This document shows, piece after piece, positions 1-64,000 of a DNA stretch of 64,000 nucleotides. Numbering within the stretch: the stretch's first letter is position 1; the number at the start of each line of letters is the position of its first letter. A model generated the notes under the pieces. It saw only the letters and a list, made by a program, of their open reading frames with translations, searched no databases and was not told where the DNA came from. The translations under genes and the position numbers were made by a program. The DNA comes from Paraspadella gotoi. Its lineage: Eukaryota; Animalia; Chaetognatha. Location of the stretch: the NCBI GenBank assembly GCA_051294375.1, contig CM119265.1, positions 18,130,764-18,194,763 of the forward strand, given 5' to 3'.

Positions 1-1499
1 TCAGTCGCCCGATAAACTATTCGCTTGACCGAAAAAAAAAAGTCGAAAGGAAAACGAGAGTGTGAGTTGCCAGTGTTTGCGGTTACATCGCCTTTCATCC
101 TCTCATCCCAATATCAATGGCCATGCGAAATCACGACCACAGTATCGGTTACGGCACGACTCGGATGATAATACCTAATTAAGTGGCGGGAAACAAGGGG
201 ATTTGTCACCGAGAGTCAGAATTGCCTTCGACAACGATTTTCTCCAAAGCACGCTTGGACTTATATGTCGCCAATTTCATTCACTTGCCACTTTACAAAA
301 AAAACCAACCCACAACCCTCCAAAATCGTTCCCCTCTATCCGAAGCCCCACAAGGTCCACCCTCTAATCCCGTTAGGGCTTTTGACGTTTTCCACAAAAA
401 AAAATTAAGAAAGAAAATTCGTCTCTCGACCGGAAGTCGACGATGACGTTAAACCCTCTTTTCTCCCTTCCAAATCTCCGTCCTTTTTTTTCCCATTTTT
501 TTTTTGAACGCGGATTCCGGCGAACGTGACGTCAGACGAGCGTCAACGGCACGTGCGTGCGCGCAGTTTTCGTTTCTCGCGCGCAAAAATACACGCAAGA
601 GAAGCACGCATGCGCTTTATGAACGAGCGCCCGTCGGCGGAAGCGCGCGTGCCTCGAGAAAACCGCGCGAGGAGCGAAGGGGATGGATTGTCGCTACTTC
701 CCCGTTGTGATTATAATAATAATAATAATAATAGAATAATAATTATCATTGATATCATCGGCCTTGGCCAACAGAGATCTACCGCTTACAAATTTTCTAA
801 TTCACCCTGACACTTTCTCTCTCCCTCACCTGTAAACCGGAAGTGACTCGGTCACGCCCCCGTCGCGCGTCACCACGACGTAAAACTCTTCGTGGTTGAC
901 GTCCAGATCAAAGTCGAGGAAGAGCGAACGCAGCGGCGCCAGTAATCCGGCGGCGACGGCGAACAGCGCCGCTTCCCCGAGGGCGTTCTGTATTTGTGGG
1001 GCGGCGAGGAAATGGCAAGGTTTTAATTATTATTAGTAATAGAACTAAAAGTAATAAAAGAGTTGGGAAAATATATTTCGTGAGAATTTCTCCGTGGTTT
1101 CATTCAAACAAACTCAACGAGTTAATATTACGTAAATCAATGAACGAGTAGATGAGGGATTCGAAGCCAAACAAATAGAATTCATGATAAAAAGATGTTT
1201 CGCCGGTTTTCACATAGTGAATTAAAGTCACGGAATTAAAGGCTGAAAAGGTTTTTGTTGGGAGACACGGTTTGGGTCTTTATTTTTGCGTACTATTTCG
1301 AAGTTAAACGAAGTTATTGTCTCAGTCGTCGCATCAGTTCTTTCATCGTCATTGCTTAAGTTAATCGCTAAGTTGTATTCGTCGAAAAAACTGCTGCTGG
1401 TTGTTAAATTAGTGATGTGTAAGCTGTTTCACATAAACACAAACGCATGTGCATTTAAGTATTTTTTGGTATGAGAAAAATAATAAGAAATATAATAAT

Positions 1500-1625
1500 T
1501 AAAATTTTAAAAATTTTAAAAATTTTATAGAAATATAATAATTAAAATTTTAAAAATTTTAAAAATTTTAAAAATTTTAAAAATTTTAAAAATTTAAAAA
1601 TTTTAAAAATTAAAATTTTAAAAAA
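1500..1625. repeat. Tandem AT-only 9-mer repeat (TTTTAAAAA)n next to an N gap
   Basis: Repeated aaaattttaaaaatttt units directly before the gap at 1633-1642. Confidence 0.8.
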
Positions 1626-4013
1626 TATATATNNNNNNNNNNGCAATATAACGACCGAAAAAGCCCGATTAGTAATCAGTTATTACAATTCCGATATGCC
1701 AGAATCCAAACAAATTCGCAAACCAAAATAACTTAGAAAAAAACGAAAAACGTAAATACCGAGAAAAACAACTAACTCCAACTACCTTTTGATACGACAT
1801 CAGCCACGCGGTAATTCGCATCTCGGGGAGACCCTAACGACGCCCACAACTCATTCCGTCGTTGAAAGGCGACGGTCGCCTTTTTAATCCGGAGACAAGG
1901 CGACAGCCATTCCCCTATCAATTACGAGCGTTCGCTTTTTTAATCCTAGACGCGGGATGTCGGGACGCTCTTCTCTCTCCGCTCCCATTTACGTCCATAA
2001 ACTCGGCGATGTTGATAAACGCGGCGTCGTTGACTACGCCACTTGACTCGGATTCCATTTCCTTTTACGAGCGTCATAAGGTTCGTTTCCGGTCGGTCGA
2101 GCGCCGCTTCCGACGTCACGTTGGCGTTACGGGGGGCGTCGTTCAAGGGAGCCGGGGTTTCCGGGTGCCGAGAAAATACCGCCGGCGAACGACGTACAGT
2201 GACGAGAGAGGGGCACCGAAAACGACGGAGACGCCGTGACGCTTTTGGCTCTTCTTTTCCGAGTCGCCGTTGCAACGACGCCCCGCGGGATCATTCTGAA
2301 TCATTTGATGGCAGCGCCCTCGTCTGGGACGGCTTCGGTATCAACGTAAATGGAGGAGAAAATGGGACGAAAGGAAAAAGAGCTACTGGTAAAAGACGGC
2401 ATTTCGGAAAAGCCATTGGCTTCGCGTAACACTTAGGCCCTTTTATCGTAACTCCTTAACGTATTTCACTTAATAAAGTAAGTTCTCAATAGCACAGAAA
2501 TTAACCGAAACAGAATAGTTAACTTGCATCGCTGAATTGACTCGGTACAAGATTTGGCGTCTCTTTAACCCCCCCCCTCAAATGAAAAAAGCAATTCAAC
2601 CACTAAATCATTACAAAGCCGTCGTCCATGGCAACCGTTTCCCGCCGCATTTGTTATCCTTGCCGAGATTAATTCGGAAATATTAAGAAAAATAGATTTA
2701 TATCGGATCAGAGATCAGAGTTCAAATGAGACTGGCGGCTCAATTCTTCGATACCGCCTCTTTACCGCAGCGCACTCTATATATCGAAACCGCTCCGGCG
2801 ACGGCAGATGACGGCTGCGGCTACGGAAGCGGTAGCGGCAGCGGCCAAACGCGTAAGAAGGCGCCGACTTCTCTCGCCTTTTCCCCGAAGGCGAATCGGC
2901 GACGGGTAACGACGCCGGTAGCGGCGTCGCTCTCGTTGTAGCGGCACCATTCGTCTGGCGTTTTATTTGATCGATGCCGGCCTCGGCCTCGGGTCTCTCT
3001 CTCTCTCTCACACTCACACTCACACTCCCACACACACATTTCGATCGAGAGTAATCGATCAACGCCGACCGAGTTCTTGTATTCGCTTCTGAAAATAATA
3101 ATACGCGGAAATTAAATTTACATATTGGAGTAAAAAGTAATAAAACCAAATTTTAGTTTTTGTTCCTTATCATAGATAAAATGTCTTGCTGACAAATGTT
3201 CATAAAAGTCGCTTTACACCTTCCGACCCTCGACTTTCCAAACCAAATCATTTTTAGAAAAGACATTAATGTTTCAAGCGTTTCTTGCCCTCTTAAAATT
3301 TATTACAGGGAGAATATATTTGTTAGTTAAATTCGAAAAATTAATTTCAATTTCAATTTTAACACACATATACGTATACAAAATTTCCATTTTTAAGGCT
3401 ATCATGGACAAACGAATTGTTGATTGTTTTTACCGCGATGCCACGATAAATTTAAAATATCTTTAAAAATTATTTGACAAAATTAAGATAGAAAACTTAT
3501 ATCGTCGACTGAGTTACCCAATTCCCTTTTTTTGCCTCAAACAAGAGCACAAAGGGGCAGAAAAGAAAAAAAAACTGGGTCCATGCAAATGAGGTAACGG
3601 CGTTAATTTCTTTTCCTTTCCGGTCGGGGAGACGTTGAGAGATTTTACGAGCCGACTTCCTCGCAAAGTTCCTCGAAGCTCCATTTTTTTCGGGGGTAAA
3701 ATTGAACCCAACGTCAAGGACCAGAGAGACGAAAATCGAGTTCCGTGGACGATACAAAGTAAACCTAGGACCTATGGTTTATTTAACTAAAATTTAACTA
3801 AAATATTCAACAAAGCGCGGATCGTTTCAAAGACTCCCCTTGCGCCAACGTTTTGCATTCATGCGAACCACCAACTTGACTGACCCTAACCAATAACCAA
3901 TTCCGTCTCCATCAATGACCTGTAATGACAGATACAATTACAATTTCAAAAACAATAACAAATAAAATACAATTACAAATACATATACAATGAAGAGACA
4001 GTGATTATTAATA

Positions 4014-4224
4014 TATGTCAATGACAGAACCGTTCAATATAAGCAGTCCCTGAGCTTCGGATCAGGCTGTAACACCATGTTACAGGCGGGTTAAGCGCCC
4101 CGTCCCTCTTAACTGCTAGGAGGCCACCGGGCTAGAACCCCGGACCTTAGGGTTGGGAGGCGAATGACTTGCCTCCGGCACCAATGACCGCTGATGAACG
4201 GTTGGTGGATTTTGGTCCACCATA
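4014..4224 (-). mobile_element. Solo LTR-like unit (family C) with tRNA-like head and twister ribozyme
   Basis: GC-rich island in AT-rich DNA. Minus strand starts TATGGTGGA-ccaaaa-TCCACC (terminal hairpin) and ends TGACATA. A-box-like TGGTGCCGGAGG and T-arm/B-box CCGGGGTTCTAGCCCGG precede the twister. Module order matches the TRIM LTRs. No clean TSD. Confidence 0.65.
4042..4117 (-). ncRNA. Twister ribozyme, P5-type permutation
   Basis: Minus strand: AGCAGU(P5)-UAA-GAGG-GA-CGG-GGCGCU-UAA-CCC-GC-CUGUAAC/GUUACAG(P3)-CCUGA-UCCGAAGC-UCAGG(P4/L4)-G-ACUGCU(P5). L4 CCG pairs with CGG (pseudoknot). P2 is one base short, possibly a sequencing deletion. Confidence 0.75.
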
Positions 4225-4733
4225 ACAATTATACATCCGCCAATTATTAAGGTATTTTAAAACTGTATTCTAGAGAAATCCACTCTTTTTTTTTAAATTT
4301 ATTTCTAAAAGTGAACAAGTTCGGCAATAAAAAAATTTTAAAAGTTGACAAACACCTCATTAAAACTCGTTTAACTAAAAAAACGGACTCCAACACCAGC
4401 GCGAGAAACGAAAAACTAGTCTCGAGCCAAAAATTTAAAAGTAATTTTTTTCTGACGAAGTAGGTTCGTCGCGATAAATTGGATTTCGGCGAAACTTGAA
4501 ACCATTCATCTCGCTCAAAAAAAAAATCCAAAAATCCCACGTCACTTTTTTTTTCAAAGACGTGTGTACGACTACAAAATAGTTACGTTAGTAGCAAATC
4601 TAATGAATTCTGTTTAGGCGCATAGCCGAGACCCAGACCCTTAAACGTATTAGGCGATATGACTTTCGCAATCCTGACAAACGACATGAGATCTTGGCTT
4701 TAACCATTCGCTCTCCCCCTCTCCCTCTTTCAC

Positions 4734-5213
4734 CTGGAGATAATTTGCGTCGAGCATCTCGCTCTCCATCTTCGAGTATCCTTTCTCCCGCGCCACAAGT
4801 CGACGTTCCGCCATCCATAATGAAACGCGTTGGCGCAGCATGGTCGAGAATCGTTGGCGCAAATGTTCCGGGGGAGTTGATCGGGCATTCGTTGCAGACG
4901 GCGCAGATGCAGCGAGGTCGACGTCTCCGAAGGCGTCGAAATCAGCGGCAATGTCTCCTGTGGCTCCAGTGACGACTGTATTGTCTTGGGAATCGACGTC
5001 ATCCTTAAAATCGACGTCGTGATTGTCGAAGTCTTTGCGGTAACCGGCGCCATTTTTCACTCTATGCTCTTTGGTATGTGTGCCGTTGACTCTTAAGCAT
5101 TCGACTTCCTTTTCCGACATCAACGTCTTCATGAAGAGGATGACGTCATCGGCCAGAGTTGACGTCATTTCCGGTTCTTTTTCGCGCGGCGACGTTTCGT
5201 CCGAAGAAGACAT
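4734..5213 (-). CDS. Probable first coding exon of a spliced gene of unknown function
   Basis: ATG-initiated GC-rich ORF (MSSSDETSPREKEPEM...LDANYLQ) ending at a CAG|GTGAAA donor near 4733. GC-rich blocks at ~3600-3760, ~2760-2955 and ~1800-2330 may be further exons. Confidence 0.5.
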
Positions 5214-6866
5214 TTTCCGTCGTTTTCGTTCGGGTATTTTTGTCTTTTTTGTTTTTTGTTTTTTTATTCATTTAATTATTAATATTAGTATCGGGTCTGG
5301 TTAAACCGATAATCAATTATATTTTAGTTCATCAATTTTGACCAATGAAGTCTGGGATCATTCACGCAACATGGCCCAAAACTCTGAAGATCCACCCAAG
5401 ATGCGGCCCTAAAAAAGGAAAAAAAATAATTGTCGAGTTTTTTTCTATTGCTTTTTTTATTGATTTTTATTGTTTTCCGAAAGTAAATAATTCTTTCGCG
5501 GGCAGGTCAGATTCGTTTACATAAAAAATAGTTGAAGTTAGCGGCGAAAACCACTTTTTTACCAGCAAATCATTTAGGTTGTTTTTTCCCGAAACAGAGC
5601 AGTCGACGATTTCTGAAATATACTCTTTAAGTTTAATTTCGAGAAATGAAGTCAGCTTGCAGCTTGGTTTTGCTTCGTTCTCGTATAAGATTTTTTAAAT
5701 GATAAATTTTTAACTCATTGTAAAATAACAATTTAACTCAAATTGAAATCATCTGAACTTTATACACAATTCACAACTAAAGTTCGTGTGACGAAACGAT
5801 TTTTTTTCTTCTTAGCAGGTTTAATTAGAGTTAATGACGTCACGGAGAAAAGAAAAATAGTAGGCATTGGTTTTTTTATTACTTTTTTTTTCGTTCCTTA
5901 GAGAAGACCTCTGACGATCGGCAAGAAATAAACTTACTAACTTTTTGTTAAAAAAAATGTTGCGACGACTTCATTTTTTGCTATCGTTCGTGCGTCGTTA
6001 TTGATTTTTCCCTCGGGAAACGAAGAAGAGTATGAATCATACTATGATATTGAAATATCAGAGAGAAGAAAACAAAAAGACGACGACGACTACGTTCAGG
6101 ATTAGCCTGGGTGCGAACGTCGTTCCAGTATCCGCTAAGTAAATTAGCCCGGATTTCTATCAACACCGAAAATTTGCCAAGATTGACGCCGGGAAAAAAC
6201 AAAACGGTTCTGAATTTAACTTCAGATTTTAAAAAGAAAATATTAGCAAACACTAAAATTGCGACTTGGATGCCACTCGCGCGCCTTTAGATCGCCCTCC
6301 CCCGAACCTCCAAGAGTCTCAATCAACCTGGTTCCCCACAGCGAGAGTCACAAGAATGTGCGGGTCACTCCTGGGTTCAAATCCGAAGGTCATGAAATCA
6401 GTTCGGGTCAGGCGCGTGCTGGCGATGACAGGCAGCCGCGTTGATTTTAAGAGGGACTAACAAGGACGTTTTACGACAAGTGATATGAGGATTTCAATTG
6501 AATGTGAATGTGAACAAAATGAAATAAAAGAATAAATGAATAATATAAAAGAACAAACGGCGAAGATTTTAGCAAAAAATAAAAAAGTTGTAATCTCCGA
6601 TTTTGTTTTTGTTTTTTTTATTTTTTAATTAACATCAGATGTATTATATTCACAAATTACGCTTACATTATTATGCGTTTATATTTTTATTCGATGCTGA
6701 CATGAAATGAAAAGGCCAAAGCCCAAATATTTGAATTAAGACCTTAAACTGAAAAATATTTAAAAAAAAAAAAAAAAACCGGCATAAAAGCTGAACGAGA
6801 TTGCTGTTATTCGGTCATAAAATATTACATTAAACATTAAAAATTTTCCAGTCGAAATACAAAAGT

Positions 6867-6917
<51 letters not shown>

Positions 6918-7023
6918 GAGTAAGAGTTTGAAGGGTGAGGACCGAGAGGATCAACCTTCGCGTCAAACGATCGACTCGAACTGATTTCGAAAGTTCGGCC
7001 TTCGGCAGAGAATTCGGATGGAT

Positions 7024-7085
7024 TGGCTTAGTAATTAGGGCAACGAACGACGAACGGCAGGTCTTCGGTTCAAGCCCGGGTTGAT
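7024..7085 (+). repeat. tRNA-derived SINE-like head (A/B box)
   Basis: TGGCTTAGTAATTAGG followed ~30 nt later by GGTTCAAGCCC; no complete cloverleaf. Confidence 0.35.
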
Positions 7086-7737
7086 ACACCCCGAAGAAAA
7101 CTAAATTACTTAATATTGACAAATGGGTTCATCAGATTTGATCATTAATTGTGGCAGTTCAAAATGTCGTTCGAAACCAACTGCGATAGCGTTTAGTTAA
7201 AGACCATCGAGTGATTTATACAATAATAGTAACAACAACTATCAAAACTGTGCCGGACCAGATTCGAGGATCGTTTGTTTCCGTTACTGGGTCAAAACTG
7301 ATTAGAAAAGTCGATCCCCTAATCGCTCGGATCTCATCTCCTTGTATTTCCACTCGATCACAAAATTCTTTGTTTAGTGTTGAGAGGAAAAAAAGAATTA
7401 AAAGAATAATTCTCTTTCCCGCTCACTGAAAAATCTGGTGAGGCATCCTTGTGGTACCACTATTTACAACCGTTTAGCCAAGTTTTTTTTTATTTCTTTT
7501 TTTAATTTTTTTTTTTTTAAATATTCGAAACCGGTCGTTAAAACTTTTAAGAAACGTACTCGGGAAGAAATAAAGAGAATTTCGGAGATAAAAAGATCTT
7601 GAAAAAAAAAAGCGAGGGAGAACTCCGTGTTTGGTCGAACGATAAGAACCAGGACACTAAATTGTTAGACAAACACATCCCGAAAAAAAAAACTCTGAAA
7701 GGCTTCGAAAATCAAAACCCGGGTTATCACACATATG

Positions 7738-7770
<33 letters not shown>

Positions 7771-8989
7771 TTTACGTAACTCGCTTAAAATGTATCGTCC
7801 TCAGGTTCACCTTTGTTGATTAATTTAGCCGGGTTTTTTTTTCTTCTTGGTTAGAGAAGGACCTCTTATCTTAACCGTTTCCTTCCTGAAACCTCTCGAT
7901 TCAATTTTAATCGCCTTTATAGATAATATATGAAAAAAATCATGATATACAAAAAATATTGACATTTTCGTTATCATTCTCGTGATCGCATTTACGCTAA
8001 AGATGACCCGAGGGCCGAGGTCATCTTTCGCTCCTGTAGACCAATGCTGCTCCCCGCCCCCAAGGGAGAACGTCTGGGGAGAAAAAAAAAACAAACGACC
8101 CGGGGTCAAACCCGAGGACCTTCCTCTCGAAAATGTCAATTCTTTTGAGACTGGGTTGGCGAGTTGGGTGGTTGACTGCGAGCTGAGTTGGCTGGATGCT
8201 CGGGTTAGGTTTTAGAAGCGGATGACGATAAAGAGAAATCATCTTCGGTAGGAAATTCATTCTTTTTTTTTTTCATTCGTTAAACAGGCTGTGAAAGGAA
8301 ATCGACGAGAAAAAGCTCCCGGGGTGTGACCGACGATGACGACGACGACGACGATCGCATCGACGACGACGACGTCGACCAGCGGCGTCACTGTCCCACC
8401 TGACGTCATTCCCCGTGACGTTTCACGCTCTCTTGATTTTTTTCGCGCTTCTTCCCCATCCGCGTTTTTCGCTTCCGCGTTCGGCCTTGAGATGGAGTCT
8501 GCGTTGAACGCGGACTTTTGTTTTCAATTTTTTCCCCTTTTTCCCCTTTTGTTTCGTCCGTTGATTCGAGTTTCATTTTATATTGTATTTTATTCGTTTT
8601 TTTTTCTCTTTTGTTTTTTTTTTCTTTTGCTTCGTCCCGTTTTATGTTTCTGTTTTCTCTTTTGTTTTTTTTCTTTTGCTTCGTTCCGTGTTGTGTTTCT
8701 TCCCTTTTGTTTCCCTTTCGATTTTTTTCTGCTTCTTCCGCTTCCGTGAACAAGGCTGATGTTTTATGGTTGACGCAAGAGTGAGCAGACATCACCGGGT
8801 CAAGAAAATGGGACTGTCCTCGCTCTGACGGCTCTCTCAGTTAATTATAAAAAAGTTAGTTCGAAATTTTGTTTTAACAAAGATCTGCCCACGACCATTA
8901 GCGGTAAGCAGCTGATCAAATAATTAATTAATTAATTTATTAATTATTTATTATTTAATTTTTTAATTTTTAATTATTTTTTATTCGTG

Positions 8990-11710
8990 TTGGCGAAAAA
9001 TCCAGGCAAAGCGATCGAGGCGACCAAAAGCGTCCACTACGGCCGCGGACGGGCGGTGCCGTTTCGACGGCCAGCGTTCCACCCCTGTCGACCCGCCTCC
9101 ACTGCCGCTGACGACGGTTTCTCGAGTCCGAGTAGGAAGTAACGAAGATCGGCCGGTTCCGGATTTCCAACGCGCCGCGACCTTGAGGCGCGGGACCACG
9201 ACGTTAGCGTAACGCCCGTGCCGGCGACTCCGCTTCAGGCGCAAAGTCAGGGTCCGAGGCGCTGGTGAACATTTCGGCGGCAGGAGGAGGGCGGACGTGT
9301 CGATCCAACGTCGGGAGCAGCGCCGCGACGACAACTTTGCCCACTGTGAGGAAACCGTCTTCCATCATGAACAGTGCGACGAGGGAGAGCGGGACCGCTG
9401 GTCGGCGCGGAACGACGCCAAACGTGATTCCTGGCGGACTCACGTGGTAGTTTTCTCTTCAGCTACTCTTCTAATCATCGCCATTCATCCTTAGGCTCCG
9501 CAGTCGTCCAAGTGAGATCCATCGGTCAATCGAACGTCGTAGTTAATCATAGTTATCATCATCATCATCATATCATCATCATCATCTCCGTCATCATCAT
9601 CAGGCCATAATGGCTTCAAGAATACTTCAATCCTCTGCAGCCGAGGGTTGGAAATCGTGAGTCTGCGTAGATTAGTTTCTTTTAAATAATTGAAGTCATC
9701 AAACAGACAGACAGGCAAACGAGAGCAAGCAGGCTTTTAGACCCATTTCACTTTGAAAGGGAACGATTTCCTCGCCGGTGTCGGAACAAAAATAAGTTAA
9801 TCTACCCAAAATGGAAGGACGTGCTTGTCGTCTCGACGAATATACGCGGAGAGCGGCGTTGCTCGACGAAGAGGGCGAGGAGGAGCTGGACGTGGACGTG
9901 GAGGACCGAGGAGGAAGAGGATGAGAAAGAAGAGGGCGGGAGAAGGCGAGGAGCGGCGCAGCCTTTACCGAGATCCGACGACGGAGGGAGAAGACGAAGA
10001 AGATGAAGAGGAGGCACGCAGAAGCAAAGCTGGTCAGAAGCCTTTGGCTTAGGTATCAGTTAAATTGCGAGTATATGTGAAATTTAGTGACAACCAAATG
10101 CTTACAAATTAATCGTGTATCCATTTTAAATGAGCTCATTGCCCCTGGCTTGGACAATGGGGACAGGATATAGTGGGTTAAAGGCCGTCATCCCTTTTTA
10201 CAAAAATATCACATACATAGCAGCTTTTAATACGTCATTTTATTATAAATTATACATTATAAAATAGCTAATGCTAAATATGGTAAGAATTGGCAAAAAC
10301 ATTTACGAATACTGTTAGAATGAAATGCTTATGGCATACGGGAGGTAGCCTGTGATACCCGGACGCGGGGTATCACAACTGGCCGATCCTTAGGGCTGCG
10401 GGACCTCAGTGACCGACCTCCGTGCACTGGCCGATGTTATACCGGCACCGTGGGTTAGAGCTCATCTAACTAATGCCAGATCTATTGGACTCCGAAGGCA
10501 TTGTAGTTGTAATATACAGATATATTCCGTCACTGGCCACATCACGCATAGAAGCGGAATATTCGTGGAGAGGCGTCCTGCGGCGTGTGATGTATTCTAG
10601 CCGCTGGCGTTACAAACACATAGACACGAGGCCCGCGCGAAAGACGTGAACAGCAGTGATGGCAGCTTTTAAGGTCTTGCTGCCACACATGTAGCCATAG
10701 ATGCAAATAATCAACTCTCTAACGACCCTTTTCCACCTCAGGTTAAAAAAAAGTCCACCCAACTGACTCTCAATGATCCTCGTCGGCGTTCAATCCTTGA
10801 TTTGCTTGACGCGCCGTTTCTTGGGCTTCGAGCGCCGTTTTCGATGTTTGGCGGCGTCCGTCGGCGTCGTCTTCCTGGGTCTCGCTCGGGACGCGCCGCG
10901 CGATCGGACGGCCGCATGTGCGAGCGCTCTTGGCTATGGGTGATGTTTTATGCAACGCACGGATGAGGCGATCTGGTGGTTCAAATCGAAGGACAAGAAG
11001 CGGGAGCCGGGGTGGTACGAGAACGTTTGCTGGGTTGGTGGCTCAGTGACGGAGAGTCGATCGGTTGTCGAGATTACGGCGCTTAAGATAACGATATTTT
11101 CTTTAAAAAAAATATGTATGTTTCATTAAAAATCAGCATACTAGATCTCCAAATTACTGTTAAATTGGTTAGACTTTAGAAGAAAAAAAAAACATCAATT
11201 AGGTCTAGGTCCCATACAGCCCACACGGGCCGCCGCTAACGTACGCAGCGTCCTGGATTAACAAGAAGAACGCCAACCCAGCAACAAAAAAAAAAAAAAA
11301 AAAAAAAAAACAAAAAAAAAAAACAAAAAAAAAAAAAAAAAAAAAAAACAAAAAAAACTATTCCCGCTTTCAATTAGTCTATCGGATAATTGTACTGTGA
11401 TACTTTATTAAATTTTTGTTACCATGTTTGTTTAAGCTTTCACAAGCCAATCTCCGTTGACACACAAAATAATTTCACTCCTTAATTTTCTCCCTTTAAA
11501 TTTTTTTTTCTTTTCCTTTTCTTCTCTCCATTTCTTTTTCACTCCTAACTACCTTTCCTATTTCCTAATTGCCTTAAACTTCCTGATAAATCTTCACCAC
11601 GAACTTTCACACTAACTTCCGTCGTGGCAATCTTCTCATTCCTACGAGTTCGCTTTACAGTCACCTACTCTCCCTCCTCTCTTCTCTCCTCCTCTCTCTC
11701 TTCTCTCTCT
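8990..11710 (+). repeat. Direct duplicate of 26730-28880 (3' exons of the large membrane-protein gene), rich in insertion errors
   Basis: Colinear by eye, e.g. tccaggcaaagcgatcgaggcgaccaaaag vs tccagcaacgatcgagcgaccaaaag; ends ...GGTGGCTCAGTGA at 11049. Confidence 0.9.
10330..10687 (-). mobile_element. Second, noisy copy of the family B solo LTR
   Basis: TATGGC...GCCACA termini at the same intronic site as 27917-28171. Twister P3/P4/L4 remnants at 10379-10479. The middle is garbled and longer. Confidence 0.7.
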
Positions 11711-11744
11711 CATCTCTACTCTCTCTCTGCCACATCTCGAGACA

Positions 11745-14700
11745 TCGCTCGGTCGAAACACGGCAGGGGAACGAAATTTACGGCCTCGGCCATCTGGTTC
11801 GACTGAAAAACTTATTTCTCTGTCGCCCGATTTATTCGCCACCGGCATACGCGACCGGTGCGACGTCAGTTAAGGAACGTTTTGCTTGCCTAAACGGAAG
11901 CTAGAATTGAGCCATAGCCTGGTCCAGTCGTAGCGTTCGCACACCTAGACCAAGAGTGTACTTTTAACCGTTAATTTATAAAAGCATTTCTGCGTTTCCG
12001 ATTACGAAGGATCGTAAGAGCACGAGTTTCTTGTGATTCTTCTTACTGGCGATGTTCAAACAGTGGTAGTTTCTCTCTCACGATCGGCTCTTCGTACAAA
12101 TAAAAAAAAAAAAAAAATATAAAATTAATGCAATAATAATTAATACTTCAAAATAATAACTACTAATAATAATAATAATTTAATACTCAATGAGTGAATA
12201 ATAATAATAATAATCATAATGAATAATAAATAAAATAATAATCAGATTCAAGTCTTCTCGCTTTATCTGCACTATCCTCGGGCGTTATATCTCCCCGGAC
12301 GGTGTAAAACTGGACAATGAGCTTTTTGAGAAGAATGGTGGGTGAACGACCTTTTGTTGACGGCGAACTGTATTCGTATTTAAATCAATTGCGAGTGACG
12401 AATGTCGAGACAGAAAGTGACTCTAAGCACGGAGAGAGGTGGCGATTCGTGACGCGATTCGATCCACCTCGCAGTCGACAATTTCTTTGACCTTCGTCCG
12501 GAGACACCTCTCTTGGCCACCCGGCGCTAACATCTCTCGGAAGAACGAGATCACGTTTTAAGCCGCAAATCAGGTGATCGCGAGGTGAAGGCCTTAATGC
12601 AGCACAGGTCGCCGCGCCTTCGTTAAAATAGAAACAAAAAACTGACTCGAGGCACTTGCATTGCATTATCTCGCGTTCTCGTGCATTATTCCCTTTCTTT
12701 GACGCCTACTCTCTCGCTGCCTTAAACGAACCCAATCGCCGTCCACTCGGCTCGGCGAAATACTCCGGTCATTGTCGACTCGAGAGAGAAGAGGACCACA
12801 ATCGAAGTTAAAGACAGTAGGTGAGAGAGAAGAGGAGCGAGGGCTAAAGAGGGCGACGAGAACTCGGCGGCTTCAGCGCTCGAGGCCGCTCCGCCAGGTC
12901 GGACGTGTCAATTGTACCGTTGTGCCCAGCCCGGCCGTTTCACCGCGGGAAGCACGGCCGGACCTCTCCAATAACAAAGGCGTGCGTACGCGCGTTCTCG
13001 CCGCTCCGGCCCCGCAGAATAACGCTCGGACGGATCCAGTGGGACCAAAGTTGGGTCGATAAACTCGACTACGTCCCGACCGATCGACCGATCGATGCCA
13101 AACCGATCTCGATCCGACCGAAACGACGGCCCGATCGACGCCCTGACTCGAAATGTCGTCGGTGCAGAATCCAAAAAAATCCGGCAAAAGATTAACGCGG
13201 AATTATCAATCGGGTTTTATCGGAAGGACTCATTACCATAATCGACATTTTGGCCACGCTGGCTCGCTTTCTAGTCGGTTAAAAAATTACTTCCCAAAGT
13301 TATCGAACCGATTGAACTAACGATTGTATGCGTCAGCGACGTGTATAAATTTAAGCCAACTAACCCGACTCGTTTATATCTAGAACAAATGTTTTTAATG
13401 TGTATAAACAAACATGACCTTTCGGGTTTATTTTTTAATCATAAAGGAACCACCAAGGCCAATCTTCTCCGGCGATCGCACAGCAGGAACATCGAAACTC
13501 GGCAACCCCAAATGTACCCACAGTACTCTCAAGAGGGAATTAGCGTGTTGTTAACTAGACGCCGAACGCCCGGGTGTCAATACCACAGCGAAACAAGCGA
13601 CAGAGGATACGAGAAAGAGGTACGGACGGAGAGCGAGCCGACGACGGTAGACGATGACGGACTCGTTGAATGGGAGAGAGCGGATAATTTTAATGTGTAT
13701 TGGAATGCAGAGACACAATATGGCGATGACGATTTTCATACATCTAAACTGTCTGGTCGAGACTGCGTTGCCCGCACAATAGCATTCTTTTGTTCGTTTT
13801 TAAAAATTAATACGCGAACAAATTTGTATAAATAAATTATCACGATATTCGAGTCTCTTTAAAATTTTTAATACCGTATCGCCAAAATAAACCCCGACGA
13901 ACGACGATGACCGACGACAAAAACGACGACGCGACTTCATCACAGAATCTTCGCAGAGTGAAGCGACAATGATTTAAGAGGTCTGACCGGATCCCGAATC
14001 ACTTCGGCCGAGAGAAATACGGAGCTGGGCTTGGTGTGGGGGGGGTATGGAGAGTGGCTGGTTCGTTTGAAGGTGGTGAAGATTGATGTCAGTGGTCGTT
14101 AGAGGTAACCGTTGTCAGGTCTAAGGTGAGGAGTGGTCAAGTGGAGTGCAACGAGGCAGTGGGGTCACTTGGCCAATTTTCCATTTTACTATTTCGTTCC
14201 CAGGCATGATTATTCAAAAAATGTAATAATGCAAAATTCGTGATTGAGCGAAATATTCAATTTATATTCATCTTTAAGGACTTTTTTCTTTCCAAGCGAT
14301 TCATAATTTAATCTCACCAAAGAGATCCCACTTATAACCTCAATTTTTTGTTGTGAGTATGTGATAAGTTTCGGAAATTTTTGACGAAGTCATTTTAACG
14401 CCGGTCGGCTGCATTCCAAAAACAAAAAAGGTCAAATAAATCACGGTCAAAACTGTTACCAAGACGAATCGAGGCAACGACCACCCACAACCACCATCGC
14501 ACCACTACCACCACCGCAGTGATACACTTAAGACCATTTGTCAAAACAAAAAAAAAACTCTCACCTCTTCGAGCGGATTTCCGACCGGCACCGCAAGCAC
14601 CGCCGGCACCGCAAGCAACACGCCGGCCACCGCAGAGCATTTCGCCGCAAGCGACGCAGGGTGCCCGCGACCAAAAAAAAACCAGAGCAGCCTTGCGAAC

Positions 14701-17700
14701 AAGAAAACTACTGCCAACGGCGCAAGCGGAACGCGTCTGTTATAGCTTGGAAATTGGAATTCCTCCAGACGAATAATTTCCCGCCAAATATTGAAATATT
14801 TGGCGGAACTCAGAGGCCACCCACGCAAGCAAGCTAATTGGCGCAGCAGCGGGTTTGAGTTGGCTTTTCATACGTCTCTCTTCATAATATCAATTGTGCT
14901 CGTCCAGTCGCCATTTTCCAAGCGCCCGCTAGGAAGCCTTTACAACTAAGAGACGGGGGAAAGTCTTTCTCACACTTTCAGATTTGAATCTATTCATGAT
15001 TTAGATTTTTCTTGGTGAATAAATAATCCTTTATTAACTTTGCTCCATTGATGCGTAGTTGCTGAATTTTATAGAAAGGTGTCCTTTAATCGTATCGTAG
15101 TTTCTCGAATGCCTTTGAAAATGGATTAGCCGAGTATGCTGTATTGAGTTTTGAAAATAAGTTACAAAATTCTAAAAAGTTTAACCCTTACGGTTTCTTC
15201 GTTGTGGCGCAGCAGAAAAAAACAGAATAAAAATAAGAATACCGAAAATCCTATGTTTAAAAAGAACACTACTTTCACATAATCTCATTCTATAAGATTA
15301 TTTTTAGTCATCCTATATATAATAAAGTGAAAAATAACATACCTTTACCTAATAGTTTTTTTTAAACATCATTAAATAATACTATGCTTCTCCTAAGTTT
15401 TTAGCTACGGATTCTACTTTGTCGCGTCCGTCGGGTCTCGTCCCCCAATCTTGGTCGGGCATTTAGCTTATTCTTCTGTCAGCAACATCGAATTATGATA
15501 AATATTATGCAGCAACAAAAAAAATGATGATGTCTGGTCTCTGTCTGTCCGTCCGTCCCACCATTAAGCAAAAAAAACACCAATTATCTCGTGAATTTGA
15601 TAGTATGGATTGGAAAGGTAAATTGTGTGTAGGGTAGGAAAAGTGTGTGATTGTAGCATGGAAAATAAAGTTTCAGTATGATATCGGTCCAACAGTGGAA
15701 ATGAGTTAAAATGGAAAAAACAAACAATTCGTATTTAACTATTTTGATTATGGCTCTTTTTTTATTTTTATATTAAATGTAAATTCAAGCTGCATTAATT
15801 AATTATTAATAAATAAGTAATTAATTAATTAATTATTAATTATTTGCCAATTAATATAATTAATTTTTGGATCGAGATGTTGTTTTTGTGATCTAAGAGG
15901 CGAGACAAAGTGGAAAAACGATTTGNNNNNNNNNNNNNNNNNNNNNNNNNCTTGGGAGCATTATAATTTAATGATTTAAAAAAACTATTACGTAAATTTT
16001 TTTTCTTTATGAAATTGGTACAACCAATATAAAAATTATCCATTCATTTAATAAATAAGCTATCTTGCCCCTGACTTTATATTATAGGATGACTAAAAAA
16101 ATCTTATATGAATGAATTATGTGAAATAGTGTCTTTTTTAAAATATAATTTTGTATTCTTATTTTATTCTGATTTTTATGCGCCACAACGAAGAAACCGT
16201 AAGGTTAAACTTTTTAGAATTTTGTAACTTATTTCAAATCAATACTCGGCTAATCCATTTTCAAAGCATTCGAGAAACTACGAACGAATAAAGGACACCT
16301 TTTTAAATTCAGCAACTCGCATCAAAGCAAAGTAATAAAGGAATTTTTCAAAGAAAATCTAATCATAATCAGATCGTAAAGGTGAAAGACTTCACCCCCT
16401 TAGTTTTAAAGCTTTCCTACGGCGTGGAAAATGCGACACAATTGATATAATGAAAAACTATGAAAAGCCAACCCGCTGCTGCAGCCAATGCTGCTGCGGT
16501 GGCCTCTGAGTCCCGCCAAATATTCAATATTTGGCGGGAAATTATTGTCGGAGGAATTCCACCGCTATAACAGCCGTCGCTGCCGCCGTTGGCAGAGTTT
16601 CTTTTCGAAGGCNNNNNNNNNNNNNNNNNNNNNNNNNNNNNNNNNNNNNNNNNNNNNNNNNNNNNNNNNNNNNNNNNNNNNNNNNNNNNNNNNNNNNNNN
16701 NNNNNNNNNNNNNNNNNNNNNNNNNNNNNNNNNNNNNNNNNNNNNNNNNNNNNNNNNNNNNNNNNNNNNNNNNNNNNNNNNNNNNNNNNNNNNNNNNNNN
16801 NNNNNNNNNNNNNNNNNNNNNNNNNNNNNNNNNNNNNNNNNNNNNNNNNNNNNNNNNNNNNNNNNNNNNNNNNNNNNNNNNNNNNNNNNNNNNNNNNNNN
16901 NNNNNNNNNNNNNNNNNNNNNNNNNNNNNNNNNNNNNNNNNNNNNNNNNNNNNNNNNAAATAAACAAAAAAATGAGGTTAAAGGATTTTTTGGGAGATTA
17001 AATTATGAATCGCTGGAAGAAAAAGTCTTAAGATTAATAAATTGAATATTTCGCTCACGAATTTCATTTACATTTTTTTGAATATCATGCTGGGAACGAA
17101 ATAGAAAAATGGCAATTGGCCAAGTGACCACTGCCCGTTGATCACTGACCACTTCCACCTTAGACTGACCCGGTTACCACGACCACTGACATCAATCTCA
17201 CCCTTCACGACCAGCCCACTCTCCACTCCCCCCCCCNNNNNNNNNNNNNNNNNNNNNNNNNNNNNNNNNNNNNNNNNNNNNNNNNNNNNNNNNNNNNNNN
17301 NNNNNNNNNNNNNNNNNNNNNNNNNNNNNNNNNNNNNNNNNNNNNNNNTTTGTCGTCGTCATCGTCGTCGTCGGGGTTATTTTCATACGTAGTTAAAATT
17401 TTAAAATCGATATCTGATAATTTATTTATAAAATTTGTTTCCGTATTAATTTTTAAAACGAACAAAGATGCTATTGTCGGGCAACGCAGCTCGACCGACG
17501 TTTGTGTATGAATCGTCTCGCCTTTTCCTTCATTCCAATACATTAAATTCGCTCCCATTCACGTCGTCATCGTCATCGTCGTCGGCGTCGTCGTCCTCTT
17601 TCCTTCTCGTCGTTGTTTCGCGTGGATATTGACGTCGTAAAAACGAATTCCCTTGAGAGTTTGGGTGCCATTGGGGTTGGCCGAGTTTCGATGCCGCGTC

Positions 17701-19046
17701 GCCGGAGAAGATTGCTTTTGGTTCCTTACTATGATTAAAAAATAAACCGAAAGATCATGTTTGTTATAACAATTAACAATTTTTCTAGATATAACGAGCG
17801 TAGTTGTTAATTTATACCGACCATACATCGTTAGTTCAACGTTCGATAACTTTGGCGAAATAATTTTTACGACTAGAAACGAGCCAGCGTGGCCAAAATG
17901 GAAATTTAATTCCTTCGATAAACCGAATTGAAATTCGCGTTAATCTTTTTCCGATTTTTGGATTCGACGACGACATTTCGAGTTCGGTCGATCGGTCGTT
18001 CGGTCGATCGGTCGATCGGTCGATCGGTCGGGACGTCGGTCAGTTTATCGACCCAACTTTGGTCCACTCGTCCGAGCGTTATTCTCGCCGGAGCGCACAG
18101 CCTCGATTGAGCGCTCTTCCCTGAAACGGCCGAAACGATACGCCGCCTGCGAGCGGCCGACCCGATTCCTCGCCCCTTTTAGCCTCCGCCCTCTTCCTCC
18201 TCTTCTTTACTTCCGATTGTTTCCCTTTTCGAGTCGAAATGACGGAGGTATTCGGCGAGCGAGGGACGCGTTGGGTCGTTTAACCGAAAGTAGCGTCAAG
18301 AAAGGGAAAATGCAGCAAGCGAGATAATGCAATGCAATGCCGAGTCAGTTTTTGTTTCTATTTTAAAGAGCGGCGACCTGTGCTGCATTAAGCCTTACCC
18401 TGATTTGCGGCTTAACGTGATCTCTTCTCCGAAATTTGCGCGGTGGCCAAGGAGGTTCTCGGCAAGGTCAAAGAATTGTCGACTCGAGGTGGATCGAGAT
18501 CGCGTCACGAATGCCCCTCTCTCTCTTTCACTTTCTGTCTCGACATTCGTCACTGCAATTGATTTAATACGAATACAGTTCGTCAACAAGGTCGTTCCAT
18601 TCTCAAAGTCATTCAGTTTTACCCGGGAGATTAACGCGAGGATATGAGATAAAGAAAGACTGAATTATTATTATTTTATTATTATTTATTTATTATTATT
18701 AATTACTTATTACTATATTATTATATTATTATTTATATTATTATGTATTATTATATTTTTTTTTATTTTTTTTTTTTTATTTGTACGCGATGTAGGAACT
18801 CACTTATACTCGGCCAGAAAAAATCACTATACTTCTCTTCACGATCCTGTATCAAACATAACATGTTTAAAATTAACGTAAAATACATCTTCTAGGGCGA
18901 ACGCCACGCTGGACGCTGGCAATTCTAGCTCCGAGGAACAAACGTTCCTTCTGACCGCCCGTCGCTTCCGGTGGCGATAATCGGGCGACGTTTTTCAGTC
19001 GACAGATGCGAGGCCGTAAATTCTCCCCCTGCCGGTTCGACCGCGA
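11745..19046. repeat. Large inverted duplication: arms 11745-15328 and 16073-19046
   Basis: e.g. cggcaggggaacgaaatttacggcctcg (11761) vs cgaggccgtaaattctcccctgccg (~19010). The left arm is insertion-rich and the right arm deletion-rich. There is an N gap in the spacer. Confidence 0.9.
12290..15140 (+). CDS. Putative multi-exon gene of unknown function (inverted copy on minus strand within 16073-19046)
   Basis: GC-rich blocks with AG/GT-like boundaries. The inverted copy reads VTNVETESERERGAFVTRSRSTSSRQFFDLAENLLGHRANFGEEITLSRKSG|gtaag. Frames are broken by indels. Confidence 0.3.
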
Positions 19047-19049
19047 ATT

Positions 19050-19814
19050 GGTGTGATCGCGTAGTAATCCAGTGGATATGCGGCCGCGACTAAATAATCC
19101 CATCGGATCTCTCTGCGCGTTCTACGTGATTGATGTGAGATTCTGCTAAATTCTTTAAACTGTAATTGCGGCTCGTCAAAAGATTGTTAAATTCCTGATC
19201 CACAGTTAATCATTAAAACGAAGTTGCCTTATCAACGAACCTTTGGGACCACGCTCGGAAGTGAAGCGTCAACTGGACCAGGCGTTTTGAAGAAAAGCAG
19301 CACCTTCTAACCATCCAGGTGAATAAATCCGATCGAACCGATAAAGATCGCTTCAGAAGTCAGACCGGAACCGAATCCAACTGTTCTTTTGTTTTTCAGG
19401 CGAGAAGGAATGGGAAACGGGTCCGACAGCGGCTTTCGCGGCGCGGAAGACACGTCCTTTCCTTGGGACGTCGTGAGCAACGTCGGTATCTATAGAGGCG
19501 CAAGGAATTCCCTTGGGCAAAATCCGTTGCATGCACACTTCGGGCTTCCTTCACAATTTTCTTATCTTGCTACAGGTTGTGCAAAATAAATTTTCTAAAC
19601 TTTTCTCATCATTACGTCGAGTCATTTCTTTAATTTGTATAATTTAGAGCACCGACCGGATGACCTACGACATTCTCTCGACCTCTGGTGACAACAACGA
19701 AGCGACGGCTCATAAATCGTTGCAAGTTGTTGCGATTTGATGGAGAATGCTGGAGACGAGGACAGGGAAGACGATCTTCGCTCCGTCTTAAGGAGAAATG
19801 GAATCGACTTGTGA
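19050..19814 (+). pseudogene. 5'-truncated duplicate of the acyltransferase (last four exons only)
   Basis: PVDMRPRL, LWDHAREVKRQLDQAF, VVSNVG and ...RRNGIDL* exons; cut at the duplication junction, so lacks HHxxxD. May be an assembly artefact. Confidence 0.65.
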
Positions 19815-20063
19815 AACTTCGTTTCATAATTAAATAAATTTGTATTATTTTAGGATTCATCTTATGTGTTGACCAAATAGTGTTTGACTTATAGTATTTT
19901 ACTTCAGATTTTTCAAATCTCATACGTAGTACGTGTGCTATTCTTATAAGACAAATTAAATTTGTAGAATATTTTTACCAAATAAAACGAAAAGGGGAAA
20001 CATCCAATTACGAATTTTTTTTTTTATTTTCTCAAAGTTTCCGTTTCGAAGTCAGATTAAAGC

Positions 20064-23000
20064 GACGTCGTTAAGTCGTTGTCAAATTGTTCTTGCCGCC
20101 ATCGTGGCCATTATCTTCACTGATGTCGTCGTAAGGGTTAAAAAGGAAGTTCTTGAGGGAGTTAGAAGATGGATACAGAAAAGAGAGAGAGAGGGGATAA
20201 CTCCCCATCGAAAAAGAAGAAAAATAACAAAATAACACATAGATAAGCTTAAGACTAGAGAACTGTGCATATTGTATTACCTCCTTTCACTTCTTCTTCC
20301 ACCACAGACAACGACGAGTCTCGACTTGGACGATCTCGACGCTCGACTCTGTGAAGCGAAGATCGGACAACCTCCTCCTCATGATCTCAGCCTTGAAGTC
20401 TTCCGAAACGTTTCGCACCGCAAGCGACGCCCATCGGGAATCCTTACCGGCTTCGGATTAGCGTTTGCTGACAATTACGGTCGCGTCGACCGGAAGTTTT
20501 TTCGCGGCGCCCGAGATTACTGGCACCGCCGATCGCGGACGACATTATGGCATTCAAGAAGTCAACGGACCGGTGCCGGTCGTAGCTTTGAGACCGAGGT
20601 CGTTTCCGGTCTTCAAGGAGCCGCTTCGTCTTTGGACCAACGAAGCGGCGAGGGCGGTTTTCGAGATATTCCAGAATCGAAAACAATTCTTTCGAAAGTC
20701 AGTATCTCTCAGAGCCCGACAAGGATGTCTTCGGCGCCAACCGGAACGATATCGGCGCTCCTTCGTCTCGAAATGGCGCGGGTCGATACACAATGCCCGC
20801 TACAGCGCTGAAAAGACGCCGGCGTCGCAACGTTGACGACGACGCCGCAACGTCGTCGACGCTCGACAGCGATCGAGAGTTGGACGAAATGTTCGAGAGA
20901 AGTTTGTCGTCGCTGCGCGGCATCATGGACAGAGTGAAGGAGAAGTTGAGGAAAGACGAGGAGTCGAAGAAGAGATGGGAGGCGTCGGTTTGGGTAGAAG
21001 GGAGAGGGAAAGGAGGGGGGGAGATGGAGAAGAGAAGAGAGATAAGAGAAGAAAGGGAGGATCGGAGGCTGGAGAGAAGTAAAGAAGAGGGAGATTGAGG
21101 AAGAAAGGAGATTTAGAGAGAGAGGACGAGAATGAGAGGATGAGAGAATTGAAGAGGGAGAAGAAAATTCGAGGGAAAAGAGAATTGAAGGAGAGAGGCT
21201 GACGGAGCGAGAAAGGAAATGGAAAAAGAAGAGAGAGAAGCGAATGGAGAAAAACGAGGAGGGAATGACGTCACTATCCCGCCAGTTATCTTTACTCAAT
21301 CTTATGGAGAAGCAGAATTCAACGACGGAGATGCGTGGTATGCGTGATGGCAGACATGTTTCGCCGAAGAAAACACTGGGAGTTGATAGAGGAAAGAGAA
21401 AACTGTTCTCCAGAGAATTGGCAAGAAGGACACAGGCTATTGAGAACGAGCCGTCTTGGGAGAACGAAGCGTTGAGGGAGAACGAGACATCGATGGAGAA
21501 CGGTTGCCGCAGGAATCCAATTTTATCGCCTCACATCTCCCGACGACGACGACGCAACGACGAAGACGCCAGAACGTTCGACGAAAGCGACGAAGCTGCC
21601 GTCAGAGGACGCGTTCGTTCCTGTTTGGCCGGACGCGATGACGACGACGACACCAGCGACGACGAGGGTAGCAAGATCGTGGAGGCGGTGAGGAGGTGGA
21701 GGAAGAGGAGGAGATGAGGAGGAGGATTGAAGAGCGAGGAGAGAGTCGCCATCGACGACGACGACGACGGACGACGACGGGCGACGTTGGAATCGGTCGA
21801 TGAAGACGACGGAAATGGAGAATTTGGGACGAGAAATCCGGAATCTACGACGAGCGGCCGAAAAGGTGCGCGGAAGGAAGAAGGCGCATGGAGTCGCCAC
21901 GCGTGCAGAGGAGTTAAAGAGAAGGAAGTGATCGATGGAAGTAAGGAGGTTGGTCACCTCGAAGGAAGAAGCGTAGTCGTGAGATATAAGAGGCAAACCA
22001 AACGGAGAAAGAACCCGTTTGTAAGCGAAGCGTTAGACGTGTTGAAAAAGAGCAAAAAATCCGATCAGATTAGTCACTTACCCGTTCGAATCGAAGAAAA
22101 CCTGATTGCGAAAGAAACGAACAGCCATCGTCGGCATTAGAGTAGATGAAACGAGACCGCTTTGGACGAAGAGACGCAGCTTCCGAAGGATCCTCGGAGC
22201 CTTGGAGAATCGAGGGATTATCACCGACTACACCGGCGACGTCCTCGACATCAACGCCAACAACAACAACTTGGACGCCGAGGGGCGTAACGACTGGCGG
22301 CGTCGTCGACGGAAAAAAGTTCCGTCGTGGAATCCGAGTCGAATCGAGAGTAAATCCGAGTCGGTGGCGCCGGATTCCGTGGCCGACGGAGCCGTGATGA
22401 GCATCGCGTCGTCAAAAACGGAAGAGTCTCGAAGTCGTCAGGCCTAAAATCCGTAAAAGGCCCACCGATCTCGACGCGGAGCTACACCAAGGTCACTGAG
22501 ATGGAATGCGACAAGGCGAAGGAATTTAGATCGCCGGAGAGTGGCTCGATGCCGAGGCCCTCGAGAAACGCTTCCACAAATCGCAACAACCCCTACAGTC
22601 CATCGACGAGCGGCTCGAGCGTCGGGGAGTCGTTTCAGGCGCTTCTTTTTCTGACGGAGGAGTTTTAAGGAACCGGATGGAATCGGAGATCGCGCATCCT
22701 CGACATCGTCGGTGAATGAAAGGAGGGAACAAATGGAACAAATGGAACAATGGAAGGATCGGCCCAAATATGGGAGAGACAGAAAACAACGACCAAGGGG
22801 ATGGAAACGTCTATGCACGCGATGGACGATGACGGCCAGGACTCTGAACAGGGTGAGTAAATTTCGTTGAGATTCTTGTGATGTTCGTAAGGTGAAACTT
22901 AATGTTTTAAAACTTTAATAAACTTTAAATTTAAAACTTTCAAGAAATAGTAATTCCTGAGAAAATTTAGCTTTTAATCATTATTAATCCTTATTATTGT

Positions 23001-25685
23001 GTCAATCTTTCTTTTTTGTTGTTTGTGTGATATAGGGAAACACGAACGTTTTAATCGGTAACTACAAAGATTGTTATTAATTAAATTATTTTTATTAGTA
23101 AATTTAAATAAATTTATTTGATTTAGTTAAAATGTCTATGAAATGCTTTGCCGAAAAAATTTTGTCAAATGACACATTGTGGCGGTATATTCACACCGCC
23201 TCACATCCAGCTTTGCACCAACCCAAGCGTTACGTTCTTCCACAATTTTAAAGTTTTCCTCTTCGTTGGCAAAGTGAGGCCGTCCTAGGGTTACTGAGGG
23301 TCGGAAGCCGCAAAGCCAACAGTGAGATGCCCCATCCCAAATGGGCATCACAGGCAACCCGGCTGTTTCAGTAATTAAAAGATTTTTTTTTTCCTTTGAC
23401 GCTTTTTCAAATAATTTATATTACGAGTTATTTCCAATTTTAATTTCAGCGCCTATTCAAACCACCACCCAAACTATTGAATATCCCGTACCGAATGAGA
23501 CGGTGGACGGCGTCGCGAACCGACGGGCTCTGAGGAACCTGACCCCGGCAAGGCGCCTGTTCAAGCGCCCATCGAGGAACCTCCAGGAATCTATTCGAGA
23601 CCCTGCAAAGCCCCTGAAAAAGTGCCCAATGAGGAGCCTTCGAAGGAATCTTTCGGGGTTCTCTCTCAAAGCATCTCTCCAGAGTCTGTCGCTAATCAGA
23701 AGGACGCCAAATTAATGGCAGATTTCTGGGGAAACACGCAAAGCTCCATCGGACAAGACGGCCCAACGGGAAATAATCAAGCAGGTGCGTCTGCGGAAAT
23801 CGTCGGCCTGTGAAGAGTAAAGCGTAGCAAAAATAATGAAATCAAGTAGAATCAAAATTCGAATAGTAGATCATGAAGAGGCTTGTACCACTGAACATTT
23901 TTTAAATAAAAAAAAATTTATTTATTCATTCTATATTTATACTTAGTACTCATCATAGAAAATGTCCAAAGTTTTAAAAAGGTTTTTCTTATTTTGAAAG
24001 CAGATTCGACTTCTTCACGAAGAATTGATAAAAGAAAATGTAACTTTTTTTAAAAAAATTATTTCATTAAGTCGGTCAAAATCCTAAAAAAACTGTTACA
24101 GTTATCCATAATTAAATTTTAAAATAAAAAATATAGTTTTTTTAATTTTTAGCTAACTTTATGAAAGAATTTTTGATTAAGACTCATATTTTCTTTTATC
24201 AACTTTTTTAAGGAATTCAATTCTGCTTCGAAACTTTTTTAAAAATTTTTGAATTTGGGCGAGTACTATGTACTCTGATATAAATATAGGCTAATGCGAA
24301 AATTGAGAAGTGTGGCGGTATATTCACACCGCCTCACGTCCACCATCCTTCAGCCAAATCCATTGGCTCAGAGGGGGAACACACCATCCCAAGTGTAGTG
24401 TTCCATCCACAGTCCTAACGACTTCCCTCTGCGTTGGCAAAGCGGAGACCGTCTAGGGTAACCCGCCAGTGACTGGAGGCGTCACTGAGGGTCGAAGCCC
24501 CCAAAGCCAACAGTGAGATGCCATCCCAATGGGCATCACAGGCAACCGGCCTGTTGCCATAAGTGGTGAGCCCTACTATCGATAACACGCAACCTTTTCA
24601 GGGTACGCTACGACAAAACGCTATGCCCCTGGGGTACGCTACGACAAACGCCTATGCCCCTGGGGTACGCTACGACAAAAACGCCTATGCCCCCACAACT
24701 TCGCGCTCTCTCTCTCTCTCCCCTATATGGTAACAGTCTTGTCGACACCTCTCAGGCTTGAGGAACCTGAGTGATGTCTTGGCCCCGGGGATCTGTGGCG
24801 GTATATTCAACACCGCCTCACGTCCACCATCCTTCAGCCAAATCCATTGGCTCAGAGGGAACACACCATCCCAAAGTGTAGTGTTCCATCCACAGTCCTA
24901 ACGACTTCCCTCTGCGTTGGCAAATCGAGACCGTCCTAGGGTAACGCGCCGTGACTGGAGGCGTCACTGGAGGGTCGGAAGCCCCCAAGCCAACATGAGA
25001 TGCCCCCATCCCCAATGGGCATCACAGGCAACCCGGCTGTTCCATAGAAGTTAAATTTTTTTTTATATATAAATGTTCTTTAATACAAATGGTTCATGAT
25101 CATTGATCAACTATTCGAATTTTGATCTGCAACTTCACGATGCTTTAGTGAAGAGTGATGAAGCAGATGGCCCGGCCAAGCAGAGAACCATTGGAACTCC
25201 AGCCAGTCCCAAGAGGACATCTTGTCCGGAGTACCTCGAGGTCGCGCCTCGAGTAAGTCTGACGTCGGCGCCCTGAAGCATGGCACTCGTCCAAGCCTTT
25301 CTCAAGCGCGCCAAAGCAACAGCGGTCCTCGATGGACGGTCGGGCGGGCTGCGTCATGCGAAGGACTACCAGACCACGGAGGATCGGGTGGGCATTAATA
25401 GAGTGATTTAGTCAGTAGGTTGAGTATCTCAGTACCTTTAAATGTAACACTGTTCGATTTTTTTGCCGGATCGCTTCCAATTCATTTTGTCGGTCCATCG
25501 GTCCGCCCCCAAAAATCTTTTCGGTAAACACTAGATCATGTCAGATCATCGAATTATGATAAATTTGTGGGTGGGTGTGTTTTTTGGTTTTCTGCAGTTA
25601 ATCGTAGAAAGTAGAAAATAGCTAATATGTAGAAGACATTTGGCCGACCAGTGCTAGTCGGTTGGCACAAGAATTGCATGTAGAG

Positions 25686-25728
<43 letters not shown>

Positions 25729-28484
25729 TATAAAACGTCAGATTTTTTGTACAGAATTCACTCTCGCATTCCCGCTCAATATATGTCGATTATCAATTAT
25801 TCTATGTCTCTTTAACTACAGTTCATACATTATTATAGTTAATAGTTAATAATAAAAGTAGAAAATAGCTTTCGTGAGTTTGAAACTTTTAATCAGTTCC
25901 TCCTTTACAAGCCGCCACGAAGATGGATCAGCCAGGGAATGAGCAGAACGGGCGAAGAAGGAAGACAACAATTCGAGCGATGTAATTAAAATTATTATCA
26001 TATTTTAAAAAAAAAAAATGGTGAGAATTTTGAACTTATTTTTTTTATCCTTTTCATCGTTCGCACTCTTCCTTTTCCCACAAACCCTTTATTCTCCAAT
26101 GTCCAGTCTTCCTCACACAATCGATCACCTTCACCCAAACTTCGACGTCGAATCCAACTCGGAGTTGGAGGACGTCCGCACCCGACGATCCATGCGGAAC
26201 CTCGATGGCCAAGGGGCGGAAGTCCGGTCGCGCCCGAGCACAACGGCTTCGGTCCGCTGGGCCTCGTTGCCCCGGGAAAAGCATTGACTCCCAGCGTGTC
26301 TCCATAGACCATGGCGTAGAGATACGAAGACACGTTGCGGGAATCAGAAAAGAGGCCGACCGGAGCGCTGAAGAAACAGTTGTCTCTTTTCCCATTTACA
26401 TAATCAAAGGTGGCTGGATGTCTGGGAATAGATGGGGACTGTTGTAAAATATAGTTGAAGGGAAAGTTAAACATTGAACTAAAGGAATTAAAATTAATCT
26501 AACAGACCCTAGATCCGTTATCAAGATGTTTCAAGTGGTTACTACATAGAAAGCAAAAACAATTTAATTCAGTTCACAGATGAAAAAAAAATCAACATAT
26601 ATTACTAATACCACAAACTATTCGTCACCCCAAGCAGACCAACCGTCGTGAATAAGGACCGTCTCTCGTCGCAGCGACTCTCGCGACCGCAGAGTCCGTC
26701 TCCGAGACCCAACGTTCCCTCGCGCGAGCGAAAAATCCAGCAACGATCGAGCGACCAAAAGCCGTCACCTCGGCGCGGACGGCGGCGTCGACGGCCAGTC
26801 ACCCCGTCGACCCGCTCCACCGCGACTCGTTCTCGAGTCGAGGGAAAGTAACGAAGATCGGCGTTCCGATTTCCAACGCGCCGCGACCTTGAGCGCGGGA
26901 AGTAGCGCCGGCCGTCGCGAAAAGTCGCCGATGCGCGGTGATGAATTTGTGCGGCAGGAGGAGGGGCGGACGTGTCGATCCAACGTCGGGAGCAGCGCCG
27001 CCGACGACAACTTTGCCACTGTGAGAAACCGTCTTCCACATGAAATTCGACGAGAGAGCGGGACGCTGGCGGCGCGGAACGACGCCAACGGATTCCTGCG
27101 GACTCCGTGGAGTTTCTTCAGTCTTCTAATCATCGCCATTCATCTTGGGCGCGCAGTCGTCAAGTGAGATCCATCGGTCATCAACGTCGTAGTTCTCATA
27201 GTAATCATCATCATCACATCATCATCCATCATCATCTCCGTCATCATCATCAGGCTAAGCTTCAAAAACTTCAATCTCTGCAGCCGAGGTGAATCGTGTC
27301 TGCGTTAGATTAGTTCTTTTAAATATTTTGAAGTCATCAACAACAGACAGGCAAACAGACAAGCAGGTTTTTAAGACCCATGTCACTTTGAAAGGGAACG
27401 TTTTCCTCGCGGTGTCGGGAACAAACATAGTCTTTAATCTCCCAAAATGAAGGACGTCGCTGTCGTTCGACGATACGCGAGAGGGCGTTGCTCGACGAAG
27501 AGGGCGAGAGGAGGTGGACTGGACGTGGAGGCGAGGAGGAAAGGATGAGAAAGAAGAGGGCGAGAAGGCGAGGAGCGGCGGAGCCTTTACCGAACCGAGA
27601 GGGAAAGACGAGGAAGATGAAGAGAGGCTGCAGAAGAAGCTGGTCAGAGCCTTTGGCTTTAGTTCAGTTAATGCGAGTATATGAATTGGTACAAACCAAT
27701 GTACAAATTATCGATTCATTTAAAAAAATGAGCAATCTTTGCCCCTGGCTTTGGGACAATGACAGGATATAGTGGGTAAGCCGTCATCCCTTTTACAAGA
27801 TAATATCATAACATAGCAGCTTTAATACGTCATTTATTATTAAATTATACATTAAAAATAGTAATGTAAAAATGGTTAGAATTGCAAAACATTACGAATA
27901 CTGTAGAATGAAATGTTATGGCAAGGAGGATAGCCTGTGATACCGGGACGCGGGTATCTCACTAACTGGCGTAGGGGCCTGCGGACCCTCAGTGACCGCC
28001 TCCCTTCACTGGCATGTTTATACCGGCACCGTCACATTTAAGCCAGAACCGGGAATACCCAGGGATTGAACCCGGGACGCACGGATGGAATGAGATGATT
28101 TAAGCCTGCTCAGCCATTGAACGAGGCTGAGGACGGACAGCAGGAGGCAGCTTTAAGTCTTGCTTGCCACATGTAGCCATTTGCAAGATAAATCAACTCT
28201 CTACCAACCCTTTCCACCTCCAGGTAAAAAAAGCACACTGACTCTCATGATCCTCGTCGGCGTCGAACCTGATTTGCTTGACGCGCCGTTCTTGGCTTCG
28301 AGCGCCGTTTCGATGTTGGCGGCTCGTCGGCGTCGTCTTCTGGTCTCGCTCGGACGCGCGATCGACGCGCGGTGGCGGCGCTTGGAGTTTATGCACGCAC
28401 GGATGGGCGATCTGGTGGTTCAATCGAGACAAGAAGCGGGAGCCGGGGTGGTACGAGACGTTGCTGGGTTGGTGGGCTCAGTGA
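20064..28484 (+). CDS. Large multi-exon low-complexity protein with C-terminal TM helix (left-arm copy)
   Basis: Inverted copy of 29240-37560 with more frameshifting errors. Confidence 0.6.
23178..23373 (+). mobile_element. Degenerate solo LTR of family A with deleted twister core
   Basis: Starts TGTGGCGGTATATTCACACCGCC. Retains GTTGGCAAA, CCGTCCTAGGG, GGGTCGGAAGCC and GCCAAC, but lacks the P2 5' strand and P3. Confidence 0.85.
24433..24511 (+). ncRNA. Twister ribozyme (P5-type) in 5' LTR
   Basis: GUUGGC/GCCAAC P5, GACCG, UAA, CAGUGAC/GUCACUG P3, GGG-UCG(G)AAGC-CCC; single-base deletions relative to the right-arm copy. Confidence 0.7.
24916..24994 (+). ncRNA. Twister ribozyme (P5-type) in 3' LTR
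   Basis: Same motif: GACCG-UCCUAGGG-UAA...GGG-UCGGAAGC-CCC...GCCAAC. Confidence 0.7.
27917..28171 (-). mobile_element. Solo LTR (family B) in the last intron; insertion polymorphism
   Basis: Element-strand termini TGTGGC...GCCATA, as in family A. Probable ATGT TSD. Absent at the equivalent site 29555-29558. A-box TGGCTGAGCAGG and B-box GGGTTCAATCCC. Confidence 0.85.
27966..28046 (-). ncRNA. Twister ribozyme (P5-type) in family B solo LTR
   Basis: CUGGC(P5)-UUAA-AUGU(P2)-GA-CGG-UGCCGGUA-UAA-ACAU(P2)-GC-CAGUGA/UCACUG(P3)-AGGG-UCCGCAGGC-CCCU-AC-GCCAG(P5). P2 and the pseudoknot are fully compensated relative to family A. Confidence 0.78.
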
Positions 28485-29239
28485 CGAGAGTCGATCGGTG
28501 TCGAGAACGGCGCTTAAATAACGATATTCTTTAAAAAATATTATGTTTCATAAAAAAAAAGTTTATGTTAAATTGTAGACTTTAGAAGGAAAAAAAAAAC
28601 ATTTCAATTAGTCTATTACTGTGACTCTTAAATTGTAACCATTTGTAGCTTTGAGTTGACAATAATTTCACTCCTTTAATCTCCCTTAAATTTTTTTTTT
28701 CTTTTCCTTTCTTCCATTTCTTTTTCATCCTATCCTTTCCTTTCCTTCCTTAAATTTCCTTAATCTTCACACGAATTCACACTAACTTTCGGGCAATTCT
28801 CATCCTACGAGTTCCTTACGTTCCTCTCTCTCTCTCTCTCTCTCCTCTCTCTTCCTCTCTCTCTCTCTCTCTCCTCTCCAANNNNNNNNNNNNNNNNNNN
28901 NNNNNNTAGGATGAGAATTGCCCGAGAAGTTAGTGTGAAGTTCGTGTGAAGATTAAGGAAATTTAAGGAAAGGAAAGGAAAGGATAGGACTGAAAAAGAA
29001 ATGGAAAAGAAAGGAAAAGAAAAAAAAATTTAAGGGAGATTAAAGGAGTGAAATTATTTGTCAACTCAAAGCTACAAAATGGTACAATTTAAGATCACAG
29101 TACATAGACTAATTGAAATGTTTTTTTTTTCTTCTAAAGTCTACCAATTTAACATATCACTTTTTTTTATGAAACATAATATTTTTTTAAAGAATATCGT
29201 TATTTAAGCGCCGTAATCTCGACAACCGATCGACTCTCG

Positions 29240-31808
29240 TCACTGAGCCCACCAACCCAGCAACGTCTCGTACCACCCCGGCTCCCGCTTCTTGTCTTCG
29301 AATTGAACCACCAGATCGCCCATCCGTGCGTGCATAAACTCCAGCGCCGCCACCGCCGCGTCGATCGCGGCGTCCGAGCGAGACCAGGAAGACGACGCCG
29401 ACGACGCCGCCAACATCGAAACGGCGCTCGAAGCCAAGAAACGGCGCGTCAAGCAAATCAGGATGACGCCGACGAGGATCATGAGAGTCAGTGTGGCTTT
29501 TTTTACCTGGAGGTGGAAAAGGGTTGTTAGAGAGTTGATTATCTTGCAATGGCTACATTTCATTTTACAGTATTCGTAATGTTTTTGCCAATTCTTAACC
29601 ATTTTTACATTACCTATTTTATAATGTATAATTTAAATAATAAAATGACGTATTAAAAGCTGCTATGTTATGTTATATTATCTTGTAAAAGGGATGACGG
29701 CCTTAACCCACTATATCCTGTCCATTGTCCAAAGCCAGGGGCAAGATTGCTCATTTTTTTAAATGAATCGATAATTTGTACATTGGTTGTACCAATTTCA
29801 TATACTCGCAATTAACTGAACTAAAGCCAAAGGCTCTGACCAGCTTCTTCTGCTGCCTCTCTTCATCTTCCTCGTCTTCTCCCTCGTCGGTCTCGGTAAA
29901 GGCTCCGCCGCTCCTCGCCTTCTCCGCCCTCTTCTTTCTCATCCTCTTCCTCCTCGCCTCCACGTCCACGTCCACCTCCTCCTCGCCCTCTTCGTCGAGC
30001 AACGCCCTCTCCGCGTATTCGTCGAGACGACAAGCGACGTACCTTCATTTTGGGAAGATTAAGTTTATGTTTGTTCCCGACACCGCGAGGAAATCGTTCC
30101 CTTTCAAAGTGACATGGTGTTTAAAAGCCTGGCTTGTCTGTTTGCCTGTCTGTCTGTTTGATGACTTTCAAATTATTTAAAGAAACTAATCTAACGCAGA
30201 CACGATTTCACCTCGCTGCAGAGATTGAAGTATTTTGAAGCTTAGCCTGATGATGATGACGGAGAGTGATGATGGTGATGATGATGATGATGATGATGTA
30301 TGACTATGATAACTACGACGTTGATGACCGATGGATCTCACTTGACGGACTGCGCGCCAAGATGAATGGCGATGATTAGAAGTACTGAAGAAACTCCACG
30401 GGAGTCGCCAGGAATCCGTTGGCGTCGTTCCGCGCCGCCAGCGTCCGCTTCCTTCGTCGATTTTCATGTGGAAGACGGTTTCCTCACAGTGGGCAAAGTT
30501 GTGTCGCGGGTGTTCCGGTTGGATCGACACGTCCGCCCCTCCTCCTGCCGCACAAATTCATCACCAGCGCCATCGGCCGACTTTCGCGACGCCGGCGCTA
30601 CGTCCCGCGCCTCAAAGGTCGCGGCGCGTTGGAAATCGGAACCGCCGATCTTCGTTACTTTCCTCTCGACTCGAGAAACCGTCGTCGCGGTGGAGCGGGT
30701 CGACGGGGTGGAACTGGCCGTCGACGCCGCCCGTCCGCGCCGAGGTGACGGCTTTTGGTCGCTCGATCGTTTGCTGGATTTTTCGCTCGCGCGAGCGGAA
30801 CGTTTGGTCTCGGAGACGGACTTGCGGTCGCGAGAGTCGCTGCGACGAGAAGACGGCTCCTTTTCACGATCGGTTGGTTCTGCTTGGGGTGACGAATAGT
30901 TTGGTGTGTATTTAGTAATATATTGTTGATTTTTTTTCATCTGTGAACTGAATTAAATTGTTTTTGTCTTTCTATGTAGTAACCACTTTGAAACATCTTG
31001 ATAACGGATCTAGGGCTCTGTTAGATTAAATTTTAATTCCTTTAGTTACCCAATGTTTTAACTTCCCCTTCAACTATATTTTACAACAGTCCCCATCTAT
31101 TTCCCAGACATCCAGCCACCTTTGATTATGTAAATGGGAAAAGGAGACAACTGTTTCTTCAGCGCTCCGGACGGCCTGCTTTTCTGATTCCCCGCAAACG
31201 TTGTCTTCGTATCTCTACGCCTCTGGTCCTTGGAGACACGCTGGGAGTCAATGCTTTTCCCGGGCAACGAGGCCCAAGCGACCGAAGCCGTTGTTGCTCG
31301 CGGCGCGACCGACTTCCGCCCCTTGGCCATCGAGGTCCGCATGGATCGTCGGGTGCGGACGTCCTCCAACTCCGAGTTGGATTCGACGTCGAAGTTTGGG
31401 TGAAAGGTGATCGATTGTGTGAGGGAAGACTGGACATTGGAGAATAAAGGGTTGTGGAAAAGGAAGAGTGCGAACGATGAAAAAGGATAAAAAAATAAGC
31501 TTCAAAATTCTCAACCATTTTTTTTTTTAAATATGATAATAATTTTAAATTACATCGCTCGAATTGTTGTCTTCCTTCTTCGCCCGTTTCTTGCTCATTC
31601 CCTGGCTGATCCATTCTTCGGTGGCGGCTTGTAAAGGAAGGAACTGATTAAAAGTTTCAAACTCACGAAGCTATTTTCTACTTTTTATTATTAACTATTA
31701 ACTATATTAATGATATGAACTGTATTTAAAGAGACATAGAATAATTGATAATCGACATATATTGAGCGGGATTCGAGAGTGAATTCTGTACAAAAAATCT
31801 GACGTTTT

Positions 31809-31848
<40 letters not shown>

Positions 31849-34800
31849 CTACATGACAATTCTTGTGCCAAACCGACTAGCCACTGGGTCGGCCAAATGT
31901 CTTCTACATATTAGCTATTTTCTACTTTCTACGATTAACTGCAGAAAAACCAAAAAACACAACCCACCCACAAAATTTATCATAATTCGATGATCTGACA
32001 TGATCTAAGTGTCTTACCGAAAAGATTTTTGGGGCGGGACCGATGGACCGACAAAATGAATTGGAAGCGGATCCGGCAAAAAATTCGGAACAGTGATTAC
32101 CATTTAAAGGTAACTGAGATACTCCAACCTACTGACTAAATCAACTCTATTAATGCCCACCCGATCCTCGTTGGTCTTGGTAGTCCTTCGTCAATGACGA
32201 GCCCCGCCCGACCGTCCCCATCGAGGACCGCTGTTGCGTTTGGCGCGCTTGAGAAAGGCTTGGACGAGTGCCATGCTTCAGGGCGCCGACGTCAGACTTA
32301 CTCGAGGCCGGCGACCTCGAGGGTACTCCGGACAAGATGTCCTCTTGGGACTTGGCTGGAGTTCCAATGGCTCCTGCTTTGGCCCGGCCATCTGCTTCAT
32401 CACTCTTCACTAAAGCGTCGTGAAAGTTGCAGATCAAAATTCGAATAGTTGATCAATGATCATGAACCATTTTGTATTAAAGAACATTTATATATAAAAA
32501 AAAAATTAACTTCTATGGCAACAGCCGGGTTGCCTGTGATGCCCATTGGGGATGGGGCATCTCACTGTTGGCTTGGGGGCTTCCGACCCTCAGTGACGCC
32601 TCCAGTCACTGGCGCGGTTACCCTAGGACGGTCTCGTTTGCCAACGCAGAGGGAAGTCGTTAGGACTGTGGATGGAACACTACACTTGGGATGGTGTGTT
32701 CCCCCTCTGAGCCAATGGATTTGGCTGAAGGATGGTGGACGTGAGGCGGTGTGAATATACCGCCACAGGATCCCCGGGCCAAGACATCACTCAGGTTCCT
32801 CAAGCCTGAGAGGTGTCTGACAAGACTGTTACCATATAGGGGAGAGAGAGAGAGAGCGCGAGTTGTGGGGGCATAGGCGTTTTTGTCGTAGCGTACCCCA
32901 GGGGCATAGGCGTTTGTCGTAGCGTACCCCAGGGCATAGGCGTTTGTCGTAGCGTACCCTGAGAAGGTTGCGTGTTCGATAGTAGGGCTCACCACTTATG
33001 GCAACAGCCGGGTTGCCTGTGATGCCCATTGGGATGGGGCATCTCACTGTTGGCTTTGGGGGCTTCCGACCCTCAGTGACGCCTCCAGTCACTGGCGCGG
33101 TTACCCTAGGACGGTCTCCGCTTTGCCAACGCAGAGGGAAGTCGTTAGGACTGTGGATGGAACACTACACTTGGGATGGTGTGTTCCCCCTCTGAGCCAA
33201 TGGATTTGGCTGAAGGATGGTGGACGTGAGGCGGTGTGAATATACCGCCACACTTCTCAATTTTCGCATTAGCCTATATTTATACAGAGTACATAGTACT
33301 CGCCCAAATTTCAAAATTTTAAAAAAGTTTCGAAAGCAGAATTGAATTCCTTAAAAAAGTTGATAAAAGAAAATATGAGTCTTAATCAAAAATTCTTTCA
33401 TAAAGTTAGCTAAAAATTAAAAAAAACTATATTTTTTATTTTAAAATTTAATTATTGGATAACTGTAACAGTTTTTTAGGATTTTGACCGACTTAATGAA
33501 ATAATTTTTTTTAAAAAAAGTTACATTTTCTTTTATCAATTCTTCGTGAAGAAGTCGAATCTGCTTTCAAAAATAAGAAAAAAACCTTTTTAAAACTTTG
33601 ACATTTTCTATGATGAGTACTAAGTATAAATATAGAATGAATAAATAAATTTTTTTTATTTAAAAATGTTCAGTGGTACAAGCCTCTTCATGATCTACTA
33701 TTCGAATTTTGATTCTACTTGATTTCATTATTTTTGCTACGCTTTACTCTTCACGAGGCCGACGATTTCCGCAGACGCACCTGCTTGATTATTTCCCGTT
33801 GGGCCCGTCTTGTCCGATGGAGCTTGCGTGTTTCCCCAGAAATCTGCCATTAATTTGGCGTCCTTCTGATTAGGCGACAGACTCTGGAGAGATGGCTTTG
33901 AGAGAGAACCCCGAAAAGATTCCTTCGAAGGCTCCTCATTGGGCACTTTTTCAGGGGCTTTTGCAGGGTCTCGAATAGATTCCCTTGGAGGTTCCTCGAT
34001 GGGCGCTTGAACAGGCGCCTTGCCGGGGTCAGGTTCCTCAGAGCCCGTCGGTTTCGCGACGCCGTCCACCGTCTCATTCGGTACGGGATATTCAATAGTT
34101 TGGGTGGTGGTTTGAATAGGCGCTGAAATTAAAATTGGAAATAACTCGTAATATAAATTATTTGAAAAAGCGTCAAAGGATAAAAAAAATCTTTTAATTA
34201 CTGAAACAGCCGGGTTGCCTGTGATGCCCATTGGGATGGGGCATCTCACTGTTGGCTTTGCGGGCTTCCGACCCTCAGTAACCCTAGGACGGCCTCACTT
34301 TGCCAACGAAGAGGGAAAACTTTAAAATTGTGGAAGGAACGTAACGCTTGGGTTGGTGCAAAGCTGGATGTGAGGCGGTGTGAATATACCGCCACAATGT
34401 GTCATTTGACAAAATTTTTTCGGCAAAGCATTTCATAGACATTTTAACTAAATCAAATAAATTTATTTAAATTTTACTAATAAAAATAATTTAATTAATA
34501 ACAATCTTTGTAGTTACCGATTAAAACGTTCGTGTTTCCTAATATCACACAAACAACAAAAAAGAAAGATTTGACACAATAATAAGGATTTAATAATGAT
34601 TAAAAGCTAAATTTCTCAGGACATTACTATTTCTTGAAAGGTTTTAAATTTAAAGTTTATTAAAGTTTTAAAACATTAAGTTTCACCTTACGAAACATCA
34701 CAAGAATCTCAACCGAAATTTACTCACCCTGTTCAGAGTCCTGGCCGTCATCGTCATCGCCCATCGCGTGCATAGACGTTTCCATCCCCTTGGTCGTTGT

Positions 34801-35806
34801 TTTCTGTCTCTCCCATATTTGGGCCGATCCTTCCATTTGTTCCATTTGTTCCATTTGTTCCCTCCTTTCATTCACCGACGATGTCGAGGATGCGCGATCT
34901 CCGATTCCATCCGGTTCCTTAAACTCCTCCGTCAGAAAAAGAAGCGCCTGAAACGACTCCCCGACGCTCGAGCCGCTCGTCGATGGACTGTAGGGGTTGT
35001 TGCGATTTGTGGAAGCGTTTCTCGAGGGCCTCGGCATCGAGCCACTCTCCGGCGATCTAAATTCCTTCGCCTTGTCGCATTCCATCTCAGTGACCTTGGT
35101 GTAGCTCCGCGTCGAGATCGGTGGCCTTTTACGGATTTTAGGCCTGACGACTCGAGACTCTTCCGTTTTTGACGACGCGATGCTCATCACGGCTCCGTCG
35201 GCCACGGAATCCGGCGCCACCGACTCGGATTTACTCTCGATCGACTCGGATTCCACGACGGAACTTTTTTCCGTCGACGACGCCGCCAGCTCGTTACGCC
35301 CCTCGGCGTCCAAGTTGTTGTTGTTGGCGTTGATGTCGAGGACGTCGCGGTGTAGTCGGTGATAATCCCTCGATTCTCCAAGGCTCCGAGGATCCTTCGG
35401 AAGCTGCGTCTCTTCGTCCAAAGCGGTCTCGTTTACATCTACTCTAATTGCCGACGATGGGCTGTTCGTTTCTTTCGCAATCAGGTTTTCTTCGATTCGA
35501 ACGGGTAAGTGACTAATCTGATCGGATTTTTTGCTCTTTTTCAACACGTCTAACGCTTCGCTTACAAACGGGTTCTTTCTCCGTTTGGTTGCCTCTTTAT
35601 TCTCACGACTACGCTTCTTCCCTTCGAGGTGACCAACCTCCTTACTTCCATCGATCACTTCCTTCTCTTTAACTCCTCTGCACGCGTGGCGACTCCATGC
35701 GCCTTCTTCCTTCCCGCGCACCTTTTCGCCGCTCGTCGTAGATTCCGGATTTTCTCGTCCCAAATTCTCCATTTCCGTCGTCTTCATCGACCGATTCCAA
35801 CGTCGC

Positions 35807-35844
<38 letters not shown>

Positions 35845-37560
35845 GGCGACTCTCTCCTCGCTCTTCAAATCCTCCCTCCTCATCCTCCTCCTCTTCCTCC
35901 ACCTCCTCACCGCCTCCACGATCTTGCTACCCTCGTCGTCGCTGGTGTCGTCGTCGTCATCGCGTCCGGCCAAACAGGACGAACGCGTCCTCTGACGGCA
36001 GCTTCGTCGCTTTCGTCGAACGTTTCTGGCGTCTTCGTCGTTGTCGTCGTCGTCGTCGGGAGATGTGAGGCGATAAAATTGGATTCCTGCGGCACCGTTC
36101 TCCATCGATGTCTCGTTCTCCCTCAACGCTTCGTTCTCCCAAGACGGCTCGTTCTCAATAGCCTGTGTCCTTCTTGCCAATTCTTCTTGGAGAACAGTTT
36201 GTCTCTTTCCTCTATCAACTCCCAGTGTTTTCTTCGGCGAAACATGTCTGCCATCACGCATCCACGCATCTCCGTCGTTGAATTCTGCTTCTCCATAAGA
36301 TTGAGATAAGATAACTGGCGGGATAGTGACGTCATTCCCTCCTCGTTTTTCTCCATTCGCTTCTCTCTCTTCTTTTTCCATTTTCCTTTCTCGCTCCGTC
36401 AGCCTCTCTCCTTCAATTCTCTTTTCCTCGAATTTTCTTTCCTCCTCTTTCAATTCTCTCATCCTCTCATTCCTCGTCCTCTCTTCTCTAAATCTCCTTT
36501 CTTCCCTCAATCTTCCCTCTTCTTTACTTCTCTCCAGCCTCCGATCCTCCCTTTCTTCTCTTATACTCTCTTCTCTTCTCCATCTCCCCCCCTCCCTTTC
36601 CCTCTCCCTTCTACCCAAACTCGACGCCTCCCATCTCTTCTTCGACTCCTCGTCTTTCCTCAACTTCTCCTTCACTCTGTCCATGATGCCGCGCAGCGAC
36701 GACAACTTCCTCTCGAACATTTCGTCCAACTCTCGATCGCTGTCGAGCGTCGACGACGTTGCGGCCGTCGTCGTCGTCAACGTTGCAGACGCCGGCGTCT
36801 TTTCAGCGCTGTAGCGGGCATTGTGTATCGACGCCGCGCCATTTCGAGACGAAGGAGCGCCGATATCGTTCCGGTTGGCGCCGAAGACATCCTTGTCGGG
36901 CTCTGAGAGATACTGACTTCGAAAAGAATTGTTTTCGATTCTGGAATAATCTCGAAAACCGCCCTCGCCGCTTCGTTGGTCCAAAGACGAAGCGGCTCCT
37001 TGAAGACCGGAAACGACCTCGGTCTCAAAGCTACGACCGGCACCGTCGTTGACTTCTTGAATGCCATAATGTCGTCCGCGATCGGCGGTGCCAGTAATCT
37101 CGGGCGCCGCGAAAAAACTTCCGGTCGACGCGGCACCGTAATTGTCAGCAAACGCTAATCCGAAGCCGGTTAAGGATTCCCGATGGGCGTCGCTTGCGGT
37201 GCGAAACGTTTCGGAAGACTTCAAGGCTGAGATCATGAGGAGGAGGTTGTCGATCTTCGCTTCACAGAGTCGAGCGTCGAGATCGTCCAAGTCGAGACTC
37301 GTCGTTGTCTGTGGTGGAAGAAGAAGTGAAAGGAGGTAAATACAATATTGCACAGTTCTCTTAGTCTTAAGCTTATCTATGTGTTATTTTGTTATTTTTC
37401 TTTCTTTTTCGATGGGGAGTTATCCCCCTCTCTCTCTCTTTTCTGTATCCATCTTTCTAACTCCCTCAAGAACTTCCTTTTTTAACCTTACGACGACATC
37501 AGTGAAGATAATGGCCACGATGGCGGCAAGAACAATTTTGACAACGACTTAACGACGTCG
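29240..37560 (-). CDS. Large multi-exon secreted/membrane-type protein: E/R/K-rich coiled-coil and S/T/P-rich regions, C-terminal TM helix; function unknown
   Basis: 2.6-kb exon (ORF 34720-37353; acceptor CAG|ACAACG, donor GG|GTGAGT). An upstream hydrophobic exon reads KIVLAAIVAIIFTDVV|gtaag. Further exons at ~33780-34125, ~32160-32410, ~31120-31430, ~30340-30940 and ~29840-30040. The last exon is VKKATLTLMILVGVILICLTRR...WYETLLGWWAQ*. Start codon and the joining of all exons into one gene are uncertain. Confidence 0.6.
32567..32645 (-). ncRNA. Twister ribozyme in 3' LTR; predicted cleavage between 32620 (U) and 32619 (A)
   Basis: GUUGGC-AAAC-GAGA-CCG-UCCUAGGG-UAA-CCGC-GC-CAGUGAC..GUCACUG-AGGG-UCGGAAGC-CCCC-AA-GCCAAC. 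Confidence 0.75.
32868..32960 (-). repeat. Three ~31-bp tandem repeats inside the TRIM
   Basis: GGGGTACGCTACGACAAACGCCTATGCCCCT x3 (also ~24600-24693). Confidence 0.9.
33049..33130 (-). ncRNA. Twister ribozyme in 5' LTR; predicted cleavage between 33103 (U) and 33102 (A)
   Basis: GUUGGC-AAA-GCGG-A-GA-CCG-UCCUAGGG-UAA-CCGC-GC-CAGUGAC..GUCACUG-AGGG-UCGGAAGC-CCCC-AAA-GCCAAC. P2 is CCGC/GCGG. Pseudoknots are CGG/CCG and GC/GC. Confidence 0.8.
34199..34396 (-). mobile_element. Degenerate family A solo LTR (right-arm copy of 23178-23373)
   Basis: Same internal deletion as the left-arm copy, so the deletion is unlikely to be read noise. Confidence 0.85.
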
Positions 37561-37830
37561 CTTTAATCTGACTTCGAAACGGAAACTTTGAGAAAATAAA
37601 AACAAAAAATTCGTAATTGGATGTTTCCCCTTTTTGTTTTATTTGGTAAAAATATTCTACAAAATTTAATTTGTCTTATAAGAATAGCACACGTACTACG
37701 TAATGAGATTTGAAAAATCTGAAGTAAAAATACTATAGCTCACTTAATAAAGTCAAACACTATTTGGTCAACACATAAGATGAATCCTAAAATAATACAA
37801 ATTTATTTAATTGTAGTAATGAACAAAGTT

Positions 37831-40566
37831 TCACAAGTCGATTCCATTTCTCCTTAAGACGGAGCGAAGATCGTCTTCCCTGTCCTCGTCTCCAGCATTC
37901 TCCATCAAATCGACAACAACTTGCAACGATTTATGAGCCGTCGCTTCGTTGTTGTCACCAGAGGTCGAGAGAATGTCGTAGGTCATCCGGTCGGTGCTCT
38001 AAATTATACAAATTAAAGAAATGACTCGACGTAATGACGAGAAAAAGTTTAGAAAATTTATTTTGCACAACCTGTAGCAAGATAAGAAAATTGTGAAGGA
38101 AGCCCGAAGTGTGCATGCAACGGATTTTGCCCCAAGGGAATTCCTTGCGCCCTCTATAGATACCGACGTTGCTCACGACGTCCCAAGGAAAGGACGTGTC
38201 TTCCGCCGCCGCGAAAGCCGCTGTCGGACCCGTTTCCCATTCCTTCATCGCCTGAAAAACAAAAGAACAGTTGGATTCGGTTCCGGTCTGACTTCTGAAG
38301 CGATCTTTTATCGGTTCGATCGGATTTATTCACCTGGATGGTTAGAAGGTGCTGCTTTTCTTCAAACGCCTGGTCCAGTTGACGCTTCACTTCCCGAGCG
38401 TGGTCCCAAAGGTTCGTTGATAAGGCAACTTCGTTTTTAATGATTAACTGTGGATCAGGAATTTAACAATCTTTTGACGAGCCGCAATTACAGTTTAAAG
38501 AATTTAGCAGAATCTCACATCAATCACGTAGAACGCGCAGAGAGATCCGATGGGATTATTTAGTCGCGGCCGCATATCCACTGGGATTACTACGCGATCA
38601 CATTAAGTTCCGATATCCAATCATCGATGTTTTAAAGTAATCAATGTGAGGATACGTTATTACCTGTAAAGTGGTCTTTTATTCCATTAAATTCCTCCCC
38701 GACTTGCAGCGCTCTAAGTACGCAAACAGAAAAGTGGCGAGCGGCGATCGCTAAACTTCCCACTGTCACCTTTGTTTAAAAAAAAAAAGAAAACCATGAG
38801 GCGACAAAAAGAGCCATCTTTACAATTACCACCACCCAATCCGGTTCCCACCTTTTCCTTCCTGCAACGACTCTTCAACTTCTCCAGATTAGCCTCCGCT
38901 CCTTCGTGGAAGAAAGTCTTTGCCAGCGGCAAGTCGAGCGAATCGTTGGCGACGGCTTCGCTGACGTCAAATGGAATCGGGTCGCCGAGCGTCTTCGACA
39001 TTTCGATACGCGTTTCCGTCATTTTGTCGAGAATGGAATCGTGTCCGGAGAGAAATGATTCTTCGTCCGTCGACCCTCTCAAGTTTCAGAGGGAATTTAG
39101 TGTTTTATCGCGTTCAGTGAATTTGTCATGATTTTCAATATTAGTATTAACCTTAACGGCAGAGGTACTGGTATTACATCCACCCCTTTATCGAAATCCT
39201 CGTAAAATTCTAATATGTCAGACATCGCGTGCATCCCTGGGACATTGTAACAATACATTAAGTGATTAACTGTTAAATTCAAATTTAAAATGAAGCAATG
39301 GGAATCTGTACCGGATCTGCTATCCGCGACCGCGTGATGATAGGTGTTCATGACAACGTAGCCATTTGTCATTTTTATGAGAGTACATCTGTCACGAGAA
39401 AGAAAATAAGGGAGTGGACTTNNNNNNNNNNATAAAATTCAGCTCCTTGTATACTGATACTGGGCTGAGTACTTTATAGTATTTTCCGATCTAATACTTA
39501 AGCCTTAAGGGAGTAGTTTTGTCATACAATTGAAACATTTTTTGAAATGAAATTGAAATGAAATTGGTACAACCAATATTATACTACTTCATTGATAGGG
39601 AATCCAGGTACTCTGGGAGTGAATTAACGAGACTGTGAGAGAGTCTTGATTGAAAGCTTGCAGGGATCTGCAATGTCATTATCTTGTAAGAGTGATGGAT
39701 GCCATAAACCACCAAAGCCTGACCAAATTCAGTGGCAACATAACTTATTTATTAAATGAATGGATAACTTTTATATTGTTGTACCAATTTCATAACTAAA
39801 CAATAAAGATCATCCATTAAAATTTAGTCGGAAATCCTTTACTCACCTGTAAAGCGGCTTAAAAGAATCGTAATCCCACTCTTTGTTGGTCGCTTCCTCA
39901 ACCAAATCCCAAACTTCTTCCAAATTCCCGCCCACACTTTCATCCACATTTCCATCCACACATTCGTCTAAGCGTTCGTTGTTTTTTCCGTCTCCTGTGC
40001 CTCGGCCACGCCCACACCGCGATCGATCTAAGAAGCAGAAGACGTCATCAAAATCTTCGGCGGGAAGCCAACGAATTGGTGAAGAATGAAGATGGACGCG
40101 AGTGCGGAGGTGAGGCTGTTTGTAAATCGTCGCTCTAAGATCGGTGATGAAATATTTAGATTAAAAATAAAATAGTAGTAAAATACTGGAAATAAAGGAA
40201 CAAATATATAATTTGTTTCAAAAAAAAAAAGAATTAAACCAAGTTTGGCAATTGTTGAAGAAAAAGCAAAAAAAAAGCAACTTTCAAACCTGACAGATTT
40301 TTGAAAAGCGTCAACTTTAAATTCGAAATCCGGATTCGTCTCCAAATGAAAGTGAGTTTATGTGGAATCTCACGACCCTTCGGGACTATGTTATATTTCG
40401 TGTTAACAATAAATGTAAAAATGTATAAGATGGAAATTTGAACAGCTTGGTTTACTTACCTTGCATCGAGGGAATAGGTAGAAGAAATGTTTTTTCATAA
40501 TGTCCCAAAGGACGGTTGAGCCAAAGATTTTTATCTTTGGGGACCAAATCCCAGCCATGAACTCAT
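37831..40566 (-). CDS. Spliced CoA-dependent acyltransferase (condensation-domain / alcohol acetyltransferase / PapA5-like)
   Basis: About 11 short exons give motifs in the expected order: MSSW..RPLGHYEKTF, KQPHLRTRV, EEATNKEWDYDSFKPLYR, YHHAVADSRS|GMHAMSDILEFY (HHxxxD at 39322-39339), PVPLP, LKSRCRKEK|VTVGSLAIAA, PVDMRPRL, LWDHAREVKRQL, VVSNVG, ending GIDL-TGA. Confidence 0.8.
39558..39793. mobile_element. MITE with ~21-bp terminal inverted repeats; dispersed family
   Basis: ATGAAATTGGTACAACCAATA ... TATTGTTGTACCAATTTCAT. Related fragments at ~10075-10230, 16009-16080, 27680-27822, 29660-29800, 43915-44005, 47438-47525, 48971 and 57440-57695. Confidence 0.7.
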
Positions 40567-41431
40567 TTTTTCGCGGATAAGTATTAAATGATAGGATTTG
40601 TATTTGCAATTACACACGAAAAACTGATGGAAAAAATCTTTTTTAAAAAAATAAAGAATTTTTGGGACAGAAATAATAATTCGCGTAGCTAAATTTATCT
40701 ATCTTCTTTTATTTCACTTATGAAATATTAGGGACTTTTTTGATGAAAGTTTTTGTTTTTTATTTGTATTCATTTCTGATTTTTTTTATTTCTCGTTCTG
40801 ATTTAAGATTATTTCGTACGATAGGAAACCAGAAAAACAATACTGAAAAAAAAAAACCGGTAAAACTTGAAACTTGTTTGGATCTCCAAAAAAGCATTCT
40901 CAGCTGAAGTTATTCGTCATTCTTTAACTTTCAGAATAAGAAAAGACTAAGAGAGGTGAACAACCTCAGTTTTGTGACTTTAAACGCCAAATACTGCTAA
41001 ATATGTCGCGAACAAATAATTAATATTATTCTTATGACGGGTTTCGCTTTTCAGCCAGCATCGACGCTGTTGGAAACAGTGACACAGGATACGACGACAA
41101 AGACGACGAAAAAAGACGTCGACGATAATGAAACTACGACGACGATAATGAGGACGACGAACAAAAGAGGAACGTAACGACGATAACCATTTAACAAATG
41201 ACGAACAAGGAAACATTAGAAGAAAACAACTCGACGGGAAATACGCGGGAAATCTTTGAGATGCTCTCTCTCTCTCTGTCTCGCTCTCTCTCCTCGTCCT
41301 TCCTCTCTCCTCTCTCGCTCTCTCTCTCGCTCTCTTCTCTCTCTCGCTCTCTCGTCTCGCTCTCTGCTCTCGCTCTCTGCTCTCGCTCTCGGCTCCTCTT
41401 CTCTCTCTCTCATATTCACTAAGAGACTTAC

Positions 41432-42445
41432 CAACTGCTGAGATCGAGTATCGTCGCTCAATCCCCATTCGCCGCCGCCGCGCCGCGCCGCCGCCGCCGC
41501 TGCCGCCGCCGACGCCGCCGCCGCGCATATGACGCCGGTTTCCTCTGATGCCGGCACCAACGTCTTCATTAATGTAATCGAGAGACGCCCTTGAGATTAA
41601 ATATTGGCTTAGTGAAGTTTATGATTGAAAAGGCAAAACACACAGCAAGCAATCAATCATTACAGAGCAAACTAGCAAGCTTGCCAGTTGCCACTGGTTT
41701 TTTAATCTGTCCTTAAATTTGCTCGCTCCAGCGAACTCCCTGTGATTTCGATATCTTTTTTTTCCTTTATTTTACGCTCACGCCATTTTACCACGAGATT
41801 ACGGAGTTGGTTGTACTGATCAGGAGAAGATTGGAATATAACAGACTTTCCAGCTGTTACCGATTTTACATCGGAAAATTGAAAAAAACGGAAGCGAACC
41901 CAAAAAAAGAATTACAAAGAGAAACGTCGATAACTTTTTGTATTTCTCGAGCGCCGAGAAGAAAGCCCGGAAAGAAAATGACGGTTAGTGGATGTGAGAT
42001 AATAGGAAAAAAAAGGAAAGTATCTGCCGTGAATTGATTACGGATGCTAAAGAAAAAGTCGATATTTTGGCGAGAATCTAAAGAAGAAAAAAAAAACTCG
42101 TCTCGAGATTAAAGCAAAAAAAAAAAAAAAAAAAGAGATGAAATTGACAACAAAAAGAAAGAAAAGAAAGAAAAAACTAAAAAAAGAAATCCCCCCCCCC
42201 TCAATCGATAGAATCTTGCGAGAGTAGTAACCTTGGCTGCGTCGTTGACGGCGTCATCGTCGTCATCGTCGTCATCATTGTCCCGCTTCCTTTATCCCCA
42301 TCTGTGCCCTTTCTCTCTTCGCCACCGACGCTCCTCTCCCCCACAGTGATCCGCCTCTCTCCCACAGTGATCCGCCTCTCTCCCACACTGAACTTCCACG
42401 TCGCGCTCGGCGGAAGGAAGTTCGGATTGAAGGAGAGAGACGCCA
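41432..42445 (-). CDS. Putative small spliced gene of unknown function
   Basis: MASLSFNPNFLPPSATWKFS(VGERRIT)n..., an exon LESLLSFQSPPDQYNQLRNLV|gtaa (from the 59630-59700 copy), and a Gly-rich exon ...SDDTRSQQL|gtaag. Confidence 0.35.
42333..42390. repeat. 21-bp tandem repeat, ~2.7 copies
   Basis: CTCTCCCACAGTGATCCGCCT units; in frame as VGERRIT on the minus strand. Confidence 0.8.
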
Positions 42446-42982
42446 TTTTCGTCGTCGCGCGAATCGCTCTTTTCGTTCGTCGGTTCCTCGTTCCTTCGTT
42501 CGTACATTCATCCGTTCTTTCGTTCGTTCGCGCCACGTACGAAGAAAATGAGAAACGACGCTTTGTAAAAGACGAGATTAAAGAAAGTTTTTTTTTTTTG
42601 TGATCGTTGAACGCGAACAATAAGCATAATGATGATATCCTTTTGTTTCAAATAAGAAAACTAAACATAAAAATGAAAAAGGAAAAAATAAAGGAACAAA
42701 ATTAATATAAAATAATAAAAATTATAATGCTTCTTTTGTGAATCTTTTAATCGCATAATTAACCAATTAATCATCAATCAATCATCCTCGAAATAATTAT
42801 TTAATAATTAAACTTATAATACTTTAAAAAAATGAAATTGGGTTTTGCGAGTCACGGGCAGACGCTTCTGAGATCGAGTCGCGATTCAATTCCTAGTCCG
42901 GATGTGACGGAGACCCGGATTACAGAAAAGGAGATCCGGGTTTTCGTAAAATCCGGTTGGTTATTAAAATTTAAAGTCAGTA

Positions 42983-43852
42983 CAGATCTGATTGATAGCC
43001 AAGACAATATCTTTCATTTGAGCCCATGACGAGTTTTTAGGCTAAATAATATAGAAGTCTGTGCTAAAATCAAAAAAGGATTAAAATTTTGTCTTACAAT
43101 TCCTTTTTTTTTTTTGCATCTTTCTTTTTTATTTTTTTTGTTTTTTTACTCATGGAAACTTCAAAAAGCTAAACCCACAAAGAAAACTGCAATTGTTGAG
43201 CTTTGGAGCGGGTTTATCAAGATATAAGATCGCCAAACAGTTTCATTCTCTCCTACAGATTCTACAGAGTTTGTCAACAAATTTGAAGCATACTGAGATC
43301 TTGGACGAGCTGTTGAAAGCATGCGGCCTTTGCATGTCCACGGAGAGCAAGGACAATGACCAGGAAAGTCTCGCAATTCAAGACCGTAAGGCTTTTGCAA
43401 ACCAGTTGAGAAAAAATGGAGAGAAAAGCAATTATCACCAGACATTTAACAGTGAATTCGGCGGCTTTTTCATGAGAATGGAACTCCTGGATACAAAGCA
43501 AAGCCCCCCAAAAAAATTTCATAGGAAAACAGGATCGAGTGTGCTCGAAGGTTGTCCCGGAAACCTGCAACATCATCGAAAATTTATGGTCATGGATAAA
43601 AAAAGGACATTTGCAGTACAACGCCATGACAGTCGACCAAATTAAGAAAATTTAAAACACATTTGGGGAGCTGAACCTTTATATTTGCCAGCCTCTAACG
43701 ACTCTCTCCCTTCGTCGCATGGAAGCGGTGCCTTCAAGCAAATGTAGTTCCGACAATGTATTAACTAACTGATACCTAACAAGTATTATTTTCCTTCAAA
43801 TAACGAAATAAAATGCTTTTATCATAACTATTAGACTTTTTGACCATATCTG
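42983..43852 (+). mobile_element. Degenerate Tc1/mariner element with transposase pseudogene (~43152-43763)
   Basis: N-terminal HTH-like KTAIVELWKAGLSRYKIAKQF; C-terminal IENLWSWIKK and DSLPRRMEAV..ANGSPTMY* (combined from both copies); TA|CAGAT...ATCTG|TA ends; internal deletions and frameshifts. Confidence 0.85.
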
Positions 43853-44485
43853 TATTGGGATTGAAAGGATAAAAACCATAAAGGGGTTTTCAGTCATCTA
43901 CGTAAAAATTATGCATTCATTCTGCCCCTGACTTTTGACAGGCTTTGGTGGTTTAAGGCCTCCATCACTCTTACAAGATGATAACATAGCAGGGACCCTG
44001 CAAGCGGGAATATAACTTATTGTAAAACTTCTTCCAGGTAATAAAAATTGACTTTACTGACCGTTTATTTTCACTGTCAATTGTAATCTTTGAACGTTTG
44101 TTTTTCCCAAAAAATCTAGGAAATACTCGTCACTAGTTAAAACTCAATATAAGTTATCATTTTGGATTGGCTCTCTGTATTCCGTTCGCACAAAATTTCC
44201 ACTTTGTTTGACATCAGCGGCTGACGAGCAGTTTGTTGGGAAAATCGGAACATTCATTCTTTGGTTATCACTGAAAAAAATCCCGAGTGGAAAATAATTA
44301 ATATTTGATTATGACCTAAAAGCAAAAAAAAGTAAACTCTAACGAGGAGAAAATTAGGATTGTCAGAATGCAGATCGGAATGTTAGTTGTTGTTGTTATA
44401 AAACTGAAAAAAATTCGACATGACTTCGATTGGAATTCTTTTGACTTAGTTCAATCAATTTTTCAATATCCCTTATTGATAGGAG

Positions 44486-44522
<37 letters not shown>

Positions 44523-44845
44523 AGAGAGAAGAGAGAGAGATGAGAGAGAGAATAGTAAATATATTAAACACCCGACAAGCGTCGGCTTATTCGGAACGAC
44601 GACGCAATACTGTCCACTTTGTTTGTCGGTCTCCTTGCCAATATTAAATTGAATATTTAACCGCCAGGGGGTTTCCTTCGCAACAACAAAAGCGAATCTG
44701 GTTGCACTCTGACGAGAGAGAATTTGTTTGCGCTCGTCACACGATCTGCAAACGAAACAGAATGTTCAGTCAGTCACGATGACCATCCTCTCACTTTGTT
44801 TACATTCTGTCCGGTTTTTTTATGTTACGTTGCTCTGAGAGGCAT

Positions 44846-44901
<56 letters not shown>

Positions 44902-45447
44902 CTCTTCTTCTCCTCTCTCTCTCTCTCTCTCCTCTCTCTTCCCTCGCGCTTTTTTCATCCTTTTTTAAAACAATCTCTTTATCTTTCAGGTTTCCGAGTA
45001 TTTAATAAAGGTTCAATTACGCGAAGGGTAGATCAAATCGATGCCATGAAGCTCAGATAAAATGAGTTGAAGTCGTTATTGTTTTTCTTTACCATTTTGG
45101 CATTTAAACTTCAACCCGACTACAAATTTGAGATACATCTAAGCAAAATTTATTATACATCTAGATTCATTATGCCTGAAAAGTACCGACGATTCAATCA
45201 TTCAAACGCTCTTCATAAGTTTTGTTAAATAATTCAGTACGAAAGTCGCATCTTAACTGGCCCTCTTCCCAAAAAAAGAAAAAAACTCGCTGTCTTTTTT
45301 TTATATCAAATTACCTTTCCTCAAAAATTTTTTGCCAATATAAAAGTTTATATATAACAAAGAATCACAGACGGTTCGCGACGTTCGCATGGTTTTTTCC
45401 TCGCAAGAAACCATAAAAGCTAAGATTGCGATATTCTCTCTCTCTCT

Positions 45448-45479
<32 letters not shown>

Positions 45480-45892
45480 TCTCTTCTCTTCGTCTCTCTT
45501 CTCCTCTTCTCTTTCTTTCTCTTTTTTTTCCAAGGCCGTGAACCAACCCGTGACGCTAACCATCCTATAAAAAAATATGATTAGCTTCTTGCCTCTTCTT
45601 CCTCCGGTTTTTTCCGCTTTTCATTAGTTGGAATCCAGTCTTTTTGATAGATAGTTCCATCGGCGCGCAAACATTCAACCTCCTTTTTATCTTTTTGTTT
45701 ACATTATCATGGCATCTATTTTACATTACAGTAAAAGGAAAGACTTAAATTGTCTTCATATGCAGTTTTATTTTGTTTTTATTTCTTTATCTTTTCTATT
45801 TACCTCTCAATTTCTTTTTTTGTTTCCTTTTTTTCTTCTTTTCCTCTTCTCCTCATTTCCCGCACTCAGTCGCCCTCTCACTTATTTCCATC

Positions 45893-45943
45893 GAAAACGG
45901 AGCGACGTTTCTTTGGCCGCGACCTCTCTCTCTCTCTCTCTCC

Positions 45944-45982
<39 letters not shown>

Positions 45983-46014
45983 TCTCACTCTCTCTCTTCT
46001 CTCTCTCTCTCCTT

Positions 46015-46053
<39 letters not shown>

Positions 46054-46177
46054 ACTCTCTTCTCTCTCTCTCTTCCTCTTCTCTCTTTTTCCCGCTCCAG
46101 CCTTTTAATTTTTATATTTTAAAACGGAGCGAACGTTTCTTTGGCCGCCGACCTCTCTCTCTCTCTCTCCACTTCTC

Positions 46178-46211
<34 letters not shown>

Positions 46212-46269
46212 CCCGCTCCAGCCTTTTAATTTTAATTTTAAAACGGAGCGACGTTTCTTTGGCCAGCCG

Positions 46270-46308
<39 letters not shown>

Positions 46309-46368
46309 CCCGCTCCAGCCTTTTTAATTTTAATTTTAAAACGGAGCGACGTTTCTTTGGCCGCCGAC

Positions 46369-46440
<72 letters not shown>

Positions 46441-46722
46441 TTTCCCGGCTCCAGCTTTAATTTTAATTTTAAAACGGAGCGACGTTTCTTTGGCAGCCGA
46501 TCTCTCTCTCTCTCTCTCCTCTCCTCTCTCTCTCTCTTCTCTCATCTTCTCTCCTCTCTCTCTCTCTCTCCTTTCTTTCCCTTTTCCCGCTCCAGCCTTT
46601 AAATTTTAATTTTAAAATGGAGCGACGTTTCTTTGGCCGCCGACCTCTCCTCTCTCCTCTTTTCCCCGCTCCAGCCTTTTAATTTTAATTTAAAAACGGA
46701 GCGACGTTTCTTTGGCCGCCGA

Positions 46723-46762
<40 letters not shown>

Positions 46763-46868
46763 ATCCTCATCTCTCTCTCTCTCTCTCTCTTTTTCCCCGC
46801 TCCAGCCTTTTAATTTTAATTTTTTAAAACGGAAGCGACGTTTTTTTGGCCGCCGACCTCTCCTCTCT

Positions 46869-46900
<32 letters not shown>

Positions 46901-47018
46901 TCTCACTCTCTCTCCTCCTCTCCTCCCTCCTCTTCTCTCTCTTATCTGTTTTCCCCGCCCAGCTTTTAATTTTAATTTTAAAACGGAGCGACGTTTCTTT
47001 GGCCCCGCCGCTCGCTCT

Positions 47019-47058
<40 letters not shown>

Positions 47059-47135
47059 GCGTCTCAGCTCTCTCTCTCCTTTCTCTCTCATCTCTTCTCC
47101 TCTCTCCTTCCCTCTCGCTCCAGCCTTTTTAATTT
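45893..47135. repeat. Composite minisatellite: constant ~60-bp unit plus variable-length (CT)n, ~9 units
   Basis: AAAACGGAGCGACGTTTCTTTGGCCGCCGACC-(CT)n-TTTTCCCGCTCCAGCCTTTTAATTTTAATTTT repeated. Confidence 0.9.
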
Positions 47136-48049
47136 TATTGTTCCAGCAAGACTCGTTCTCGTTTCTCCGCCACTCCTTTCCATCTATTTTCCATCTTTCT
47201 TGATCACGCATCTCCGATCAACGCCATTTTTCTATATCTGGCTTTTTTGTTTTTCCGAGCCCATCTTCACGTCAAGAGGGCAATTAAATAACCGGGTCGG
47301 CGCCGTCGCCTTTCCTTCGTTAGTCGAACGCATGAAATTACAATTATTCGTTGTCGTACGCGGCGCCAAAAAGAGGTTAGAAAGGTTCCCTTAGTAATGT
47401 AACTGTTCGATTGCATATATTTATCATATCTCCTTTTATGAAATTGGTACAACAATATAAAAAAGATTTATTCATAGATTTAATAACTAAGGCTATCTCC
47501 CGCCCTTGATTTGGACAGGACTATGCCTATGGCGTAGACAGCCACGGTTTCGAACCTGGGACATTAATAAGAATAAGATGCAAGACCCACAATTAAAGAT
47601 AGCATTATTCTTTTTATCTTTACTAAAAAGTTCACATTTGGAATATTTTCAGCGCCAGCTTCGATGATTTTACTGGCTGCGAATTGGTCACGTGAAATTA
47701 AACGTCTCGATCTCACCCTCGAAGACCGGGCAACTGAGTCACTGATTATGAATTCATAAAATGGTTTCGATCGGATCACATTACACATCTTGGAATCATT
47801 GTTTTCAAATGTCTAATCGAGGCTGAGCCCGCGTCAATCTACGAGTAATTTTTCTCCTTTGTATCTTTTATATTTCAGTAATACGAAGTCCTGACCGCTT
47901 CCCATGACTGATTCCCGCTTTTCTCTAGTCGTTCTCCCTGAAATTCCTTTCCGAAATTTCTTTTATACTCTTTTATTTTTCACCATGTCGCGCTTACTTA
48001 CTCAAATAATCAATAAAAATTCCAAACTTTCTTTCCCCGCATCGTGAGG

Positions 48050-48508
48050 CGCCGGACCCATGACCCCCACGTCGATTCTCCCAATTCTCACTTTTCATCG
48101 CCACTGAAGTGATTCAACTTATCTCGCGATCCCTTCTCCTCCCAAACCTCCTTCGCCATCGTCGACGACGCTTTAAAGCTCTCCGCCGCAATTTGGCCCC
48201 GCGCGTGGGCCTCCTACGGCGGCGCCAACAAACCGGCTCGTTGTCGGTCTTCGTCGTCGGCGTCCGGGAATCCTGCAGCCGGCGCTGCGGGCGCCTTCCC
48301 CGCCACGATGCCGTGACGAGAGCCCCCGGGGGACGCGGAAAACCGCGCGTCGAAAGCAAGCGAGGCGATGACGAAGAACGTACGATCGACGGAACGGTTG
48401 ACTGACGCTGTTGACGAAGACGACGTTGACAGAAACGACGACGAAGGCGTGTCCTCGCTCTTCCCGTCTGACCCGCGACTTCCGCTGTATTATCCCGGCG
48501 CCCTTACG
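48050..48508 (+). CDS. Possible coding exon, unknown product
   Basis: GC-rich block ending ...DDEGVSSLFPSDPRLPLYYPGALT followed by GTAA; frame disrupted. Confidence 0.3.
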
Positions 48509-51500
48509 CGTAAAGCTCAAAAGGCGAAAAGGGTTCAAAAAAAAATAAAAAGAAATTGAAAAAAAAAGAGAGAGAATTAAATAGAAAAGGAAAAAAAGGA
48601 AAGTGGCGAACGATAAATCCCGCAATACTTTCTTCTAATCAAGATTCAATCGCATTAAAAAAAAAAGGAGAAGAAAAGACCTCGCGGTCATTCGATTGGA
48701 AAATTAATGACGCCCAACCGAGATTGCCAATTAAACATTTTTTTTTTTCAAATCATTTTTTTTTTTTTTTAACAGACGATACGCGATTGACCAAATCACA
48801 ACTAGGCTCGAGACAGCGTTTCTGTCTATTTATTTTCCGGAACAGATTTCTTTGATCATATATTTAATTGGAATCAAATGTGCGATCGGTTTACAAAGTA
48901 TTTAATCGAGAATTTTTTGTAAGTATTATGTGCCAAATTAATTATTAAATTTATTCGTTTAAAATAACTTATGAAATTGGGGTAACAACCAAATAAAATT
49001 AAACCCCATTAACAATAATGATTTTAAACCACAGAAAAAACCATCGAACAAAATCTCTTCTCTCTCTCTTCTCTCTCTCTCTCTTCTCCACTCACTCATC
49101 CTCTCATCGTCTCGATCTCCACACCTCTTCTACTCAATCCTACCTCTTTCCTTCTCTCTCTCTCATCTCTCTCTCTCTCATTCTCCTCTACTCATTCATC
49201 TCTCTCCGCTCCGCCGTTAGATTCTCTCTCATACTCTTTCTCTCTCTCTCTCTCCTCTCTTCCTCCTCCTCTCTCTCTCAATCTCTCTCTCCTCTCTCTC
49301 CTCTTCTCACTCCCTCCTTCTCTCTCTTCCCTTGTTCCTTCCTCTCTCCCTCTCTCCTCTCAATTCGCCTGACGGCCATTGACTTGCATACACAATTCAA
49401 TACGCTACGCACAACGCTGATTCTATTTCACTTTTTGTTAATTTACACGTTTTCCCCGCTCAGAAGAAGATTAAGTCTAGTCTCGATCAGCGTAAGGAAA
49501 ACAACAACCCCAAGGCGAAGCGCATTAGAGGCGCACGCCTTTTTAAAAGCTTCGATTGGACCGTCGACCGCCCGCTCGGCCGCATAGGGCCTCGAGAGCA
49601 GCTCTTTCCATCTACATTTCTAATCGTAATGTGACGCCGTTCATATCGCTCCTCCGATAAGGACGGAACCCTTTTGGCCCTTCTTATAAACAGTTCAAAC
49701 GAGGGTACATAGTAACGCGTACACGCAAAAAATGGTTGTCGCAAGTAGAAAAATGCTATTGGGAAGGCCTCGCCAACGACAACACACCATCGAAAACCAC
49801 CCCGTCTCCGCTTCCGTTGGAAACTCACGTTTCCAAATCTCGAAAGAATGCAAAACAAGGCGTTGACGTTAGCCGCCCGGGCGCACTACGTCATCAAAAC
49901 CGGCGGCGCCGTTTTTCAGCGCCGCGACATTAAAAACGCACGGCGAAGGAGTTTTAACCAGAAATTCGAACGTTCCGATTCGTCGCCGTCGTCCGTAAGA
50001 GTGACAGCCAAAGCCCGAGAGAAGGAAACTGACGCCGGAAATAGATTAAAAAGTGGCGAAGGAAAAAAATGCGCCCGAACCTAACAGTCAAATGACGCCA
50101 TCACGAGCGGAGAGATGACGAATTCTCATATAAGTTTTCGTTTGCCAAGGCACGAGTAAAACCCGGGAGAGAAATAGCTCGCAAAAAAGTGAACTAATAT
50201 TTATTTAATTTAACCGGTGAGCGCCGCTTTTTTGAAAAGATGTTCGGAAATAAATGAATGAAATCATTAAAGGGAATTTTCGTTATCATGCGCCATATGT
50301 TCATGAAATCATTCAAGCGACGTCCGAAAAGCCGTGATTGCCCTATTCGATAACATTGCCTAAATTTAAAAAAACCACAACAAATATTCCGCCATTATCG
50401 AAAAATAATAAAAATGCAGTCTTTCCTCGGAGGAATTACACAACTTTTCGTGACAATGAAAAAAGATTTCGCACATATATAAGAGATAACTTTTTTGTCA
50501 AATGAGATTTTTTTTCTCGCGTCCTTCCATCAACACGCCTTTTTTTTTTTAACAATCCATTTCTAAATGGGTTTTCCCTAGTCCGTATCCTCCACAGACT
50601 GTGACATCCACGTTCACGAAAGAAAGTGTATTGGGCAAACAATTGATCGTTCATTGGCGAGATGAAAAAATTGCTCAACAATGTTCCGTTTTTTTTTGAT
50701 CTGTTTTTTTTTTTTTATTTTTTTTTTTTAGATTACGGATCTGTTGAGGTTTTCAAGAAGAAAAGAATTATTTTGAACCTTATGAATAATCCTCGGGAGA
50801 AGACGTTTACAAAATGGTTTTTTCTTTCTACAACGACTTTTAATAGTAGAAACATTAAAACGTCTCACACCATACTCAATCCACAACCGAATAGAAAGGA
50901 AAAATTTCCATAGTCTAACTTATGATTATCAAATCAGGAGAAAAACGATGTATTTGTTTTGGCAACGAATAAGTAAGTAAGACATTAAGAGCAGACATAA
51001 TTTGACTCGAATATCTTTACAAACCAACTATCATTTTCCACACCAGCTCCGGTTGGTATAGTTCGTGAACCAACCTCAACCATAAATCCAATCAACCTAA
51101 CCCAACTTAACCCTACTCAACGTTCTCCACCACCGCATATGGGAAAGCGCATCATGCGCAGAATAATCGAAGACTGTCGCGCCTCTGACTCAGAACCCCG
51201 GATCTCGCGAAACATTAGACGAAGCTACGACGACATAACAAAACTAACGCAAATTTAATATATATTTTTCCTGTTTTAAAAAGTTGTAAACTTGTTCATG
51301 TTTCTTTTCAACTTAAGAATTATGTTTTTTGCTTTCTGTTTTTTTTTTTTTTTTTTGCAAATTACAATATAAATAAGTAATGATAAGAGAAAAGAACGAC
51401 GTTGGCTGGGAAAATAAGAGATTGTTTTAAGACACAGCCTTTGGATCTTTTCCTAAATCGCAAGAACAATTGAAAATTGGCGACGGAGAACGACGACGTT

Positions 51501-52385
51501 GACGACCGCACACGGATACGGACGAACATGACGTTGAGACGACGACGGAGACGACGACGACGACGGCACGGACGACGGGCGACAACCCAAGGTGACGCCT
51601 TTTGGATTGGAACTGTGGATTGTTTTTGCCAAGATTCGAAGATGGATATCTTTCCGCGTTCGCAAAGGGAAAGGAGGGGGTGGGGCGACGAGANNNNNNN
51701 NNNNNNNNNNNNNNNNNNCTATGACCAATTGTCATTGACCATAAATATAAATATGAATTTTAATTTATGATAGACTGGTTGATTATCGATTGATCAAAAT
51801 ATTTATTGATAATAAATATATTTTTCAGTTAATTAAAAAAGTATATCATTATTATTCTTTTTTTATATGTCTTTTTAAAATTCGTTCCTTCTTTATTAAT
51901 TTTTAATTTTTTAAAATATTTTTTTTTATTTGGTTTTTTATTCATTTTTTTCATTCATCGGTTATTATTTCATTTGCTTCTTTGTTAATTAAAGAGGGAA
52001 GAAAAGAGAAAGAAAGTAAAATAGAGGGATTATTTATTTTTAGCTAAATTGAATATTATTATTGCATGAAAGGTCAGAAAAAAAGAAAAAGGCAAAGCAA
52101 AGGGGAAAAAAAGGAGAAAAAAGAAAGGGGAAAGAAAAGGGGAAAGTGAAAAGAAAAAGAAAGGAACAGGAGGAGATAAATAAAGGGGAAGAAAGAATAG
52201 AGAGAGATGAGCAATAGAAAAAAAAGGAGAAATAACAAAGGAAAAAAGCAGGGGAAAATTGGAGAAGAGAGGGAGGGGTAAAATATGTAGAAGGGCGAGA
52301 GGAGAATAAGAGAAACAGGAAAAAATATTTTTTTTTTTTTATTTAAGATTTCATACCAAAAAAATGAAAAAAATCACTTTGAAAA

Positions 52386-52486
52386 ATTAACCGATTTAAC
52401 CGTTAAAATGAATGTATTAACGGTTAAGTTAAATTATTTTTAACCGTTAATAACCGTTAACAGATTAACCGTTAATCGGAACACTA
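52386..52486 (-). mobile_element. Probable DNA-transposon (hAT-like) terminus with subterminal repeats
   Basis: Minus strand TAGTGTTCCG followed by repeated TTAACGGTTA in both orientations. Confidence 0.5.
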
Positions 52487-55400
52487 CTACGAAACATCAC
52501 AAGAATCTCAACCGAAATTTAACTCCCCTGTTTAGAGTCCTGGCCGTCATCGTCATCGCCCATCGCGTGCATAGACGTTTCCATCCCTTGGTCGTTGTTT
52601 CTGTCTTCCATATTTGGGCCGATCCTTCCATTTTGTTCCATTTGTCCCTCCTTTCATTCACCGACGATGTTAGGATGCGCGATCTCCGATTCCATCCGTG
52701 ATCCTTAAACTCCTCCGTCAGAAAAGAAGCGCCTGAAACGACTTCCCCACGCTCGAGCGCTCGTCGATGACTGTCAGGGTTGTTGCGATTTTTGGAAACG
52801 TTCTCGAGGGGGCCCGGCATCGAGCCATCTCCGCGATCTAAATTCCTTCGCCTGTCGCATTCCATCTCAGTGACCTTGGTGTAGCTCCGCGTGGGATCGT
52901 GGCCTTTTCGGATTTTAGGGCCTGACGACTCGAGACTCTTCCGTTTTTGAACGACGCGATGCTATTCACGGCTCCGTCGGCCACGGAAATCCGGCGCACC
53001 GATCGGATTTACTCTGATCGACTCGGATTCCACGACGGAACTTTTTCCGTCGACGACGCCGCCAGCTCGTTACGCCCTCGGCGTCCAAGTTGTTGTTGTT
53101 GGCGTGATGTCGAGGACGTCGCGGTGTATCGGTGATAATCGCTCGATTCTCCAGACTCCGAGGATCCTTCGGAGCTTGCGTCTCTTCGATCCAAAAGCGG
53201 TCTCGTTACATCTACTCTAATTGCCGACGATGGCGTTTCGTTTCTTTCGCAATCAGTTTTCTTCGATTCGAACGGGTAAGTGACTAATCTGATCGGATTT
53301 TTTGCTCTTTTTCAACACGTCTAACGCTTCGCTCACAAACGGTTCTTTCTCCGTTTGGTTGCCTCTTATTTTCACGACTACGCTTCTTCCCTCGAGGTGA
53401 CCAACCTCCTTACTTCCATCTGATCACTTCTTTCTCTTTAACTCCTCTGCACGCGTGGCGACTCCATGCGCCTTCTTCCTTCCCGCGCACCTTTTCCGCC
53501 GTCCGTAGATTCCGATTTTCTCGTCCCAAATTCTCCATTTCCGTCGTCTTCATCGACCGATTCCAACGCGCCGTCGTCGTCGTCGTCATCGATGGCGACT
53601 CTCTCCTCGCTCTTCAAATCTCCCTCCTCATCCTCCTCCTCTTCCTCACCCTCCTCACCGCCTCCACGATCTTGCTACCTCGTCGTCGCTGGTGTCGTCG
53701 TCGTCATCGCTCGGCCAAACAGGACGAAGCGATCCTCTGACGGCAGCTTCGTCGCTTTCGTCGAACGTTTCTGGCGTCTTCGTCGTTGTCGTTGTGCGTC
53801 GTCGTCGTCGGAATGTGAGGCGATAAAATTGATTCTGCGGCACCCGTCTCCCATCGGATGTCTCGTTCTCCCTCAACGTTTCGTTCTCCAAGACGCTCGT
53901 TTCCAATAGCCTGTGTCCTTCTTGCCAATTCTTCTTTGGAGAACTGTTTGTCTCTTTCCTCTTCAACTCCCAGTGTTTTCTCGCGAAACATGTCTGCCAT
54001 CGACGCATCCACGCATCTCCGTCGTTGAAATTCTGCTTCTCCATAGATTGAGATACAGATAACTGGGGGATAGTGAACGTCATCCCTCCTCGTTTTTCTC
54101 CATTCAGCTTCTCTCTCTTCTTTTCCATTTCCTTTCTCGCTCCGTCAGCCTCTCCTCTCAATTCTATATTCCTCGGAATTTTCTTTCCTCCTCTTATCAA
54201 TTCTTCATCCTCTCATCCCTCGTACCTCTCCTTCTCTAAATCTCCTTCTTCCCTCAATCTTCCTCTTCTTTACTTCTCTCCCAGCCTCCGATCATCCCTT
54301 TCTTCTCTTTATACTCTCTTCTACTTCTCCATCTCTCCCCCTCCCCTTTTCCCTCTCCTGTCTACCAACTCGACGCCTCCATCTCTTCTTCGACTCCTCG
54401 TCTTTTCTCAACTTCTCCTTCCCCACTCCCTGGTGGGTTTCCCCCAGTGATTGGCCGCGGCAGCGTACGACAACTTCCTCTCGAACATTTCGTCCAACTC
54501 TCGAATCCTGTCGAGCCGTACGACGGACACGTTGCGGCGTCGGTCGTCGTCAACGTTGCAGACGCCGGGTCATTTTTTTTCAGCGCTGTAGCGGGACAAT
54601 CGTGTATCGACGAGCCCCCATTTTGAGACAAGGAGCGCCGATATCGTTCCGGTTGGCGCCGAGGACATTTTTTGTCGGGCTTCTGAGAATACTGATTCGA
54701 AAAGAAATTGTTTTCGATTCTGGATAATCTCGAAAACCCGCCCTCCGCGCTTCGTGGGGGTCCCAAAGATGCGAAGCGGCTCCTTGAAGACGCGAAACAC
54801 GCCTCGGTCTCAAAGCACGACACCGGCCACGTCATTGACTTCCCTGAATGCCATATACGTCGTCGCCATCGCGGTGCCAGTAATCTCGGCGCCGCGAAAA
54901 ACTTCCGGGTCGCGGCATGGGCCCACAACGTAATTGTCAGCAGAACGCTAATCGAAGCCGCGTTAAGGATTCTCCGATGGGCGTCGCTTGCGGACGAAAG
55001 TTTCGGAAGACTTTCAAGCTGGAGATCAATGAGGAGGAGGTTGTCGATTTCGCTTCACGAGTCGAGCGTCGAGATCGTCCGCTCGAGACTCGTCTTGTCT
55101 GTGGCGGAAGAAGATAGTGACAAGGAGGTAAATACAATATTGAAAAAGTTCTCTTTAGCTATGTGTGTTGAATTATTTTGTTACGTTATCTTCTTTTTCG
55201 ATGGAGATGTTCCCCTCCTCTCTTTTCTGTATCCATCTTTTAACTCCTCTAAGAACCTTCCTTTTTTAAACCTTTACGACGACATTCAGTTGAGAGATAA
55301 TGGCATCGGCGGGGGCAAGACAATTTGTTACAAACGACTTAACCGACGTCGCTTTACATCTGACTTCGAGAACGGAAACTTTGAGAAAATAAACAAGAAA

Positions 55401-55632
55401 ATTCGTATTTGGAGTTTCCCTTTTTTGTTTTTATGGTATAAAATATTCTACAAAATTTACATTTGTCCTTATAAGAATAGCACAACGTAACTTACGTAAT
55501 GAGACTTTGAAAAATCTGAAGTAAAAATTACTATAGGCTCAACTTAATAAAGTCAAACACTATTTAGGTCACACATAAGATGAATCCTAATAGATAATAC
55601 AAATTATTTAATTGTATTAAATGAACAAAGTT

Positions 55633-58468
55633 TCACAAGTCGATTCTTTCCTCCTTAAGACGGAAGCGAAGATCGTCTTCCCCTGTTCCTCAGTCTTCGC
55701 AGCTTCTCCATAAATCACAACAACTTGCAACGATTTATAGCCGTCGCTTCGTTGTTGTCACCAGAGGTCGAGCAGAGAAGTCGTAGGTCATCCGGTCGGT
55801 GCTCTAAAATGTTAGCCGTGAAAAGTAAAGTATAGATTCAATTACATATATTAATTGAAATAACAATTAAGAATGACTCGACAGTAATGACGAGAAAAAG
55901 TTTAGAAAATTTATTTTCAGCAACCTGTAAGCCAAGATAAGAAATTATTGAAGGAGCCCGAGGTGTGCATGGCAACGGATTTTGCCCCAAGGAATTCCTT
56001 GCGCCCCAGTCTATGATACTCGACTTGTGCTCACGACGTCCCAAAGGAAAGACGTGTCTTCCGCCAAGGCCGCGAAAGCCGCGTCTGTCGGACCCGTTTC
56101 CCATTCTTCATCGCCTGAAAAACAAAAGAACAGTTGGTTCGGTTTCCGGTCTGCGTCTGAAGCGATCTTTTATCGGTCTCGATCGGAAACTTATTCACTG
56201 GATGTTAGAAGGTGCTGCTTTTTCTTCAAAACGCCTGGTACGCAGTTGACGCTTCACTTCCCGAGCGTGGTCCCCAAAGGTTTCCGGTTGATAGGCAACT
56301 TCGTTTTTTAATGATTAACTGTGATAGAATTTAACAATCTTTGACGAGCCTCAATTACAGTTAAAGAATTTAGCAGATCTCACATCGATTCACGTAGAGA
56401 ACGCGCAGAGAGATCCGATGGGATTATTAGTCGCGGCCGCAATTTCCACTGGGATTACTAGCGCGATCAAATTTAAGTTCCGATATACGATCATCGATTT
56501 TTTAAAGTATCAATGTGAGGATACGTTTATTACCTGTTAAAAGTGGAGTTTTTATTCATTAAATTCCTCTCTTACTTGCAACGCTATAAGTACGCAAACA
56601 GAAAAGTGGCGAGCGTGCGATTCGCTAAACTTCCCACTGTCACCTTTGTTTAAAAAAAAAACAAAGGAAACCATGGAACGGACAAAAAGAGCCATCTTAA
56701 CAATTACCACCACCCCAATCCGGTTCCACCTTTTCCTCCTGTCACGACCCTTCTTCATACTTCTCCAGATTAGCCTCCGCTCTTCGTGGAAAGAAAGTCT
56801 TGCCAGCGGCAAGTCGAGCGAATCGTTGGGACGGCTTCGCTGACGTCAAGACTGGTCGGGTCCGCCGAGCGTCTTTTCGACATTCGATACGCGTTTACCG
56901 TCATTTTTCGAGAAATGGAATCGTGTTCCGGAGAGAAATGATTCTTCGTCCGTCGGACCCTCTGCAAGTTTCAGAGCGAATTTAGTGTTTTTCGACGGTT
57001 CAGTGAATTTGCATGAATTTTCATATTAGTATTAACCTTTAACGGCAAGTACTGGTATTACATCCACACCCTTTATGCGAAATCCTCGTAAAATTCTAAT
57101 ATGTCAGACATCGCGTGCATTCCCTGGGACATTGTAAACAATACATTAAGTGATTAAAGTCTGTTAAATTCAAATTTTAAATTGAAGCAGATGGAATCGT
57201 TGTACGCGGATCTGGCTGTATCCGGACGTCGTGATGACATGGTGTTCATGACAACCGTAGCCATTTGTCAATGTTTTATGAGAGTACAGCTGTCACGAAA
57301 AGAAATTGTTGTCACTATTTTTAATAAATATCAGTCCTTGTATACTGATATGGCTGAGTCATTTATGAGTATTTTCCGATCAATAATTTAACGCCTTGAA
57401 GGGAGTAGTTTTGTCATAAATTGAAACATTTTTTTTGAAATGAAAATTGGAAATTAATTTGTAAACCAATATTATAACTACTTCATTGATAGGGATCCAG
57501 GGTTACTCTGGGAGGTGAATTAACCGAGCTGTGAGAGAAGTCTTGATTGAAAGCTTGCAGGGATGCTGAATGGTCATTGATCGTTGTGAAGAAGTGATGG
57601 ATGCCAAAACCACCAAAGCTCGACCAAATTCAAGTGGCAACATAACTTATTTATTAAATGAATGGATAGACTTTTATATTGTTGTACCAATTCATAACTA
57701 AACAATAAAGATCATCCATTAAATTTAGTCGGAAATCCTTGACTCACCTGTTAAAGCGGACTTAAGGAATCTGTAATCCCACTCTTTTTGGTCGCTCCTC
57801 AACCATTCCCAAAGCTTCTTCCAAATTCCCGGCCACACATTTGAGTGCTTTCCATCCACATTTACATCCACACATTCGTCTAAGCGTTCGTTGTTTTTTC
57901 CGTCTCCTTGTGCCTCGGCCACGCCCACACCGCGATCGATCTAGAGAAGCAGAAGACGTCATCAAAATCTTCGGCGGGAAGCAACGAATTGGGAAGAATG
58001 AAGATCGACGCGATGTGCGGAGGTAGGGCTGTTTGTAAATCGTCGCTCTAAGATCGGTGATCAAATATTTAGATAAAAATAAAATGTAGTAAAAATCTGG
58101 AAATAAAGGAACAATATAAATTTGTTCAAAAAAAAAAGATTAAACCAAGTTTGGCAAATTGTTGAGAAAAAAGCAAAAAAAAGCAACTTTCAACCTGACA
58201 GATTTTTTGAAAAGCGTCACTTTAAATTCGAAATCCGGATTCGTCTCCAAATGAAACAGTGAGTTTATGGGAATCTCACGACCCTTCGGGACTTTTAATA
58301 ATTTCGGTTAACAATAAATGTAAAGATGTATAAGATGAAATTTGAAAAGCCTTGGTGTTACTTACCTTGATCGAGGGAATAGGTAGAAGAAATGTTTTTT
58401 CATAATGTCCCAAAGGACGGTTGAGCCAAGATTTTTATCTTTGGGACCAAATCCCAGCATGAACTCAT
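55633..58468 (-). CDS. Second full-length copy of the acyltransferase gene (many indels: artefact or pseudogene)
   Basis: Colinear with 37831-40566. Confidence 0.6.
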
Positions 58469-59233
58469 GTTTTCGCGGATAAGTATTAAATGATAGAATT
58501 TGTATTTACAATATACACGAAAAAACTGATGGGAAAAATTTTTTAACGAAAATAAAGAATTTTTGGGACAGAAATAATATTCGCGTAGCCAATTCATCTT
58601 TCTTCTTTTATTCACTTACGAATATTAGAGACTTTTTATGAAAGTTTTTGTTTTTTATTTGTATTCATTTCTGTTTTTTTTATTTCTCGATCTGATTTAA
58701 GTTATTCCGTACGTAGGAAACCAAAAGCAAATACTAAAAAAAAAAACCGGGTAAAACTTTAACTTGTTTGGATCTCGAAAAAGCATTCTCAGCTGAAGTT
58801 ATTAGTCAATTCTTGATTTTCACGATAAGGAAAGACTAAGAGAGGTGAACAACTCAGTTCGTGACTTTTTAACGCCAAAATACTGAGAAAATAGTCGCGA
58901 ACAAATTATTAATATATTTCTTGTGACGGGTTACGCTTTTCAGGCAGCATCGACGCTGTTGGAAACAGTGACACAGGATACGACCGACAAAAGACCGACG
59001 AGAAAAAGACGACGTAATGAGGACGACGAAGAAAAGAGGGAAACGTAACCGACGATAACCATTTTAACAATGACGAACAAGGAAACATTAGAAGAAAACA
59101 ACCGACGGGAAATAGCGGAAATCTTTGAGATGCTCTCTCTCGCTCTCTCTCTCTCGCTCCTCTCTCTCTCGCTCTCTCTCTCGTCTTTCCTTCCGCTCCT
59201 CAGATCTCGCTCTCGCTCTTCGCTCCTCGGCTC

Positions 59234-59270
<37 letters not shown>

Positions 59271-59323
59271 TCACTAAGAGACTTACCAACTGCTGAGATC
59301 GAGTATCGTCGCTCAATCCCCAT

Positions 59324-59354
<31 letters not shown>

Positions 59355-60835
59355 CGCCGCCGCCGCCGCATATGACGCCGGTTTCTCTGATGCCGGCACC
59401 AACGTCTTCATTAATGTAATCGAGAGACGCCCTTGAGATTAAATATTGGCTTAGTGAAGTTTATGATTGAAAAGGCAAAACACACAGCAAGCAATCAATC
59501 AATACAGAGCAAACTAGCAAGCTTGCCAGTTGCCACTGGTTTTTTAATCTGTCCTTAAATTTGCTCGCTCCAGCGAACTCCGTGTGATTTCGATATCTTT
59601 TTTTTTTCTTTTTATTTCACGCTCACGCCATTTTACCACGAGATTACGGAGTTGGTTGTACTGATCAGGAGGAGATTGGAACGATAACAGACTTTCCAGC
59701 TGTTACCGATTTTACATCGGAAAATTGAAAAAAACGGGTAGCGAACCCAAAAAAAAGAATACAAAGAGAAACATCGATAACTTTTGTATTTCTCGAGCGC
59801 CGAGAAAGAAAGCCCGGAAAGAAAATGACGGTTAGTGGATGTGAGATAATAGGAAAAAAAAAGGAAAGTATCTGCCGTGAATTGATTACGGATGCTAAAG
59901 AAAAAGTCGATATTTTGGCGAGAATCTAAAGAAGAAAAAAAAAAACTCGTCTCGAGATTAAAGCAAAAAAAAAAAAAAAAAAAGAGATGAAATAGACAAC
60001 AAAAAGAAAGAAAGAAAGAAAAAACTAAAAAAAGAAATCCCCCCCCCCTCAATCGATAGAATTTCGCTGAGAGTAGTAACCTTGGCTGCGTCGTTGACGC
60101 GCGTCATCGTCGTCATCGTCGTCATCATCGTCCCCGCTTCCTTTATCCCCATCTGTGCCCTTCTTCTCTTCGCCACCGACGCTCCTCTCCCCACAGTGAT
60201 CCGCCTCTCTCCCACAGTGATCCGCCTCTCTCCCACACTGAACTTCCACGTCGCGCTCGGCGGAAGGAAGTTCGGATTGAAGGAGAGAGACGCCATTTTT
60301 CGTCGTCGCGCGAATCGCTCTTTTCGTTCGTCGGTTCCTCGTTCCTTCGTTCGTACATTCATCCGTTCTTTCGTTCGTTCGCGCCACGTACGAAGAAAAT
60401 GAGAAACGACGCTTTGTAAAAGACGAGATTAAAGAAAGTTTTTTTTTTTTTGTGATCGTTGAACGCGGAACAATAAGCATAATGATGATATCCTTTTGTT
60501 TCAAAATAAGAAACTTAAACATTAAAAATGAAAAAGGAAAAAATAAAGGAACAAAATTATATAAAATAATAAAAATTTAATGCTTCTTTTGGTGAATCTT
60601 TTTAATCGCATAATTAACCAATGACCATCAATCAATCATCCTCGAAATAATTATTTAATAATTTAAACTTATATACTTTTAAAAAAATGAAATTGGTTTG
60701 CGAGTCACGGGCAGACGCTTCTGAGATCGAGTCGCGATTCAATTCCTAGTCCGGATGTGACGGAGACCCGGATTACAGAAAAGGAGATCCGGGTTTTCGT
60801 AAAATACCGGTGGTTATTAAAATTAAAAGTCAGTA

Positions 60836-61716
60836 CAGATTTGATTGATAGCCAAGACAAATATCTTTCATTTGAGCCCATACCGAGGTTTTTAGGCTAA
60901 ATAATATAGAAGCTGTGCTAAAATTAAAAAAGGATTAAAATTTTGTCTTACAATTTCCTTTTTTTTTTGCATCTTTGTTTTTTTATTTTTTTTGGTTTTT
61001 TAATCATGGAAACTTCAAAACAGCTAAACCCCACAAAGAAAACTGCAATTGTTGAGCTTTGGAAGGCGGGTTTATCAAGATATAAGATCGCCAAACAGTT
61101 TCATTTCTCTCCTACAGATTCTACAGAGTTGTCAACAAATTTGAAGCAACTAGAGATCTTGGACGAGCTGTTGAAAGCATGCGGCCTTGCATGTCCACGG
61201 AGAGCAAGGACAATGACCAGGAAAGTCTCGCAATTCAAGACCGTAAGGCTTTTGCAAACCAGTTGAGAAAAAAATGGAGAGAAGAGCAATTATCACCAGT
61301 CATTTAACAGTGAATCGGCGGCTTTTCATCGAGAATGGAACTCCTGGATACAAAGCCAAAGCCCCCCCAAAAAATTTCATAAGGAAAACAGGATCGAGGT
61401 GCTCGAAGGTTGTCCCGGAAACCTGCAACATCATCGAAAATTTATGGTCATGGATAAAAAAAAGGACATTTTGCAGTACAACGCCATGACAGTCGACCAA
61501 ATTAAGAAAATTTTAAAACACATTTGGGGGAGCTGAACCCTTTATATTTGCCCAGCCTCTACGACTCTCTCCCTCGTCGCATGGAAGCGGTGCCTTCAAG
61601 CAAATGGTAGTCCGACAATGTATTAACTAACTGATACCTAACAAGTATTATTTTCCTTCAAATAACGAAATAAAATGCTTTTATCATAACTATTAGACTT
61701 TTTTGGACCATATCTG
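60836..61716 (+). mobile_element. Duplicate of the Tc1-like relic
   Basis: METSKQLNPTKKTAIVELWKAGLSRYKIAKQF and IENLWSWIKKR in ORFs 60943-61266 and 61274-61489. Confidence 0.85.
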
Positions 61717-62756
61717 TATTGGGATTGAAAGGATAAAAACCAAAAGGGGTTTTCAGTCATCTACGTAAAAATTATGCATTCATTCTTGCCCCTGACTTTT
61801 GACAGGCTTTGGTGGTTTAAGGCCTCCATCACTCTTACAAGATGATAACATAGCAGGACCCTGCAAGCGGGAATATAACTTATTGTAAAACTTCTTCCAG
61901 GTAATAAAAATTGACTTTACTGACCGTTTATTTTCACTGTTCAATTGTAATCTTTGAACGTTTGTTTTTTCCCAAAAATCTAGGAAATACTCGTCACTAG
62001 TAAAACTCAATATAAGTTATCATTTGGATTGGCTCTCTGTATTCCGTTCGCACAACAAATTTCCACTTTTGTTTGACATCAGCGGCTGACGAGCAGTTTG
62101 TTGGAAATCGGACATTCATTCTTTGGTTATCACTGAAAAAAATCCCGAGTGGAAAATAATTAATATTTGATTATGACCTAAAAGCAAAAAAAAAGTAAAC
62201 TCTAACGAGGAGAAAAAATAGGATTGTCAGAATGCAGATCGGAATGTTTAGTTGTTGTTGTTATAAAACTGAAAAAAATTCGACATGACTTTCGATTGGA
62301 ATTCTTTTGACTAGTTCAATCAATTTTTCAATATCCCTTATTGATAGGAGAGCGAGAGAGAGAGAGAGAGAGAGANNNNNNNNNNNNNNNNNNNNNNNNN
62401 NNNNNNNNNNNNNNNNNNNNNNNNNNNNNNNNNNNNNNNNNNNNNNNNNNNNNNNNNNNNNNNNNNNNNNNNNNNNNNNNNNNNNNNNNNNNNNNNNNNN
62501 NNNNNNNNNNNNNNNNNNNNNNNNNNNNNNNNNNNNNNNNNNNNNNNNNNNNNNNNNNNNNNNNNNNNNNNNNGGGGGTTTTTCCTTCGCAACAACAAAA
62601 GCGAATCTGGTTGCACTCTGACGAGAGAGAATTTGTTTGCGCTCGTCAACGATCTGCAACGAAACAGAATTGTCAGTCAGTCACGATGACCATCCTCTCA
62701 CTTTGTTTACATTCTGTCCGGTTTTTTTTATGTTTACGTTGCTTCTGAGAGGCATT

Positions 62757-62787
<31 letters not shown>

Positions 62788-63378
62788 NNNNNNNNNNNNN
62801 NNNNNNNNNNNNNNNNNNNNNNNNNNNNNNNNNNNNNNNNNNNNNNNNNNNNNNNNNNNNNNNNNNNNNNNNNNNNNNNNNNNNNNNNNNNNNNNNNNCC
62901 TCGCGCTTTTTCATCCTTTTTTTAAAACAATCTCTTTTATCTTTCAGTTTCCGAGATTAATAAGGTTCAATTACGCGAAGGTAGATCAAATCGATGCCAT
63001 GAAGCTCAGATAAAATGAGTTGAAGTCGTTATTGTTTTTCTTTACCATTTTGGCATTTAAACTTCAACCCGACTACAAAATTTGTAGATACATCTAAGCA
63101 AAATTTATTATACATCTAGATTCTATATGCCTGAAAAGTACCGACGATTCAATCATTCAAACGCTCTTCATAAGTTTTGTTAAATAATTCAGTACGAAGT
63201 CGCATCTTAATGGCCCTCTTCCCAAAAAAAGGAAAAAAACTCGCTGTCTTTTTTATATCAAATTCCTTTCCTCAAAAATTTTTTGCCATATAAAAGTTTA
63301 TATATAACAAAGAATCACAGACGGTTCCGCACGTTCGCATGGTTTTTTCTCCAAGAAACCATAAAAGCTAAGATTGCG

Positions 63379-63416
<38 letters not shown>

Positions 63417-63962
63417 NNNNNNNNNNNNNNNNNNNNNNNNNNNNNNNNNNNNNNNNNNNNNNNNNNNNNNNNNNNNNNNNNNNNNNNNNNNNNNNNNNNN
63501 NNNNNNNNNNNNNNNNNNNNNNNNNNNNNNNNNNNTCTCTCTCTCTCTTTCTTTCTCTTTTTTTTCCAAGGCCGTGAAACCAACCCGTGACGCTAAGCCA
63601 TCCTATAAAAAATATGATTAGCTTCTGCCTCTTCTTCCTCCGGTCTTTTTCCGCTTTTCACTTAGTTGGAATCCAGTCTTTGATAGATAGTTCCATCGGC
63701 GCGCAGAACATTCAACCTCCTTTTTATCTTTTTTGTTTACATTATCATGGCATTATTTTTACATTACAGTAAAAGGAAAGACTTAAATTGTCTTCATATG
63801 CAGTTTTATTTTGTTTTTATTTCTTTATCTTTTCTATTTTACCTCTCAATTTCTTTTTTGTTTCCTTTTTTTTTCTTCTTTTCCTCTTTCTCCTCATTTC
63901 CCGCACTCAGTCGCCTCTCACTTATTTCCATCGAAAACGGAGCGACGTTTCTTTGGCCGCCG

Positions 63963-64000
<38 letters not shown>

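What the first reader, a model, noticed from the sequence alone, without database searches (positions are those of the whole stretch)
4014..33252. Three divergent LTR families share one RNA architecture with compensatory changes
Families A (24311-25046/32514-33252), B (27917-28171) and C (4014-4224) differ in primary sequence but keep the same module order: 5' terminal hairpin, tRNA-like head, twister. The terminal hairpins are GGCGGU/ACCGCC, GGCAGC/GCUGCC and GGUGGA/UCCACC. Twister covariation: P5 GUUGGC/GCCAAC vs CUGGC/GCCAG vs AGCAGU/ACUGCU; P2 CCGC/GCGG vs ACAU/AUGU; P3 CAGUGAC/GUCACUG vs CUGUAAC/GUUACAG; P4 GGG/CCC vs CCUGA/UCAGG; pseudoknot CGG/CCG vs CCG/CGG. This indicates selection on the fold. 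Four independent insertion sites in this small locus suggest an abundant superfamily.
Basis: seen in the sequence. Interest (0 to 1): 0.88.

Follow-up and report, generated by a model that had tools for sequence, protein, structure and literature searches.

The report
Twister-ribozyme mini-retrotransposons with tRNA-like promoters
These are abundant, protein-free jumping elements whose terminal repeats carry a tRNA-like stretch followed by a twister-type RNA fold with a self-complementary patch, so they likely spread through an RNA predicted to cut itself out when two repeats pair, a design described in plants with a different ribozyme.

Summary
The helices are real, but some details were wrong. 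The two A ranges are one insertion seen twice in a mirrored assembly. C spans 3991-4224. A and B are 66% identical, so they are relatives.

There are four insertion sites (A, a decayed A2, B, C). A, B and C are highly repeated in independent short-read contigs.

A is a 736-nt LTR-internal-LTR element with TGT...ATA ends, a 4-bp TSD and a tRNA-Trp primer site. These three traits match CsRn1-clade Ty3/Gypsy elements. B and C are solo units.

Each LTR has Pol III box-like motifs, then a type-P5 twister fold. It scores below Rfam thresholds. New here: in all three families P1 is a 6-8-nt palindrome with differing sequence, as in dimer-acting hammerheads.

Likely mechanism (inferred, untested): Pol III transcription, paired cutting in both LTRs, a 483-nt circle, and reverse transcription by a Gypsy helper. 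This joins Helenus TRIMs (tRNA-like LTR, no ribozyme reported) with plant retrozymes (hammerhead LTR). I found no such combination in the literature searches run. Cleavage, circles, host taxon and significant covariation are not shown.

The parts
24311..24561 (+). Family A 5' LTR (TGT...ATA), preceded by TSD GAAG at 24307-24310
   Evidence: loose ends at 24311 in 119/96/66/28 contigs of X1/X5/X7/X9
24314..24333 (+). A terminal hairpin (6 bp, 8-nt loop)
24351..24408 (+). A box A-like (24351-24366) and box B-like (24399-24408) motifs; degenerate tRNA-like Pol III promoter (inferred)
   Evidence: not called by ARAGORN
24433..24511 (+). A 5' LTR type-P5 twister fold; predicted cut between 24459 and 24460; palindrome 24452-24458 (one base short in this read)
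24564..24600 (+). Primer binding site for tRNA-Trp (24564-24573), followed by further tRNA-Trp-complementary sequence with 16 exact matches to a published probe
24562..24793 (+). A internal region, about 230 nt, no long ORF: PBS, three ~30-nt tandem repeats, CT run; no canonical polypurine tract before the 3' LTR
24794..25046 (+). Family A 3' LTR with second twister (24916-24994; palindrome 24934-24941; predicted cut 24942/24943); TSD GAAG at 25047-25050
32514..33252 (-). Mirror copy of the same A insertion (5' LTR 32997-33252, 3' LTR 32514-32767); cleaner read; cut-to-cut unit 483 nt (33102-32620)
23178..23367 (+). A2: decayed solo LTR of the A family; keeps hairpin and palindrome, lacks the box A region, cut site and part of P3, 3' end truncated, no TSD
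34203..34396 (-). Mirror copy of A2
27917..28171 (-). Family B solo LTR (TGT...ATA); TSD ATGT at 27913-27916 and 28171-28174 (one base shared with the LTR end); box A-like 28114-28129, box B-like 28063-28072; twister 27966-28046; palindrome 28021-28028; predicted cut 28020/28019
29555..29558 (.). Empty B site in the mirror arm: single copy of the 4-bp target, no element
10331..10690 (-). B at the same site in a third, much noisier read of the locus; middle part does not align
3991..4224 (-). Family C solo unit (TA...CA); TSD ACAA at 3987-3990 and 4225-4228; hairpin 4203-4222; box A-like 4181-4193; box B-like 4130-4139; twister 4042-4117; palindrome 4094-4099; predicted cut 4093/4092
23449..28357 (+). 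Host gene of unknown family; a contig of run X9 joins 23782 to 25147 (GT..AG), so A lies in sense in an intron; another skips 27645-28225, which holds B in antisense
   Evidence: tables 5 and 8; no Pfam match

Best explanation
These are high-copy, non-coding LTR retrotransposons and solo LTRs whose repeats hold Pol III box-like motifs, a type-P5 twister fold and a palindromic P1, and they likely replicate like retrozymes: probably transcribed by Pol III, predicted to be cut in both LTRs when the two twisters pair, and then presumably circularised and reverse-transcribed by a CsRn1-type Gypsy helper. SHOWN: LTR-internal-LTR anatomy, 4-bp TSDs, tRNA-Trp PBS and TGT...ATA ends (A), high copy number, an empty allele for B, the twister helices and pseudoknots, and a self-complementary P1 in A, B and C. 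INFERRED: (1) Pol III starts near box A of the 5' LTR and reads through, since no terminator run lies on that strand in the cleaner read. (2) The lone P1 is only 1-2 bp, but the two LTR copies can form a strand-swapped dimer with a 6-8-bp P1, so full elements would cut efficiently while solo LTRs and the monomeric circle would cut poorly. [quoted passage not shown] (4) tRNA-Trp primes at the PBS, the helper RT copies more than one round of the circle to rebuild two LTRs, and its integrase inserts the DNA with a 4-bp TSD, preferring ATAT-like targets.
For: Anatomy and TSDs. Sharp ends with many different flanks whose consensus ends or begins with ATAT-like letters. PBS equal to the CsRn1-clade PBS, plus TGT...ATA ends and 4-bp TSD as in that clade (PMC2582038); 16-nt exact match to a tRNA-Trp probe (PMC5737633). 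Twister order matches the Rfam P5 consensus printed; T1 differs from that consensus on both sides and between families. No TTT in 739+255+234 nt of sense strand against 16 AAA; only 52 of 1032 GC-matched windows lack TTT. Palindromes pair 8/8, 8/8 and 6/6; 5 of 8 letters differ between A and B, including two double-sided changes. The swapped dimer is 17-21 kcal/mol below two twister monomers, and B's unconstrained dimer minimum-energy fold is the twister secondary structure. The 483-nt unit folds as a circle with z -3.2. Precedents: retrozyme cycle (PMC4918200); palindromic-tetraloop hammerheads that work as dimers, and RtcB ligation (PMC7229834); tolerance of P1/P2 defects, L1 insertions and the A-to-C change seen in B (PMC11662667).
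Against: No cleavage, transcript end or circle was observed. Rfam scores are far below gathering. C lacks one position in P2 or the G-A junction (either a 2-bp P2 or no general-base G), and this is not a read error (no indels). A has either a C-A mismatch in P2 or an extra A. P1 is dispensable in other twisters (PMC5408937), so monomers may cut anyway. The twister fold is 9-16 kcal/mol above the minimum-energy fold as monomer and as dimer, pseudoknots not counted. There is no canonical PPT. The left-arm read has a TTTT at 24595, and the TTT deficit is weak against dinucleotide shuffles (P 0.10, 0.19, 0.036). Within family C, variable sites are not clearly rarer in the twister (5 of 76) than outside (16 of 158). 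B and C were seen only as solo units, and C's ends are TA...CA. No helper element was found; no genome is held.
Confidence: 0.6

Rival explanations
1. The twister is active but serves as a 3'-end former in place of a Pol III terminator (or cuts as a monomer). The RNA stays linear, keeps a repeat of roughly 110-120 nt from the Pol III start to the cut site, and replicates by ordinary strand transfer like Cassandra or Helenus.
For: No terminator run on the sense strand of the cleaner read, whereas many fungal and wasp Helenus LTRs I read show a T-run after the tRNA part. P1 is dispensable in other twisters. No circle was observed.
Against: Both LTRs carry the same twister, so the 5' copy would have to stay silent. 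A palindrome kept in three different sequences is not needed for this model.
Confidence: 0.2
2. The twister-like fold is a non-catalytic or vestigial scaffold, and the palindrome is a kissing-loop dimerisation or packaging signal for the helper's particles.
For: Each family departs from the consensus somewhere (A in P2 or the junction, B in L4, C in P2 or the junction). Rfam does not call them. Thousands of intronic copies would have to be tolerated.
Against: Both pseudoknots, the U-A-A cut motif and the L4 motif are kept in all three families (B's T2 with one extra base that many contigs lack). About 94% of natural twisters tested were active, with such imperfections mostly tolerated (PMC11662667).
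Confidence: 0.12
3. The units are SINE-like (tRNA head plus ribozyme, as in Schistosoma SINE-like repeats), and A is a chance tandem of two.
For: tRNA-like part near the 5' end; B and C seen only as single units; Pol III hammerhead SINE-like repeats are known (PMC6765202).
Against: A PBS 2 nt after the 5' unit, TGT...ATA ends, exact ends in many contigs, 4-bp TSDs and no tail. This rival stays more open for C than for A and B.
Confidence: 0.06
4. The pattern is a product of noisy, folded-back long reads.
For: The window is a noisy assembly with mirrored and triplicated segments.
Against: Short-read contigs of four runs from three studies cover A, B and C with the same ends and no indels in C. 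Only the duplication of A and A2 is an artefact.
Confidence: 0.01

Closest known systems
Helenus / TRIMp3 (Kojima 2024, PMC10886601; read main-text parts 1-4 and 6 of 6, supplement parts 1, 5, 8 of 11, three motif searches of the supplement)
   Same: Short non-coding LTR element with tRNA-like box A/B in the LTR, tRNA PBS, 4-bp TSD and Gypsy helper in animals; solo LTRs; size in range.
   Different: 'Twister' does not occur in the text. Six twister L4 motifs gave 0 hits, and 28 hits of three shorter motifs showed no twister context on reading (motifs split by line breaks would be missed). Here the tRNA-like part is more degenerate and is followed by a ribozyme fold, and the PPT is not canonical.
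Plant LTR retrozymes (Cervera et al. 2016, PMC4918200; review PMC7761336; passages read)
   Same: Non-autonomous, ribozyme inside each LTR, PBS, 4-bp TSD, Ty3/Gypsy helper, solo LTRs; cut-to-cut unit highly structured.
   Different: Retrozymes use type III hammerheads and tRNA-Met, have a PPT and occur in plants. Here: twister type P5, tRNA-Trp, a tRNA-like internal promoter and a shorter unit (483 nt). Circles are shown there, not here.
Metazoan non-LTR retrozymes with type I hammerheads (PMC7229834; passages read)
   Same: Weak helix capped by a palindromic tetraloop, better cleavage as dimers, circularised by RtcB.
   Different: They lack LTR, PBS and PPT and are tandem repeats with hammerheads.
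Type-P5 twister ribozyme (Rfam RF02684; review PMC5408937 parts 1-2 of 7; CHiTA study PMC11662667, abstract, passages, sections 32 part 2 and 35)
   Same: Order P5-P2-GA-T1-P1-UAA-P2-GC-P3-P4-L4-P5; both pseudoknots.
   Different: P1 reduced to a palindrome; T1 sequence altered on both sides; family-specific defects; below Rfam gathering score.
CsRn1-clade Ty3/Gypsy retrotransposons (PwRn1, AgCR; PMC2582038, passages and section 6)
   Same: PBS sequence, TGT...ATA termini and 4-bp TSD match families A (all three traits) and B (ends, TSD).
   Different: They encode Gag-Pol, have a PPT, and were reported without target preference; here flanks lean to ATAT. Candidate helper clade only; no helper was found.
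Twister T-variants of Schistosoma Perere-3 (PMC8501958; passages read)
   Same: Twister tied to a retrotransposon, with relaxed P1.
   Different: Non-LTR autonomous element cut once at its 5' end; P1 supplied by the insertion site.

Membership tests
TRIM / Helenus (TRIMp3) | Two LTRs around a short non-coding interior, under about 1.3 kb | tested here: met
   A: 736 nt, LTRs 98% identical in the cleaner read. B and C were seen only as solo units.
TRIM / Helenus (TRIMp3) | 4-bp TSD (animal type) | tested here: met
   GAAG (A), ACAA (C), ATGT (B, one base shared, empty allele present); none for A2.
TRIM / Helenus (TRIMp3) | PBS complementary to a tRNA 3' end | tested here: met
   A only. The host's own tRNA-Trp was not available.
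TRIM / Helenus (TRIMp3) | Polypurine tract before the 3' LTR | tested here: not met
   At most five purines, three bases before the LTR.
TRIM / Helenus (TRIMp3) | tRNA-derived box A (TRGCY..YGG) and box B (GGTTC) in the LTR | tested here: inconclusive
   GGTTC present in B and C, one mismatch in A; shared CAGC..TGG motif; ARAGORN and Rfam call no tRNA.
TRIM / Helenus (TRIMp3) | Transcription by Pol III | not testable with these tools
   Indirect only: no TTT on the sense strand of the cleaner reads.
Retrozyme (plant LTR type) | Hammerhead ribozyme in each LTR | tested here: not met
   No hammerhead hit; a twister fold stands in its place. It works like a retrozyme by inference but is not a member as defined.
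Retrozyme (plant LTR type) | LTR, PBS, 4-bp TSD, Gypsy-like ends | tested here: met
Retrozyme (plant LTR type) | Accumulation of cut-to-cut circular RNA | not testable with these tools
   Only contigs were served; they cannot show ends, strand or level.
Twister ribozyme, type P5 | P2, P4 (and optional P3, P5) in permuted order | tested here: met
   P2 imperfect in C and in part of A
Twister ribozyme, type P5 | Pseudoknots T1 and T2 | tested here: met
   T1 3/3 in A, B, C; T2 intact in A and C; B's window read has one extra base at 27978 that contigs carrying about 40% of the X1 depth lack
Twister ribozyme, type P5 | Conserved L1 and L4 nucleotides (NAA cut site, G-A junction, L4 motif) | tested here: inconclusive
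   UAA in all three; G-A junction clean in B, shifted or with a mismatch in A, one position short in C; L4 A-to-C in B (reported as tolerated)
Twister ribozyme, type P5 | Stem P1 | tested here: not met
   Only 1-2 bp possible within one copy; 6-8 bp between two copies. P1 is reported dispensable.
Twister ribozyme, type P5 | Rfam gathering score | tested here: not met
   Best 15.2 bits, partial, on twister-P1; none on B or C
Twister ribozyme, type P5 | Site-specific self-cleavage | not testable with these tools
   needs an in vitro assay

The most novel reading that the evidence does not exclude
A superfamily of animal LTR 'twister retrozymes': Pol III-driven miniature retrotransposons that replicate through circular RNA, use an obligate-dimer twister as a latch so that only two-LTR transcripts are cut (sparing host introns full of solo LTRs), and borrow CsRn1-type Gypsy machinery. 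It would give twister ribozymes a defined role in LTR retrotransposition and a natural dimeric twister.
Probability: 0.4. Interest if true: 0.85.

Novelty: new variant of a known kind. Interest (0 to 1): 0.72.

Why it matters
The reviews I read say that animal retrozymes lack LTR, PBS and PPT and that LTR retrozymes are plant elements with hammerheads; the one twister-retrotransposon link I found in print is a non-LTR element. If active, these elements show the retrozyme design arising with another ribozyme class and a Pol III promoter. They also give a directly testable job for eukaryotic twisters and a natural dimer-gated twister. Rfam misses them, so similar elements may be hidden elsewhere. 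Many copies in several subfamilies would give a rich alignment.

Tried and rejected
No genome is held for this window, so copies could not be collected for an R-scape-type test.

Pattern scans found no relatives. The metagenome scan gave 15 matches, none with the flanking twister or LTR sequence. The viral scan for the C motif gave 0. The tRNA-Trp motif gave 2 viral loci without a tRNA. Rfam found nothing on the 35-nt PBS stretch.

No RNA holder is listed on record. X9 is only guessed to be RNA; it shows spliced joints, but its contigs say nothing about element transcripts. The joint 24945 back to 24464 (482 nt) is close to the predicted circle, but it occurs in three DNA runs and not in X9, and it sits at read errors of the left arm; rejected as circle evidence. 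Summed contig depth is not used as a copy number.

Host identity was not resolved: no Pfam match at E 0.001 in 11 and 128 ORFs, two sub-threshold matches among 8 rescanned, no homologue for one exon-like ORF, and the Atlas did not answer. An animal host is inferred from spliced introns and CsRn1-type traits.

A sequence-only model and nhmmer found no fifth insertion in the window. MAFFT does not put C in register with A and B, so the pair count covers A and B only; a first count used a mis-indexed structure and is void (redone).

Weak Rfam Twister-P5 hits at 43927-43969 and 61791-61833 (25 bits, E 0.41) and the descriptor hit at 37325-37375 were treated as chance.

Roth et al. 2014 and Lunse et al. 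2017 are not held. Their supplements, Repbase and 8 of 11 Helenus supplement parts (motif-searched but not read) may bear on novelty.
Full report
1. The window. It is eukaryotic DNA from a noisy long-read assembly. 19052-27916 recurs inverted at 38602-29555 (95.5%) around a 25-N gap, 8993-11207 is a third and worse read of 26728-28615, and 34689-44510 recurs at 52488-62375. The two A ranges in the finding are therefore one insertion. Nine LTR-type matches in the window reduce to four sites: A, A2, B and C. The mirror arm lacks B and keeps a single copy of its 4-bp target (29555-29558), while the third read has B. The simplest reading is two haplotypes and a polymorphic, so recent, B insertion; this is inferred. 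No genome is held. Nine runs of one organism in three studies hold the region.

2. The elements are real and abundant. In short-read contigs, summed depth in X1 is about 85 in unique bins, 482,000 over the A LTR, 338,000 over B and up to 2.8 million over C against 61.5 beside it. The tool warns that this is not a copy number. Distinct flanks give a floor: loose ends in 119, 96, 66 and 28 contigs (X1, X5, X7, X9) at A's first base, and 82, 66, 40 and 24 at 3991 for C. Their consensus next to the element is ATAT-like. These ends fix C at 3991-4224, with TSD ACAA. Contigs of X9 (guessed RNA) join 23782 to 25147 with GT..AG ends and skip 27645-28225, so A lies in sense and B in antisense in introns of an unidentified gene.

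3. LTR retrotransposon anatomy. A is 736 nt: LTR (251-256 nt), about 230 nt of interior, LTR, flanked by GAAG. Two bases after the 5' LTR stands TGGTGAGCCC. This is the PBS given for CsRn1-clade Ty3/Gypsy elements, complementary to tRNA-Trp; that clade also has TGT...ATA or TGT...AAA ends and 4-bp TSDs (PMC2582038). A and B end TGT...ATA. The PBS matches the bee tRNA-Trp complement at 11 of 13 positions (Helenus supplement). Further on, 16 bases match a human tRNA-Trp probe exactly (PMC5737633), so the tRNA-derived stretch is about twice the usual PBS length. There is no canonical PPT. B and C were seen only as solo units; C ends TA...CA.

4. tRNA-like part. All three share a CAGC..TGG motif 32-43 nt into the LTR and a box B-like motif 48-57 nt further on (GGTTC in B and C, one mismatch in A). 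ARAGORN and Rfam call no tRNA. The sense strands of A (739 nt, cleaner read), B and C contain no TTT against 16 AAA; 52 of 1032 GC-matched windows lack TTT. Shuffle P values are 0.006, 0.027 and 0.031 (mononucleotide) but 0.10, 0.19 and 0.036 (dinucleotide), and the left-arm read shows one TTTT. Pol III transcription is plausible, not shown.

5. Twister fold. T1 keeps its first C-G pair and differs from the Rfam consensus on both sides at the other positions. Between A and B, 5 of 27 pairs change on both sides (P5 1, P2 1, T1 1, P1 2), while the compared 6 bp of P3 and all of P4 are identical. This is two families and a fitted structure, not a significance test. Rfam gives only a partial 15-bit twister-P1 match on A. 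Each family departs from the consensus. A has an extra A in the junction (5' LTR) or a C-A mismatch in P2 (loose-end consensus). B has A-to-C in L4. C is one position short in P2 or the G-A junction, with no indel in the contigs. A survey of natural twisters found P1 and P2 defects, L1 insertions and that A-to-C change tolerated, but loss of the general-base G harmful (PMC11662667), so C is the least certain. In C, variable sites are 5 of 76 in the twister and 16 of 158 outside; none falls on the cut site, junction or palindrome, and two are T1 partners, both CpG-type, with phase unknown. A2 has lost the cut site and is dead by inspection.

6. The palindrome. Earlier AI notes on Naiad elements in other genomes suggested looking at P1; I tested it here. 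The segment between T1 and the cut site is self-complementary in all three families: 8/8, 8/8 and 6/6, G-U allowed, with three different Watson-Crick palindromic cores. The chance is 1/16 each given a closing stem, and A and B differ at 5 of 8 letters. One copy can form only 1-2 bp. A strand-swapped dimer is 17-21 kcal/mol below two twister monomers, and for B the unconstrained dimer minimum already has the twister secondary structure. The twister fold still lies 9-16 kcal/mol above the minimum-energy fold without pseudoknots. The arrangement parallels amphibian hammerheads with a palindromic tetraloop that cut better as dimers (PMC7229834). Against it, P1 is dispensable in other twisters (PMC5408937).

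7. Mechanism. Cutting in both LTRs of A would release 483 nt, which folds as a circle with z -3.2 against 60 shuffles. By analogy with plant retrozymes (PMC4918200) the unit would be ligated, primed by tRNA-Trp, copied beyond one round by a helper RT and integrated with a 4-bp TSD. Dimer dependence would stabilise the monomeric circle and spare host transcripts that carry solo LTRs. All of this is inference (confidence 0.6). The main rival is a linear RNA whose 3' end is made by the twister (0.2).

8. Known systems and novelty. Helenus TRIMs have tRNA-like LTRs but no ribozyme reported. Plant retrozymes have hammerhead LTRs; animal retrozymes lack LTR and PBS. Twisters are tied to the non-LTR Perere-3. 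Eight literature searches combining twister with LTR, TRIM, retrozyme, Gypsy, Pol III, palindrome or permutation terms listed no LTR element with a twister. I judged most listed papers by title and abstract start only, saw only the top rows of the three largest result sets, and the library lacks most subscription journals, Roth 2014 and Repbase. Look-ups of this scan's notes by sequence, place and words found no such element. Verdict: a new variant that joins two known kinds, strictly a member of neither (no PPT; no hammerhead). Interest 0.72.

Noticed in passing
window 19052-38602, 8993-11207, 34689-44510 / 52488-62375: Large mirrored and repeated segments with 4-20% divergence and N gaps: the same loci assembled two or three times from noisy reads or haplotypes.
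   Followed up: partly
window 24574-24600: tRNA-Trp complementarity runs well past the usual 18-nt PBS, and the proximal part is more degenerate than the distal 16 bases; it may record reverse transcription far into the primer tRNA.
   Followed up: partly
window 32868-32959 (mirror 24601-24693): Three ~30-nt tandem repeats in A's interior, each a small hairpin; the first can pair with the PBS region in the predicted fold.
   Followed up: no
window 24512-24561 and 27917-27965: A and B end with two further hairpins of different sequence next to the LTR 3' end; C lacks them and instead has a long helix enclosing the tRNA-like part and twister.
   Followed up: no
window 3991-4224: 8 of 23 listed variants in family C are CpG-type transitions, a hint of DNA methylation on these repeats; loose ends at 4020-4026 show a subfamily with a different 3' part.
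   Followed up: partly
window 10450-10640: The middle of B in the third read is about 100 nt longer and does not align; garbled read or a different allele.
   Followed up: no
window 23650-24300: Another high-copy AT-rich repeat directly upstream of A in the same intron (contig depth up to 90,000 in X1).
   Followed up: no
window 6290-6560: GC-rich patch with a box B-like motif near 6373 and a short tandem tail near 6500-6525; possible SINE.
   Followed up: no
window 43085-43651: Broken reading frames that recall a Tc1-type transposase (my recollection; no Pfam support).
   Followed up: no
window 34723-37383 (-): 887-codon stop-free frame, low complexity and acidic/basic, no Pfam match.
   Followed up: partly
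window 45780-47200 and 16570-16960: Tandem arrays: a ~100-150-nt unit with CT runs, and an 8-nt AT-rich satellite.
   Followed up: no

Follow-up and report, generated by a model that had tools for sequence, protein, structure and literature searches.

Predicted type-P5 twister ribozymes behind tRNA-type promoter boxes in the LTRs of short retroelements of Paraspadella gotoi

How can a retroelement keep an internal Pol III promoter if a ribozyme downstream of that promoter cuts its transcript? The question is raised by short LTR elements in a 64,000-nt stretch of Paraspadella gotoi CM119265.1 (the window), which an earlier note had read as SINE-like and Pol III-driven, with transcripts processed by self-cleavage instead of capping and polyadenylation. 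Our analysis partly supports that interpretation. The layout stands, in that tRNA-derived boxes lie in the LTRs upstream of a ribozyme fold, which we identify here as a predicted type-P5 twister. What had been missed is that cleavage would strip the promoter-bearing head from the transcript of the 5' LTR, so that the predicted mature RNA would begin at the twister site, with a 5'-OH, and only the 3' LTR copy would preserve the head. We favor, at a probability of about one half, the hypothesis that these are LTRs of Helenus-type TRIMs in which a likely Pol III A/B-box promoter lies upstream of a predicted P5 twister, yielding unit-length RNA and retrozyme-like copying.

The number of heads that can be compared is small. 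The left and right arms of the window are an assembled inverted duplication, and the family A heads in four LTR copies are one insertion read in both arms. Insertion D resembles family B in its ends and twister half and has no boxes in its middle; it was rejected as an independent family, being error-rich and at the same site as B, and probably shows the B locus in a third, noisy version. Because the A copies are one insertion and D is probably such a version, the independent heads are three (A, B, and C), not seven, and all head comparisons rest on these three (table 1). The assembly is error-prone, and the PPT reading of family A comes from one insertion only. Families A and B both lie inside introns; X9, which like X10 consists of contigs that we guess to be RNA, has spliced joints at 29504-29839 (the B site) and 32409-33781 (the intron around the family A TRIM). 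Pfam scans of 13 frames of the window gave nothing above cut-off, and the atlas and one homolog search were likewise empty; spliced genes, the 4-bp TSD, and the type of PBS suggest an animal host.

Table 1. Elements in the window and their parts, by position in the window.
Feature	Position	Strand	Basis or remark
Family B solo LTR, 255 bp, TGTGGC...GCCATA	27917..28171	-	filled versus empty site
Family B A box, tRNA-type, T8-G19	28105..28116	-	pattern and resampling
Family B T-arm hairpin with B box GGTTCAATCCC	28058..28076	-	pattern and fold
Family B predicted twister P5	27966..28046	-	predicted cut 28020/28019; descriptor match
Family B 3' hairpin	27934..27962	-	common to A and A2
Element C, ~211 bp	4014..4224	-	ends uncertain
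Family C A box	4183-4172	-	spacing to T-arm 45
Family C T-arm	4143-4127	-	
Family C predicted twister P5	4116-4043	-	predicted cut 4093/4092; descriptor match
Family A complete TRIM, 739 bp	32514..33252	-	TSD GAAG; intronic, sense to host gene
Family A 5' LTR	33252-32997	-	
Family A internal region, 229 bp		-	
Family A 3' LTR	32767-32514	-	
Family A A box, four LTR copies	24364, 24848; 33199, 32714	+; -	
Family A 5' LTR A box	33199-33188	-	span with B box core 33155..33199
Family A 5' LTR weak B box core	33163-33155	-	
Family A 5' LTR predicted twister P5	33050..33130	-	predicted cut 33103/33102; descriptor match
Family A primer-binding site (PBS)	32977..32994	-	2 nt past 5' LTR; starts TGG
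Family A predicted cut-to-cut monomer, 483 nt	32620..33102	-	one permuted LTR and PBS
Family A TRIM, left-arm copy	24311..25046	+	not independent
A2, shorter kin of LTR A	23178..23373	+	
A2, mirror copy	34396-34200	-	
D, B-like insertion	10330..10689	-	error-rich duplicate of B locus; unreliable

The earlier note had quoted six A-box and T-arm motifs for families B, C, and A, and all of them match the window exactly. It had taken Cassandra as the precedent; the proper one is Helenus (TRIMp3; Kojima 2024), whose TRIM LTRs are tRNA-derived and carry a box A (TRGCY...YGG) and a box B (GGTTC) (PMC10886601), the head in the window being of tRNA type and not 5S. Family B has both TRGCY and GGTTC (AGG replaces YGG), and its 45 nt from T8 to G53, at 28071, are tRNA spacing; D-arm and acceptor pairing are lost, and both boxes and the T-arm are retained. 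Family C has GGTTC, lacks TRGCY, and misses A14 from its A box. Family A has TRGCY and a head shortened to a spacing of 36 nt: the T-stem and some 9 nt of the segment that separates the boxes are lost, and G53-T54-T55-C56, A58, and C61 are kept. The weaker motif that had been placed about 35 nt downstream in this family is present, 35-36 nt past the A box, but it reads TGTTC instead of GGTTC and, in addition, contributes a strand to a local RNA hairpin. In the RNA fold, each of the two A boxes is paired to sequence upstream of it.

Alignment of the B and C heads gives z 5.7 (0/1000 shuffles), and the segment between the boxes alone still gives z 2.8 (13/1000 shuffles); the same segment of family A shows no significant alignment. 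Judged from these alignments, the heads of B and C are homologous over their full length, and their best-kept part is the boxes, with the cloverleaf pairing gone. ARAGORN found no tRNA gene in the window, and Rfam at gathering score found no tRNA, no ribozyme, and no 5S rRNA in the 64 kb. The only tRNA-like Rfam row is a mascRNA match on C (E 8.1), the other rows with E values being at chance level, a partial twister-P1 aside. Each element has T4 runs in its flank, at a distance of 10-47 nt. The right-arm TRIM does lack T4 on its sense strand, as had been reported, but the left-arm copy has one and 42% of base shuffles have none either; the absence is not significant and carries no weight as evidence.

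A twister descriptor, composed after seeing the sequences, finds three matches in the 64 kb, one per family, and none in 200 resamples. The twister regions of A and B align with z 8.9, and the predicted cut lies 96, 96, and 90 nt from the A box in families A, B, and C, respectively. Pseudoknot T1 pairs as CCG/CGG in A versus CGG/CCG in B and C, and P2 as GCGG/CCGC in A versus ATGT/ACAT in B, with only 3 bp in C; and in P3, P4, and P5 the letters differ among families with pairing retained. The compensatory changes in P2, P3, P4, and T1 support the predicted twister P5. The core of the type-P5 twister has ten conserved positions. In comparison with the published features (PMC5408937, accessible text), UAA, the GC of L2, the GA of L1, and the U and GC of L4 are retained in all three families, and family B has a C at the first of the two consensus As of L4, which may lower ribozyme activity. 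Predicted P1 is just 1-3 bp; according to the same text P1 is dispensable in vitro and twister cleavage is fast. Both LTRs of family A have a predicted twister, 483 nt apart, but in the 3' LTR P2 is broken in both arms and the descriptor failed. The best Rfam row is the partial twister-P1 on A (33097-33054; 15.2 bits versus a gathering score of 67.2), the Rfam twister models have no match on B or C, and twister-P5 was not called on any family. Other ribozyme classes (hammerhead, HDV-like, hairpin, and pistol) were considered for the LTR and discarded on inspection by eye, and the hammerhead pattern CTGAnGA...GAAA matches in no element. A MAFFT alignment of the twister regions misplaces C, and no pair count was taken from it. 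Of two metagenome pattern scans the first gave 0 matches and the second gave 2, each of which fell by chance in a bacterial coding sequence; viral contigs gave 0.

The LTRs of the family A TRIM share 252 identities with 6 gap columns. By eye, 11 of the first 13 bases of its PBS fit the 3' end of tRNA-Trp, taken from the bee (Fig. S2 of PMC10886601) and not from the host. Its PPT region has only a GGGGA run, and purines make up 7 of the final 15 positions in both arm copies. The predicted monomer folds with z of about -2.9 as a linear and -3.2 as a circular molecule, with 59% of it paired. Family B is very high-copy, and the solo LTR lies in antisense orientation within its host gene. In the mirror arm the corresponding site (~29555-29559) is empty; contig X1 spans it there, and the X5 contigs break at 29555 and 29559. 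The B insertion is polymorphic here. The empty site and these breaks imply a 4-bp TSD, ACAT, of which 3 bp are visible in the window itself. One X9 contig holds the B LTR twice (joint 28164 to 27975), which suggests a two-LTR element or a circle. As regards the conservation of the boxes among copies, none of the substitutions that reach a frequency of 3% in the Logan contigs of family B touches either box, and the sole T-arm substitution at that level (28061) improves pairing; this says little, however, because family B is very homogeneous. C has no visible TSD and A2 no clear one. In A2 boxes and ribozyme core are missing together: it has no A box, no A58 in its B box, and none of the twister-core parts UAA, P2, and P3. 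It has two T4 runs.

The order LTR-PBS-internal-LTR, the 4-bp TSD, tRNA spacing, twister helices whose changes are compensatory, the fixed order and distance of boxes and twister, high copy number, and polymorphism are read from the sequence; Pol III transcription and self-cleavage we infer. TFIIIC and Pol III would initiate some 7-10 nt upstream of the A box, and transcription would run through both LTRs to the T run in the flank, 10-47 nt beyond the element. Each twister would cut at U^A and, in family A, release the 483-nt monomer with a 5'-OH, a 2',3'-cyclic phosphate, and no terminal repeat. A host RtcB-type ligase would close this monomer, as in the circle model with RtcB ligation set out in the accessible text of PMC4918200 and PMC7229834. 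A Gypsy-type reverse transcriptase primed by tRNA-Trp would then make more than one lap of the circle and rebuild both LTRs and the promoter, the latter with the 3' LTR copy as its source, and an integrase would produce the 4-bp TSD. RNA structure could explain part of the conservation, as the B box of A is noncanonical and lies in a hairpin and the A boxes are paired.

Other explanations have to be weighed against this one. That the A- and B-like motifs are chance matches in GC-rich repeats is very improbable, short and degenerate as they are and even though one loose pair (29352) lies outside the elements. In 200 block-wise Markov resamples of the window, searched with patterns that are lenient in that they were set after seeing the sequence, an exact A box with a strict B box at 33-55 nt has a mean of 0.005 against one match (B) in the window, an exact A box with the core GTTCnAnnC a mean of 0.08 (maximum 2) against five, all in LTRs, and a loose A box with this core a mean of 0.28 (maximum 3) against seven, six of them in elements. 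With the same strand, place, and tRNA spacing in diverged elements, these counts (1-7 versus means of 0.005-0.28) argue that a chance origin is largely refuted for B and C, the B box of A excepted. The boxes may instead be a SINE relic in the LTR, or RNA hairpins, and twister retrozymes may be cut from host Pol II read-through, for example of introns. We regard this as unlikely, although A and B do sit in introns, a 2020 review states in its accessible part that retrozymes seem promoterless and depend on read-through, the B-like motif of A and the A boxes lie in hairpins, and C is without A14. A relic does not readily account for boxes that are better kept than anything else in the B and C heads despite lost cloverleaf pairing, nor for a B-box core that is kept in A after loss of the T-stem; furthermore, B is antisense to its host gene, the transcript of which cannot provide B RNA.

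Pol III transcripts might also serve as a linear template, with the 5' twister often escaping cleavage, the 3' twister setting the 3' end, and an R of about 100 nt available for strand transfer, so that the ribozyme would replace a terminator or poly(A) site. Standard LTR replication would then suffice with no ligase, these LTRs are without the T run seen by eye after the T-arm in most hymenopteran Helenus LTRs, and the short P1 and the L4 change of B could slow cleavage. Nevertheless, both ribozymes are identical in sequence and twisters are fast, the primary transcript of a plant retrozyme is described in the text available as fully processed at the first ribozyme, and the damaged ribozyme of this A copy is the 3' one; we consider a linear template slightly less likely even than read-through. 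An ordinary Helenus TRIM, with an inactive or passenger twister-like fold and transcripts that end at the flanking T runs, would fit the lack of an Rfam call, the consensus deviations, the T4 runs 10-47 nt past each element, and the fish Helenus LTRs, which by eye are mostly without T4 and have no ribozyme. It appears improbable, as compensatory changes in five helices and in the pseudoknot, with fixed catalytic-core letters, in three diverged families are hard to obtain without selection for the fold.

In Helenus-type LTRs with a likely Pol III promoter and a predicted twister, the promoter is no novelty, since tRNA-like promoters are already known from the TRIM LTRs of Helenus. What is new is the predicted P5 twister behind a tRNA-type promoter in an LTR; the literature covered, with few subscription journals and no Repbase entries, holds no description of a ribozyme in TRIMp3 or of a twister in an LTR. 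More generally, and tentatively, at somewhat less than even odds, we propose that Pol III-driven LTR retrozymes exist outside plants, with a fixed slot behind the tRNA promoter that one ribozyme or another can fill (a P5 twister in the present elements, a type III hammerhead in gall-wasp Helenus-2), abundant circles produced autonomously from thousands of loci, and transposition through circles. If our hypothesis is true, it would join TRIMp3 and retrozymes, which the literature keeps apart, give retrozymes a defined promoter, so far an open point, and assign eukaryotic twisters a second role, the making of retroelement circles in LTR elements. It would also explain how a Pol III retroelement can have a ribozyme behind its promoter without promoter loss, which is reported to truncate SINEs (PMC5786205, accessible text). 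Exact RNA ends and an exact junction are predicted, and ribozymes in published TRIM libraries would seem to have been overlooked. Such Pol III-driven retrozymes would, in addition, do in nature what engineered systems do when they express circular RNA with the help of twisters.

Among known systems, Helenus shares with these elements a non-coding TRIM of less than 1 kb, A and B boxes in each LTR, the loss of the cloverleaf with the boxes kept, a PBS for a tRNA 3' end, solo LTRs, and, in animals, a 4-bp TSD, and Pol III use is unproven there too (PMC10886601). The elements described here differ in a head that lies in the 5' half of the LTR, followed by the predicted twister and hairpin, in an apparently weak PPT, and in LTR ends TG...TA. 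The accessible text of the Helenus paper mentions no ribozyme. Inspected by eye, wasp Helenus-2_SyJa and -SyUm show in their LTRs a so far unremarked type III hammerhead core at the position that the twister takes here; they also have a Trp PBS, and their head is not followed by a T4. This is the nearest layout. Cassandra and Ajax, 5S-derived members of TRIMp3, likewise carry a Pol III-type internal promoter in TRIM LTRs, but of the 5S type (box A, IE, box C) and with no ribozyme, and Cassandra terminates within its 3' LTR (PMC10886601, accessible text).

On the ribozyme side, published type-P5 twisters have P1, P2, P4, optional P3 and P5, T1 and T2, a U^A cut, and an end in P5, as predicted here (PMC5408937, accessible text), whereas the present ones have a very short P1, non-consensus but compensated T1 letters, and no recognition by Rfam. 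Twisters have been tied to non-LTR RTE elements, not to LTRs, and twister variants are described in Perere-3 (PMC8501958, accessible text). The LTR retrozymes, reported mainly from plants, resemble our elements in a ribozyme per LTR, a PBS, a 4-bp TSD, a non-coding sequence, and a monomer without R; one plant retrozyme LTR has promoter activity upstream of its ribozyme (PMC4918200, PMC9695139, PMC7761336). They differ in a type III hammerhead versus the predicted twister P5, in tRNA-Met versus Trp-like priming, and in a highly paired monomer of 600-1000 nt versus 483 nt with 59% paired, and the accessible parts of these papers describe no tRNA-type promoter. Finally, in the SINE-like Sm-alpha and Sj-alpha of Schistosoma a self-cleaving ribozyme lies downstream of a Pol III promoter, so that after cleavage the unit carries its promoter 3'-terminally (PMC6765202, PMC2770079, accessible text). 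These are non-LTR elements with a hammerhead and need tandem copies to propagate, whereas the LTR build found here would restore the promoter in every copy.

Several lines of evidence indicate that the tRNA-like promoter motif which the earlier note placed in the LTRs, upstream of a ribozyme, is a real feature: the boxes lie in the LTRs and a predicted twister follows them. Its promoter half is of the Helenus type and was already known. All motifs quoted in that note were found in the window, in the places and on the strands it named, and what it flagged is the head (the tRNA-like part with A and B boxes), on the minus strand, of a solo LTR, family B. From T8 of the A box to G53 of the B box the separation is 45 nt in family B and in the diverged element C, just as in a tRNA gene without an intron; in the complete TRIM (a small non-coding two-LTR element) of family A it is shorter, 35–36 nt. 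ARAGORN and Rfam made no tRNA calls. In the family B cloverleaf only the T-arm still folds, and in element C an acceptor-like stem pairs as well. The C head aligns with the B head (z 5.7), and the segments between their boxes are weakly alignable (13 of 1000 shuffles reached the score); that of family A gave no significant alignment. Two loops, CTCCCAA in C and ATCCCAA in A, may resemble a Gly anticodon loop. The claim that the right-arm TRIM lacks a T4 run is correct for that reading of the locus, but 42% of base shuffles also lack one and the left-arm copy has one. T4-free stretches of TRIM length are infrequent in this AT-rich window (41 of 2258), so the right-arm TRIM is unusual there, owing to its low T content.

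Behind the head, Rfam twister-P1 gave a partial match in family A (15.2 bits against a gathering threshold of 67.2) that spans GCC-P3-P4-L4, and the upstream reading completes a P5-type permutation in the order P5, P2 3' strand, GA and T1 strand, short P1 hairpin, UAA, P2 5' strand, GC, P3, P4 with L4, P5. For T1 the paired strands would be CCG/CGG in A and CGG/CCG in both B and C; for P2 they are GCGG/CCGC (A) and ATGT/ACAT (B). The predicted cut sites lie 96, 96 and 90 nt past T8 in A, B and C. Rfam called no ribozyme on B or C. The features of the fold agree with the twister described in the sections of PMC5408937 drawn on here, where P1 is reported dispensable.

Coordinates of the elements and neighbouring features
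Feature	Position	Strand	Remark
Family A complete TRIM, 739 bp	33252-32514	-	TSD (target-site duplication) GAAG
Family B element, 255 bp	28171-27917	-	T8 at 28116, G53 at 28071
Element C	about 4224-4014		
Rfam twister-P1 partial match	33097-33054		in A
GA-bulge hairpins	27962-27934, 33047-33016, 23322-23354		between twister and LTR end
tRNA-like complement (apparently extended PBS)	32960-32994		
Tandem units, three of 30-31 nt	32868-32959, 24601-24693		TRIM internal region
AT-rich high-depth repeats	23870-24300, 33254-33720, 29677-29802		inverted similarity
Host intron spliced in X9	32409-33781		
Inverted arms	19052-27916 vs 38602-29555		95% identical
Large inverted and direct duplications	19052-28878 vs 38602-28907; also 8993-11716; 34689-47000 vs 52488-64000		
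Repeat array	45890-47140		
Reading frame with HHxxxD-like motif	39097-39438	-	

The family A LTRs (TGTGGC...GCCATA; 256 and 254 bp) enclose 229 bp with 31-nt tandem units, each of which could form a hairpin. No polypurine tract is evident in family A (purines 7/15). The tRNA-like complement seems about 30 nt longer than a normal primer-binding site (PBS), with an apparent likeness to the tRNA-Trp T-arm; the extended stretch appears shared, since contigs with other internal sequences part at 32966. The PBS starts 2 bases past the 5' LTR and, compared by eye, agrees with the end of bee tRNA-Trp (Fig. S2, PMC10886601) at 11 of the first 13 positions. The AT-rich repeats, which may be MITEs that the TRIM entered, border the A TRIM and the site of family B. 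The GA-bulge hairpin recurs, in altered letters, in A, B and the shorter LTR-A relative A2, is absent from C, and might serve as a packaging or primer-annealing signal. Elsewhere in the window, an array comprises about 10 units, each with a conserved 30-nt head, a variable-length CT microsatellite and an AT-rich tail, and a reading frame that may be similar to condensation or acyltransferase domains has no Pfam support.

The locus is present as two inverted arms and is read partly a third time at 9–11.6 kb. Given the near-exact fit of Logan contigs to the right arm, one locus has probably been read more than once, and the family A TRIM, seen in both arms, was counted a single time. The large duplications differ mainly by small indels and centre on N gaps; their likely origin is haplotypes, or noisy long reads, that the assembly placed next to each other. 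Only one arm carries the family B insertion. The empty site is spanned by an X1 contig, and X5 contigs (X1 and X5 being contig sets of sequencing runs) break off at 29555 and at 29559, from which a filled allele follows whose 4-bp TSD is ACAT. Summed X1 contig depth, which is not a copy number, is about 4–6 x 10^5 over B against about 85 on its flanks and marks a very abundant family. Family B and LTR A are homologous (169 identities, where shuffles average 143 and peak at 155; nhmmer E 4e-12), and nhmmer links element C to neither A nor B. In A2 the A box, B-box A58 and twister core are all missing together.

From these sequences we propose, with a probability of about 0.5 for the whole chain in this element, that Pol III would start directly upstream of the A box and read through both LTRs to a T run in the flank (such runs lie 10–47 nt past the elements). 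Twister cleavage in both LTRs would then release a 483-nt family A monomer without a terminal repeat, which would be circularised and reverse-transcribed round the circle, like plant retrozymes. This monomer folds with z -2.9 as a linear and z -3.2 as a circular molecule (against 40 shuffles). In the portions of the literature covered, plant retrozymes meet the lack of a terminal repeat in this manner (PMC4918200), RtcB ligates animal retrozyme monomers into circles in vitro, and tandem twisters produce circles in mammalian cells (PMC7229834). SINEs are truncated by a ribozyme that follows their head (PMC5786205, in part), for which reason Schistosoma Sm-alpha requires tandem copies (PMC6765202, in part); an LTR element would retain its promoter head through the 3' LTR copy.

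That the boxes are relics and transcription is Pol II read-through is unlikely. Spliced joints in X9 (guessed to be RNA) do place both the A TRIM and the site of B within introns; the TRIM is sense to its host gene, whose pre-mRNA would hold two predicted twisters that might influence splicing or the amount of mRNA. The family A head has kept GTTCnAnnC despite losing its T-stem, which favours selection that would act on the box as DNA, although GTTCnAnnC doubles as one strand of a hairpin. Among family B contigs, nine substitutions reach at least 3% in some run; none falls in either box and one, in the T-stem, betters pairing. As the family is very uniform, this constancy is weak evidence. It is quite unlikely that the RNA is linear and owes its 3' end to the ribozyme.

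It is very unlikely that the twister-like fold is inactive. Family B has C in place of one L4 adenine, which counts against its twister, and an extra G in that loop is missing from many copies; the P5-twister descriptor fails on the other three A LTR readings, and P2 is broken in both 3' LTR readings. The descriptor nevertheless matches three times in 64 kb, with one site per family (in A it is the right-arm 5' LTR; the others are in B and C), against 0 matches in 200 resamples, and the letters of P3, P4 and P5 differ among families with pairing kept. Chance motif matches are scarcely credible: with patterns picked with the sequence already in view, 200 block-wise Markov resamples gave a mean of 0.005 strict A/B pairs (1 in the window), 0.08 exact-A plus core-B pairs (maximum 2; 5 in the window, all inside LTRs) and 0.28 loose pairs (maximum 3; 7 in the window, 1 outside any element).

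According to the parts of the reviews and a 2026 preprint considered, LTR retrozymes are mainly plant elements that bear hammerheads, animal retrozymes are non-LTR, and one plant LTR shows promoter activity upstream of its ribozyme. The elements here fall outside the retrozymes on ribozyme class, with a predicted twister where retrozymes have a hammerhead. The literature searched showed neither a ribozyme-bearing TRIMp3 nor a twister in an LTR. The likeness to Helenus lies in tRNA-derived A and B boxes in a TRIM LTR, a tRNA-end PBS and a 4-bp TSD in animals (PMC10886601); Pol III use by Helenus is described there as unproven. In the available text of that paper "ribozyme" occurs only in a reference title. 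Among its animal consensus sequences, inspected by eye with part of the supplement, the LTRs of Helenus-2_SyJa and Helenus-2_SyUm (DataS1) carry, just behind the tRNA head, what reads as a type III hammerhead, a CTGATGA...GAAA core and three stems that pair, which that text does not mention. In both, the PBS is of Trp type, and the T run found behind the T-arm of most other wasp LTRs is missing. The hammerhead core, searched for as a string in the same material, fell at five sites: these two and three fungal ones with no evident partner. Twister-type strings gave no match, though line breaks may hide some. Judged from sequence, the elements here are a Helenus-type TRIM group that probably acts like an LTR retrozyme.

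Follow-up and report, generated by a model that had tools for sequence, protein, structure and literature searches.

A miniature LTR element carrying a twister ribozyme fold in its LTRs: a candidate LTR retrozyme

Element A and related LTRs in the window

The window, i.e., the whole stretch of DNA analyzed here (64,000 nucleotides), contains a non-autonomous LTR element, designated element A, that is oriented on the minus strand and has the following parts.

32514..33252, minus strand: whole non-autonomous LTR element (family A), 739 bp
33253..33256, minus strand: target-site duplication (TSD), 5′ copy, GAAG
32997..33252, minus strand: 5′ LTR, 256 bp, TGT...ATA ends
32985..32994, minus strand: primer-binding site (PBS) TGGTGAGCCC, CsRn1-type (tRNA-Trp; PMC2582038)
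32768..32996, minus strand: internal non-coding region, 229 bp
32771..32775, minus strand: weak PPT-like run of 5 purines, 3 nt ahead of the 3′ LTR
32514..32767, minus strand: 3′ LTR, 254 bp
32510..32513, minus strand: TSD, 3′ copy, GAAG
24311..25046, plus strand: second copy of the element A insertion, in a duplicated block with the same flanks

On the minus strand both LTRs read TGTGGC...GCCATA, and they are identical at 252 of 253 aligned bases, with 4 gap positions in addition; the PBS, TGGTGAGCCC, is located 2 nt behind the 5′ LTR. An earlier note on this DNA had described a 739-bp non-coding element with two near-identical LTRs, a 4-bp TSD and a PBS, all of which was verified, although the description had overlooked the CsRn1-type ends and a tRNA-type promoter. 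The internal region contains three repeats of 30-33 bp (32868-32964) along with a CT microsatellite, and coding capacity is nil, the longest ATG frame being 79 amino acids. In one read set, family A was joined to more than 200 different flanks, which indicates many insertion sites. There is good support for reading element A as a non-autonomous LTR element of high copy number, each LTR of which holds a twister fold. The copy at 24311-25046 was ruled out as an independent jump, since it lies in a duplicated block and has the same flanks. The assembly is indel-prone, as seen from the many 1-nt gaps that separate copies of a single insertion.

Besides the family A pair, which was confirmed, the window holds two other twister LTR families, E and G, that were absent from the earlier inventory, together with a decayed LTR; these and their duplicates are as follows.

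27917..28171, minus strand: solo LTR E, 65% identical to A; boxes at 28116 and 28071; predicted cut at U28020; L4 altered
10330..10690, minus strand: F, a noisy duplicate of the E insertion
4038..4224, minus strand: solo-LTR-like piece G; boxes at 4183 and 4138; twister at about 4041-4118; predicted cut at U4093
34198..34396, minus strand: decayed short LTR C; deletions have removed the A box and that half of the twister which comprises the cut site, P2 and P3
23178..23373, plus strand: D, a duplicate of C

An empty site corresponding to E is found near 29555. Piece G has a tRNA-like part, flanks that match at 3 of 4 positions, and no alignable likeness to either A or E.

The twister fold and its conservation

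The ribozyme features of element A are listed below.

33049..33130, minus strand: type-P5 twister fold, 5′ LTR; predicted cut U33103/A33102; putative catalytic G33116
32567..32645, minus strand: twister fold, 3′ LTR; predicted cut U32620/A32619; P2 with 2/4 pairs
33104..33111, minus strand: self-complementary P1 octamer (8/8), 5′ LTR; predicted partner, the other LTR's copy
32621..32628, minus strand: P1 octamer, 3′ LTR

In the 5′ LTR the fold consists of stems P5 (6 bp), P2 (4 bp), P3 (7 bp) and P4 (3 bp), pseudoknots T1 (3 bp) and T2 (2 bp), and the elements UAA, GA and L4 UCGGAAGC. Family A shares with the type-P5 twister (RF02684) the order P2'-GA-T1'-P1-UAA-P2-GC-(P3)-P4-L4-P4, the core letters and both pseudoknots; T1, however, is CGG:CCG or CCG:CGG in the window families as opposed to CCC:GGG in the Rfam twister, a P3 is present, and the score is below the cut-off. 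The two predicted cuts, at U33103 and U32620, are separated by 483 nt, exactly as the earlier note had placed them. Of the full twister-like fold that it described in each LTR, all parts pair in the 5′ LTR; in this copy's 3′ LTR, the twister forms two of the four P2 pairs and fails our strict descriptor. Even in the 5′ LTR, the complete P2 (4/4) comes with one additional base ahead of GA; in the read sets this base is absent from most family A copies, resulting in a C.A mismatch adjoining the cut site and in 3/4 P2 pairs.

The whole window gave no twister match at the Rfam gathering score, and the region 32400-34600 gave none at E up to 10, while a 106-nt stretch had twister-P1 (RF03160) as its top match (15.2 bits, E 0.6; cut-off 67), so that the Rfam check proposed earlier was passed only weakly and below the gathering score. 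Minimum-energy prediction for the 82-nt core favored a different fold, 9 kcal/mol below the twister helices, with pseudoknots not scored. A hammerhead reading of element A was rejected, as CUGANGA and GAAA are absent on both strands. The lack of a significant Rfam match is what would be expected if the fold were due to chance, or were a twister-like LTR structure without catalytic function (for instance, hairpins that serve packaging or the promoter); it also has to be considered that the descriptors are post hoc, having been written after the motif had been seen, and that the strict one has a stray match in the window. Nonetheless, the strict P5-type descriptor, which matches at U33103, matched none of 288,094 LTR shuffles (in 2,085 shuffled windows it had 29 matches), the window has four twister-fold loci, all within LTR-type pieces, against 0.010 per shuffled window, and the top Rfam match on the stretch was itself a twister; a chance resemblance is therefore very improbable. 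The stray match, at 37324-37375, is unrelated and weak (AT-rich, with one bulge and without P3), and was attributed to chance, even though the expectation is just 0.014 per window.

Since the Rfam match was weak, support for the family A fold comes from covariation and conservation. Between A and E, 46 of 48 cells are paired over 24 pairs (P2 left out), and four pairs are changed on both sides (one each in P5 and T1, and two in P1), whereas no both-side changes were seen when the partners were slid by 1-3 columns; the shuffle control gave 33/500, a weak result with two sequences. Through compensatory changes relative to A, the E twister has kept its helices and pseudoknot T1, and its P2 pairs 4/4 with a sequence unlike that of A, although its L4 is altered and one T2 pair is broken. 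G has new sequences in P3, P4, P5 and T1, all of which pair, and a P2 strand of 3 nt that forms 2 pairs. The core letters GA, (U)AA, GC and U-nnn-AA-GC are present in A and G, E departing in L4; both pseudoknots likewise occur in A and G, and T1 is altered on both sides between A and E.

Variation among family A copies was read from 1,836 and 112 contigs of two runs, counting a position when at least 1% of the letters differed. Of the 11 variable twister positions, seven were in the P3 loop and stem, one in P2 and three at the centre of P1, and none fell within the 24 core positions (approximate P 0.016; 0.006 when restricted to well-covered positions). The P3 variants include one pair altered in both partners, from A-U to G-C, and the P2 variant retains a G-U pair. 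The family A fold is, in our judgment, real with little doubt, and at least some members of the family probably have an active ribozyme.

The twister could, on the other hand, be a dead passenger that was taken up along with a tRNA-derived SINE or a Penelope-type repeat at the origin of this Helenus-like TRIM, the element now moving as a plain TRIM. Every copy in the window is indeed defective in some way (P2 mismatches, the L4 of E, the half-deleted C and D), and Helenus families are mobile without a ribozyme (PMC10886601). Yet across families with 65% or no detectable identity the helices, the core letters and both pseudoknots have persisted, the read variants spare the core, and the assembly itself is prone to indels, all of which makes a dead passenger improbable.

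A phage-twister model was built from 4 sequences out of 13, the MAFFT alignment of all 13 being out of register and unused; it did not match family A, and its top match was G (13 bits, E 0.25). G was also the best window match beyond the A/E families for an A+E model (16 bits, E 0.07), which found none of 16 phage loci, and Rfam gave no match on G. No bacterial or phage twister with the same T1 sequence was confirmed: five of 89 pattern matches passed the descriptor, and Rfam called none of 10 that were tested, nor any of 4 further loci. Matches from a family-motif scan, at 3 viral and 4 metagenome loci, were judged to be chance, with no BLAST likeness to the element.

The tRNA-type promoter and the self-complementary P1

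In family A LTRs, the A and B boxes of a decayed tRNA-type promoter lie upstream of the twister.

33155..33199, minus strand: A box (from 33199, 0 mismatches) and B box (from 33163, 1 mismatch), 36 nt apart, 5′ LTR
32670..32714, minus strand: A and B boxes of the 3′ LTR, identical to those of the 5′ LTR

The boxes were scored against their consensus. Equally good boxes occurred in 1 of 300 LTR shuffles for family A, in which the B box departs from the consensus and the spacing is short, in 0/300 for family E (0 mismatches, 45-nt spacing), and in 21/300 for family G (2 mismatches). ARAGORN at default settings found no tRNA in the LTRs; with a lowered threshold it made some call in every LTR, and this unspecific result was set aside. 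There is no T4 run within element A, which is compatible with read-through by Pol III. Judging from these sequence features, Pol III rather probably drives transcription of the element.

The earlier list of twister parts had overlooked the nature of P1, a palindromic octamer incapable of forming a hairpin. P1 is self-complementary at 8/8 positions in A, 8/8 in E and 6/6 in G, with predicted duplex energies of -11.0, -10.9 and -8.3 kcal/mol, respectively, and no hairpin. The type-P5 twister (RF02684) has here a hairpin of 6-11 bp, the window families a palindrome of 6-8 nt, for which a hairpin in cis is predicted to cost energy. A read variant at the P1 centre of family A (UA to GC) is again self-complementary; overall, the centre pair is Watson-Crick self-complementary in all four variants (UA, CG, CG and GC; chance 0.25 each). 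A self-complementary P1 of 6-8 nt in three families points to dimeric cleavage, and we lean slightly toward the view that P1 may act as a dimer helix. A dimer would not be required in principle, since the twister tolerates loss of P1 (PMC5408937). Alternatively, the twister could be monomeric, with P1 absent or minimal (two pairs and a C-N-N-G tetraloop), in which case the element would still be a retrozyme and the palindrome incidental. Cleavage without P1 is known (PMC5408937, PMC8501958), and the outer pairs of a short hairpin would look palindromic as well; however, the centre bases, which would be unpaired in such a hairpin, are the very ones that are self-complementary in 4/4 variants, and the predicted energy cost also counts against it, so that a monomeric twister seems rather unlikely. 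The literature searched provided no natural dimeric twister. Dimeric hammerheads with short palindromic stems, as well as circularization by RtcB, have been demonstrated for animal retrozymes (PMC7229834, PMC6765202).

A proposed replication cycle and its known counterparts

LTR retrozymes are by definition plant elements with hammerheads, and animal retrozymes are non-LTR passengers of Penelope elements. No twister-based LTR retrozyme was found in the literature searched, in agreement with the earlier note, which knew of none. We give an even chance to the explanation as a whole, namely a Pol III-driven twister LTR element with a paired cut, a circle, and a CsRn1-clade Gypsy helper. Its RNA unit would be the following.

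32620..33102, minus strand: predicted 483-nt monomer, from cut to cut; the internal region and one permuted LTR, without a terminal repeat

Pol III would start about 7 nt ahead of the A box, near 33206, pass through both LTRs, and terminate in flanking DNA at a run of Ts. An 8-bp duplex between the P1 octamers of both LTRs would complete both active sites; with such a dimeric P1, single LTRs would cut poorly and complete elements would be cut at both ends. The monomer would have a 5′-OH, a 2′,3′-cyclic phosphate and no terminal repeat, and first-strand transfer would for this reason be impossible on its linear form. One half of a single twister lies at each of its ends, which would in this way be kept side by side for joining by RtcB or another tRNA ligase. 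The helper's reverse transcriptase would prime at the PBS with tRNA-Trp and cross the junction, thereby restoring a full LTR without strand transfer, and the helper's integrase would generate the 4-bp TSD. The circular fold of the monomer is 59% paired (z -3.0), none of 100 shuffles being as stable; the opposite strand folds better. The circle is by a small measure our favored candidate for the copied form. A 506-nt contig that makes one circuit of the unit was rejected as evidence of a circle, because two LTRs give an identical assembly path. In one read set, guessed to be RNA, there were many flank junctions, and the element-to-flank depth was like that of the DNA run; two further runs contributed no contigs.

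An active twister might instead serve merely to form the 3′ end of an ordinary linear LTR RNA, without any circle: a Pol III transcript cut mainly in the 3′ LTR would retain a terminal repeat of about 100 nt, from start site to cut site, and undergo normal strand transfer. The element has no T4 terminator, whereas in many of the Helenus LTRs examined the tRNA part is followed by a run of Ts; in addition, the competing fold could delay the 5′ cut, and the monomer is only moderately paired. The same ribozyme is nevertheless present in both LTRs, and cleavage would accordingly be expected of the 5′ copy as well; the two cuts would be coupled by a P1 duplex, and plant LTR retrozymes of like layout yield circles (PMC4918200). 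We regard a pure 3′-end former as unlikely.

Among the close counterparts are the LTR retrozymes of plants (Cervera, Urbina, de la Pena 2016, PMC4918200), which are like element A in being non-coding, with a small self-cleaving ribozyme per LTR (in A a twister fold), a 4-bp TSD, a PBS of a Gypsy helper and a cut-to-cut monomer (predicted in A); to their PPT corresponds, in A, a weak PPT-like run of 5 purines. They differ in having a type-III hammerhead rather than a twister, a tRNA-Met rather than a tRNA-Trp/CsRn1-type PBS, and monomers of 600-1000 nt as against the predicted 483; circles are demonstrated in them and predicted for element A, and pairing exceeds 70% in plant and animal retrozymes, compared to 59% here. 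Unlike them, element A has a tRNA-type promoter and a likely animal host, the latter judged from the CsRn1-type ends and the 4-bp TSD.

The promoter part resembles Helenus/TRIMp3 (Kojima 2024, PMC10886601), TRIMs of 311-1263 bp, a range into which the 739 bp of element A fits, each LTR having a tRNA-derived unit with A and B boxes, along with a PBS, a 4-bp TSD in animals, and a Gypsy helper, in some with a tRNA-Trp primer. The text consulted describes no ribozyme, a word that it contains once, in a reference, and treats Pol III transcription of Helenus itself as unvalidated; what comes after the tRNA unit in element A is a twister, with no T run. Six twister-loop motifs had two matches in the Helenus supplement, both in internal parts and none in LTRs, although line breaks can hide matches.

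The helper is likely a CsRn1-clade Gypsy element, as judged from the ends and PBS. Elements of this clade (PwRn1, AgCR; PMC2582038) share with element A the TGT...ATA ends, the PBS TGGTGAG/CCCC (tRNA-Trp) and the 4-bp TSD, but are autonomous, 5 kb long and without a reported ribozyme, while element A lacks a coding part. For an autonomous helper within the 64-kb window, no Pfam match was obtained in 150 of 283 frames, and the PBS pattern occurred in none of the viral contigs. Four of the window's frames were also compared for homologues, and none was found.

Two animal systems resemble the ribozyme part. The hammerheads of Penelope-like and amphibian non-LTR retrozymes (PMC7229834, PMC6765202) have a palindromic cut-site helix, pairing between tandem units and RtcB-type circularization, as proposed here, but represent another ribozyme class with a Penelope helper, arranged in tandem repeats without LTR ends, PBS or 4-bp TSD. 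The T-variant twisters of Schistosoma Perere-3 (PMC8501958) likewise combine a P3 with a relaxed P1 in an animal retrotransposon; there, however, the element is of the non-LTR kind and has a single type-P1 twister, whose cut sets the 5′ end at which it lies, and no circle is involved.

A broader and more tentative proposal, which we hold to be less likely than the cycle itself, is that these elements belong to an old, diversified group of LTR retrozymes in animals, TRIMs transcribed by Pol III whose 'double twister' is obligately dimeric and whose RNA is circular. If so, the P1 helix would form between LTRs, and complete elements alone would be cut at both ends. Such elements may be widespread and unnoticed, because standard Rfam scans miss the motif. 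The twister LTR element joins two groups described apart, the retrozymes and Helenus/TRIMp3, and, if the cycle is true, the strategy of LTR plus ribozyme plus circle arose again with another catalyst, helper clade and polymerase. A dimeric twister would give the permuted P5 form a job, in coupling the cuts and holding the ends for ligation, and would offer a simple switch for circular-RNA engineering. Twisters are found in many viroid-like circles, and the element is relevant to the proposal that these circles originate from retroelements.

Structure, copies and genomic setting of the LTR element

The following features were delimited in the window.

33252 to 32514, minus strand: LTR element A, recognized by its LTRs, flanks and primer site
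28171-27917, minus strand: solo LTR E, with an empty site near 29555
4224-4038, minus strand: G, a third, solo-LTR-like piece and the top match of the phage-twister model
19052-27916 vs 38602-29555; 34689-44510 vs 52488-62375; 8993-10451 vs 26728-28032 plus 29556-30786: duplicated blocks
34720-37383, minus strand: low-complexity frame of 887 codons with abundant E, R, D and S residues

The LTRs of A (256 and 254 bp) both begin with TGTGGC and finish with GCCATA, and are identical at 252/253 aligned bases, plus 4 gap positions; GAAG is present on both flanks, and TGGTGAGCCC is located 2 nt behind the 5' LTR. The earlier note's description of an LTR element with near-identical LTRs, a 4-bp TSD and a site for primer binding (PBS) is thus borne out. 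When coding capacity was sought in A, the longest ATG frame was of 79 amino acids, and no hammerhead core was found on either of its strands. A hairpin of 6-7 bp lies 2-3 nt from the 5' end of the LTRs of A and G (33230-33249; 4203-4222), its sequences being unrelated. The element is enclosed in an AT-rich stretch (32433-33713) that is flanked by inverted repeats, with arms at 32433-32455/33691-33713 (96%) and 32458-32503/33650-33695, and has an inner inverted repeat. The stretch resembles a MITE or a foldback DNA element and has a high copy number of its own in the reads.

The stretch 24311-25046, considered as an independent insertion, was rejected as such; since it shares the flanks of A and sits within a duplicated block, it is A's own insertion, and its many 1-nt gaps relative to A mark the assembly as indel-prone. 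All or part of the stretch with A is contained in 13 of 15 listed sequencing runs, none of which is recorded as RNA, and 8 contain at least half its words. In the DNA run X4, 9,860 contigs align to 32400-33400, of which 3,467 are at least 99% alike; 118 and 83 contigs diverge at one end of the LTR, and a further 50 do so at the opposite end, their flanks disagreeing (0.42-0.44). With more than 200 different junctions in X4, A is thus a young, high-copy family; read depth over A does not equal copy number, for which no figure was derived. Both LTRs of A depart from 80-95% of the read depth at two sites within their tRNA-like part (33169/33171; 32684/32686), which places this copy in a minority subtype.

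The three sets of duplicated blocks are 95%, 90% and 81-84% identical, one being inverted, and differ mostly by small indels; they are either segmental duplications or unmerged noisy haplotypes. Frameshifted copies of the 887-codon frame occur within them; it matched no Pfam family, and its first 300 residues had no homologue. CT-rich units of variable length form tandem arrays at 45894-47137 and 63539-63998.

Twister fold and its comparative evidence

As controls, 16 phage-contig loci were picked by twister pattern, of which 14 (L008-L014, L017-L023) match Rfam Twister-P5 above cut-off and are clear type-P5 twisters, two with a P3 stem; their consensus order is P2'-GA-T1'-P1-UAA-P2-GC-P4-L4. 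The 5' LTR of A has this order, enclosed by a 6-bp P5 and supplemented with a 7-bp P3, and all listed pairs are standard, both pseudoknots included. A strict descriptor, which detects 10 of the 16 controls, matches the predicted cut site U33103, compared to 0/288,094 matches in LTR shuffles and 0.014 per shuffled window. It misses the 3' LTR, where P2 has 2/4 pairs. A further strict match at 37324-37375 (+), AT-rich and without P3, was treated as chance; it has a partial copy near 20257 (-).

The Rfam twister match suggested in the earlier note was not reached, as the motif of A is not called at cut-off; of the two matches on a 106-nt stretch, twister-P1 scored higher (15.2 bits, E-value 0.6), spanning GC-P3-P4-L4. 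We infer that the score is low because P1 is short, P3 is inserted and T1 has changed letters, whose pairs such models cannot score. A chance origin of the fold, which such a score might suggest, is very improbable next to the shuffle results and the related sequences that follow.

The solo LTR E is identical to A at 161/247 aligned bases and keeps the twister fold in other letters. Over 24 pairs, from which P2 was omitted because of a register shift, 46/48 cells are paired and four pairs have changed on both sides; slid controls gave 0 two-sided changes, the two-sequence shuffle control being weak (33/500). P2 of E has 4/4 pairs in a sequence unlike A's, and changes in E affect L4 and one T2 pair. 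A model of four phage twisters ranked G first (E-value 0.25) and did not find A, while a model of A and E recovered G again (E-value 0.07). The sequence of G cannot be aligned with A or E, and its fold comprises P5, GA, T1, UAA, GC, an 8-bp P3, a 5-bp P4 and the canonical L4; the P2 strand measures 3 nt, and the flanks agree at 3/4. A relaxed descriptor, composed after the A, E and G folds had been seen, matches exactly four window sites (33103, 32620, 28020, 4093), against 27 matches in 2,584 shuffled windows.

Among the contigs covering the twister (1,836 in X4, 112 in X9), variation of at least 1% affects 11 positions. Five belong to the P3 loop or adjoin it, two are the partners of a single P3 pair (changed in 33 and 43 contigs, counted separately and not as linked), one is in P2, which retains a G-U pair, and three are in P1. 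None of the 24 core positions varies (rough P 0.016). Counted against function, base 33118 is missing in most family-A copies (188,261/242,680 depth in X4; 11,880/12,164 in X9), so that the first P2 pair becomes a C.A mismatch, and the decayed short LTR C (34198-34396, minus strand) and its duplicate D (23178-23373, plus strand) have lost half the ribozyme. It is unlikely that the twister is a dead passenger. Overall, it is well supported that A is a real twister-bearing LTR element.

P1 as a putative dimer helix and the proposed route

P1 is 8, 8 and 6 nt long in A, E and G, and is fully self-complementary in all three; no hairpin is predicted, and the predicted duplex energies are -11.0, -10.9 and -8.3 kcal/mol. 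In 11 of the phage loci, by contrast, P1 forms a hairpin of 6-11 bp. The P1 centre is UA in A and CG in E and G, and a read variant has GC (25 and 21 contigs, both changes jointly in one contig); self-complementarity, needless for a hairpin loop, is retained in every variant. In Penelope elements and amphibian retrozymes, the hammerheads are reported to have a comparably reduced helix and to cleave as dimers (PMC6765202, PMC7229834), as is predicted here. It is to be noted that P1 of twisters can be deleted (PMC5408937), in favor of a twister that acts as a monomer; next to the conserved self-complementarity, this is a doubtful alternative. The element probably adds a dimeric twister. The literature search found no dimeric twisters, and the available text of the review PMC5408937 mentions twister dimers solely as a crystal artefact.

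We infer the following as the most likely course, from transcription and cleavage through dimerisation and ligation to the part of the helper. A Pol III transcript would cover both LTRs, the two twisters would join via P1 and then cut, the 483-nt product, lacking a terminal repeat, would be ligated into a circle, and a CsRn1-type reverse transcriptase would copy the circle, starting at the PBS and passing over the junction. With hammerheads, this route is described for plant LTR retrozymes (PMC4918200), and RtcB reportedly circularises animal retrozyme RNAs in vitro (PMC7229834). The predicted circular monomer has a more stable fold than 100/100 shuffles (z -3.0), yet is 59% paired. Alternatively, the twister might form the 3' end of a linear RNA, a somewhat less remote prospect than the monomer, though still improbable; the sense strand of A has no T4 run, the first one lying 8 nt beyond the 3' LTR.

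Promoter-like boxes, known relatives and candidate helpers

Boxes of the tRNA A and B type sit upstream of the twister in each LTR of A, in E and in G. Those of E have 0 mismatches and are 45 nt apart (as good in 0/300 shuffles), those of A have 1 mismatch at 36 nt (1/300), and those of G have 2 mismatches at 45 nt (21/300). Such boxes in an LTR are reported as a trait of Helenus/TRIMp3 (PMC10886601), which A fits in its promoter; a scan of the Helenus supplement for six twister-loop motifs gave no match in any LTR.

The earlier note knew of no twister-based LTR retrozyme, and our literature search, with most subscription papers outside its reach, likewise found no report of a twister in an LTR; PMC5680766 had nothing further on the matter. 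LTR retrozymes are still defined as type-III-hammerhead, mainly plant elements (2026 preprint, 10.64898/2026.07.22.740005), and there are reports of twisters in elements of the non-LTR kinds Perere-3 and RTE (PMC8501958, PMC7761336) and in viroid-like circles (10.1101/2022.07.19.500677, PMC12542633). As caveats to novelty, a plant survey describes an enrichment of type-P1 twisters in the vicinity of Copia and Gypsy elements that are active (PMC11933835), and an LTR-type reverse transcriptase is noted downstream of 1.6% of Schistosoma variants (PMC8501958). A would work like a retrozyme, although it departs from the class in having a twister in place of the hammerhead.

The CsRn1 clade of animal Gypsy is described with TGT...ATA ends, a TGGTGAG/CCCC tRNA-Trp primer site and 4-bp TSDs (PMC2582038); A shares such ends, a primer site of the tRNA-Trp type and the 4-bp TSD. 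Some contigs of the runs X9, X10 and X11 have nothing in common with A except the block around the PBS, in part together with the LTR end (32964-33005), and diverge beyond it; they may represent sister families or helpers. An 18-nt duplication across the PBS is present in one X11 contig.
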